From NCBI RefSeq assembly GCF_037042905.1, contig NC_087251.1, forward strand, positions 13,642,001-13,706,000: a DNA stretch of 64,000 nt, read 5' to 3'. Positions 1 through 64,000 of the stretch are shown here, one piece after another (positions within the stretch are counted from its first letter, which is position 1; every line of letters begins with the position of its first letter). The notes under the pieces were generated by a model, which made no database searches, was not told the DNA's origin, and saw only the letters and a program-made list of their open reading frames with translations. The position numbers and the translations under genes were made by a program. The DNA is from Lytechinus pictus (taxonomy: Eukaryota).

Positions 1-281
1 TCTCACATAATCAGCTCTGTGCTACACTCCAACTGCTGCACTTGGCTTGGTCTCGGTTCAAAGCTGCACTTGATTTAGAAGAAAGACAGACCTCTCGTTT
101 AGCGCATCCCTCGCATTAACAGACACGTACCCACTTCCATGTCGGCTTCCGACACAATATAGCTCTGCCATTTGAAATATATACACAAACCAATGCCTGT
201 TTCTCCTGGAAGCCTGGAGTGAATTGCCGGGCACATTTCCGAGGGTTTCCTCTAGGTCATTCAGTTCTCTTTAAGACCTCA
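1..281 (-). other. Proximal 3' UTR of the DAAM gene (continues beyond window start)
   Basis: Lies directly downstream of the TAG stop at 282-284 in the last coding exon. The transcript end cannot be seen. Confidence 0.7.
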
Positions 282-545
282 CTAGATCTGAGTCATTGAC
301 CGTCCATTACCAGTCTTGGGCTTGCCCAATCGTTCTCTGCTGTCTGCCATTGAATTGGCCGAGTTGTTGTGTTGTTGTCCTGGTTGCCCTTGCCCCATGC
401 GTCGCTTGTTTTTCTTAGCGAGTTTACTCATGTCTTCCGTGAACATGTCCCCTGTTCGTAGAGCCGATATGAGGTCGTCAAATTCACCATCGCCATTGCC
501 TTTAACCTTACCTGAAATCTTTTTGTTCTTCCTCTTCTCCGACAT
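282..545 (-). CDS. DAAM1: DAAM last coding exon: DAD autoregulatory motif and basic region
   Basis: tgtag|ATG acceptor. Encodes [16 protein letters not shown]...KKNKRR...SRER; TAG stop at 282-284. Confidence 0.95.
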   Translation of the reverse strand: MSEKRKNKKISGKVKGNGDGEFDDLISALRTGDMFTEDMSKLAKKNKRRMGQGQPGQQHNNSANSMADSRERLGKPKTGNGRSMTQI

Positions 546-3500
546 CTACAATAAAAATGAATCAAAACATAAAACAAACAAAAAATCACAAACCATTTTC
601 AAAAGAATATCTACTTTCATTATTTTTCAAAATATGATATCTGCAAATAACAAGCTAAACTCTAAACACACTAGTAATACACTCAAATAAGAGGGGAAAA
701 GAAGACATGTTTTCACTGGTCTTTTCACTTTTGGACAATTCCTGAAATCACCATAAATGGGTCAGGTAAGTGGACATAATGTACAGAGCTGTCAAAGCAG
801 AGGACCTTATGCAAACAGCAAGTCTCATTCAGCTTTGGTAAAGTGTTATTAATGTAATATGAATTATACTCCAAGTATCATCTAGCATGCCATTCTTAAA
901 AACAGTTTAATGGCCTTTGAAAATTTGTTATCAACTAGTTAAATCCAGCCAATCCATTAACAAAAACACACCAAGATCATTAACAAAAACACTGATTAAC
1001 AAAAAAAGTGATGCAAACTTAACCACTGCTTCTACAGCATAGAACAATGAATACAATGTAGAACTGACCTCTTTTTCTCTCTTTGCTCGCCTCTCATCTT
1101 CCTCTTTCTTTTTCCTAATATTTTCATTATCTGTCTTGGCTTCATGGAATGACTGAAGGAAGAGGTCAAAGGTACCAAAGAGTTCCTCGGGTGTTATCTT
1201 TGTTGGATCCTCTCCGAAAGATTTGGCTACTTTCACAAACTGAAAAAAATTGGGTGAAAGACAAATATTGACATTGGAATTGTGTAATAATAACAGTACA
1301 AGATAGAGCATTAAGCAAAGAAATTATTAAGTATACATTTTGGTGAAGGAAGTGTAAAATTCTCCTAATAATACAAAGATGGTGAAAATTCAAAATATTG
1401 TGCAAGCCTCTCACTAACAAGACATGAACAAAAAATTGAATTATGTTCTAAATAAATCCATCATGAGATTGATTTTAAGCACCTTTTTTTTCAATGTACC
1501 TAAACATACACAAAGATAACTACTTAATTTCCTCAGTACCATGGTGCAAATATTTTTGCTAGGCTAGGAATGAAACATTTTGTACCTTCTCTTTGGCTTC
1601 CACCAGCAGATCTTGAACCTTGCCAAAGCTGATAGATGAGAGCGTCTTGAAGTCACTCATTACAGAAATAAACTTATCATGCTTCTCAGTCTTTGGCTTC
1701 TTCTTCTGATACTCCAATTCCTAAATATCAAAATAACAATGATAATAAAGGGAAAGTGAACTCTAGGGAACTCTTGTAAGAGGGCCATGTGCAGTAGGAT
1801 AGTCTTGATACACGAACTGTTTCACATGACAATCAGAAATATTCTATGAAGTCTGGTTACGAAAAATTTCATGATATATATCAAAATACATAAGGAGATA
1901 CCATTTGAATAACTAATGTATTGTTAAGGTACCACTTATAATGTAGGTTTTGAAGTTTATTTGACATGAATAAAAAACTAGAAATTTGACGTGTCCAAAG
2001 GACACAGATGCCCCCGCTTAACGCGATCAGAAATTCATTCAATATGATTGAACTTAATATCGTGCAGAAACCAATATGCATATATATAATGAACAAATTT
2101 AGACCTTTGAAACAACTCGCATATATAATGAGCCGTGACTTTTGATTTGCGGACTCCGAATTCGAACTTAGCCTGTATTTTGGTGTCATCTACCTACACA
2201 CCCAAATTTTTTAAATCTGTTGAATATTTCACAAGTTATCATGCAGAAACCAACTCGCATATTTAATGAGCTGTGACCTTTGACCTGCGGACTCCGAATT
2301 CGAACTTAGCCTGTATTTTGGTGTCATCTACCTACACACTAATTTTTTTTAATCCATTACATATTTTTCGGGTTATTGCGCGGAAACCAATTCGCATATT
2401 TAATGAGCTGTTACCTTTGACCTGCGGACTCCAAATTCAAACTTAGCCTGTATTTTGGTGTCATCTACCTACACACCAAAATTTTTTTAAAGTCATTAAA
2501 TATTTTTTCGAGTTATTGCGCGGAAACCAAGTGGGGGGACGGACGGACGGAAGGACAGACAGGGGCAACGCTTAATGCCCCCTCCGGACTCGTCTGCGGG
2601 GGCATAAAAATAGACATTGTGCAATCTCTAACTGTCATCGTGTGGACTTCGGTTCAGTGTAAACCATTCAATAACACATAATACAAATTTCCTGCCATTG
2701 ATGACACAGTAAACTGCTAATTCCAATCAAATTTATAAACTGCTCGTACTTACCACTTCAACTACGTTCAGACCTTGGGCAATTTGAGCCATTTCTTTCT
2801 CAAGTTCTTGTAAGCTGAGGGAGGGAGAACAGGAAAAAAACTTACTTGGTAATGAAGATAATTTTTACAAGTAAATTGCAACTTGCTCTGGCTTATTTGT
2901 CACTATATATAGTACTGAGTTATCAAGGCTAATGTGGAGCAAATATTTTTGACAGTTCAAATATTCAAGAGTGTATAATTCTGTGATTCTTTGAGAGTTG
3001 AAAACAAGATGAAGGAATATAACTGTACAAATCATCTTAACATTTCACCACCACTTGACCTCAGCTAGCCAAATATGAATGATTTGGTATATTATAGGAC
3101 AAAGAGATCTTTTTTTGAATATGTGAATTGCACAACTAGGTTTTTGTGACTTGTCCATGTAAGTTAGGCCACTATAATAGAATCGGTCTATTTCCTTCCT
3201 CCCATTTGTTCATTGTTCATGTTGCAAACAAATTCACAATATCGTGATGATTATGATTCCAAGCTGTAGTACTTACTTGACCTTGGCAGATATTCTGACA
3301 TGGGGCATCTCTTCTTCAAGTTTGACTACATCAGGGAACTAGTAATGAGAATTCAATAAAACATGTCATTGATTTGTTGAGATTTTCATTCTTTTCTAAA
3401 GATAAGTTTGAAATGTTACATGATGGAAACAAATACTGGATATAGGTACAACTGCATCATCCTAACTACTGTTACTTTCGAGGAAAAAAAATGAATACTT

Positions 3501-6500
3501 GGATTATACATACGTCTAACTCTGGCCCCACAACACACAGTTTAGCAATGATTGTAGAATAATTTTTTATTGATCGATTACATTTAGCTACAATGTTCAA
3601 TCAATCATCAAAATTAATTGAACAATTAATTGCTTAGTTTTGTGTTACAGGACCCTGGTCATTTAATAAGTGATAACAGCACAATAAAACATGAAAGGAG
3701 AATATCTTTTTAAAGAAGAGATAGTGTACTTTCAAAAACATGTACATGGACAGCGAGTGTCCCTATGAACAAAATTTGGTGAGTGGTTTTATATATCAAG
3801 ATAGATTAGACCTAGGAAATCTAGCAGACAATTAAACATGTATCGATGTACATGTAACAAATCAGGGCCCCCCCCCCCCAAAAAAAAAAAACTGTTTAAT
3901 TCATTCATAGGGTTACCCTGGGTAAAGAGAAAATCAAGTAAAAATAATTACTCATTAATAATACCATTATACTCAATATAATCTTCATATCCCTATCTCA
4001 CCTTCTTTTCCAGCATCTCTATCAGGTAGTGGAGTAACGTCACGTTCCTATTGGAGCTCGACTTGGTATCCATTATTTTATTCAAGCTGCTAATTTTGAA
4101 CCCTGATGCATTCCCCCTTGCCCCTCTGTTCATGTAATTGCCGAATGCCAGGACGATCTCCAAAATCTTCCTCAGCCTTTTGCTGTTCCCAACCTCCCTT
4201 GATGCTTTCAGAAGAGCTACAGAAATCAAGAATTTAAAATCTGAATTTACACTGTACATCATTTAATGAAAAATTGAACAATCCAAATTCAGATATAATT
4301 ATTGCGAGATAATCTTGGATTTTACCTGGCTACTTGAGTCGTAGAGGATTAAGCAATGCTCCATAATTCTTTTTTTAACTTTTTAATTCTTACCCTCACA
4401 TAGATTTGTTATGTCGATACAACCCATCGTTCTTACAAGGTTATCCACAATCAATTGAAACTTTGAACACTGAATGAATTTAAGACTGACCTTCGACCTT
4501 TGGTTTGACCTCGCCCATCCTCTCCTGGAACCTCTTCTTAAAGAAGAGACATTTTAACCTCTGTTCATAGTGATCTATCTTGCTCATCTCAAAGAAGAAC
4601 CGATCAGCCTTGGCCATGTTTTCTTTCTCCTTCTCATGTTCCCTCAGAAGGCTTATCTCCTCAGGGGTAGGCACATACTTTAATAGCTGCAAAAGAAAAT
4701 CATTAAAAAAACTTTCATTAACAGGGATGCTGACCAAAGAGAGTAAAAGCAACTGTTGCAGTTTTGGAAACTGTTTGAAGCTTGCAGTTATTCACTAGTA
4801 TACCACACTGGCCATATGTATACATTGACTTTGCAATTGGTTTTGTGGTATTCTAGGAAGAATGTACTTTCAGGGAGATATTCTTGGAATAAGGAGAAAA
4901 TATAGACTTTAGCAGCTACAGGATGTTTTGTCTTTATGCATCAGGGATGCAACTTTAAGTAAAAGCAAGTAAATAAACACATTTGATTGCTTTAAAGCTT
5001 TCAGTAATTAAACAGTATACTACAAGAGTAATGTGTATAGATTGCAGGAAAAACTCATCAGGATACTATCTGAGAACACCTTAAACACATCATTCTGTAA
5101 TTTCTACACATTTTAAACAAGGTTAAACCGGATCCCGTAGACAATCAGTTAACCAAACAATTACCTGTAGTCCTTCAAAGACAAATTGCCTGTTACCAGG
5201 GGAGATGTCTTAGAACTATACAAAATAACTTATCCATTGGCTTTACACATTTTAGTAGAATATATATATTTCAGGGAAAGATTCTAGGGGTTTGGATTTG
5301 TGGTTCATTCACACTGTACAAGGTCAGTTGACCTAATTTTTTTTCCAATTTCATATTTTGACTTTGGGTAAACAAAAATTCACTTTTTCCAAATTATATC
5401 CTCTGACACCCACCTGACAACTTTGGCTTGTCACAAAGAATCTTGCCTTGCAGGATATTGTGAGATTAGAGTTGGGCATTTGCAATATATGGATTTTTTT
5501 TACCACAGTGCTCTCACTGGTCAAAGTGAATAGGCCTACCTGCTCAACCATGTCTTTAGGAAGACAATCTGCAGAGTCCATGGAAAGGAGAGCCCTGTGG
5601 ATATCAGCGTTGGTAATCTTGAGTTTAGAGAGGAGGATGGTACAGTTCTGAGCCCGTCGGCCATCAATCAGGGCTAGTTCCTTTGGCTTCTGAGACTTGA
5701 TGCTGCCAGTGATCTCTTCCCCTCGGTCGGTTTCATCACCCTTCTTCTGGTACGCTGAGAAGGTGTTGTCAAACTCACGCAGGTCAAGGACTTTGATTAC
5801 CTGTATCAGGTGTAGGAAAATAATATAGTAAGAGGAAATATATACTTCTATTAACAAGGCACTTCTCTCATAAACATTGTGTTTTGGGGGTGAACGTATC
5901 CATTATTCTCACCATTTCAAGTACTACAAGTTATAATCATTTTCTTCACCTTTAAAAATCAATACCAGATACTTTAATATTGCCATCATCATCACCATCA
6001 TCATATCACCGTCATCACCACCACCATCATCATCACCATCATCATCAAATACATCATTTTCTTCTTCATCATCATAATCATCATTAACCATCACCATCAT
6101 CATCCTCATCACCATCACTATCTCACCTTGAGATCGTCTAGATCTTGCCAGATGGTTCCCTGTATCTTCATATCTGGCAGCTTGGACCAATTGAATGACT
6201 TGAGAGGATTGGAAGGTTTTGGAAGGTCTCTTTTCTTTGCTGGGAGGGACATACCTCCGATAGGGGGTGGCCCTGGCATACCTAACATGTAGAGGAAGGA
6301 GAAGTTATGATTGCAAGAACAGATTTCTTCAAAGGTATTCATTTAATGATCAATCACTAAGCTTTACATTCCTCTGAGGGAATACTATGAGAAATACTTC
6401 TTCCAGAAGACAGTATTATTCAAGTTTATGTAGTCTGAATGCCAATAAATTTGTCCTAGGTAAATTTACCTGTATTGTCTAACTTATAAGTAATGAAATC

Positions 6501-9500
6501 ATCTAAAATTGATTTCTGTATAGCACACATACAAGGGGTTCCAAGCACTGATAAGGTAATCATGTTTTAGTGCTCACATCATTCAATGAATTTATTGATT
6601 CCTTCATAGTATTTTCACCCTGATTTAGAGAGGCAAATGCAGAATGATATCTTGGCAAGGACATATTCTTATTCTGACTTCAAGTACCAAATCTGTCTTG
6701 GTTTTGTATGCATGTATATTGACTTGTAGGGTTGAAAATTCAATCATAAAAGTCAGCCCTCTTATCATGTGAAACGCTATGTGTTACATGGTCCAGGTCA
6801 CTTACCAGGTGGGGGTGGGGGTCCACCACCAAACATCCCTGGGGGTGGTGGAGGAGGGGGACCACCACCACCAGAGAAGGGTGGTGGTGGAGGTGGAGGT
6901 GCCCCGCCCCCTCCCATCATGGGTGGTGGAGGAGGGGGACCACCGGGAGCCGCAGGAATACCGCCAGTCTTCTGGAGTTTGTCATCGTCTGATATGCTTG
7001 GGCCGTTGCTCTTCCCTGATGCGATCTGGGGAGGGGGCAGTAACGAGATGAAAACATGTTAAAAGCTGTATAGATACATTCATGTAACCCATCAATGAAG
7101 CCACCAATGGGAACACAATTAGAAATCACTTTTCAATCTATATTTTTCCTTTTATTTGATAAATTTTTGCAAAACAAAATATCCCATACTGATGTACCAA
7201 AAGTCTGAATTTCATCTTAGTTTATCTTGGAAACATTGACTGCTTATTCCCCCTTTATTCATTTTCACCTGACCCATTGTGAGATGACTGACTTACAATC
7301 ACCAGACTAAAGTTGGGAGAAAGGTGGACATAATCATGAACATGTACTTTCAATTCTTTCCATTATGATTGGAAAGGCTATCATAAAATGGTTAACTGCA
7401 CAGGATACATCCTCACATTGAAAACAACAGCAAATAATGTGTGGGCGACAATGAATGTAGTCCCATACTCACTGTGTGCAGTACCTGTGACAGAAACAAT
7501 TTTTATCATTTTGGTGATTCCATTACCTCATAGAAGAAAAAAATTCTTCAGTGCACTATGAAGAGCTTTCAATAATTTTATTTGGGCAATTTCTTCCTTT
7601 ATTCAAATTCACAACCCAAAATGAATTGTTATCTTTAAAGATCTATTTCAACGAATCTTATAAAAGTTCAAGTTTTCCTTCTAGAAGTAAAATCGTTATG
7701 CTCTAATTCAGTTTGGTTCTGTTTGATTTCAAAATCTAACACAACATTAGAGAGATGCCAATGGTAGATGCATTCAAGTTACAATGCCAAAACATTTCAA
7801 ATATCAAAACATAACAAAAATAAGGGTTGAATAGAATATTGTGGATGTAGTTAAGCATTCTTCACCATTTGTTGTAGTCGTAATAGCTCTTGCTGCAGGC
7901 CTTCACAATGTTTTTTTGATTCAGTGAGGTCAGCGGACTGCTTGTTGGACTTCTCCTGCATGGCGTTGAGGGCAGCCATCGCCTCTTCCTGTTAAAACAC
8001 ACGGGGGTCCAAGCAATACATTCTCATTAATCAACCACATCAAAATGAACATAATGCAAATACTTGAATGGAACCGGTAAAAATATTAATGAATAAAATA
8101 AAACACTCTGGAAAGGAACACACTGCAAAGAATCAAAATGTAGAAATTCAACAAAGGAATATAGTATGGAATGTCTATTTAAAAAAAAAAGTAATTGTTG
8201 GTAAAAAGGTGTTAGCGATTGGTAATTACTTTTTATAAGAATCCATTTTGTTTGCAGGTAAATATTGTGAATTTCCTTCATATCACTTCAAAGTTAGGTT
8301 GCAAAGCTCTAAAGCATTTTTATGTGTAGGTTAAGTTCACATTCATAAGGTTTTTAGGTGATTGAAGGTCCCTGTCTATATTAAATTGTTAAAATCTCCT
8401 GTTAGTTTAAATTTAAATTTGTCAGTCTCTAATAAAAACTCAAATAATGAAAAGTAACAGTAATTTTTCAAACAAAAATGAAGTACAACAGTGGTGCTTT
8501 AATGTAACTATGTGCAAATTAACAAAAAGTTTTCCTGAAAATGATTCATAAAAACAATGTATACAAACCATATAAAAACAATATGTATTGAATTTACGAA
8601 GCCAACCCCAACGATTTCCCCATATACATATATTCTCTTGTGCTGGCATGAGTGATACAATGTTTCATACTGTGCATGCCTACAACATTTTTGTTATGTA
8701 ATGTCAAAATGCTCATGTGGTTGCAGATAATTTAACATTGAGACTTTCATCCAGCCAGAAGTCAACTTCTTACACAACTCCATATTGTTCAAAAGATCAA
8801 TACATCAATATTACTCATCATTTGTAATAACCATTCATGAATTTCTAACTCAGATTTTTATTATGAGGCAGAATGTAGCATTTTAAGGTTTCTCAGATAT
8901 GATGCAACAAAGCTTGCCAAAATAGCTCAACAAAATTCTGTGGAAAAATTTAATTGGAAATGAGGTGTCACAAAAATGTGTTGAATACCATATGCTGTTG
9001 CTTGGCTACAAGTTAGCACAAATTATCTTTATCCAATGTGCAGAAGAACTCATCAGGATATCATAGGCTTGTTTGTCTGAACAACTTTGGATATTTGATT
9101 GTTGAGAAAGTTGGCAATAATACAAATTTTACAAGATTACGAGACAATTTGTATGAACATGATAGGAAATGTTGCTGAGATTTGTATCAACTGTGAGAAA
9201 TGTGGTCATGATCATGTGATAAATTTTATTTTTTTATTTGGATGTAAAATACAAGAGATGAAATATCTTGTGCACATTCTCCTTTTTTATTAATGATAAT
9301 TATTATTATCATTTTAGTTATTGTTTAAGGGGGATGGTAGACTTCACACTTCAATCAAATTGGGATTAGTAAGAACTTAAACTTTGAATTTAAGAATTAA
9401 AATCTTTACCACTTCCTATAGTTTGAAGCATCAATTCATAAAAAAAGAGATAAAGACAAAAAAATATAAAGGAATTTAAATAATCAATAGATCGATTATA

Positions 9501-12500
9501 TCCAGAATTTATTAATACAGACATGATTAAAAGCTGACTGTTACCCTGATATTCTATCATATCCATATTCTGATACATTATAATTTTGAAACTTCAATTT
9601 CTAGCCAATTAAAGATTTAAAACAGATTTTCGAAGTTTTGCAATGATAAAAGAATACAAAAACCACAAGATGTGGGATTATTGTTCCAAAAGGGTTGATT
9701 TGATTAATGTTTGAATAATTTTTCAACACAATTCTCTCTTTGTAGAACATTTTATGTACATATATCTGTATATGGCTGAAACAAAACAGTCTAAAATGAT
9801 CTTTGAAGCTATGGCATTCATAGTTACATTATCAAGCAAATGTTTGAGAAGTAATGTTGTAACTACAATGTAATGACACTAGAATCAGACATTCTGATTT
9901 AGAAATAACTGAAAATGGAATATTCATTCCTACATGTATTTCTATTTTACAAAACACAAACAGATATTCCCATCAAACTGAATAAAATTATTCCTTGGTA
10001 TTGTGAATTCTTGACAGTATTTTATTTTACGTTGAATAATAATTGATTGAGGTGCAGTTGCTCTGAATGACATTCAAGGTTTAAATAGGAAGTATTTGAG
10101 AATGAACAGAGAAAGAGAGAGTGGATAAAGCTAATTATTCTTTCAGTGAAATCAATGAGTACATTTTAAGCAATACAAAGCTGCAAGAGCTATCAACTTC
10201 TACAATAGTAAATACCATTAGTTCTAAGCCGGATTATCTTAACATAACCAGATAATTGAAGCAGACAGTCCAAGTATCTCACTGAAATGGATAGTAGCAG
10301 AATAGAATTCCAAAGCATGATATTCAGTCTCTATTTTTTTCTTAGAAGAAAGGCTCTATTTCCAGCTACTGCAGTATTCTTTCAAGCCATTGCACTATTG
10401 ATAGAATAGTATTTTAAAACTGAAAGCCAAGAGATACAAGAAACTGCATTTTTTCTTCATAATTCGGCATTTGCAAAAGCTCGGCATGCAAGAATTTAAA
10501 GTCCAAGATTTAGCAATATATTCCACAGCCCATTTCATTATACAACTGTTTGCGGACAAAACATGGTTGCAACATGGTTGCTTATTTAATATAAAGTGGA
10601 AACAATTCAAGGATCACATTTAAATGCATATTGTTTGTTTCCAGGGAGCAAAAGAGATATATGTATATTAATATTCCATCCATTCCACAGTATGAAACAG
10701 GCTATGCACTGGAAGTTAAAAAACATCAGCTCTCTAGATTACATTCATCTTATGAATGTAGTTCTTAATTTTATTCCAACAATTCTTTTTTTAAAGAACC
10801 ATTATCTTCTTTTCTTGTATCCGAGTATGTATCACATGTATTTTTCACCTGCATTGGCATAATCCATACCATATTTTCCACTTCTGCATAATTCATATCT
10901 ACAGAAGTTGTGAATTTCATTCAAATGTCAAGGTATTTATTCAATGATGAATACAGAGATGTAATTTGGAAAAGAACTTTTCGAACGAGCTCATACACTA
11001 GTAAAGATGTTCAAACAAATGTACACAATACTTTTTTTGTCATGATAAAAGTGGCATGTACGAGTGAAAAAAAAAACGTAATTCAGAAATTTGTCAAACT
11101 AAAGTGATGAGTAGTGAAAGAAGCAAATAATTGTGACATTGATAGTGTGAAACACAAAGTGATTCAACAAGAAATATTTCATCAAGATGATTAAGGGTAA
11201 AAAAAATATGATTATCAAAATATTAATCAAATCACAAAAGTGATGAAAGGGAAAAAAAAATAAATCTTCAGTGTAGCATTCAAACTGCACACCAAAGGAA
11301 ACAGATGCTAGTGATACAATAAGAATAAATTTTAACTTCATTGTGTTATGTCATCAGAATATCTTTAAAAATTAACTGCAAGAGCTTGCAAAGATTTTAA
11401 AGAAAAAAATCTTTTAACTTTTTAATGGCAACAGCAGTAATAGGATGGTGGTGAAAAACAGGAAAGGAAAAGGATTTACGGCAAATTGGCAACAGCCACA
11501 CCAAAATGAAAACATGAAAATTTGATTGAATGAAACGTCAATGGTGCATGCTGGGTAAAAGTAATACAAATGTACGTCTGTTACCCACCGACGACATTGA
11601 CTGAACGTCTGACCTCTATGAAAAATAAAGGAGGGATGAATAGGCAAGAGACAGAACATGGGAAAAAGAAGACACGTTACACACAAGAAAAAAAAAAGAA
11701 ATGTAAAAATATATACAACGTGATATATTTAGTCTTCAATTTACCATCTAAAAGCCCAGTTCAGTCAATACAAAATATGATTTCCATTTGTAACAAAGGT
11801 TATTGTTAATATTTTAATTTTACTACACATTATTAAGAAGCACTGTTTTTGTTATTCCAACAATCCAACCCAAATGCAAACAAATATGGTACTACCACAT
11901 AAACCAAACAAATTTCTTCTGATATAATAATACATGGACCTTCAACAAAGCTGATAATATAATACAGTAAAATAAAAAGATCATTCAATTTATCATTTGA
12001 ATGTTATTGGATATTCTATTACATAATATGCAGAAACATCAAATATTTCAAAATCATGTTGCACCTATCAACGATAGGTACCTATATTCAGGATGTTCAA
12101 GCTGCTTTATGTCGTAGCCCAACAGCAAATTACAAAAAATAATAATGGCAGCATACACGTAACAATTAAAAGATGATCACACTTATCAAATGAATATCTC
12201 TGCAAAACAGAGGAATACATCGATAGCGGTGAGATAAAAAAGCAACATGGAACCAACATAATTGTGAAGCACTGAAATTCAATCAAAATCTAACACTTAT
12301 TTTGTAATATCGATTGTGTTTTGAATAAAAGTGAAGTCAGAAACTTTGATCAATGTAGAATTTTTATACATTTCAGTTATTTTCTTTTTTATTTAAAAAA
12401 TAAACCTTTATCAAAACATTACTAATGACAAATTAACTTCTGTCCATGTATCAGAAAAAGGAAATTCAGACATTTTAAGTTATAAGAACAGATAGACAGC

Positions 12501-15500
12501 TTGAATCTTATAACTTACTAATAAGGGAAACATTTCAGAAATCATCTTATTTTTTGTATAACTGAACTGGCTTGGAGATGACAAATGAAAATGCAAGGAA
12601 AATAATAATAAACTGCATATACTTATTACATAGAAGAAAGAAAATGGGATATACTCTAAACATAAATTGGTTATAGATGTTTAACAAGTAAAATGATACA
12701 CCAGATGAAACACAATAAGGCACTTTGGTGGATTATAGTACTTGGCAAATCAAAAGAGAAATCGAATTGAAATAAAGAACATGGATTGCGAAATAATAAA
12801 ATCATACACACGATAAAGCAGCTAAATTGAAAAATGGAAAGCATCAGTAGAAATTTTGTAGCAACTTCACGGATCTAACATCAAATTTTGACATTTTCAG
12901 CTCAAACAAAAAGTGCAAGAGAGAAACCCATTTTGAAAGCTTGTCCTTACATTTGATCCATTACATTGTTGAAGATATGTTTTAACTTCTAAAATTGGCA
13001 ACAAGTGTACTTTTTCCTGCCCATTTACAGTTTGAAAAAAAATCAAATAAGGATATAACACAAGTCAAAAAGTTAATAAACTGTAAATTTTCAGTAAAAA
13101 ACTATCAATTTGTATTTTGAAACAGTGGTGTCATTAATTTAATTAGGCTGACAATTTACAGAGCGTCATTATCAGCTAGCGCTAAACATTTTTCATTCAG
13201 TTACTGGACTTGAAGAGGTATAAACCAGTCGAAAACCTTTTTGCCTTTCTGATCATATTTCATATGAAATTAATCGCATTCAATTTAAAGAGATAAGGCA
13301 CAAGTGTCTCCTACAAAGGACAATGTACCTCTGTGTTAAGATAAAATAATTTGTAAGGAGCCATGTGTACACTGAAAACCCTCAGTATTAGGTGATCCTA
13401 ACGACACCTGTGAAGTGGAGTAGGACAGGTTTCCATGACAACAGGCAAGAGGAACATTCCAACCATGCTATAAACATGAAAGGGATAAAAATAGGATGGT
13501 AGGAGGGGCAATTAGTCTCCATGAAACTGACAATTTTGATGTCAAAATGTTGAGCCAGGTCCATTGGATAATAAATATAGTAAGGGGAGGTAAGAGTAGA
13601 TGATAGGAGGGAGAGAAGTAGGAGGGGGTGGATGGGATGGATACATTCCCATGTCAAATAAAAATATGTATTTATAGTGCACACGATGCATACAGAATAT
13701 TTAAGAAATTAAGAGTTATACAAAAATCCATTAAGTTCCAAGGGTTTCTCCCGTATGTAATAATAATAATAATAATAATAATAATGATAATAAAAAATAA
13801 AATAAAATAATAATAATAGCCAATTTTTATATAGTGCTTTTCCCAATAATAAAAAGAATCACAAATTCCACTCTGTAGAATGTGCTATGAATGAATTAGG
13901 GCAAGCTTTGTCCTCCATAAGTCTGGAGAGATAATAAATCTAGAAAAAGCTATAGAGAAGGAGACTTTTTATTTCACTTTTACAATTTTGACGAGAGCCT
14001 TACCTTGTCCTCCACCCCCATACACTTGTCTCCAAAAGTTCTATCTAACACTCTCAATTCCAGGGAACCCACAGATGACACCCTCACCACTTCTGTACCC
14101 CAGAAGCCCCTGTCATGGTTCCGTCATCCCCCCACTGGGAGAAAACCTGATTCAAACATCAAGCTCTTCCTTCCTACTATCCAAATGTCAATGCACATTC
14201 TCCCGTGGGATAATAGGAGGCTGCTATTAATAGCCCCAAGTGAAGTGGATGAACTCTCTTAGGTCTCCCAGATTCAGCTCTCCTACTTGGTCAACTATAA
14301 AGACATTGCTTACCTGTTGCCAACTGAAACAGGGTAGTTCCTGCTTTAAGTCTTTGAGAATCAAGAAGTTCAGTAGTCAGGGGGTTAACACTACCACTGT
14401 CTAATGCCAAACCAACCCTGAAGAATGTTTGGCATTCATGACTGATTGCTATGATACTAAAACCTGTGTACATAGGGATGCTTTATAATTCTCCAACCTA
14501 ATTTTTGCTATCATGTCATTTGTAGATATTCCTTACCCGTTGCTTTTCCTTGCCATCCAACTCCCTGTCTTTCCTCTCTAGCTGTTCTTTCAGCTCTCCA
14601 TATTCTATAAAAAAATTAAAGCAATAGTGATTTTCATTTTTATATGAAACACTTGTGTAAGGATTGCAAAAGGAAATTCTTAAAAAGCTAATTCCAGTTT
14701 TCTTTGGTGTGACCTCAAAATCAATTTGATGTAATCTAATTGTATTCAATGGTAAGAAAAAAGGCAAAATTCAAATATTAATTTTTGTCCTCACCAAGAA
14801 TAATGATTGAGAATGCCAGTCATGGACTTTAATACCCTCTACTAGAAATGTGCTCACACAAATCTTTCATGTAGAAATCATGTTCAGGAGTGTATAATAC
14901 CCCTTTCATAAACCCCATTATGCGAATAATATCCGCATAATTTGGTCGTAAAATCGGAGCGGGACCAGAATTATACGCATTATTTTGATGCTGCAATTAT
15001 CCGCATAATAGCGGCATCGGGACCAGATTTTGACTTTATGAACGCATTTCCAAAGTAATGCGGATAATTGCCATGGTGCGGTCACAAGGTCACCCTTTTC
15101 CAATACAACCCCATCGGAGGGGATGTGTGCAGTTGCCATGACAATTATCCGCCTTTTTCAGGTCGGGCGCTCGTAAAAAATTGTGCGGATTATTTTCGGA
15201 GTTTGTGAATGCAATCTTTATTGAATTATCCGCATTACTCTTAGGCGGATAATTGGAGGATGGGTTTATGAAAGGGGTATAAGAAGACAGGCAATCATTT
15301 GCAAAAACCCCTCTTTTTTCAAATCTTGATCCTAAAAACCCTTACCTCTTTCTCTTTCCTCTGCTTCTCGCTGCCTAATAACATCCTGGTTGATGACCTT
15401 CTCGATGACGTCCTTGAAGTTGATGTCAAAGGGCGAGACGTCCGGGTTGCCTCCGTCGTCAAACTGTAGTACGATTTGCTGGAGTAAGAGGTCTACCAGG

Positions 15501-18500
15501 GACCAATGATGGATACTCTTGCCTTGGTCTGTTGAAGAACAGAAACACTCAATGTTGTAGCTCAAAAGAGAACACCAAAGGACTACTTTCCTTTTGGTAT
15601 TGATAAAAGTCATCCTTATGAGGACTTTTTCTTGGTATTGAGAGAAAGAAATCATATCGATGGTATATTATTTTGATATGGAATATGAGGATGAGAGGAA
15701 CCTCTACTCATGGATGGAAGGTCACATGTTCCAATCAAAGCAGAATCAAACCACAGAACTGTACCTTCTGCCTTCTTGCCAGGCACCGGGTGGATAGGAA
15801 GAGTAAATAGCATTGCCTTAAGCAGTACCTGAAAGAACAGCATCAACTTTTTATGTGTAGCCCCCAAACCACCAATGTGTTACATTATTGTAGCAGCTAA
15901 CTCACCTCTGTTAATTTTTTTTCATCCACTTTGAAAGAAAGTGTGTAGCAAACTTGTAGAGCCTTTCATGGGCTTTTTATTCATGTATAATTCCTTTAGA
16001 ATACTAGTGTACTGATGTGAATAGATAATTAGTTACTTAAGCTCTTTATTATAAAGCTCCCCCATTAATACCAAACCCTTGATAATCTGACAACAAAAGC
16101 ATATACAATGGAAAGGGAGAAACTTTGACCTAGTTCCAGTATGTTTATGAAAAGCTCCCTTTTTTTCAATGGGTGCCAGAGTCATAGCTCTTATCAATGA
16201 ACTTGACATCCAAGGTATTGTCCCATAGTGGTGTATTGATTTTTTTTTTCTTACCACTTTTAATCTCCCACAGTGATTTTGAAAGTGAATGTATCCAAGG
16301 AGGGGCCAAAATGAGATGCCATGTGATGTAGGTCAAGATACTATGATAACATGTGCTAATTGATGAGTTTGAAAGAGCAAATGCAGGTTCATACATTCCA
16401 CATTATTGATAAATAGACTCACATTCTTAAAAACTGTGAATTTCTTTGGACATAGCGGAGGCTTTGTGGAAAAATCACAACATTTCAACAGGGTTTGCAA
16501 GTCTTCCCTACCTCAACTTAAAGTCTGTCTGGTGATGCCTCTTCCCAACCTTGTCACAATAATTGCAATACAATGAGGGCTTACTATGGTATTTGGGGTG
16601 GAAAACAGCATCGTACCTTTTTAGGTAGTTTTAATGAATCATGCAGTATTTTTTTAATATTGTAATGAAACCTGCAGTTTTTTTATACCAAAAGAAAAAT
16701 TATAAAATTTGCGATAAAGGAGTTGTTGACATTTCTGCCCTGTTCATTCCTATCTTTGAACTGATTGAGAAGCTTACTTGGAAGCAGTAATAAATGCTGT
16801 AGGATGGACATGAGATGTGGATAAGCCTCTGTATGACTGATCTTCTTCTTAATAACATCAAACATATTATTGCCATTCCGTACATCAACATGAACCTGAA
16901 AGATAAAAACAGGTTACAATCAGTATTCATATTCAGCATCAGGGATTTCTAACATAAAGAGATATGCTTGATATTTACAATTGTTACTTTTTGTAAAAGG
17001 TTTTCCATTAACTTATACTAATTAATTGTTATATTTCAAGGCCCTTAAGTATTGCTTCAGAATTGTGTAATTATATATTTTATGATAAAGGGGTCCTTAT
17101 TCATGCTTTATAACTGTGCAAATGATTGTAACTTTTATGGGACAGAACAAAGCCTATCTATTACAAAGTTGGAGCATTTTCTTCATTTAAGCCTATCTAT
17201 TACAAAGTTGGAGCATTTTCTTCATTTCACTCAAGTTTTTTTTTTCAAGTTAAACTTCATCACATAGTATTTTCCAGTCGAGAGATCATTGATCATATTC
17301 ATCTAAACGTTAATCAGTGTATTTTGTAAATGAAAAATAATTTGAGGTGTCATTTTGTTATTAACATAAACCGTCATGTCTATGTAAAATAAGCATGACC
17401 CTGAAATATAAAAACATCAATTGAACAGTCACATATGCAATGAGGAGTGGCTAATATCCAGACATGAATTTGATGGAGTTTACAGCTTGCTGAACAAGGA
17501 ATTGAGCAATATAAGATGGCACCATATTATTTGCAATAACTTCATGCAAGATGAGCTCATTAAAAGCTCATGTGAGAACTGATGATTTTGCTTCTGCTTA
17601 TGTAGTTGAGACAGAAGTGATTTTACTAGCTGTCATTTAAATCCAGCTCCCTTTCATTTGATATTTGTACAATAGTGCTTACCAGGGAGAAAAAAATAAA
17701 GAAAAATTCACTCACCATGTCAAACCTTTTGGCAAGTTCTCTTTCATCTTCATTTCTGACCAGCTCAAAGAAATCTAAATGCCTGAAATTTTTAAAAATA
17801 CACAGATAAGTTGGTAAGAATACAATCAGTCGGTCACAATACATCCATAGATCAAGTTTTTAAAGTTTCCTTAGCAAAGGGAAATCAATGTAGAGGCTTC
17901 CTTTTACATCTTGTATTTTTCTGCAAGAACCGCAAGAACATACTTGCTGAAACATCTTATTTGTGTATTCCGGCAAAGATACATCAATTGTGTACCGTGA
18001 AGCCAAGTAATATTACTATCAAATGATGTACATAAAATTACCATCAAACAATACAGAAAAGTGTAATGCAAATTAGTTTGGGATAAATTTTACATAGCAT
18101 TTGAATGACAAGGTCATTCCAGGTGAAAGGAATCTTGACTAAGAACTTACTCACCTATCTAATGTTGCATTTTCTAGTGTTCTTAACTTGTCTATCACAG
18201 GCTGAATACCAAGCATTAGAAATTCATATCTCAAGTGAATCCTAAATTCCAAATTATCCTGCAAATTGAAAAAAATAAAGAAAAACAATCATAAGTATAG
18301 AAAATGTTGATCAATGTGGTGAGTAGCTGAAGACAAATGGAGCTTGATCAGTGCAATTATTTCCCCCAAAGATTCAACTTTTGAATCATAAAGTAAAGCA
18401 AATTTATGGAAGACAAGGGTCTGTTTCTGAACACATATAGGCCTATGCATTTATAGCTTATAACATAGTTGCATCAGTTCTATAACAGAAGCTTTTAAGG

Positions 18501-21500
18501 ATTGTTGTCAAAATTCAACCTAAAATATTCACTTATGTATGGAACAGTAATTTTTCTTAATTGCCTCAATACAACACAAACACTTCTGCAAATTTCAATA
18601 AACCTATTTATTACAACTACTCTTAAAGTATATTTCAAAATATTTGAAGGATAGCATAGGTATGAATAGGTATGAAAAGTTAACTCAAATTGTTTAACAT
18701 AGGAATCAAAATAGACTGTCCAAAACAAATGTGAATCCTTTAAAATCTTTATCCAATGATATATACTGATCTCCTTCAAAAGAAGGTTTTCAAGGTAAAA
18801 CCTTAAAAGTGTTTTGACAGTTAGAAGCTTTAGAAGTACCATGATGAACAAAAGATAGGGTTGTTTTGTCACAACACCAGTCTTCTATCTTTGATTCCAG
18901 TATCTACATCAATTTATCAAGTCAGAACTAAGAACTATTATCAATCAGCAGGATAGTTCTCCTTCATTATAAGGCATTCGTTTCCATCTTCCAGCTACAT
19001 GTAGTTATATTTCATAGAACTTATCTGCTGATGAATCTCAGTCTAGGAAGAAAAATCATTGACATTTTATTAGCAAATATATGATCACCCCAACTAATGA
19101 AAGTATTTTTTTTCTTTTATTCACAACTGCACACTTCCCTTTCTCTCTTCTATATTTTAGAGAAATCAATATTTCTGACTCCCCCTCTATCTCTCTCTAC
19201 TTTCTCTCAACCACCATCTTGGCATTTTTGTAAAATTTCTGTAACACACATTTACACATAAAGTTGTATTTGAGCAAGTGATGTCAATTACTTCTCTAAA
19301 GCTCTCCATCTCTTTCTTGCTCTCTGGAATTCGCTACTAACACCATCTGTTTGAGCTTTCATAAATAAAACAAATAAAAAAAACACCCTTTGCATGTATA
19401 ATCTAAGAATTAAATACACTTTCCTAAATTTGATATCATATTTGCACAAGTATTTTCAAAGACTGGACTCAAAATGAGCTGCTCCAGCCGCTTCCTATCA
19501 TGACCACGAGCATCGGCTCTGCCAAATCTATCATGCTGTCCTTTGGGGAAGGGGGATACATGTACTACTAACAAGAAATGGATCCTAATTTCTTCTCTCA
19601 AAGGTGGCAAAGCCTTTGATGTCTGGGATCTGGAGTATCTATCAATCTGCGGACAGCTGTGCATATATGATGGTCTGTAACTACACCACAATTCTGAAGT
19701 ATGATGCTAATGATGTGATGCATTGGGGGAGATGGATATAACAGGCATCCAATCTACAGACCTTGCTCCTATGTTGGTTTATTCATTATGCATAGAATTG
19801 AAAGAATGATTTCAGTATTTTATTTGACAGCTATTTCCTTTTAATATCAAAATAAGTTATTTGAATTATGCAGTGCTTTTTCTCACAATTTAGGACCTAT
19901 AATGCTATTAAAAAAAAACCTCAGAGAGTCCGATAAAAAAAACAGCTTCAATGTAATTTAGCTTGCGTTTAATTAAAGATTATCAACAAAACTACATTGA
20001 TGGTATAGAAATTGTTGAGAACTAAGTAAAAAAGTACCCCTATTACTTTCAAATCTCAAGGCAAAGGATCTTCAGCCAGGGTTGGCACGTTTTAAACGGT
20101 GTGTTTTAAAACATGTTTTAAAACGCGTTTTAAAACACCCGTTTTTTTTACAAAAAAAACGTGTTTTAAAACACCTCATAGACTTGTGTGTTATAAATAT
20201 GCATGGATGTGATTTTACATGAATATATTTTTTATACTTTTTTTCTTAAGTGGTATATTATTTTCTTCTAACTAAATCTCTTTCTCACCACCACTCTTTT
20301 TCTCCTCTCTCTTTCCCCCCTTATTCTCCCCTTTTCCATTGCTTTGTCATGTTCCTTTCCTCCTGTTCAATTATGTAGATCAATCTATATATTCTCATTT
20401 TAACAAGCATTTGAGTGTTGTGCTCACTTTAAGACATGGAAAGAAACACTATCTAAAATAAGCTCAAATATGTAATAGTAGTACTTGAATGAAATGGAAG
20501 TGTTGCACAAGCACAATAATATTTTGCAAATAGACAGTATAACTGACATTGTAACCTTGAGGTACACACGAAAGTAGGTGAAACTTTGCGCTTTGTAAAG
20601 ATGAAGAAAAGTAGTTTAATTCAGAATAAGATAATCAGCTAGCAAACCTTAAAGGACAAGTCCACCCCAAGAAAAACCTATTATGCTGAAAATTTCATCA
20701 AAATCGAATGTAAAGTAATAAAGTGATGACATTTTAAAGTTTCGCTTAATTTCGCAAAACAGTTATATGCGCATCCTGGTTGGTATGCAAATGAGGGGAC
20801 TGATGACATCACTCACTATTTATTTTGTATGTCGTTATTTTCTCATTGTCATGTGAAATATATTTTTTTTCCTCCCTGAACATGAGTGGAACTACCATTG
20901 TTTTAACATTTTTTTGGTTCAGTTAAGTTGGTCATTATTATCAAATCTGTATAAATTGAAATATTTTATTGTTCAAACAATTAAAAGAACAAAAGAAATA
21001 GTGAGTGAGGGACATCATCAACTCCCTTATTTGCACATCACTGAGTTGTTATAAATGTTTTGTGAAAAATAAGCGAAACTTTAAAATGTCATAACTTTCT
21101 TATTTTACATCCGATTTCGATGAAATTTTCAGCATTATGCTTGTTTGAATTTTCTCTACTGATTCAAATCAGCATTTTTCTGGGGTGGATTTGACCTTTA
21201 ACCTAACAATCCCAGGGGACTGTAGTGGCCCCCTTAAAAATGTATATGATAAATCCATAAGAACAGCAGGGCCACGCCATATTGTTCAAGACTATTTTTT
21301 TGATACATGCATGGATATGCGGTTATGATATTACCATGGAGCTATCAACACATGATAGCTCCATGATATTACACAAGTAAAGCCAATGCAAATTTTTTGC
21401 CAACATTTTATCTGTATCAATATTTGTACTTTTTGTTAATGATTGGAAAATTATTGCAAATAATTTCCATTAAAAAACGATAAAAAAACCCAAAAGTAAC

Positions 21501-24500
21501 CACAAAAATGTACATAAGAAATTAAAAAAAAAAACAGTTAAAACAAACATTGAAAAAAACAATTTGATTAAAATTCCTCAATTAAAGAAATAAGCAGTTC
21601 AAGGGCCTAATATTTATAGATTTAAACCCAAACTTATATTTCATGCACTTGTGGGTACCCGGTAGGATGTGGAAGTCATTGTAGCTTGTCCAGTACTGTG
21701 TGCGCCTCACTAGCGACTGACTGGAATACTACCCAGGGAGTGGAGGATGTGCATACATTGTGTGCGGGAATGACCGATTGAATCCGATGACTGGGTTAAT
21801 AATATATCTGTAAAGCGCTTAGACACGTCTTTCCAATGTATTAAGCGCTATATAAAAGCGGACTATTATTATCATTATTATTACTTAAAATTTGTATAAT
21901 TGATACAAATGAAATAAAGCATATTGAGTAAATGAAATTAAGCTTTGAAAGCCTATAGTCTATAGATTATGTTGTTTTCTTACATAGTGCAACTTCTTCT
22001 CACCCCTATAGATTGATAAGACTTAAAAAAACCTGAGACTACATGTATGAGGAATAAACTTATAAAATGTCAACTTAATTTTTTGGCATTCAATTTCCTT
22101 TATTTAGTAATTTTGGGAAAAATATGAACTTTTCTGTTGAAAATTCAGTAACAAAAATTGTAGTCATCTCTTAATACTCCAAAAATGTAATTAAAACATC
22201 AAGAGCTTAAATCATATTGTATTAAGTGTATAATTTAATTGATTTACAGGAAAATTACATCGTTCGTTGGAAAAAAAACGTTTTAAAACGATTTAAAACG
22301 TTTTAAAACAATAAAAAACGTTTTATTTGTTTTTTTTAATAAAAAACGTTTTTTATTACAACCCTGTCTTCAGCTAACAGGTTCATTTCTTGGCAATCAC
22401 ACAACTCCTTTATTAGCACTCATTATGTAATTGAAAAACTAAATTGAAACCTGCAACCCCCAGCCAATGATAGAACGGAAAAAAACAACCCTGTCTCCAA
22501 ACAAATAAAATGAGGATGTTTTTAGCCTGAGGATAAATTTTCACTTCATATAAAAGACTTCAAATATCAAATTTCAGCTCTCAAATTGATATTGGGGTAA
22601 CATTTGCTTGCCACATTCACGTTTGAAATCTGGAGTTAGAGGAAACGTTCAATTTGGAACAGATTGTAAAAATAGGGTCTGCAATTATGGCCAAACCAAC
22701 CTAACTTCCCCCTACCCATGTGTTATTTCCTTTGTTAACTGACAAGGAAAGAAATGTCAAGTGACATAGATATTATTGTTATTTAGTCCAATTCATAGTT
22801 ATAGTGTCAGATGACATAGAATATTTTATTTAGTGAATATTACCACATAAGGTGTGACAGCTTAGTTGATAGATATTGGGTAGTTATCTGTTGACTTAGG
22901 TTTTGGTAAGAGAATCTTTTTATTATTTCAGCTTCCCCAGAGAGGGCTGAATACCATACAGTATATGTTTTCTCATTTATATTGACATTTTTTCCTTGTT
23001 TAGTTATATTTAGATGATTAAATAATTTCAATCTAAAAATATCTTTCTGTAATTTCACTCTTGTGATTTGTTTTCAAAAGCATCTTGTTCCAAGTCCCAA
23101 AAGGCAAACTTAAAATGTGAAGTTACATGGAAATTCAACAAATACCCCTAACATGCCCAAAGCTCATTGACCCTAAATGACCTTTGACCTTGTTCATGTG
23201 ACCTGAAACTCAAGCAGGATGTTTTGTAATACTTCATTACCCTTATGTGTAAGTTTAAAGAACTAGGTCCATATACGTTATATAAGTTATATAAGTTATG
23301 CTAACATTTCAAAAACTTAACCTTATACCCCTTTCATAAACCCAATTATGCGGCTAATAGCAGCATAATTTGGTCATAAAATAGGAGGAGGACCAGAGTT
23401 ATCCGCATTATTTTGATGCTGCAATTATCCGCATAATAGCGGCATCGGGACCAGATTTTGACTTTATGAACGCATTTCCAAAGTAATGCGGATAATTGCC
23501 ATGGTGCGGTCACCCTTTTCCAACACAACCACATCGGAGGGGGTGTGTGCGGTTGCCATGACGATTATCCGCCTTTTTCAGGACGGGCGCTCGTAAAAAT
23601 AGTGCGGATTATTTTCGGAGTTTGTGAACGCAATTTTTATTGAATTATCTGCATTACTCTTAGGCGGCTAATTGGAGGATGGGTTTATGAAAGGGGTATA
23701 AGGTTGAGATTTGATATTGACGCCGCCGCCGTCGGAAAAGCGGCACCTATAGTCTCGCTCTACTATGTAGGCAAGACAAAAACACCCCTTTTCAACAGTT
23801 TAATGACATCTGTTTCAGAATGGAATTCATTTCTGCCATAACACCATTTGTTATTCATTAAAAATGTTGTTCCGAATTAAACACAATCTATTGCTTCATT
23901 TATTTCACCTTTCTGCCTTTGCAAGAAAAAAAAAACATGGTAAAGCATTGAATTTCCTTCTTTTTTTGAGAGAGAGAGAGGAACAAATCACATAGCGGAA
24001 CATTTGTTTCCTATTTTTTTCTAAAACTGGCACACTCCAAGAATTGATGATAGGTGAACATGAGGACATGGTTAAGACAACGGGTCTTTGGGGAATGAAT
24101 GTATTCTGATAGCACAGATCCTGTGACCTTATCCTACAGATATCTCTGGGGAGAACCCGCTGACTTGGGCTTCTGATAAACACTTGTTTACATTATCAGG
24201 ATACTTCAACAGTGGAATCAAACTATGTAAAGGCAAACTGATAGCACCAAGAGAATCAAATTTACATTTTTGTAAAATCATCATAAGCCAAACTAAAACA
24301 CTGTAAATACATAAAAGGAAAAGATGTACAATACTTGGAAACGAAAGGCTGATCGCAATACAATTTAGGAATGACTTCACATCAAGGGTAGATAGCTAGG
24401 CCTACACCTGGGTTGAGACACACATCTGTATGAAGTATGGTTAATGCACAGACCACCCTAAGCAATATCCTTTTGAACATCATGGAATCAGCTGATTGAG

Positions 24501-27500
24501 AGTGTCCTGGAAATAAGTTTTTTCCCCCTTCTTTCTTTGGTAAGTATAAATTGAGGATTGAAACAAAAATCATTTATATCCTGAGGCATTATTCAATACT
24601 ATTAAATATCAGGATCCAAATATATTAGAGGATGTGGTGGCAAATTGCTACACACACTTTTGGAGAGGGGGCTTGTAAAAAAAAGGCATATTTTAATGAG
24701 GTGCTAGAATGAGATTTTTATCTCAGATAAACTTTCTGGTATATATGGGTTGTGTGAACGAACTCCCCCAAATAAATATGGATTTCATAAATAGCTGTGG
24801 TAGGAAGGGGGACATAGGCAGACAGACAACAACCTTCAGAGCGTTGCTCCTGCCAAACTTTGCTTTCCGGGAGAGAAGCAAGATGACAGGACATGAGTGA
24901 CTCAGGTGACTCCAAGGGGAACTGGGAAGGGTTAGATGAGGAAAGGGAGAGGGGGGAATAAGAAGAGGAAGGGGTAAGAAACAAGAAAGGGTAGGGAGAG
25001 AGATGGAAGATGAGATGATGGGATAGATTGGAAACCCAACTGATATGAAGAAGTGCCACAGGTTACATTTAGGGAAATACTGGCTAAAGATTGTGATGGG
25101 TTTGGGCATATTGGTTTGGGGGAAACACAAGAAGATAGGAGAGATAAGATAGAGATAAAAGAAAGGATGTCTGAGATGAAGCTGACCTGAGAGAGGGATG
25201 TGAGAAGCAGAGATGCCAGATTGAAAGTGTTTGAAGTTCACTCGCAGAGGGCAATATAGAAGATCATCAATATAGATCTCAGAATGAAAGGAGTGGGGGA
25301 GGAAATGCATGTATCTACGTCCCCCAAAGAATATAATTACCTCCTCACAAATATAAGTGATAAAAACACTAAAATAGGCAATAGACTGGTCAAGGCAGAA
25401 TAAAATTCACACATGGGAGTTGAGAAAACCACAAACGTATCAAAGAGAAGGGCATTTTTTTTCCAACGAGGAGAAACCTCACATGACATGCAAGCAAATT
25501 ACACTTAAGTCTGTCTGCCTTTCAAACATACAAATGCAAATGTAATTGCTTCCCAAACTCCCTATCTTAAAACATCATGTGTGGGCAAAACATTAAAAGC
25601 AAATAAATAGTGCATTGATCTTCTTTCCTTTCATGTCTTTATGTATCATCTTTTTTCTAACATAATACTGGATGCGCCAAACAAATTAAGCCTTCATTAA
25701 TCCAATAATTAGGCAATGCCAGAGCTCATTATACTAATTTTCTAACACATTCGGATGTTGGCAAATCTTCAATTATTTTCTTTCCTTTTCCACATTCTGC
25801 CAGGGGCTACTTTGTTCATATAATACAATGTGACATCAACAAATTTTAACTACTTTGAATGAGAAGGCCATTGATAAAATATTTAAACAAAATGTAGTTC
25901 TTCATGAACAACATGCATTCATTGAAAATAAATATGTCTTATTTCATTCTGGCTCAGTTGATTGTTTTTACACTGTGAAGTAAAAAAACAAAAAATAATG
26001 TACATTATTTTCTATGCTCCCCAGGTCTGCCTAAAGTAAGTTTATTGCTTTGGACCAAAGAACTTTTAGACTTGTTGCATATTCCGGTCTAAAAATTGCT
26101 TCTTAACATTGAAATTGTTTTAATATATCTTTTAAGTCTGCGTGAGGGTATAACGTCCTGTAGTTGGAAACATGTCAAACATATAATGACAGAATGACGA
26201 GCAATCTTGACATCTCTCAACCTTACTTAGGCTGGAAGGAAACCATCAATAATGCCCAAAATGTAAGGTGGAAATGAGCCGTCGTTAGCACAGGCCGGAA
26301 ACATGGCTACCGTGCAATACCTTTTATCACTGACAGCACCAATTCCCCCAAAATATGGTTGTGTTATAATTTTGGGACATCCTTTCAATAAATGAAAACA
26401 ATGCCCAGCAAAACTAGTATTAATTTCATTCATCAAATGTACTGCTGCAAAAAAATTAAAAATAAAATAGAGGAAAAGCAAACGCCAGATAAAAGGGTTT
26501 TCTCAAATAGTTGCATGAAAGAATGTTGTATAAATATGAAATGATTACTATCTTGTGCCTGATATAACCAAGTGTTGGCAAACAGTCACACAGCCAATTG
26601 TGGAAAGCCGACATGATATCACATTAATACACATTTTTCATTGACTCAATTGAGTCTCATTTTCGTAAAAATATACACTTGGCCAACAGGAGAGTCCATA
26701 AACTGAACAAGTAAAATTATAACCAAGCCTATGAATCCCGGGCCAATTTATGATTACTTATTACTAAGAAATTCATAATTCTATAATAGTGTGTTGAAAT
26801 GGGAGGTCTGCAAACTTAGAAGAAAATTTCTGAAACAAAATAATGAAGATCTGTCATACTTGACCTGCAGCAGATTATTCTGTTTGCAAACTCCTGAAAC
26901 CTCCATGCTGATTTAGCATATTAGTTTTTTCCTCACAAATTTAGGTCAATTATAAAAAATTACAAATGTTTACCCGTTCAAGAATTTATATCTTGTTATC
27001 CCCAGACTGCAGCATCAGCAAACACTGAGGTCAAGACACTAAGAAGCAGCATCATCTAAAGTTCTGTAGATATTTCTATGATTATAATCATACATGTATG
27101 AAGAGCCCAGTTCCAAAAAGTTCTGAAATCATACGTTTCGCGTTTGCACTGAATCTATGGAAAGGTTTTGTGCATTTCATAATGGTTGCTTTCCAAATTG
27201 AAGTTCCACTCAAAATAATTATTAAAAAAATAGTAATTAATCTTAATTACAATTGGCTGCAGAACCTATTGGAACTGAGCTCATCATATTCATGAATGCA
27301 TGTCATTGGCAAAGTACCAAAAGAAATTTGTATGCAAGCTAAGCTTGATGCATGTTCACAATAACAATACTCATCAGGCTTTTCTTGTTTCCATAGAGAC
27401 AACTACAAACAATCTTACCTCTCCTGCTCCATACTTGATGACAGCATTGATGAAGGACATACAGGCTGTCTTGAAGTGAACATCATCTCGGTACTTCCCT

Positions 27501-30500
27501 GAACTTCTGTCAAGATCATTGATTAACCTCTGTAAATGAGAAATAAATTGGTTTAAAGATCATCAGTTCAGGATATGACATTATTTTTGCTAAGTTTAAG
27601 TTTGGTAGTTTGAAATGACCCTAGTTGTATCTTCAGGGCCCATCATCTTAAACCTTTGATAACAAAGTCTAAGTCAATTTAATTCATTGAGCAAATTAAT
27701 AAACAAAAATTACAAAATCATTATACCTGATACAATATAAAACTTAAAATACATAACAAAATAACACTTTATAAATCCCAACTACAATGGATTTGAATAA
27801 AGAAAGAAAATAAAGAAAAAAAAACCTATGTTTGTGATTCTTGCTTGAGATAATTGCTTGAACGCACCCAAAGAAGCTTGATATAGGAAGATGACTGATC
27901 TTCATCGTCTTCCTGTCTTATGCCAGTGTGGTTTGGAGCATCCCTTATCAACAACAGGTGCCTTGTGATCATCGTCATAGCAAACCACTCCTACCCAATG
28001 AATGGGGAGCAGTGCGGAGCCATGATGGCTGGGCCTCCCCCAAGTATCCCTTCCCCTGATGTGTGAACCACCCTGTCCCCATGAACCAACTTAATACTGC
28101 TACACAACAGAAATCAGGATATAACTGAAGTTTCCAATGGCGATGATGGAACCAGTGAGGGGGGGGGGGCACTCAAATTACATATTTATATGGGTGTGCC
28201 TCACAAAACCCTGAAATGGGGGTCTAATGAACTGATTACAAGGGTAAAATGTCTTGGGAACTCAATATGTACCTTGTGGTGTGAAAAACAGGTTCTACGG
28301 AACAGGATCGCGGTACTGTAGGTACAGCGCACGTTAGCTGTGCATAGAGCTGCTAGTGGATACTTATGGAGCTCTCACATGCGGTGCTAGTGCTCTTTTT
28401 GGCAGGGCAGGGGAAATGAGATGTTTTGTAACAGGGGTCTTGCAAGTGGGGCGGGGCGGCTTCTGAACAGAACTTTTGTCATTCCGAGTATCTAGATCTT
28501 GCCAGGAGGTTTTTATCAAATCAATGTTTTAAAAATCTGATATATCATACTTTGATATTCCAAATTTATTGGAGTGGGGGGTAATTTTCCTGTGGCTGGG
28601 GTCAATTTGTATATGATTTTTTGTTAAGGAGCAATATATGACAAAAAGGTGAGTAATTACAATTCTCTTCGTCATCAAATATGAATGACATTAGAAATGA
28701 ATACCGTGTTTAGGACATATCTTCTTAAATACAATGGATGTTTATAAAATAAGTATGTCTTTATATTGTAAGATTCCCACTGTTAATCTAAAGTGACATG
28801 ATCTTCTTCGAATCACTTACATTGTATCACATGCATTTAAGGATGTGTTTCTACTCATTTTGATAATTTAAAACAAATGAAGTAGATTATCATAATGAAC
28901 TCTTCAATGGGGCAAGAAATTCTGTGTTACGTCCATTTTCACTGGCCCATAGGAATTACTTTAGTATGACACACCATGGACATGGAAAAACATGTGAAAC
29001 CACAATTATGACTCAACTCCTTCAGATGTTCAAGGAACTGGGGAAGATCATCCAGGAGAGTTGGGGGAGAATGGATGTAAAGGAGACAAAAAATACGAAA
29101 ATTAGAGAAGTGAAAAGAGGGGAGCTATGGACTGGAAGAGATAGGAGTATTGGATGGGAGCTAGGATTATAAAATACAACTCACACACTAAATGGCAAGT
29201 CATTGATATTACTTTCCTAAAAAAATATCTAAACATTTGGTATTATTTAAATACACTGAATCACACAAATGTATAGGTACATATTGTTGAAAAATAAAAA
29301 GGTAATTTTTCTCAATTACATGCACATGCAAGCCTAGCATTTTGCTATGACCTTAGAAAAAAAGTTTGGCAACCATTCCCTTTAGATCCAATCTGATCGT
29401 TGCCCCAAACCCCAACCCCACCCTCAAGTATATTGTATAACAGGTGACTGGGATTAACCAAATCAAAGGAGAGGGTGAGAGAGAGAGAATAAGATCTTGG
29501 TAGATATCACAACATAATGAGTAGTCATTGACATCTGTTATCTTGTGACTACAATATTTATAAATGGAAGTACTAACTGGGCCATGACTGATGATGAAGT
29601 CCAATCTGGTCCACAGGTCATGAGGAATGACCCTGAAGATATGAAGGATGTAAAAAGATCGATGTTGCTGGCAATATCAATATCACTAAAAAGGGGCCCT
29701 TTTCAGCCTTCAAGGCTTTGGTAGACATTCAATATGAATAATATTGCACAATCATTTAACATTCTCTAACAAAAGTGTGATGACCAAAATCATTCTACAC
29801 CGATTCATTGAATTTCATTAAATGTAAAAATTCAATTGGAATATTGATCTGATTAAGTGCGTTCTCTTGGTTATTTCTCATGATAAAAGACCTCAAGAAA
29901 AGTCAAATGAGTTTGAAACCTCTTCTTTCACAATTTGCAATATCACAGATGTTATAATAATTAATGGCAACTATTATGCAACAAATGGTGGTCATTTGTA
30001 TCAGATAAGATCCACCTCTGTCAGAAATGTACCACATGGGATGACATCTTGATCACTTTACTCCGTTTCCTCCTAATTAATGAAGCGTCTATACCATATA
30101 GGGTTACTCATAAAACCTCAGTTTCCTACAAACCTCAAACTCTGCAGGACAATGTTTTTTTATAAAAACAAAACATTTGGTATTCCTCATTAAGTAGGCT
30201 TTGGCAGACATGAAAAGATAATAAGGAAATGACAGTTTTCAGATCAATCCCCGTTTCCATCCCTTTTTAATGTTATTAGCCAGATGCTGTTCATTTCTTT
30301 AAATCTTATTTGTTAGCAAAATAATTAGTTTTCTCACCAAACAGGGGTTAGAAAATATGAAATGATAAAGGAACTACTTAATTACTTCAGATGAATCTAT
30401 ATTTCCCCATTCAGACTTCATAGACTTTCCTTCTACCCATAAAAGATGTCTTATTCTTTTTGTCTGATTAATATTTTCTAACAACAAAACAATTGGCATT

Positions 30501-33500
30501 CTTCATGAAGTACACTTATATCAAATAACAATTCAATGATCTACACTCCAAAGATAAATCTAACTTCCTTAATGTTATGATTATTAGAGCTATGGTTAAC
30601 ATAAATAACAGCTCACAAAGTGAATAGGTGATTAGCATGAGTAGACACAGAAAAGTATTGAGTAACATGAACATGTCATAATGTGGAGCGTTGTGGCCCA
30701 GTGGATTAGTCTTCGGACTTTGAAACAGAGGGTCGTGGGTTCGAATCCCAGCCATGGCATAATTTTCTTCGGCAAGAAATTTATCCACATTGTGCTGCAC
30801 TCGACCCAGGTGAGATGAATGGGTACCTTGCAGGAATTTATTCCTTGAAATGCCAACATGCTGTAAAAGACTGCGGGGCTAAAGCCAGGGTAATAATATC
30901 CAATTAAGTGTATAGGGAAGCATTTGGCAGTGATATGCGCTATATAAGCATTTTGGTATACATATATATTTTTTTAATACAAATTTTCAGCATTACTCCT
31001 ATGTGTTTAAGATCGCATGCTTGATCTGTAATGAAAATCATAAATCATAAATCTTAAACACATAGAAGTAATGCCGAAAATTTGTTTAATAAAAATTATA
31101 ATTTACTCCTATTAAAGCCTCTTTATTTACATTTTGGTATTATTATAATATAATCATGATATATATATATCCTTTATAATATGATAGGCTGGGAAGGGTT
31201 ATTATAAAGGTATCATAATATGCAATGCTGTGTTTAAGCAATTTTCTAAAGGATGAAATAGAACCTAATACACATGAAATGAAAGATGTTTACTTATTTT
31301 TATTTTTTGTACATGGATAGCAATTGGCAATCAATGAAAGATTCTGCCCCCCCTCCCCCTAAAAAATAATGGGGGAGGGTGGGCAGGATGGTAAGCATTG
31401 AGTAGTCTGCAGGGACAGACCATTGGTTTTCGCAATTCCCATAGCTCATAATGCAGAGTCTGAATTAGTGAGTCTAGATTTACTATGTACTGTGGCTGGC
31501 TCTTATTTGACACAGAGAGTTTGGCGTCTAGTCTTCACTCTAGACATGGCAGTGTCGTATATGAGTCTGCACTTGCAGACTATTAAGCATTAAGTTACAA
31601 GTTTGGTTTACTTTCATTTTCAAATCAAGTAATTCTAAAAATCTTTCTGCGTCATATCTTAATCTTAAATCTTAAATTCTTCTTGCATGATTTACATTTA
31701 CAAAATAACCATGGACCTATTACAAAATAACGTTGCATTCCCAGTGAAAACAGATGCTTAACCTCTTTGGGTGGATGAGTTTCTACCATGACATCAATCA
31801 ACACCTGGGATTCAGACATCTGCCGCTTTTTATTTCTGTCTCTAAAATAGTTCTACACTATTCAATTTTGACAATATCTGGGAAAAGCAGTAATTTTGAT
31901 AAAAACAAACTGACTGTGCTGGAAAACTTGGCAAAGGAGTACCTTAAATGTCAAAATATCAGTACATAAATGAGTTTCGGATGCACATGGTCTGTAATGT
32001 CAAGTGATTTCAAAATTTGGACCCAAAATAGACTTTCTCTACGGTAGCTTTGACACCCTGTGGGAGTTCAGAGTCGGTAATTATCCACCAAAGTCATTAA
32101 TGATTCATCCCTGAAGAAGCGTTCACACTGCCGGTGTGTTTTGTTTCTGGTGACAGCTGAAACAAACCTGCTTTTATACCTCTATGAGGCAGGGGTAAAA
32201 CGGAATGGTTTGACAAATGAAAGGGGGCATCCACATTGCGAGTATTACCAACCATGTGAGGATGTTGGCAGGAATAAATTCTAGAGTAATTCCTAATTAA
32301 GATCTGCAATAATATAATAATAATATAGCATTTATGAGGGGCCAATTATCTAGTTGCTATTACCGCGGCTTTAGCACCAGCTGCTAAAGGCGCTTGGTGC
32401 ATTTAAGGAATTAATCCTGCCGGGTACCCTTTCATCTCACCTGGGTTGAGTGCAGCACAATGTGAGTACATTTCTTTCTGAAGGAAAACACATCATAGCT
32501 GGGATTTGAACCCACATCTCTCAGATTAAGAGACAAGAGTTGTAACCACTTGACCACATAAATATGAAACAATTGTTTGGTGCATATCATATCATGCAGA
32601 CAAACTCCTCAAGTTTTAAAATGCAAATGTTGATATTCTCAAATCCTGACCTACATGTAAATGTATTACTAGTACCTGCTCGAGAAGAAGACAAACATTT
32701 TAAAGAAAAACTGTTTTCATCCCAGAATATACTTTTTCTTTTACGGCTATCTTCCCTTCATCAATGGTAAAATCAACTCCATAGCTCCCTTTATACTGTA
32801 GCCCCTTTTCCTAAGAAATCTTGCAAAAGCCCTATCAAAGAGGATGCAAGTCTCAAAGTCACAAGGTAGCAATCATATGGGTTATGGGTCAATTTCTTCA
32901 AAGTAAATTTCCCCAGTGCCAATAACACACCTCATTGAGGACCCATCATCTCCCTTCGGTTTCTTAATCAGACCTCGTTTCTTGCGAGTCATCTCGGTAC
33001 AGAAAGAAACAGGTGACCTGTTCATGGTTGATTAATTAATTTCTTCTCCTGTTCAAGGGCCATTTACACTTCATAATGCCAAATTTTGTGATGCTTACAA
33101 ATACAATGATGGTAGTTATTTTTTTCAGAACTTAAACATAGATTCATTTTATTATGGTAGTAAAAATTGTTCACACCCTTGTAACATGTTAGAAGGCAGA
33201 TATCTAGGAAAAACCAAAGGCCGCACTAAGGTCCATGGAAAAACTGACCTTGGGATGGTGCTGTAACACTTGAATAAGGACAAAAACTGCCCCCTCTTCT
33301 TCCAATATCTCAATGTGGTGAAATTGCACCCACTTTATATTTTCTGATGCTGAAGATTTCTTTTGGTGTTTTAATTGAATTTCTCGTTTTTGAGCCCCAT
33401 GAGATGGTCGTCTTTGGCAATTGTTGCCCTTATTCCCCCCACAAGACATTACTTTACACAGGCATTGATATTTGACCTTAAATTTCATCACATTGAAGGT

Positions 33501-36500
33501 CAAATACTACTTAATCAAAATCAAGGTTAATAAAAAATAAACATGTGATATCCCTATTAAATCATTAAACACATAGTCACAATTGGATTTGTTTCCTTAT
33601 TCCATCATATATTCTGAAGTGAACAAACATGTAGTTGTAAGGCTCCCTTAAAAGATTATATGACAGCTTTAATCAATTATAAAGTCACAATGTTGTTTGT
33701 AAATCATCCTTGGCTTGTGGAAACAAATACATCCTTCTGCAGTTTCGTTGAGGGCTTGGAGATTGCAGACAGATATCCTTTTAGAAAGTCACAATCAACA
33801 GATTCTTTTTAGTAAAATTATTTCCAAGTTTTGATTGGCAAGACCCCGGATCAAAGGTGTATTCAAACATGATGCAAAAGATTACCTTGATATATTACCA
33901 TGGAAAAAATATGACAACTGTTATTTTAATGGACATATATTTCTGGAAAATGTCATTCACAGAGATAAAAGGGACGCTGATAGGGATTTGGGTGAAATAA
34001 GAGATTTTCTGAAACTTTCTCCAATAGACATGTGTGCAACAAAATTTTGAGAAAAATGTATTTTTCATAAAACCTGCAGTATTTTTGTGTAAAAAGGGAA
34101 ATAAAAAATGCAAAAAGGAACAGCATGCAACTCTGAGGACAACTTCAGGGCTTATATTGCTACCAAACTATTCTCATATCATGTTTTTAATTGAAAAGCT
34201 ATGTTTGATAATACTATCATACAATTGAAATTGGTGTGAAAGTTAACACGAGTATAGAAATTATATTCATGCCAACTGCCAAGAACATGTTTTTATTTCT
34301 GTGAAGCATCAAGTTTGAACAAGGCAATATGAGACTTTCAACATGAAGCAGATGGAAACCCTCATTATTCCTGTATAAGATTTCAGGCTCAAAATACTGT
34401 TTTGATGATTTTCGATTCTGATTAGGACAATCCCTGGGTTTATTAAGGACAGTCGTTCAGGGCTTCAGACATCCTTCAATAAAAAAAACCCTTGCTGACT
34501 TTCATATACAAATCAGGAGTTAGTATGGGTCATATTTTTATAAATATAGGCCTATATGATGCACCAGCTGATAGATTACTAAGTCTATAAGCTAATTTGA
34601 TAATCTTAGTAATCATAAAGAAATATTTATTTGATACCCAAATTGTGACATTGATTTATGGAAATATTCCTTTAAACTGTGTAACATGAATAGCAAAAGC
34701 TTTGTTAAAAATGACAAGCATGCATATTTTCATGTTATAAACTACACCCTTTTTTCATCTACATAATTAAATATACTTGTCTCAACATACATTTTGACCA
34801 AATATTGCAGTTTCACTACAGATCTAGGGTTGTTGGATATTTTCACATTATGAATTCATACATCATGTGTTAACAAAAATGTTCATAACCAAACAGCTTG
34901 ACATTGAATTGTTAATAGAAAATCTTTCCTTCTTTTACAAAACACGAGACTGCTGAGAATTTGACACGTTTAATAAAAAGCACTTAAATCCTCGCTCAAA
35001 TGTGATAACCATGAAATTGTGGATGCAAATGTCTTTCCTTCTTTTACCCCCCCCCCCCCTTCTAAAAAATACAATAAGACTGCTGAGTACCAAAGTTGAA
35101 GAATATGTTCCAAAACACTGAAGCCCTGCTAAAATCAAATATTATATTTACTCCTAACTATTCTGCAGCCTTATATGGATAACTAGTATGTTGCACGAAA
35201 ATATCACAAAAAAGATGAAAGCCCCTTTGTCTACAAGACATGATATATTTGTATATTTACTCCATATATATTCCATAGAACTATATATTACAAGTGAACT
35301 TCCCATAACCCCGATAAGAAAATAAAGTACCCTTGGCAGTCTCTGAGTGCAAATAAAATAGGAGAATTCCATTTCTATGGATGGGTAGGAGAAGAGGGTA
35401 TTGCTTTGCCTGTTGACCTTTATTTCAACCAAAGATGAGGGAGATAGGAGATCATTCTGTGACACTGTACAAAAGAGGGTATAAAGGGCATCCTTGGGGA
35501 ATCCCCTAAGTGTAATTTGATAAATCATCTGTTGACAGCTGCATATGGCAATACAAGTTCAATGATATCTTTGAGAGAGAACCACATCTCCCATGCTGAA
35601 ACACTCTCAAATCAGAGGCATACAAAAAGGAAAATAATTTTCACCATCCATACGGACGGACGACGTTATTTTTTCCTTCTTATTACATGTATGTGTTCTC
35701 CAATAACACTACACACAGAGTCTCCACAATATTCTTTGCATAACATGGGAGGAATGACCACCCCCCCAAAAAAAAAATTCATTGCCAAAAAGTATTGATC
35801 ATTAATTTTCTGTTTCAAGCTGCAAATCAAAACCAAATGACTTATCAGAGCAGACGAGGGTGTCCCATTACTACACATCTCAACTGATTAATCCCTTTCG
35901 ACTGAGAAAGGAAAAAGGTTGTCACTCTTTTCATTCTTATCGTAATACCATCTCTCAGTTTCTTAATCCTCCCATACCTAATTGCTCGCTCCCATCAAAT
36001 TTTCCTGTCAAACGCATTGACGAATATTCTTGCTTCGTAACGAGCTCCCAAATTAGGACTGATTTCATTATGTTCATCTATGTCGAGCTTGTAATTGGGA
36101 AAAAATTGATGATTCATTGCAGGCCCCCCTTCTTCAATGAAGAAAGGGAGTTTCTTTTCTTTGTTACAAGGTGGAGAATCACTTGATGACAAGTCTAATC
36201 ACTTTTCAAGAACAATTATTTTGCTTTAAGCAGAGATATAGCGATATATATTTTGGAATTCAGAAAGCAATTTTAAATATGATACATAATGCATCTTACA
36301 ATTTTGAGCGGTGTTTAAGTTTGAGCGGTTGAAATGATGTCACTCACGTGCAAGTTGACTATGATCAAGAAGGATGACAGAATGAAAGTGGCGAGGTTCT
36401 CAATTCTGATAGTCGGCGAGGGTGAGAACCTGACGCATGCGCAATGCCTTAAAATGACATCTCGTACCAGTCATCTAAGTGGACATATGATTCTAACAGT

Positions 36501-39500
36501 GCTTATTGGCTTTTATAAAACTGACTTGTCACACTTATAAGTAGAGCTTGAACATTAACTTTCACAAACTAAAAAGGTTATTTTTGCCCATTTTCCTGTC
36601 ATGGTTATTACCTCCTTTAATTTCTCAGTTTTCATGCTACAGGGCAGGGTATTCTAAGAAAAAAAATTTACATCAAAGATTCAGTGATAAGCATTTGGGC
36701 TTCATTTTGCAACATAGATCTTAACATTGATAAATTTAAATTTTGCCTTTTCTATGCACTCTAGCCCTTACTTGACTTGGAATGAGTGAATACTATATAC
36801 CAAAATACCCGAAATTCTGCTAATAAATCCAAATACCATTATTATCATCCTTTTTGGGGGAGTAGGGAAACTCTCACTCTTCACAGGTAATCATAGCAAC
36901 CTCAGCATATCTTCAAATAATAATGCCACAAGACATAAGAAATTAATCTATGATGGGTCGATGGCGTGACAGTCGAGGACAACAAAGATGTTTCCCATAT
37001 CTTTGGAAACCCACTTTCCCTTGCTCCTAGCCTTCTCTCCTCCGTGCCTACCTCCCCTCCATAAGGAATAAATGGAATGACTGTCATGTCTGCTAGGCTT
37101 CTGTCTAGACTTTCTGGTAATTAGGTTAAATAATTAAGTTGTTGGAAGAGAATCCCTCATGGCAGAGGCATGGTTGCTTTAGGAAGGAGCTACTCTTCAG
37201 TGATGTCTTAATTGTAACAATGTGGCAAGGAAACTTGGAAATGACATGGCTTGCAGCAAAAAAAAGTTGATCAAGGGATGGTTTTATTGATTGGATTTTA
37301 CAAGGCATTGAAAGCTCTGCCATTTTGAGCTTGAATATTGGTAACATGGAAACCCCAACCCCTAAACGTTTGCTGCCTGATTTCAAGCTGTTCTGCAAAT
37401 TTGAGAAAAAAAATATAAATACCAGGATATAGCTTTTCATTGAATCTGAATGAGTTATTCTGCAACGGGAGATTTAAAAAATTTTAAATTCTTTTGGATT
37501 TTCTAATAAAATAAATATTCATAAACTGCAATGTCTACTGTATTCAGAAACGAGATACAGACACCAAAACATTTTGATGGTACCATAAAATTGTTTATTG
37601 CTTTCAAAGATATGGATCGCTGGAATAACACACCCATGCCCCTAGCTGAATTTGAACTTGAAAATGAAATTGATGCTGATATCACATGATTTTTCTCTGA
37701 TATTTTGATATCTGATTTCCGAATACACTATGACCCTTGTTCTGAAGTAAAGCATGGTGATAAAAAGTAGGTTGGACAGCTGAAAAGATTTACAGCTGGC
37801 ATTAAAGAAATTTAAGAAATTTGTAACCATGACATTTCTTGAAAATGTGATATGACATTTAATCAGGAGGATATTTTTACTCATTCTAAACAGTGGTCCT
37901 ATTTCTCTGTATGGAAATTGAGAGGGGATATTGAAGAAGCTTTACATTCCTAAATGGATAAAGCGACTTGCTGTAATCAGATTAAATTGGAACTGAAGAT
38001 GGGCCAAGTCATTTAGTCCTATCTCCATTAGCCTTTATTTCTGATCTGGAAATTAACCAAATTAGATCAATCCCAAGGATATTTTTACAAAGGAAGCAAT
38101 CAGCAGGTTATTTAATGGGAATCCTCCCAAGAGTACAACAAACCCAAGACAAATTTCTTTTTTTTCTTTCAAAATTGTGCATATCTGGTGAATAATCTAG
38201 CAAGTTGCTAGGGAAGGCACACTTTGGTTTTAGCTACGGAAAAATTATTCATACCATATTGCATACTACCCAAAATGTGGGGGCCCCGAAATATGCTTCA
38301 TAACCCAAGGTAAAAAAAAAATCAGGTCCAAGTGAAAATTCCCCAACTTTGGCTGATAGAAATGGGTTTTACAATTAACCCTGAATATGAGAGCATTCCG
38401 TGAAGTTTTGCTCTGTGATTTTCTGAGCTTAATTGCTCTTAGCCAATCAGATGTAAGGATTTTCAGTAGCTTGTAACATGTGTCAGTGAAAATCACTGAA
38501 ATCTAGAGCTACAATCTGCAGATTGAGCAAACTCAGGCCGATGAAGAACCACCTATTATGTACTATCAGATGACAGTATCAAGATGATCAGAGTATTTCA
38601 TTGCACCAAATAACATATCTATTACATTGGTATGAGTTTCATAATCTTTAAAGGAGATTAAAAGACCAGCACAAAAGTGTGATATTTGCGTTTTTCTGCA
38701 GAGCTGCTAATCCTACTCTAGGTCTTCTTGTTTAGTAAACATTCAAATGTTCTACTGCCTACCTATTCTATCCGAAGGAAGGCTGTACAGTGTACATAGA
38801 GAGATCAATGTTGATCTAATTGTATTTCAGAATTTAATTCATCTTAGTATAGTAATAAAGTTTTTGATATTTACATAAGAACAGCACTGCAACTTTTGAA
38901 GAAAATTTACCTTTTATTCTGGATCATATGCCATCAATTTGAAATGATAATTTAAAAATATTTCAATTTTTATCATCCAAATATTTGCAATTCATGTTCT
39001 GTTGATTGATTTTTTCCTTGTTATCTTGATTATTTACATGTAAAACAAACTTTCAATGCAAAATCTTTATGAATTGTAGAGTTTCCAAATTACAATATTA
39101 TCTGACTTATACTTATTTTGTTATATCTCTATTGTAGAATCTGGGCCCCATAACGCAAAACTTAGCGATTGATCGTATAATTGATTTGTGCCTCTGATTG
39201 CCCATAATAATCAATGCAATTAATTGTAAAAATAAGCCCTACAATTAATCATAGGCTGGGTCCTGATACGAAATCAATGTGATCCCATTCCAAATATTTC
39301 CAATCAACTTAATGAAGAGAGATTTCTCAATCAATCAAGTCAATTAAAGAAATTCAAGCCTCCTGTGATGGAGTGAGACCAATCTGCAGCAAACCAATCA
39401 ATGGAATATGGGCCCTGTCTTACAAAGAAAGGTGTTTGATCAAATCGATCACAAATATGGAAAGCCATGAATGTCATAATCAGTCATGTAGAAGAGGTAA

Positions 39501-42500
39501 TGTACAAGCAATGTTAATCTACAACATCCATAAACAAGGACAGGGAATGCTGATTGGTCAAACAATGGCATATACACAAGTGTTCTTCATAATCATTTTA
39601 GAGAACAATACATGTATGAAAGGATATACATGACTAGTCAATAGCATACTTTGCTTTCCATAATTGAGATCAGTTGGACCGATTGCAACTTTTAGTAAGA
39701 CAGGGCCCCGGAAGCAATGCTATTTTTTCCTGACTGATTAAAAACGTACCTGAAATCTTGTCCTCTCAGAGGCAAACTGCTGATAATGGCACATGGCATC
39801 CAGGACCTTCTTGTGGCCCCCAGGAACGAGACAGACACCGCCCATGATCTCCAGGACAGCTATCTTGGTCTTGATATTCTCTGTGATCATGCTTTGTGAG
39901 ATGATGTTGATGGAGGTTGGATGGGCCAGGACATTGGCTCGCCCGAGCTGCACAGGAAGAAAGGAGGGTTAATGAAAGAAAGGAAGAATTAAAACATTAT
40001 CTTCCACAAAATGATTAACCAAACTTACAAAACTGAGATGGATGGAAATGTTGAACGCTTTGCCAATCTCCACCCAGGTGTTCAGTACCTGGTAGAATGC
40101 TGATTGCAGAAGTCATTGAATTTGCTAAGCATTGTGAGTACCTCATACACTAACGGACTGGAATATTTCCCTGGAAGAGGAGAATGTGTATACAATGTAT
40201 GTCAGATAAAAAAAATGAAATCTAATGAATGATTAATAAATATCAGTAAGCGATGAGATACTTTTAAACAGACTTACAAATATCTGGATTATTATCATGA
40301 ATGTGCTTCAACACTCAGAATGAGAATATTAGGGAATAGTTTTGGATAATTATGGCTCCACCTCTGCAGTCATATTCTTATTTATAATATTGACAAATAT
40401 ATCATTAAAATACAATGTGTAATTACTGATGGTTTATTTTCCTAATCATACAGCAAGAAAGCTGGTAAATAATAAGAGCCTCCACATATATGCTATAAAC
40501 TTGATATTGATAATTATCTTGGTAACATTGCTAAATAACCAATCAAAGTTGTCATTGAATTTTAAGTTATCACTATGGCCCAGGTGACCAATGAATTTGG
40601 TTCCTCTCAGGGGGACCTGGTGGAAGTTGAATATCTGCAATAGTGCATACATGTACCTCCTCTTATCGCTCTTTCTTCTTTACAGATCAAATGGTAAAAT
40701 TAGTTAAATAAAATGACATATTATTTTGTTTACCAAACATCTATCCAAATCTTAACCTATATAAAGGATAGTAATTTTATCATTCTTACAAGTCAATGGA
40801 CTAGTGTACATGAACTATAGAAAGTGCACCAAAATGACGTAATTAGCACTTTTTACGCTGATTAAAAAGGGCCAATCAATATTTGGAAGTACATGTACAT
40901 TCAAAGACAAAGAAATGAATGCCAAAATATCCATGGTCACTCTCTTTACAAATAAAAACAAAAATATGTTTTGTAAATATACTTCTAGTCTTTTTTCCCC
41001 TGTAAAAATGCAATAAACTGAAGGTGTTAAGATACCACATGGCGGCTAACTTCACACCAACGTAAGCATTGGGACATGGGGCAACGCCTCACTGAAGTCG
41101 TCAACCAATTACTTGGCTGCCATCTGCTCAGCTATCACTACTGTAAAGCGATGATATTGTGAGGGTGTGGGAAAAGTGCCTTTTTAAAAACCCTTTTTGG
41201 TATAAACTATAAAAATATAATAAATGTTTCATCCTTTGCTTAATTGTTCACTCTTCTTGTTTTCTTTTGGGGATATATAGTTAGAAAGTAATGCATTGCA
41301 GCAATTACATATTTATATTCATCCCAAAGTTCTCTGAATTTTGTTTGAGTAGTAATAAAAATCATGGCTTTGGCTCTGTGTTAATACAAATTTCAAGTAT
41401 TCACATTCTAAATTTTCCTTATGTTAAAAATATCATTGAATTGATATTTTAATTAGTCATCCCCACATAAAAGCAAAACAGATACGGATATCAGAATTGC
41501 AATATGAAACTTTTTTTAATTTTATTCATGTTATTTTTGGTAGAATTTCTACAGCTTCTCAACATTGCACAATGTGATTTCTAATGATCCTCAATGTCAA
41601 AATTGTTTTTATAAGATCATTGGGAGGATTAATCAGTAAGCCGATGCAATATCCAAAGTGAATCTATTTAATCTCATAGCAAAGGATGGTCAGGAAGGAA
41701 ATCAATGGATGCTCTATACTCAGAAACGAAATGAGTCAGTGGCTCATAAATCACATAGACTGGCTGTATACACCATGGGATGTGTCAGGCATGGTACATC
41801 CTACGAGTAAACTTCATGTTAAGATGTGTTGATATGCATGTTCTAGAAGACATTTGTTTTTTTACATGGGATTTTTTTTGTCTTGCAACTGAGCCTGCAT
41901 ACATCAACCTTCTTAAAGTCACATAATCACCTCAATCAAAACAATGTTTTAAAGCAATATTCAGTGAAGCACATATTATGTACTTTCTAGATATAATTGC
42001 TCATATGTTGAATAAATTTCTATGATCCCAACAAATTTGATTTACCTGTATCTTCAATTATTGTTCATTTCAAATTGCATTTAGAAAAGGTCTACTAACC
42101 AGAGCTACTTGTATTTTCAACGTTTTTGGGCCAAATAACATCCCCCTGTCCATACTTTCTTTTAAATTGTTTTAATCTTGTATTAATTCAAAAGTTCAAC
42201 ACTGTACTGAATGAGTATCACAAGCAAGCAAGACAGGATATTTCACACTGAGAAAATAAGCTAAAGTGAATTGAGTATCCTAAAAGCAGCATAAAGGGGG
42301 AAACTTGAGTTTTGATCGTGGGAGGGCCATTTTGAGGTTATTCTTAGCATCCCTCTCCCCACTTCCTTCTGGTCTTACAGGATATCACAATTTTATCATA
42401 TAATTGATGACCTGTTAGACTCTCCTTCACGCTTTAATGGTATTCATCTTTCATCTAGAGGATTCTTAAATATTCTGTTTTAAAGCGGGTATTTTTTCAA

Positions 42501-45500
42501 AATAAAGAAGCATTATGAAATCGTAACAAAATATATACCTTGAAGTGTAATGTTACCCAATAATTTGGTTTATTCTTAATTGATTTCATGCAAGTTTTAT
42601 TATTCATGTTTATCACTCCCCCTCTTTCCTGCTCCCCTATCTTTTCTTTCTTATAATGTTGATTTATAATATCACTTGAAAGATTTGATTCTTTTCTGGT
42701 GCAAAACACATTACAGAATACTCTAAACTATTACTTAGGTAACTTGAACATGTCCTGAAAATATTTCTTTTGATAATTCATTAATGGAAATGGAATTTGC
42801 TGTCATTTCAGTATGAGGAAATAAACATTACCTTGGATTTAAACACCGCTAAAATTACTTTATTGAACATACTTCTTATCAGCTGCTATGAAACTTGCAT
42901 GTTAATAGCCTCTTTCAGTTTTGTTCACTTTCTCCATTTGAAATCAATCTCACCATTAGTCAACTACCAAAATAATTTTATTTTTCTTTTGATCTATTGT
43001 AATGTGAATTGTTGCTTGTTAATATGACATCCGTTTTCATAATACATGTACCATAAATTCAAAGATAATGAACATGCTAGTAAGTTTCATGTATATTTCA
43101 AGGAGTTCATCAAGCATGTGTAGTGACAATTACATCAGTACAAATGATGGCACTAAGTTCCTGATATTATAGCTCCCCATTCCAAGCTCAAATTTAAATC
43201 AGGTTAGATCTTAACCGTCAACAGGGGAAACATATACAGTCCTCATTTTTTATTTTTAGAATTTTTTAATCTAATCTTTTACATATATATTGAAAATATA
43301 TATTTTTTCTCTGGTACATTTTTCTTAACGCTTGTTTATCTTTATTAAGACATGTATGGAATCACACTCTGAAACCTCAAATGTTTATCAGTTTTATGAT
43401 ACATTCGTGGATTATTGCATGTTATTGTTAATCCAAGGATGAGATTCATTCACATTCAACATGAACAGATAAATCTGTTAGGATTTTGCACATTGCTGCA
43501 CTTGTTATCATTCTCATCTAAAATTTATAAGTGCATGGTAAATATTACAATTAATGTATTACTTAATACTTGGGGTTCCTGATAGACCTTACCAGATTAT
43601 CTAATAAGTCAGGCACCTAATGTCTACCACATATGTGAATGAGTTAACAAATGGCAACAACGTAACATGAGTTTTACCGCAACGGTGTGTAACAGACATC
43701 CAGGCCATGCGACATTATCGGTGTGAACAGGGGCAGCAATGTGATATTTTGGTATCATTGCGTGTGGATGGGAAGTTCACATTGAGAGATAACCATCATA
43801 CACCTGCTAGATGGGATCAGATAAAGGTTTCCGTTTGCGTCAAATCTAAAATCTCAGAAAGTGTTTGCTTTAGGAAGGGGATAACTAGCAATCCATACCT
43901 TTGTACACAGTGGATAATCTTCACCATCTTTTTGTCATGATATCACATAAAAAAGTCTTTGTTCTTACCTTGTTGAATAATGTGCACAGGGGGGGCCTAA
44001 ACTTGGGGATATAATTTTTTTATTTTCATAATCACAAAGCTTAAATTCTTAGGTTGTTGAAATTAGGTGCATCAATTTTCCAAATCTGACACAGACCTCG
44101 GCCTAAGATTTGTCTCATTTGAATCTCCTTTAACCCTAATAGAGCATCCCAACATGCCTTTTGGGGCTAACATTTACCATACTGATACTTGATCACTTAG
44201 TCATAGTTGGATACCAAATTTCTCATTCAAATAATCCTGAAAGCTTTTTGGCTGTTTTGCAGATAGTTTTTTGTTTAAATGCAACTCAGAAACTCATGTC
44301 CATGTCCGAATGTCCCTTTCTTCTTGGTTAAAAATCAAGCTGAATTTGATTTTTTTGGAACAAAGTATAATGCAACCCTTTTTGCTATGGGCCCCAGAGT
44401 ATTAAAATATTTAAACGAACTATTCATGAGAATGTCACAATACTTCTCATGAATATTCATGAGGGACTAGTCATACTTACTGAATTATTCATGAGGGCTT
44501 TGATACAGCCAATGACTGATGTGTGGATTGGGCTCTCCATGGTTTCATAGTCCATCTTCTCCAAGAAGTTGAGGAGAACGGAGAGGCCATCTAGATCTAG
44601 GAACCTCATTACAAACCTACAACAAATAAAGGTGATTGAGAGGAGTATAAAAGGGTTATTTTAGGAAAATAAAGGCAATGCTGAGATGTTACCCCTCTAT
44701 AAAGATGGCTTAAGAGTGCCAAGTTGTGGTAACCAATACTCATTTCATAGCTTTCAAGGGAGATTCACTTCATTGTCCCATTAGAGTTGTTTTTATGTAA
44801 ATCAGTCTGGAATCAATTTGCAAAATTAAATGCTGAAAATTCCAAAAATGTTGTTTATCTACCTTACATCATATCAAATAGATTATTTATGCCAATGTAT
44901 ATTATGAGAATATTGATCCAGACACCAATCTAACTTTATCTCTAGGGATTAATTTAAACTAATGACAAATTAAGGGTGCATTTACATTTAATTTTCAAAG
45001 ACAAATATAGATGGAAAGCAGCAATCATCAATGTGTTTTGTTCATGCTCTACTTTTATGGGTTTGAGAGATTGCTGATAAACCAGACAAGGATTTCAGAG
45101 AGGGTTGATCACATAGCACAAAACTTGCAGATGGCAAAGGCAAATTATCATGTGAAATCTTACATGAACACATTTACAAGTGATGTTGTGATTCATACTC
45201 TGATTGAACCAATGCAGCATAAATAACTACCAACATCCCAATCTAGGGACGGACAGACTTACTTCATAGGTTGTGTCCTGAGTGCAGTCTTGAGACTGTC
45301 AACCACCTTCGTCCTGTTAGCAACTTCATCTTCCCCTGATGTGGAAACAAGCTGTAACAACATTGATACAATAAACGTGAAAATATATCACTTAAAAAAT
45401 CACTTTGTATGGAAGAAGGCATATTACCGGTATACAATGAACAAAATATGTAAGGCCGCCAGAGGAGGTAGTTGGAACTATGGTGACGCTAGAATGCGAC

Positions 45501-47152
45501 TATTTTCCTCAGGGGTGCAGCCCTGAAGGAAAATGGTTGCATTCACACCAATATTAAAGGGGACCATAGTTTGACCAAACCTCTGATCGGAGGAGTATAT
45601 ATTTGGTTTATATCCGTCATCGCGATTATCATCATTAAATACAACAGATAAGAAATTTAATGAATACATAACAATAAGGATCTAGGCCTTTGAGTGAGAA
45701 ATCATTAATAAGATTTGATAAAAGTGGCATGATTGACCATTGTGTGTTTAGGCACACTGTTGCAATCTCCATGGGACTGATTTAAGCCAGTCTAGATCTG
45801 GATGTTAGTAGTTATTTTATTTTCACCTTCTCCTACTACTAGAAGTTAGTACTAGAAGGTGAAAAGAGAGAGAGGACTGATATATTGGTGAGTGTATAGG
45901 GTTTTCAAAACAAATAACTACTAACGTCCAGATCTAGACTAAACCCTGCCCATCAAGCCGTAGATAGGCTTGTGTCATCAGATGTCGGAATTCATGGCAT
46001 TTTTGCCAATTTCAGGACATTGGTTGGAACTATGGTCACATGACAGGGTTTAGACCAATTACCTATTTAGATTTTTATTATGACGGATGTAATGAGAACT
46101 ATCCACTTGGAGCCAAAATTTAAAAATATATCTAACATGGTCTTGCGGTTTATTTCCAATTCGTCTAATGCCAGTTCGTCCTATTGCCGACTTCTCTACT
46201 ATCATTTGGTCTTACATCAGTTCGTCCACTATCCACATGGTCTAATTGCCAATTCGTCCACTCACCATTTCATCTAATAACCAGTTGGTCCAATAGCCAT
46301 TTAGTCCATATACCATTTGGTCTAATTGGATTAAGTGTTAATTGTGCAAAATGAATGAAAATGAAATGAATATTAGACCAACTGGTTATAAGACGAAATG
46401 GTCATAGACAAAATGGTGATTAGACGAAGTGATGATTGGACTAAATGGAGTTAGACGAAATGTTGTTGGATGGAATGGCATTAGACTAAATGAAAGTAGA
46501 CCATGTGGTGAGTGAACAAGTTGGCAGTAGATGAAATGGCAATATACCGGTCTAACAATAAGTTTTTCTAATTGCCATTTGAATTTTCTCACCCAGTGAT
46601 AGGCTATTCTCAGAATCAAAACTATCTAATGTGTTTCGTTGATTTTGCATTTTTGTTGGTCTCTTCATATACTTATCTTCTCTTGATTTAAATTTCAGAA
46701 TGAATTATATGTATGCTTGCCAATGTTGCCCTCTGTTTTTGTACAGTATTCCTATGGGCAAAGCCCTGGAAAGCTCGAGAGGGCAATATGGCGAATGTTT
46801 ACCCCGTTGGTCTCCGGATTGAAAGTAGGGATTGAAATATGACCTTTATTCTTCTACAAAAATGCCTTGTGTACGCAATAATTCATAATGTTAACCTGAG
46901 AAGGAAGGAATTGACAAAGTTGCAGATTGCAAAGAAAATCACTTTTCTAGTCAAAATTCATGTATGAACACTAACAGACATAAATCACCATTAACACATG
47001 TTAATATTACAAAAACTCCATCAGTGATTTTTATTTGAAATTTACGATTTTAAATATATTTAAACAAAAAACAACAAACTTACTGTCATCATTGCATTGA
47101 TCTGGTCTAGGTAATAATCAGGCCATGATGTTGAGTTTGGCTCTTCTTGCTC
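282..47152 (-). CDS. DAAM1: DAAM-family diaphanous-related formin (co-ortholog of DAAM1/DAAM2), spliced CDS of 21 exons, 5'-partial
   Basis: Join (minus): 47084-47152, 45263-45351, 44481-44616, 39750-39947, 27419-27529, 18155-18258, 17716-17782, 16778-16895, 15346-15528, 14537-14604, 7866-7988, 6806-7025, 6127-6281, 5540-5800, 4491-4686, 4002-4216, 3277-3338, 2754-2814, 1586-1720, 1069-1239, 282-545. All junctions are GT-AG with consistent phases, giving 3006 nt and 1001 aa. DAAM-like motifs: [104 protein letters not shown]. Confidence 0.96.
1069..1239 (-). CDS. DAAM1: DAAM exon, FH2 C-terminus
   Basis: [31 protein letters not shown]...KREKE; 171 nt, phase 0/0. Confidence 0.95.
1586..1720 (-). 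CDS. DAAM1: DAAM exon, FH2
   Basis: [45 protein letters not shown]; 135 nt. Not in the ORF track. Confidence 0.93.
1978..2605 (-). mobile_element. Non-autonomous Helentron-type element (HINE / DINE-1-like) with internal tandem array
   Basis: Subterminal inverted repeats ATGCCCCCGC (2008-2017) and GCGGGGGCAT (2596-2605). Inner IR at 2575-2582, (GACG/GACA)n microsatellite at ~2538-2561, hairpin GTGTCC-AAA-GGACAC at 1991-2005, terminal CTAG at 1978-1981, A/T runs on both flanks. Confidence 0.8.
2110..2530. repeat. Tandem repeat, about 3 copies of a 138-140 bp unit
   Basis: GCGGACTCC(G/A)AATTC(G/A)AACTTAGCCTGTATTTTGGTGTCATCTACCTACACAC recurs three times. Unit starts at ~2115, 2253 and 2391. Confidence 0.95.
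2754..2814 (-). CDS. DAAM1: DAAM exon, FH2
   Basis: (N)[20 protein letters not shown]; 61 nt, phases fit the neighbouring exons. Confidence 0.92.
3277..3338 (-). CDS. DAAM1: DAAM exon, FH2
   Basis: [20 protein letters not shown](N); 62 nt. Confidence 0.93.
3522..3657. mobile_element. Degenerate short MITE-like repeat (related to 39141-39265)
   Basis: Imperfect inverted ends (CTGGCCCCACAACAC / GTGTTACAGGACCCTG) and internal TTAGC-ATTGAT-type motifs shared with the 39.1 kb copy. Confidence 0.4.
4002..4216 (-). CDS. DAAM1: DAAM exon, FH2 (GNYMN post motif)
   Basis: [53 protein letters not shown]...LEKK; 215 nt. Confidence 0.97.
4491..4686 (-). CDS. DAAM1: DAAM exon, FH2
   Basis: [14 protein letters not shown]...[30 protein letters not shown]...PKVE; 196 nt. 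Confidence 0.96.
5540..5800 (-). CDS. DAAM1: DAAM exon, FH2
   Basis: [19 protein letters not shown]...[18 protein letters not shown]...PKDMVEQ; 261 nt. Confidence 0.96.
5984..6121. repeat. Imperfect (CAT/CAC)n microsatellite in intron
   Basis: catcatcaccatcatcat... run immediately next to the donor site at 6126. Confidence 0.9.
6127..6281 (-). CDS. DAAM1: DAAM exon, FH1 end and FH2 lasso
   Basis: (G)[51 protein letters not shown]; 155 nt. Confidence 0.96.
6806..7025 (-). CDS. DAAM1: DAAM exon, proline-rich FH1
   Basis: [35 protein letters not shown]... with four poly-Pro tracts; 220 nt, cccag| acceptor and |gtaag donor. Confidence 0.95.
7866..7988 (-). CDS. DAAM1: DAAM exon, coiled coil
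   Basis: [41 protein letters not shown]; 123 nt, phase 0/0. Confidence 0.9.
13758..13845 (-). repeat. (TAA)n microsatellite adjoining a retroposon-like 3' tail
   Basis: The TAA run is followed by TTTATATAGTGCTT, the reverse complement of the AAGCGCTATATAAA tail motif seen in other SINE copies here. Confidence 0.6.
14537..14604 (-). CDS. DAAM1: DAAM exon, coiled coil
   Basis: (E)[22 protein letters not shown]; 68 nt. Confidence 0.92.
14898..15279. mobile_element. MITE, PIF/Harbinger-like, copy 1
   Basis: TIRs TACCCCTTTCATAAACCC / GGGTTTATGAAAGGGGTA with TAA on both flanks. Near-identical copy at 23326-23698. Confidence 0.9.
15346..15528 (-). CDS. DAAM1: DAAM exon, FH3 end / dimerisation region
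   Basis: [47 protein letters not shown]...EERER; 183 nt. Confidence 0.94.
16778..16895 (-). CDS. DAAM1: DAAM exon, FH3
   Basis: [39 protein letters not shown]; 118 nt. Confidence 0.95.
17150..17227. repeat. Perfect 39-bp tandem duplication
   Basis: AAGCCTATCTATTACAAAGTTGGAGCATTTTCTTCATTT occurs twice in tandem. Confidence 0.95.
17716..17782 (-). CDS. DAAM1: DAAM exon, FH3
   Basis: (R)[22 protein letters not shown]; 67 nt. Confidence 0.95.
18155..18258 (-). CDS. DAAM1: DAAM exon, FH3
   Basis: [34 protein letters not shown](R); 104 nt. Confidence 0.96.
20653..21197. mobile_element. TTAA-target MITE with AGG...CCT ends (Kolobok/T2-like), nested in the hAT element
   Basis: TTAA|AGGACAAGTCCACCCCA ... 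TGGGGTGGATTTGACCT|TTAA, with long imperfect inverted arms (e.g. GCTGAAAATTTCATC / GATGAAATTTTCAGC). Confidence 0.88.
21335..21365. mobile_element. 31-bp palindromic insert with 7-bp TSD (P-element-like footprint)
   Basis: ATATTAC|CATGGAGCTATCA-ACACA-TGATAGCTCCATG|ATATTAC. Confidence 0.7.
21651..21883 (+). mobile_element. 5'-truncated SINE with LINE-like tail, nested in the hAT element
   Basis: Starts at GGGTACC and ends GTAAAGCGCTTAGACAC...AAGCGCTATATAAA...(TAT)n. A diverged relative lies at ~40068-40296. Confidence 0.7.
23140..23782 (-). mobile_element. Truncated second HINE-like element interrupted by a MITE
   Basis: TGACCTTTGACC core motif as in the 2.1-kb array, (GCC)n, and terminal IR GTCTCGC...GCAAGAC followed by AAAAA. 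Confidence 0.6.
23326..23698. mobile_element. MITE, PIF/Harbinger-like, copy 2
   Basis: Same TIRs and body as 14898-15279; flanks TTA / TAA. Confidence 0.9.
24900..25310. repeat. Purine-rich (GA) low-complexity tract
   Basis: Strong G/A bias on the + strand (GAGGAAAGGGAGAGGGGGAATAAGAAGAGGAAGGGG...). Confidence 0.75.
27419..27529 (-). CDS. DAAM1: DAAM exon, FH3
   Basis: [37 protein letters not shown]; 111 nt, phase 0/0. Confidence 0.95.
30685..30950 (+). mobile_element. tRNA-derived SINE
   Basis: A box TGGCCCAGTGG and B box GGTTCGAATCC, then a tRNA-unrelated body with GACCCAGGTGAGATGAATGGGTACC and a GCGCTATATAAG tail. Confidence 0.85.
30979..31085. repeat. Inverted repeat: 35-bp arms, 37-nt spacer
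   Basis: 30979-31013 pairs with 31051-31085 at 33/35 positions; TTAAT on both flanks. Confidence 0.9.
31403..31582. mobile_element. Short degenerate TIR element with TAG...CTA ends
   Basis: TAGTCTGCAGGGACAGAC / GTCTGCACTTGCAGACTA; no clear TSD. Confidence 0.5.
31710..31724. mobile_element. One-armed 15-bp insert between 7-bp direct repeats (P-like footprint)
   Basis: AAATAAC|CATGGACCTATTACA|AAATAAC. The arm is identical to the left arm at 55699. Confidence 0.55.
32308..32558 (-). mobile_element. tRNA-derived SINE, diverged, same family as 30685-30950
   Basis: The reverse complement contains GGGTTCAAATCCCAGC, TGTGCTGCACTCAACCCAGGTGAGATGAAAGGGTACC and an (ATT)n tail. Confidence 0.8.
39409..39710. 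mobile_element. MITE with GGGCCCTGTCTTAC TIRs
   Basis: GGGCCCTGTCTTAC / GTAAGACAGGGCCC, plus internal inverted TATGGAAAGC / GCTTTCCATA. Confidence 0.75.
39750..39947 (-). CDS. DAAM1: DAAM exon, GBD/FH3
   Basis: [66 protein letters not shown]; 198 nt. Confidence 0.97.
40068..40296 (+). mobile_element. Highly diverged SINE remnant related to 21651-21883
   Basis: Colinear motifs CTCCACCCAGGTG, GAAGTCATTG, GACTGGAATA, TTAATAAATATC.GTAAGCG and GGATTATTAT. Confidence 0.55.
44481..44616 (-). CDS. DAAM1: DAAM exon, GBD
   Basis: (K)[45 protein letters not shown]; 136 nt. Confidence 0.96.
45263..45351 (-). CDS. DAAM1: DAAM exon, GBD
   Basis: [29 protein letters not shown](K); 89 nt. Confidence 0.95.
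45788..45941. mobile_element. ~154-bp MITE
   Basis: ~29-bp TIRs AGTCTAGATCTGGATGTTAGTAGTTATTT / AAATAACTACTAACGTCCAGATCTAGACT, with internal IR TTTCACCTTCT / AGAAGGTGAAA. Confidence 0.8.
46146..46549. mobile_element. Foldback-type element with inverted arms built from ~15-bp subrepeats
   Basis: The left arm repeats CCA(T/A)TT(C/G)GTCTA-like units and the right arm repeats TAGAC(G/C)AAATGG-like units. Ends CGGTTTATTTCCA / TGGCAATATACCG. Confidence 0.8.
47084..47152 (-). CDS. DAAM1: DAAM exon, GBD (most 5' exon found)
   Basis: [23 protein letters not shown]; 69 nt, ttttacag| acceptor and |gtaag donor. Confidence 0.92.
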
Positions 47153-50100
47153 CTGTAAAAATGATAGAAAGAGAGGGAACAATCATTAAATTTGGTAAAT
47201 CTCCATATAACTAAGTATGACATTTATATTATATAAGAAGTTTTTTTACACAATTCAGATGATTGTGGTAACCTTTTTTCTAATTGGAGTCGTACTCAAG
47301 ACTTTCTGAAAAGCATGTGTTTAATCACAGATTCTTATGATAAGAAAAGAGGGAGGGGGCATGATTCTGAATATTTTCGAAAAAATGAGACAACAAAAAA
47401 GTTTGGACAAAATTTTTTTGTTTTTCTTATGTTTTGTACAATGTATGTGTAACTATCCAGATCCATATATCAACCGTCCCTACTGTAATCTGGCATTGAA
47501 GATGGGATGACACCCTTATGTCTAATGATCCAAGCATTGATAGTGAAGAGAAGGATGCATGCACGCTCTAGACATTAACCACTCTGAAACCTAAATATCA
47601 AACCACTCCGGGTCCATTTAATAGCAAAATGGTTTATCCTTCAGAGAAAAAAACCCTGAAACCTATCACTTCTCATTATGTGAGATTCAACATGATGCTT
47701 TCATAGATTTTACATATCAGCTGCATTGTTTAAGAACTATGCATTAGGATGCATTGAGTAATTCATTACACAAACAAAATAACAACAGAAAGAAAAACAA
47801 ACCCACAATAATGAAAGACTGGTAAAAGTGCCTGGCCATCTATTCTTGAAATGAATTAATTCTGATAACTTCACTCCAAAGTTAATGGATTTAAAATAAA
47901 TCTCGATTGGCTATGGTTGGTTATCAAATTATGCTTGGTTTAGATTTAAACCTTAAAGATTTTGAATATAAATCATTTGAGATTTTGAGTAAAACTTTCA
48001 GGATTCAAATTTATGTCGAATCCTTGTAATTCAGGGAGTGCATTTTCATGTATGTTTATCTGTAAATCTCCATAATGGATTAGAAAGAAAATAATTATTC
48101 CTGATTTCTGTTACAATTATCCTGTGGTGTGGATAATATTCATTTTGTCCCATAACAAATGGATTGATGTTCACTTGGCATTAATCGGTATTAAAGCTGC
48201 ATATCATGTTCTACAAAGCAACTTTTTATTTGATTACAGTTTGGGAAAGTGCTCTTCACAAGTTTGAATACAGGCTGACCCAATGATTGCAATCCCTGGT
48301 ACAATATCAATTTATAAATTTCTACACTTGCCATCACATACAGGCCTAATGATTTCATAAATAAACTTCTCACTCACTCACTTGGCAAAATTCTATTGAC
48401 AATTATTTCCTATATTTCAATAAAAGCAGTCAGCTCTCTGGTAATAATAGCTTCAGTTTTTTACTGTGAATTGTTTGTTGCCTGGATCAAAGTATAGGTG
48501 GTTGGCCATCAACAATCCCACAAGATCAAACATCAAAGTCAAATCAATATGACTTTTATGGACAAACAACAATAACAATACATGATACAGCCATATGAGT
48601 GCAGAGCAATACAACATCTTATCGCCATAAAAACTCACTAAAAAATCAATTTTAGTGTCTGGTGTCAGGACGACAAATGGACTGGAAATAATTGCTTGGA
48701 CAATTATCTGGGTTTTTTTTCAGCCAGTACAAAGGGTTTGAAGTCACTTTTCTCATATGGCAAAGTGCTTCATAGCATGTTCAGACTAGAGAAATTCCAT
48801 GGAACAAACACCTGTATGAAATATCATCATAAAAAACAGCATAAAGCAAAGATGGACCAATAAGATACATCGGACAAGACTGAAACATTATTGGCCAACA
48901 AGTGTGTCTTGGAAAGCATTTTTAAAGGGACTCCGACTGTCTAACAACTACTCAGTCAATGCTCACTTTCAAGATGATCTTTACATGAAGTACATGTAGC
49001 TTTCGGATTTGGGCAGAAATAAAAAATTTTCATCAAAAGCAACGCTAAAACATGCACTTTACAATGGAATCTTTTTGTGAATAAATTCTTCTCACCACAA
49101 TAGACAGAGCATGGATCCAAGGATAAATGGACAAAGTAATGTAATAAATGAACATAAGGATACTATTCTTTTAACAATCAATCACTGTTACCTGAACACA
49201 GGTATATACATGGAGCTAGAGGATGTAGGTACCCCATGGTCAAAGTCAAATAAAAATGGGTTTCGTTTGGCTCTATCCACCTGGAATCCTCAAACCAAAT
49301 CAGAATGTAATGAAAAAAGAATTGCTGTTTTATTAAAAACCTTGTTTTCACAACACGAGCTATGAGGGAGTGCTTTAGAGTATAGTCTGGACAACACCCA
49401 CTCTGCAATTGAATACATTGTTCTTGAAATACTACTGACTCTTAATTGAGGGAATAAATTACAATTCTCATAATGATCAGCGAAACTCATTGGCAATACA
49501 CAAGGAATTTGGCATGTTTCTATTATGATCGAAGGCTTCTTTTCATTTACTCTTATAAATTAAAATAAGAATGCTCTACATCTCTGAAAAAACACAAACC
49601 GTTTTTTGTCATGATTCACTACTACGATTCATCATTATTTTTGTGTAGGCCCTACAAAACGAACTTCACATTGCTCCCCTAATTATTTTAAAACATGTTA
49701 AAGTTTCTTTCAGTTTGGCGAACTTTGACGACCTTCATGTATCTGAAACCTGGCCTTCAGGCCGATCAGAATCTAAACTTTCAGAGTGTTGTATCCCCCT
49801 CTATGGTGAATACTTCAAGAAATGACCCGGGCGAGACCACTTATTATAGCTGACAACTCCAATTTGTGTACAATAGAACATTGCTAGTGGCGAATCTGCC
49901 AGGCACACAATAAAACGACACTTATCAAATCTAATAAACACATTCTTGGGAAAGGCACATAACTTCACAATCCCAGAATATTAGGTTTCGTGTCTGAAAT
50001 CATGTGTCATGGGGTCATGTCCCATCCAGTGAATGAATAAATCAAGTCCACAAAAAGCCTGGATTAGGCTTCAATTTCGCTGGCAATACTGATATATTTT

Positions 50101-50407
50101 CTATTTGTTCAAGATAAAATCGCAGGATGGTTTGTATTCATGAAATTCCATGGAAGGATTCATCCATGACAGATATCAATACCTAGAGAATAGTTTATAT
50201 CATCAATCATATTTGAACAAGAGTAGGACCGAGTGGCATACATGTTAGACAATATGTCACAGTTCATTCCACTACCACACTTGTATTCCCAAACAAACCA
50301 TAGTTGCATCCCTTTCTCACTCCTTTATTTGTAAGGTCAAATAGTGGATAAATAAAAATAAATAAATAAGGTTGGGAGTAATCAAAATGCTGTCTATATT
50401 GTTATAC

Positions 50408-50610
50408 CGAGGTTGTTTTACCTGACTGCTAAGAAAGCACGAATGCCTGTGAGCAAGCAACCAGTGGACCAACGGCTTAAGGTCCTCTCCGAGGGACCTG
50501 GTAATGAGGATAAATGCCTTACCAAAGGGCACTAGCGCACCACTTGGGAATCAAACCCGGGTCACCGGAATCCGAAACCCCCGCTCTACCGACTGAGCTA
50601 TCGCGCCTCC
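50408..50610 (-). mobile_element. tRNA-derived SINE, second family
   Basis: The minus strand reads GGAGGCGCGATAGCTCAGTCGGTAGAGC (A box), GGGTTTGATTCCC (B box), then the body CCCTTTGGTAAGGCATTT...GTCCCTCGGAGAGGACCTTAAGCCGTTGGTCC, reminiscent of the Deu/Nin-type SINE central domain (inference). Confidence 0.82.
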
Positions 50611-50637
50611 CCAAAATTGCATTAGCCTTCTACCAAT

Positions 50638-50660
50638 CATGGATCTTAGTAGGATCCATG
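50638..50660. mobile_element. 23-bp palindromic insert with 7-bp TSD (P-like footprint)
   Basis: TACCAAT|CATGGATCTTAGTAGGATCCATG|TACCAAT. Confidence 0.7.
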
Positions 50661-53600
50661 TACCAATGATGAAACACTGCATATCACTGACAGTAAATAA
50701 AAAGGTGCCATTGCTGGATATACAATAAAAAATCAAGAACTTTCAAGGAAGAAACAATAACGGTAAAGTAAACGTCAATAATATTGAATTTCAAATACTG
50801 CATACTAATTTTGCACTTTATTTCCAAAGGTATTTGACTGAATCAAAGTCATTCGGTATTGACTGTGATTCACCCCCAAATCAGATAACAAAATGCATTG
50901 TATGCAAAAACCTTCCACATTCAAGCACATTCAAAGCATCAAAATAATGTAGGCCTTTACATGTATACTCATCAGCTTCTGTTCATTAACTCAACCAACA
51001 ACCAAATATTTTGCAAATTTGCACAGTATTTTCCATAATTTGGAATTATGAAAGCTTATCCTGAATATGAGTCTGTTCCTTTATTATTATTTTTTTTTTT
51101 TAATTATTATTTTTTAAATAGATTGGCCTTGCAGAGGTATTACATGTGATATGGTTAGTCTAGGATTTGGAATTGCATGTTTAAATGAAGCTCATATGCT
51201 AAAATTAGATTGAATAACAAAATAACATAATTAGTTTTTAAACAAGAGGTTAATGGGCATGAATTGGAGGATTTAGAAAAATAATTTGTCAGATACAAGA
51301 CATTGAATTAACTCCAATACAAATAATTGAATCATGATAAACGTGCAGAGAAAGTTTCTTAATAAATTTACTGATTCAATTTTCATGTACTGCTGTCAAT
51401 TCAAATCAAATCATATTCAATAGCAGTGCACTCCACTGTGCCTAATAACCGCAATCATCCAGCTGCGGTGTAAAATGAAATCCTTTTCAATACCAGGTTC
51501 AAGTCCAATATACTTCACACCTCAGTGTTTTTATGAAAACTCTCCTGACGTCAGACACAAAGAATGCAACACCAGAGAAGGTGGGATTGTTCTGTTTATT
51601 CGTAACATTCATGACACATACCACCGCATATTACTTCACCACTACATTTATGAGCTTGGGTAAATTTTGCCTGTCATTTACAACTTGCAAATACGGAAGC
51701 AAAAAGTTTCAGTACGTTCTGGGTATTTTCTTTGAAAATAATGGTTTGTTCGTTGCGCATGAAGAGAATGATTGTTTGGCTGTATTATTGACACAAATAC
51801 ACTACTTTAAAACATGTGCAAGCGGATATCAAATTTTTAATGGACTTCCAGCTGATATAATTTTATGACTTTTAACAAAAAAAAAATGTATTTAAATCAA
51901 TTCATTGGAGCAAATGTAACATTTTCAAGAGATCAAGAATTCTATAAAAAAATTTACTCTCGTAATGCTATGACAATTTTCTCTTTTAATATAAAAACCC
52001 TACCACTGCATGATGCAGGATGCAGTGATCACTTTGAGCACTAACCTATAAAATTTACCTCAATATTTTGTCTTCCTATTTTCATAAATTTCCAAAGGAA
52101 TACATGTACCTTTCAAAGATGTATTCCGTGGAATGACAGAGCAGTTCTGGTCTTAACCGCACTTTTTAATCAGCCGTTTCATTTTACACGTCTACATTTC
52201 CAACGATTTCCTTTTCAGCCAAAAAGGTGTTACAATCAATATTACCACATCCTCAATACTTCTGTCACTTGATATTCATTTCATAAACCAAATTATACAC
52301 ATTGGATATTCACATAAGCTGGGAGGTTGTAAACTTTTGAGTATAGAGAAAAAACCTTCAATTTGATATCTATCTTTGTGGGATAATAAGAGTGACATCT
52401 GAGCCCAATTACACAAAACAAACTGATTAATCTGGATGGATTTATTTTGAATTTATAAAATTGTTATAGTCATGTTTTTATTATTTAAAATGTACAGGTA
52501 CAAAGTAGGTAACAGGTCAACCTTCACTAAATTATGGATCCCTTAACACTACCAAAGGCTTTAAACTGAAAATGGGATGGAGTTTCCACAAGAAATTAAG
52601 ATAATCCCAAAAGCTCTCCCAAAAGCATTACTACTTTCCATTGAAATCCATTATTATCCCAAGTGGGAGATTCCATGTGTGGCTTCACAAGAGTCTTCAG
52701 GCCTTTGCATGATTTAGAATTTTCTCTTTAAGTTCGCTGGGATTGAATTCTTCATATTAGAGATTATTTTCAAGTGTGTTGGTTAATTCCAGGCCTAGGG
52801 TGACAAGACCAGGATCTAGAACTAATCTCTTTCCTTGACTTGTCTCCTCACTAAGACATATTTTCATTAGCCCCAAGTACTTAGCTCAATTTGCAGTAAT
52901 GACTAAAAAAATGAACTTCAACCCTTAAAATTTTCGAGCATTGAGTCTGATACCTACATGTACAAGCTTTAAGTTTTTGATAATGATATTGAAAATAGAA
53001 CAATGGGGAGATCCAAAAATATTTCTTCTTTTCTTCAATGGGGGGGGGGGGGGGTAACACTTTGAATCTGGTTTTAAGCAAGATAGCTCACAACATTTAG
53101 AGCTGGATGTAAAGAGTGTGATAGGTGTTCTAACTAACCCAAGCAGAGAAAACACATACATGAAGGAAAGAGGAAGGGGGGAGGGGGCTTTACAAACTAT
53201 GTTCTTGTGATTATTAACCAAGTTTGGGGCTCAGAAAGAATGTCCTTCCTTGATTACTGTGAGAAGGAAATTACCAGGCCCTCTAGAGGGCTGTAGGTCT
53301 GGGATTAATCGTCAGAGGCCAGAGCTTTCTCAAAATCTTATGATGGAAGAATCTAGCACTTTAATCTGACAGTTCTATCGTCATCAGGGGCAAGGACTGG
53401 ACCAAAGGTATCCATCATGACGTTGTTATTTTCAATTTTACCTCAATATTCAATCAGTAGAGTATATGGTTTGATATTTCTATTTCTATCTAATAGTAAA
53501 AAATATTGCCTAACTTAGTGAACTCAGAGGACTAAAAACATCCATAATTTTATCCTATTATATATCAAGCATCTTTGCAGACCAAATGATATCACGTTTG

Positions 53601-54635
53601 AATATCATTTGTCTGTCCAAAAGCAAAGCAAAGCAAAGAAAAAAAAATCATTAAATTAACCCTACCCATAAAAAGCAAATAAGACAACCAAAAGTTTTCT
53701 CCTAAGTTTATAGAAAACAGGATTGTATGCATTAATACACTACTGGGTTGTTTATATTATAATATCAATGATTATTCACCCAAAATGCCATTGCTATTAC
53801 CAATACATTAATCATAAAATATATAAAATCCTGCCTGACTGAAAATAATTGTTTACATAAAATCTGACAATACGATTTACTACATTGGGGTAGAGATTCC
53901 AAGAGCAAGATAGGCAAAGCCAGGGTACTGATTCATAAGAGATGGGACATCATTAACAGCAAATTCCAGTGTGGATTGTAAGGAGAAGATGAGCAGATTG
54001 ATTGAGAAGATGATGGTCTCCAACTAAAAACATAAATTTGCCTGGAGGGATGTTGAGATATGGTTTATGATGAGGAATTCATCTTTGCAATGCAGACTGA
54101 ATGCTGGAAGATAAACAACTGTAAATAGATGGGCAAGTAAAGGTGGGAGGCATGAGATGTGGGGGGGTTGACATGGGGGGTATGGAGTGGGAAAGAAAGA
54201 AGATGACGATGATGCATTCAGGAGAAATGCAAGGGTTTTGAGATAGGGATGAACTATAGGAGGAAGGGTCCGGTGGAAGAGAAGGGGAAATGAAGGAGGT
54301 AATGGACAGATAAATAAAATGCCAGAGAGGCAATATTGTACAACGCCTACTTAGCTTGTTGTACGCGAGTAAATGGGAGACAGAATGTCAAACATTCGTA
54401 CCGTTGCACAAACGACGTACCATAAAAATGTACCATAGAATGTGCCACATTCTAAATGCCCAAATAATGCTGCTTCATATATCATCATAACTTTCAACTA
54501 TTGAAACGATTGACAATCATTGACAAGACTATCCCTCCATACAGGCAAGCTGCATATATCTCATCTTCAATCATAAAGAAGATGGCAGAGGGTATCACAC
54601 CAGCATCTTGAATACCCAGGTGAGTGCGCCTTTAA

Positions 54636-55229
54636 AGGGGAATCCAGCCTTGGCCATAAAATGTTGTGTTGGGAAGGAGAAAAATAAATTAAACAGAATG
54701 GCGAAAGTTTGAAAGAAATCGGACAAGCAATAAGAAAGTTATAGCTGCTTTTAAATTGAGATCACTAATAGTATGTAGATTTCAAATTGGCAACTGGGTA
54801 AGTAAATTATGACAAGGGGCAAGGACAACTTTCCCATAGGCCATGTACTTTATTATCAGGGATTTGTGGTTTTCTCCTAAGTACCCATTCCCCTGGGGCA
54901 GTAATCTAAATATAATCCAGGTAGTATATTGTTTTATGTCCTCATGAAAGAAAAATATATTTTGAAATAAAACTTTTAGGAAAAATGACATTTTAGCCAT
55001 AATATGTATTGGAGTACATGGAAGAGTAGTCCTTGCCTTACATCACTATGACATCCCACATGTGGCCAATTTGAAGTCTCCATGGGTATAGTGATTACCA
55101 ATATTTACAACTTTTAAAAAATCATAACTTTCTTGTTGTTTGTCCAATATTGTTCAAACTTTCACCTATCAACTTGACTGATTTTTCTTTTTCTTATAAA
55201 AACAATTTTTATTTGGGTTGGATTCCCCT
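54636..55229. mobile_element. TTAA-target MITE with AGG...CCT ends (Kolobok/T2-like)
   Basis: TTAA|AGGGGAATCCA ... TGGATTCCCCT|TTAA, with subterminal inverted GAAAGTTTGAA...AAGAAAGTTAT / ATAACTTTCTT...TTCAAACTTTC. Confidence 0.88.
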
Positions 55230-55698
55230 TTAAGATGAGGTGATAAAGCTGACATACTGCATCCCCCTCTCCAGAATAAATGGAGCTGTCAGTTTGGGAT
55301 GTTTGTGTCTGGTCGACACTATCATTGATGTTTCCAGAGAATGATTTGCGCTTTACGCCATTCAGTTCTTATCTTTTGATTCATGTGCCCATCTAAACAA
55401 GCTTGAACTATTGGGCATACCAGAAAGTAATTAGGAAGGTACACAAAGATAAACATAAAAATATAGAAGAAAGACATTCCTGATATATGCACATGTCTTG
55501 ATATGATAAATGGACCGCTTGATACACTTGGGGTATATGCCTACTCTCGCATGAGGGGTGTTTCATGAAGATTTAATTTTGACTAAAAATCTCAATAAAA
55601 TTTCCAGTTGCGAGTGGTTAAAAAAATATATATTTTCATATTGGTCAGATCATGCTATATATTGTCCCTCCTCCTTATAAACTTGTAGTGGGTTTCCA

Positions 55699-55724
55699 CA
55701 TGGACCTATTACAATAGGTCCATG
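55699..55724. mobile_element. 26-bp palindromic insert with near-perfect 7-bp TSD (P-like footprint)
   Basis: GTTTCCA|CATGGACCTATT-AC-AATAGGTCCATG|GTTTCTA. Confidence 0.65.
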
Positions 55725-56895
55725 GTTTCTACGCATGGTTCACTTTGAAGCCGAGATGTTCTTCATACATTGAAATGATGCCAGTACTTTACAGATCTAC
55801 TATTATCCGTCAAATTATTCTGGCATGCCTGTACATGATATATGCACTTTCTAAACTCTCTGACTGAGGAGCATCCCAGTAAGAATTTTCCAAACTCAAT
55901 TGCTGGGTATACTATATCGACTGTTGTATCTTTTGGGTAGCCAGACACCTGGGTGGAGAATGGCAAAGTGTGAATGATGCATTGCCTTAGGATGCTAGGC
56001 TGTGGTGGGATTCAAACACAAGAGGATCTCATTAAAAGATGAGATTCAGAAAATCTCTACACCATGTGCAAATTTCTTAACCAATTTTCAAGGTGAATTT
56101 CATCTGAACAGTCTGCGCTCAGCCAGGCATCTCTGCATTTGTTTTTCATCCATCAAATCCTTGGTGGAAGCTGGATGTGACTTGTTTGTTCCTTGCCAAC
56201 AGATTTATTTCATCCTTTGATCCAAGAATATCTCTCCTCATCAAAAGTGACAAAAGTCAAGGGTTTCGAGATGCCCTATAAAAAGTTCATTGTGTCAAGT
56301 AAAGAAATATATACCAAGGATCTAGCTGCCTATTTTTGTATCTTAGCTTTTTAATCAAAATCATTCAAAGTTCATTCAGACATGTTTATATTTTCTTCTT
56401 CAGAAAGCTGTGGAGTATTCAAAATGATTAGGTGAGAACATTCTGGCTCTAACAGTCAATACCTGGAATTTCATCTGTTCTCAAGGAATAGATGACAAGG
56501 GACCAGATTGAGAAGCTTTGTCAAGAGTTCAAAAACAAGAGGATGAATAAAGAGGATGTAAACGGAGAAGGCAGAATTGGATTATATGCTTTTCAATCAA
56601 TTCATTCATGGGACGCACCCTGCAGGGATTTAATAAAATCAAATGTGGGGATAGCACGCCAGCAGGTATACTTAACCGATCATGTGATTGATTATGACGT
56701 CAGGTCGGACGCATCATTCGGTCTTGATCCAATCGAAGCGATTCAACAACAATGAAATCGCTCAGGATTTGTCTGTGAAGAGAATGTACTCTCCAAGAAA
56801 TCCCTGGTCCAAACATCTTGACTACTGATTGTATGTTATCAAATGGACAGCTACAGATATGATAAATTAAATTGCCCTTCGCCCTGGATATAAAT

Positions 56896-57294
56896 CCCGG
56901 GGGGGGGGGGGTAGTCAAATATATTGCTGTACACACGCGTGACCAAGAAATTTCCAAACACCCCCTAAACAAGTTTTTTTCTGTGTGCAAAATAACCCCC
57001 TAAACAATTTTTTCGCGGGCTTTATTTACACATTTTGGCCCCTAAACAAGATGTCGCCAAAATATGACCTCGGGGAAAAAGCTTGGAAAAAACATACCCT
57101 AAATATGTTTGACCCTGCGATTGACCATTGACCAGTCTTTAAAAACCACCCTTTTTCTTAAAAATCAGTGTTTTTGATACCCTTAACGAGTCCACATGCG
57201 GACTGCGTCCAAAACTGAAACACACCCCTTTAAACGTGTTTTTTTGGTCACGCGTGTGTACAGCAATATATTTGACTGCCCCCCCCCCCCCGGG
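56896..57294. mobile_element. 399-bp MITE with CCCG(G)n termini and long TIRs
   Basis: CCCG(G)n-TAGTCAAATATATTGCTGTACACACGCGTGACCAA / TTGGTCACGCGTGTGTACAGCAATATATTTGACTG-(C)nCGGG; ATAAAT on both flanks. Confidence 0.9.
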
Positions 57295-58127
57295 ATAAAT
57301 CCATTCATGAATTAATGAGGGCACATTGAAATTTCAAAGCAATTCATAAAATATCTTAATCTCATGGAACTGCTAACCCTTGCAGTCAATGACGTAAAAA
57401 GGACATAAATGAAAAGAAAATATTGTACTTTTGAAGAAACATACAACCCTGGCAGCATGGTCAAATATAGAGGCTGAACACTATTTGAGATCTGCATGAA
57501 GAGAAAAGTTGACACGAATCCCAACTGAAAAACAATCTTGCCCTACTTTTTTTCATTTCAAGAATAAACACAAGACAAAATCATAAAAGGCAAATAAGTC
57601 CTGAGTAACTGCATCTTACGAGTGATTACTTTATACAATATTCAACATTCTCTTAGATCTTGAAATTGATCAGTGAAATTTTGAACACATGTTTTAGACT
57701 TGGCAACAAAGTGAAGTTGTTGAGCACTTCCTAATCATACATCTGTTCTCTATTCAACTGATTTCCTCAACAGACTAGCAACAAACCCCTGTCCTTTCTC
57801 CCTCCAACTTCTGGCATCAACAGCTTGTCAGCTTCTTAACCAAACTCGAGTTAACAAAATAACATGTATCGGCAGCTCTTTGGAAACAATTTCATAGTTT
57901 TCTCTCAATAATGTGACTAAGAAAATCAGGTTTAATTTAAAAGGAAAATATACCATGACACATGGTTGTTTGTAACGAAGGTAGAAAATGTATCGTTAGG
58001 TTGTTTTACAATGAATACAACATTGCTAACGAAAAAGTCAAGGGGGTGCATTCAAGCTAATTACCAGCTCGAGAATCCTTGATGTGAATCCCAATTCTTT
58101 TAACTCAAGCTCACCCAATAGATCTAG

Positions 58128-58574
58128 ACACCGTTCTCATTACACTTTCTAAAACGAGTTTACTAGAAACCGGTTCAGGAAACCAGTTTGGAAGATCGCT
58201 TTGCTAGCATTCCCATTTGATCACACGAAAGTGGTTTTCAACATCACTTCACATAAAGCAAATTTTGTTGCTATGGAAATGCTCTCAGTGGGGTGACATG
58301 TTTCGTGTGAAATTCGAAACCGCAGCGTAGGCATTCTACATCTGTTGTGTGGAGTAGCGCACTCAAAATGTGCGAAGATTGCTTTTCGAAGAACGGTTGT
58401 GTCCTCACTTACGCTAAAACCAGTTTAACGAGGCAAAGCGATCTTGAAAACTACATCGCAAGGTGGTTTTATGAACTGGTTTGGAAGATCGCTTCGACCA
58501 TTCTCATTACATGTTCAACTAGATTTAGACTAGTTTCCACTAAACTATTTTTAGGAAGGTAGTGAGAACGGTGT
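58128..58574. mobile_element. MITE (Harbinger-like ends)
   Basis: ACACCGTTCTCATTAC / GTAGTGAGAACGGTGT, with imperfect pairing over ~45 bp. Confidence 0.8.
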
Positions 58575-58578
58575 GCTA

Positions 58579-59205
58579 GGTTGTGTTCAATGTTGATTTT
58601 CAAATTTAAACGGCAACATGAATCATGATTGAAAACTCAAATCCAAAACACAGAACACAAACACGATCAGCGGTGCACCCGTGTGTAGAAAATATAAAGC
58701 CGTTTATATCATGGAGCTATTACTGTTAGATATCGTTCCTTCGCCAGAGGGAAGCGATAACAAAGGATTAACAGAGGAATTGGAAGAAGGATCTCCTTCT
58801 GTAATAGCTCTGTTTATATGTTGAATGTCTTTATTTTTCCCACTTTCGTTAACGCAACTTTAGTGCTTAGTTTTACCATCACAAGAAAGGTCAGTTCTGG
58901 CACCTGTTTGTGAAGGCTTCCATTGCGAGAGCAAATTTAAAGACGTTTCAAAATGCAATTGTGTTCAATGTCGCATTTGCAATGCTCAAGGTTGTAAATT
59001 TGAGCTGATCGCGTATAAAAATGCATCTTTTTCAAAATCTTAATTTTCCTCCGAATAGGATTTGAAAGACGTTAATTTTTACGACAGGGAATAGTGGACA
59101 TTGAACACACCCTTTGTTTCTCATTATATCTTCGTTTTGTAATCATGTTTTCAATCATGATCCATGTTGCCGTTTAAATTTTGAAACCGACATGGAACAC
59201 ACCCC
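58579..59205. mobile_element. MITE with ~60-bp TIRs (GG(T/G)TGTGTTC ends, Harbinger-like)
   Basis: GGTTGTGTTCAATG...AAATTTAAACGGCAACATGAATCATGATTGAAAAC / GTTTTCAATCATGATCCATGTTGCCGTTTAAATTT...CATGGAACACACCCC. Confidence 0.82.
58710..58812. mobile_element. 103-bp mini-element with CATGGAGCTATTAC TIR and 7-bp TSD (P-like)
   Basis: TTTATAT|CATGGAGCTATTAC ... GTAATAGCTC(--)TG|TTTATAT; nested in the 58579-59205 MITE. Confidence 0.7.
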
Positions 59206-62200
59206 TAGAAGCATACATGTGTAGGTCAACAGAGCATACACAATGCATGTCTGACCCCAAATAAGGTGTATCATAGGATCATGATATCCCTGTTGCATTC
59301 AAATAGTTTTTAACACCATGGTCCCGTAGAATCCCATTCAAAAACATCTTTTTTATATATTTGCTTCTTACAAATAATTTTTTTTTCAGGACTGACAGAA
59401 AAATGATTCAATCAACGAAGCTCCCAGATTCAATGCAACCAAGGTTTGAACTGAACGTCTTGGAAAACTGTGTTTCGAGGGTAAAGAAATGTGGATTGAA
59501 CACAACCTAGAAGACATTGCAGGTGTTGAAGCCAAGGTCAGCATTTATGCCTTTCCTGCATGACTGGCTATTACTAATGATCCGACAGGAAGGTGCTATA
59601 AAAGTCTGAAGTCATTTCATGAAGACGGACTCATGAGATGCGTTCACACCTTGTTGATCGGGGAAATACCTGGAATCTTGCCAGTGTGAAACAAAGTACT
59701 TGACATATCCCATAAAATATTTTTCAAAAAATCCTGAGAACTTTCGCAGCAGTTTCTCAAGATGGGTATTTGCAGTGTAATAGTTTCTTACAAAAAACTT
59801 TTTATGGGATTTGAGTAGAATGTGCATGCAAAGTGGCTAAGGGCTAATAATTACAAGAACTCTGTCCGGTTTCGACAGGTGTGAATTGGCAAGAAAACCT
59901 AGTATTTTGAAGCGCGAATGAGTTCTTGAAATTTAAGGGGATATTCATGATCGGACAGATGTCAATACGCCAATAAAGACAGACTCATACTTATCACATC
60001 CTTATCATCTCTACCCCTTTGATCCATTATAGAAAAACAGCCACAGACAGAGATCAATATGAATAATTAAATTTGGGTTATTCATAAGCATAAAGGGGGC
60101 AGTGAGAGGGAGGGGGAGGGGCATTTCTCAGGATCTAACAGGAAGATACCATTACACTGATGTGATTTCATAAAGATTGTCTGACGAACGCTTATTATGC
60201 AGCAAATGAAATCATAGCATTGGATCAACATCAATTTTTACTATTTGGGTCATTCTCTATTATAACATTATGGTTAAAGTCTATGAGAGGGGTTAAGTGA
60301 CACTGAAGGGGGAGTTCTAATGCCTATACAGGAAGATGCTAATGTACAAAGATAATGTCTCCAAATATTCTACCTCAGTTTAATGAAAGCAATTCAGAGT
60401 AAAATAAGTTTTTAAAATCAGTCATTCCTTATCTTGAAATAAAAGAAAGGGAACTCCATATCATTAGAGGCAGGACAATCTTCATTTATACCTGACAGAA
60501 GGGTCTTCTTACATCATGACGAATGAAGACGATGCAAAGTTAATTTTTCCATAAATTTACATTTTTAAAATGTTTTTTCTTTACCATCTTTAACCCAATC
60601 CATTATTCTTCCTTACTTAATTTTTTTTCCAGAACTTTTCTTTTGTGAATTCTCTGCTTTTGACATAAACATGTATACAGAATTGCAACTTTAAAATTCA
60701 TACCATACTAGAGACTACAGAATTCTGACATGCTTAATTGCTTTGGGGAAATATATAAGGAAAGGACAGGAATGAAGAAAGTGATCAAATAATCTACAAT
60801 AAAAATGCTGTTGATATCTCCTTCATGACGCTGATTTTCTTAACAAATCTGCTCAATGATTAAGGAAAATCATAAATTGCTTGTTGATATTTCATCAAGG
60901 CCATCTATAGAAGGTGGGAAGTCTGGGGCAAATTTTTCCTGTCTGTTCTAGAAACAAATCTCAAAATCTCAAAACAGGTCATTCACCATAGCTGATGTTG
61001 AAAGGGTCAAATAGATTTCATACCGTATGATAGTCAAAAGAAGTCCTACACATTAATTTTGGAATTTGGTATGATCATCTGAATTGTTCATCATGATGAA
61101 AAGAAAGTAGGTGTGAATATCTTGATTTTATGTGTAAAGACTAATTGGCATCTTTTCTTTTGTCAAAAACATAAAAATCACAATGGATTTGACAAATATG
61201 GTCAAATATTAATAACAATCATACATCATGGGAAAGTATAGGAGAGTCTGTATCTAGATTTTGTCCATGAGTCTGGGAAAACAATTTTGTTGGTTTTATT
61301 TTCCCAAAATAAACTGAAATTACTTCTTTGAATTAGAGTATGATAGTCAGTTCCCAATTTCAATCATTCATATATGTTGCAATGGAAAACCACAATGCAC
61401 AGAATGTTCTCAACTCATATTGCAACATAACGGGATCCACGAAAAAAAATCAGAATCTAAGCACTTGAAGCACTGTTTTGAAGTCTTCTGTGTCTTTAAT
61501 TGGTCAACCTACCGTGAACTGTTGGATAAAAGGTGTCTACGAGATCAAGGTATATAGTTGCTGGATTTAGACAAGGATGGCATTCAAATGGCCTTGTTGG
61601 GCAGGTGACGAGAGAGAGCACATGAGATACACTGTCACCATACCTAAGACCTTCTTCACTCAGCATACCCTGTTGGTCATGTTCAAGGTCAGAAACACGT
61701 TCTTCATTCCGCTACAAGTCACTCATGATGATTGCTCAGTGCACTTGCCAGACTATAACAAGCATAACTTTTCTACTCTTTTTCTTCAAAGGGACATATC
61801 AATCACACAGACAGAAATCAAATGTAGAACATTGACATTGTTTGGTAATATACATGTACTATGATGTATCAATGTATTGCAGTTGGTCACATGGTCAAGA
61901 ACATCAAATCATCAATGAGTTCTACTATCAGGAGGAACTTGGGGGACTGTCTGAAGATGGGGAGCATCTGATATCTAAAAAACCATAAATACATGTGATC
62001 ACCAACATTCTACTCACATTCACTGACGATAGGGGCACAGGAAGTGAGACGGGTACTGAACCCAAGATCCTTCCTACCCATAGAGGATTAAATGTGCAGA
62101 TCATTATCATGTACAAACTACATTCATGTTTCCACAACCTTCACATGGCGGAAAGTCTGGGGTATATGTAACGATTCATGTCAACTACCACCCGAGGGGG

Positions 62201-62729
62201 CAGTCAGGGCTGCTATTAACATAACCTCTCTCTTAAATGTCACATCCACCTAGCAGCTTAACGGGAGACTAAGTCTAAGAATATGATCCCTGTGGGAGGG
62301 GGATACTTGGTGCTGTGAGATCAGACAACCCTTTAACCTGCTATTCCGACTAGGAGGACTTCATTGACCAACCAGTGACAGCGTGATATGCACAATTATT
62401 GCTGGAAAACCTGGACCTTCTAAAGACCACCTTGTCCCTACAATCCCCCCCCCCCCGAACAAGAAACACTTCAGATGGGTATGAAAGATTTCTACAAGTT
62501 CTTGCATCAAGGGGGAAGGCAAAACTTCCAATTGTTCTCACACATCCCCTAGGGTGAATTTAATGCTGAATTTTACATACATATATACTGGTCATCATCA
62601 ATCTCAAGCAACTGGTGATACCGCTGCTTAATTTCAAAGTAACGGTAAAACAAAACACAAAAACAACAGTCTTCAGCTAATAAACCTATAGGCCTGAGGC
62701 TCTGTGGAACTTCTATTCGAAGTCACAAC

Positions 62730-63233
62730 TCAGAGTGGAGACCGACCGATAAGTAGCCTGCTCGGGCCCCGTTGGAATTTAGGCATCGGCAAACGTTTTT
62801 TTAATAATTCGAGCGGGCTGTAAAAAGACTTATCAATGGCCGAGCAGTGCCCTAAATCTGGGTCAAATCGGGGAACTTTTCTGTTTGGCATCCAAGCAGT
62901 GATTGGCTGATGATCCACCGATTCCTGGGCGGTCTCCCCTCGGCCGATATTGAATTCGCCGCAAGATCGACCAATCTCTTAGCGGCCAGCAGCCGGCGAC
63001 TGGCCGATGATCAAAATCATTTGATGGCGACCGCTCGATTATATTGGCGCCTGGACAGCGACCACCCAAGCACCGAGCGTATTTAGGGCGGCGAGTGAAA
63101 AGTGAGCAGGCGCTGCCAGAATTTTAACCCCGCGCTAAATCTTGAGCAGCGACCTAGCGATGCCCTAAAAACCAGTCGTGACGGGACTGCCGCCGCTCAG
63201 TGCCTGGGCGAAATTGGCCGGGTGACCTAAGCC
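62730..63233. mobile_element. GC/CpG-rich repeat fragment, probably a one-ended Harbinger-like element
   Basis: Abrupt GC- and CpG-rich block with many short palindromes (CGGCCG, GCCGGC). It ends in GTGACCTAAGCC; the matching left TIR was not found. Confidence 0.45.
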
Positions 63234-64000
63234 ATAGTAACAAAATAACATCAAATCAACCAAGCAAACCTGTGAATCCCCACTTAGAACATATGACTCG
63301 TATGAATAAAGTGCTCTTTACCACTTTTGATTTTGAAAAGAAGTGCAAGTCGTTATCAGTTTTGTAAGAAATGTACTGCTTCCTAAAAATAAAAAGGCTT
63401 CAAATTGAGATTAAAATTCAGTAAAAAGACTATTAAACATAGATACTGTGGAACCATGCAGTGGGGAACACAACACACACTATAGCAGACCAACAATGTC
63501 GCAAATGATAAAGGCGGCCATAAACTTCTTGCTTCCCTGAAAGTCTGTCCATCATTAAAGCCAACCTTGATCTGAGGAAGTCCTAGGCAAAGATTGTGAA
63601 GCGTAAAACTCTCGGATCTACACTCCTGAATTTCACATCCATTATGTGGCCATGTTGATATCAGGCATACAATTAGAAGGTTCAAACCAGTTTGTTTCTT
63701 CTTGATATCACCATCCCAATCAAGATCCTTCAAGTCTGACAGAGAATCTAGTATCCCAATGTTAGTTACATTCATTATTTTATCGTTGCTGTAAAGAGAG
63801 ATTCTGAATGCTTATCATCGCTAGGACGACAAAACCTTAAACCTCACATCTGGGTAAAAATTCCCTTTTCATATATTATTTTAATCACTTATTTATTAAT
63901 GATGTTATCACTTACAGTCCTGTCCAAAACTCAGCTTTCTCATTGAGTGAAGAGCATCCCATTTGAACCAGCATTATGGCAGCCTTGGTTTCCAATAACT

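Follow-up and report, generated by a model that had tools for sequence, protein, structure and literature searches.

Short inserts between 7-bp repeats in the genome of Lytechinus pictus are most likely excision scars of P-superfamily transposons

The window analyzed here is a stretch of 64,000 nucleotides of the Lytechinus pictus genome. Exons of a formin gene (with the FH2 domain), which we take to be DAAM-like, lie on the minus strand between 285 and 19706. The non-coding DNA upstream of those exons contains five short inserts, all beginning CATGGA and each placed between two copies of a 7-bp sequence. The original prediction had located these inserts and their 7-mers, and five out of five are found where it placed them, with one mismatch in the pair at 55699. 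It also held each 7-mer to be specific to its site; this does not apply to the insert at 21335, whose flanks recur at other loci. The features of the region are listed below. The ends are assigned to families A, B and C, and the word scar anticipates the interpretation argued later.

21335..21365, no strand assigned: probable 31-bp scar with a family-B-type end variant, passenger in an amplified host repeat
31710..31724, plus strand: probable one-armed family-A scar, 15 bp inserted
33215..33237, minus strand: uncertain candidate for a sixth scar, exact 7-mers enclosing a 9-base arm and other letters
50638..50660, minus strand: probable 23-bp family-C scar, arms of 17 and 8 bases with 2 shared letters
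55699..55724, plus strand: probable family-A scar of 26 bp that recurs elsewhere, its arms (16 and 12 bases) sharing 2 letters
58579..59204, no strand assigned: unrelated host miniature inverted-repeat element, the insertion site of the element at 58710
58710..58812, plus strand: probable 103-bp family-B remnant, a 16-base left arm and 89 bases of the right end of the parent

The window also contains TACATGTA, with 18 occurrences across 1-64000 (0-20 per 16 kb across 194 kb), and at 23312-23712 an abundant inverted-repeat element, for which contigs of relatives show joints with few letters left after removal.

All five inserts are real and lie far above chance. Hairpins of the form CATGG..CCATG, up to 40 bp in length and placed between 7-bp repeats, number three in the window, compared with a mean of 0.007 and a maximum of 1 in 300 dinucleotide shuffles; the enrichment over shuffled sequence that had been foreseen is plainly present. 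Similarly, CATGGANCT with an exact downstream 7-mer no more than 120 bp away gives 6 strand counts in the window and 0.03 in shuffles. The local density of one insert per 13 kb does not hold as a general rate, and while there are thousands per genome, five in 64 kb overstates their frequency. A scan of 1,093,432 background bases, which were fetched around other matches and so are not a random sample, gave 12 inserts, with a mean of 0.4 in 15 shuffles. By the same scan the window has 5 inserts where 0.7 are expected. It is therefore ~7 times denser than background (P = 8e-4), and about 10 windows as dense as this one would be expected per genome. Scaled to the genome of 811.7 Mb, the background rate corresponds to ~8,900 inserts (4,600-15,600).

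How widespread are the ends themselves? Genome counts were made with exact patterns, using the reversed patterns as control. The family A 15-mer has 454 matches and the family B 14-mer 177, with none in either control; the family C pattern has 345 (control 23), and lengthened family B ends have 377 (control 1). Two-armed hairpins with 10-base arms and a length of up to 40 bp account for 3,990 strand matches, with none in the control. This corresponds to ~2,200 loci, based on a hand count of 56 loci among the first 100 matches listed. Longer hairpins have an exact 7-bp duplication in 14 of 19 cases. At least three variants of the terminal inverted repeat had been proposed. The third had been misread; the correct reading is CATGGATCCTACTA, and the other is a junction product. 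Further end variants such as CATGGACCTACTAC and CATGGAGCTAACAC are present among the hairpin matches listed (G000:C1), and suggest that there are other families beyond A, B and C. A metagenome scan gave four matches, all within microbial or phage genes, which we put down to chance.

Larger elements with these terminal inverted repeats, as had been anticipated, are found for families A and B with 7-bp duplications, but with no intact P transposase inside. Both kinds of parent are non-coding. Those of family A are ~835 bp long with 28-31-bp repeats and 86-92% identity (40 of 342 candidates scored); in family B the length is ~1,040 bp, the repeats are 22 bp and the identity is 83-88% (40 of 466 candidates scored). 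The parent ends are CA..TG terminal inverted repeats, as in the P superfamily. Of 18 loci examined, 15 have both ends matched, and there the duplication is exactly 7 bp in 15/15 and 8 bp in 0/15. Parents L211 and L173 have nested insertions. No transposase remnant was found inside 20 parent copies, and no family C parent at the 30 loci read of 345 matches. Scars and parents have the same target preference of T at position 2 and A at position 6 (0.83 in 69 scars and 0.84 in 22 parents), with G or C at the edges, and positions 3 and 5 favouring T and A.

The inserts differ in their histories. That at 21335 occurs with identical flanks at five of the 30 loci read (L343, L346, L355, L361 and L363). 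The host repeat around it is at least 830 bp long, with identity of 97-98% at three loci and 86-88% at two. Because the same insert and flanks recur within this repeat we count the insert as a passenger; judged from these copies, it is to be read as one old event in many copies and not as an independent one. Its first 17 bases are present in 17 of the first 100 matches listed for lengthened B ends, of which five were checked. The arm at 31710 continues to base 17 by way of two A's common to the right target copy. Contigs of organism A from two runs have at most 15 and at most 13 letters missing here, compared with 22 for an empty site, and thus this scar is apparently present in organism A. 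Contigs from two runs also span 55699 with gaps of 9 and 8 letters, and this scar is present in the same organism. The organism A contigs are ~6-8% diverged; since the scar at 55699 and apparently that at 31710 are kept across this distance, they are old. No case of one haplotype having a full parent where another has a scar was seen among the organism A contigs listed, in which 55699 and 31710 are spanned. The 26-mer at 55699 is found at five other sites, each with a different 7-mer. The 17 bases of the arm at 50638 are common to three loci, which diverge at base 18. A sixth scar at 33215-33237 is possible and uncertain.

At 58710 the left arm is joined through two shared letters to a right part, which lacks two bases at its tip and whose identity with parental right ends is 91-95% across 10 distinct copies. 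It is likely to be an aborted gap repair. The surrounding inverted-repeat element provides the empty sites with a single copy of the 7-mer that had been predicted. Eight of 14 sister copies have the single 7-mer, three have small indels and three are unaligned; none contains the insert. Elsewhere in the genome several scars lie tens of bases apart at each of L140, L135, L191, L242 and L358, and this clustering suggests local hopping or reinsertion. At L224 a 33-bp scar is split by a 1.15-kb element within its TTTAA stretch.

The predicted arm-length limit is well defined in family B, where the arms halt at 17 bases. Of 60 short ends 57 have 17 bases or fewer, compared with a parent repeat of 22 bp. 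There are 17, 11, 12 and 17 ends at 14, 15, 16 and 17 bases respectively, two at 18, none at 19-21 and one at 22; the set still includes one parent and a few ends from other families. It comes from 79 of the first 100 matches listed, with duplicates and parent-like ends removed. The 21 left out comprise eight known or likely parent ends, six seen elsewhere and seven not fetched. All the arm samples are conditioned on search words of at least 14, 15 or 17 bases. In family A, 49 of 66 arms fall at 15-17 bases, 16 at 18-20 and none at 21-28, and there is one diverged parent end. This sample was drawn from 81 of the first 100 matches listed, the other 19 being 12 already seen and seven parent ends. 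Twelve of the 16 ends at 18-20 are ambiguous, as the other arm or the target gives the same letters, and in the family A data a limit of 17 is not distinguishable from one of 18-19. A limit of 18-19 was set aside; family B has the same junction classes at 17.

Some family B ends are lengthened by three or four bases, and 50 were read among the first 100 of the 377 matches. In the four-base variant 29 short ends are distributed as 11, 3, 3, 3 and 9 at 17 through 21 bases, with none at 22-25, while none of the 10 ends of the three-base variant exceeds 20. The lengthened and standard B ends are significantly different (Fisher p 0.0007). The parents of the lengthened variants go on with the same internal bases, and the limits of 17, 20 and 21 all coincide with the same internal base. 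The base after the limit is also A, and therefore junction bias does not account for the stop. With 11 four-base-variant ends at 17, two cut positions may be mixed in this set. Thus the 17-nt stagger originally proposed stands for the standard family B ends, where donor cleavage with a stagger of ~17 nt may be read indirectly from the scar arms, but not for the lengthened ends, where the limit is 20-21. The inner cut is likely to be placed by the internal end sequence and not counted from the tip, given that tails reach 20 or 21 bases at ends with three or four extra bases.

In the accessible part of a review of P transposase (PMC7776569) the helix-turn-helix of the strand-transfer complex is described as binding the repeat over its inner half, with bases –14 to –18 disordered. 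Such disordered bases would permit extra bases to be looped out and the cut to be set from inside. The placement of the two cuts by P transposase is not settled in that account, and what is added here is that cut depth shifts with end length within one family. It is quite possible, if short of probable, that the inner nick of P-type transposases is positioned from the inside of the end, so that the 17-nt stagger follows the length of the end (17, 20 or 21), and that the enzyme of these families belongs to a P clade that lacks THAP and has a RAG1-like zinc finger at its N-terminus. We found no report of natural P-type footprints or of their cut register in the literature searched, most subscription papers and Repbase lying outside that search.

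The junctions of 69 closed scars have 1-2 shared letters in 40 cases and are blunt in four; 25 are scored as insertions, a class that also takes in later substitutions and end variants. In several of the insertion class the letters are visibly copied from the arms. These classes are those of Table 1 in the available text on Drosophila P(wa) products (PMC2895639), and by analogy we infer that polymerase theta may have acted at these junctions.

A plausible course of events is then as follows. The transposase would nick one strand at the tip of the element and the other ~17 bases inside, so that each flank would keep a single-stranded tail together with its 7-bp target copy. The tails would be trimmed and then joined, either over one or two shared letters, as blunt ends or after a short templated fill, in a manner like the polymerase-theta-type end joining at P breaks in the fly. 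Occasionally DNA copied from the sister would rebuild part of the element before joining, as may have happened at 58710. Some scars would later have multiplied as passengers of other repeats, as at 21335.

Among the features of the P superfamily are a P-type DDE transposase (RNase H with a GTP-binding insertion) encoded between the ends, an N-terminal THAP domain and a requirement for GTP. P-type transposases are present in the genome (41 and 25 matches); no intact element with these ends and a duplication around a transposase was found in roughly 40 transposase regions read, which were covered in sets of 20, of 20 new regions or extensions, and of 11. A decayed 5.3-kb P element (L112:1197-6525, G000:C3) has a 7-bp duplication that is exact; its end of 23 bp is related to that of family B, about 10 of 13 leading bases matching. 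At a second locus (L391:572-9990, G000:C2) a P-type transposase remnant (E 1e-33) of the clade whose N-terminus is RAG1-like lies between two collinear pieces, a family-A-like end with 75% identity over 190 bp and an interior piece with 80% over 80 bp. One end is seen, and the arrangement could also be due to nesting. At the level of sequence, this one locus is suggestive of a link between these ends and P transposase. An intron-containing P-type transposase of the clade nearest to this remnant (L113:5059-6948) has a CxxC-rich N-terminus and 44 related matches in the genome; it gives no THAP match, and its match to RAG1_imp_bd lies below the cut-off (E 0.0015). We conclude that these families are likely to belong to the P superfamily.

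Three candidates for further ends were rejected. Upstream of the L113 gene, a match of 10 bases is without a partner end, homology with L390 extends beyond the match upstream of the L393 gene, and a family-A-like piece near L394 scores 36 compared with a control median of 30 and maximum of 56. P-type transposases with open frames, 817 and 959 aa long, were observed at L100:3778-6228 and at L104/L105 without detectable ends, and are possibly domesticated.

We are confident, short of certainty, that the inserts are the tips of larger non-coding elements elsewhere in the genome, and most likely P-superfamily donor-site excision scars. This was the central proposal of the original prediction, and it is supported by the enrichment, the larger parents, the arm limit and the empty sites. 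Could the same scars have been left by a transposase that does not belong to the P superfamily but likewise makes a long-staggered cut? The tie between these ends and P transposase depends on a single remnant locus. Yet P is matched in the CA..TG ends, in the 7-bp duplication and in the limit, which is exactly 17, and we consider such an enzyme improbable. The 17-nt stagger sets P apart in the review as far as accessible (PMC7776569), and Galileo too makes 7-bp duplications according to the available text (PMC4168063).

Alternatively, paired inverted repeats might lose their loop by replication slippage or hairpin processing, an internal deletion independent of transposase. Such a process would fit with the 1-2 letters often shared at junctions, and with parents shortened by internal deletion to 231 and 874 bp. 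However, slippage predicts arms extending to 22 (family B) or 28 (family A), where the gaps at 19-21 and 21-28 described above are empty, and the family B distribution has P = 5e-17 under a flat 14-22 model. We regard this as very improbable. There is a slighter chance still that the short units are themselves mobile mini-elements, as identical 17-, 19-, 26- and 27-mers at 8, 7, 5 and 4 sites with differing 7-mers might imply. But every recurrent form is a join over shared letters, copies with identical flanks have travelled with their host repeat, and units of <34 bp would be too short for two 17-base ends. Moreover, while the ~835- and ~1,040-bp parents have the uniform length and two complete ends of a MITE, 69 scars fall into 22 length classes and many are one-armed.

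P excision scars as a phenomenon are already known from the laboratory. The closest comparison is with the donor-site end-joining products of Drosophila P(wa) (Chan, Yu and McVey 2010, PMC2895639). In the accessible portion of that study both target copies are retained with up to 17 bases per end; shared letters, blunt joins and templated fill are found, together with incomplete gap repair followed by end joining, all as here. In contrast, the target there is 8 bp and not 7, the events are laboratory ones at one site where here there are thousands of old natural sites, and here the limit moves to 20-21 in lengthened ends. Galileo, another member of the P superfamily, shares the 7-bp duplication and a palindromic preference (GTANTAC) in the text available (PMC4168063), but has long inverted repeats compared with 22-31 bp here, and the T and A preference at positions 3 and 5 is the reverse of that of Galileo. 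Zebrafish Pdre2 / THAP9, from what can be consulted of PMC10983969, has P-type ends and short terminal repeats in a deuterostome-type setting like that here, but its repeats are 13 bp and its duplication 8 bp, and no natural scars are described in that text.

If this interpretation is true, the genome is a natural cleavage assay for P-type transposases. The natural end variants predict that where bases 12-16 are lengthened the stagger should grow by an equal amount. The scars are probably too short for library masking, and their counts exceed the number of events because some ride in other repeats. Nevertheless, thousands of scars would record both the outcomes of germline end joining and past jumps.
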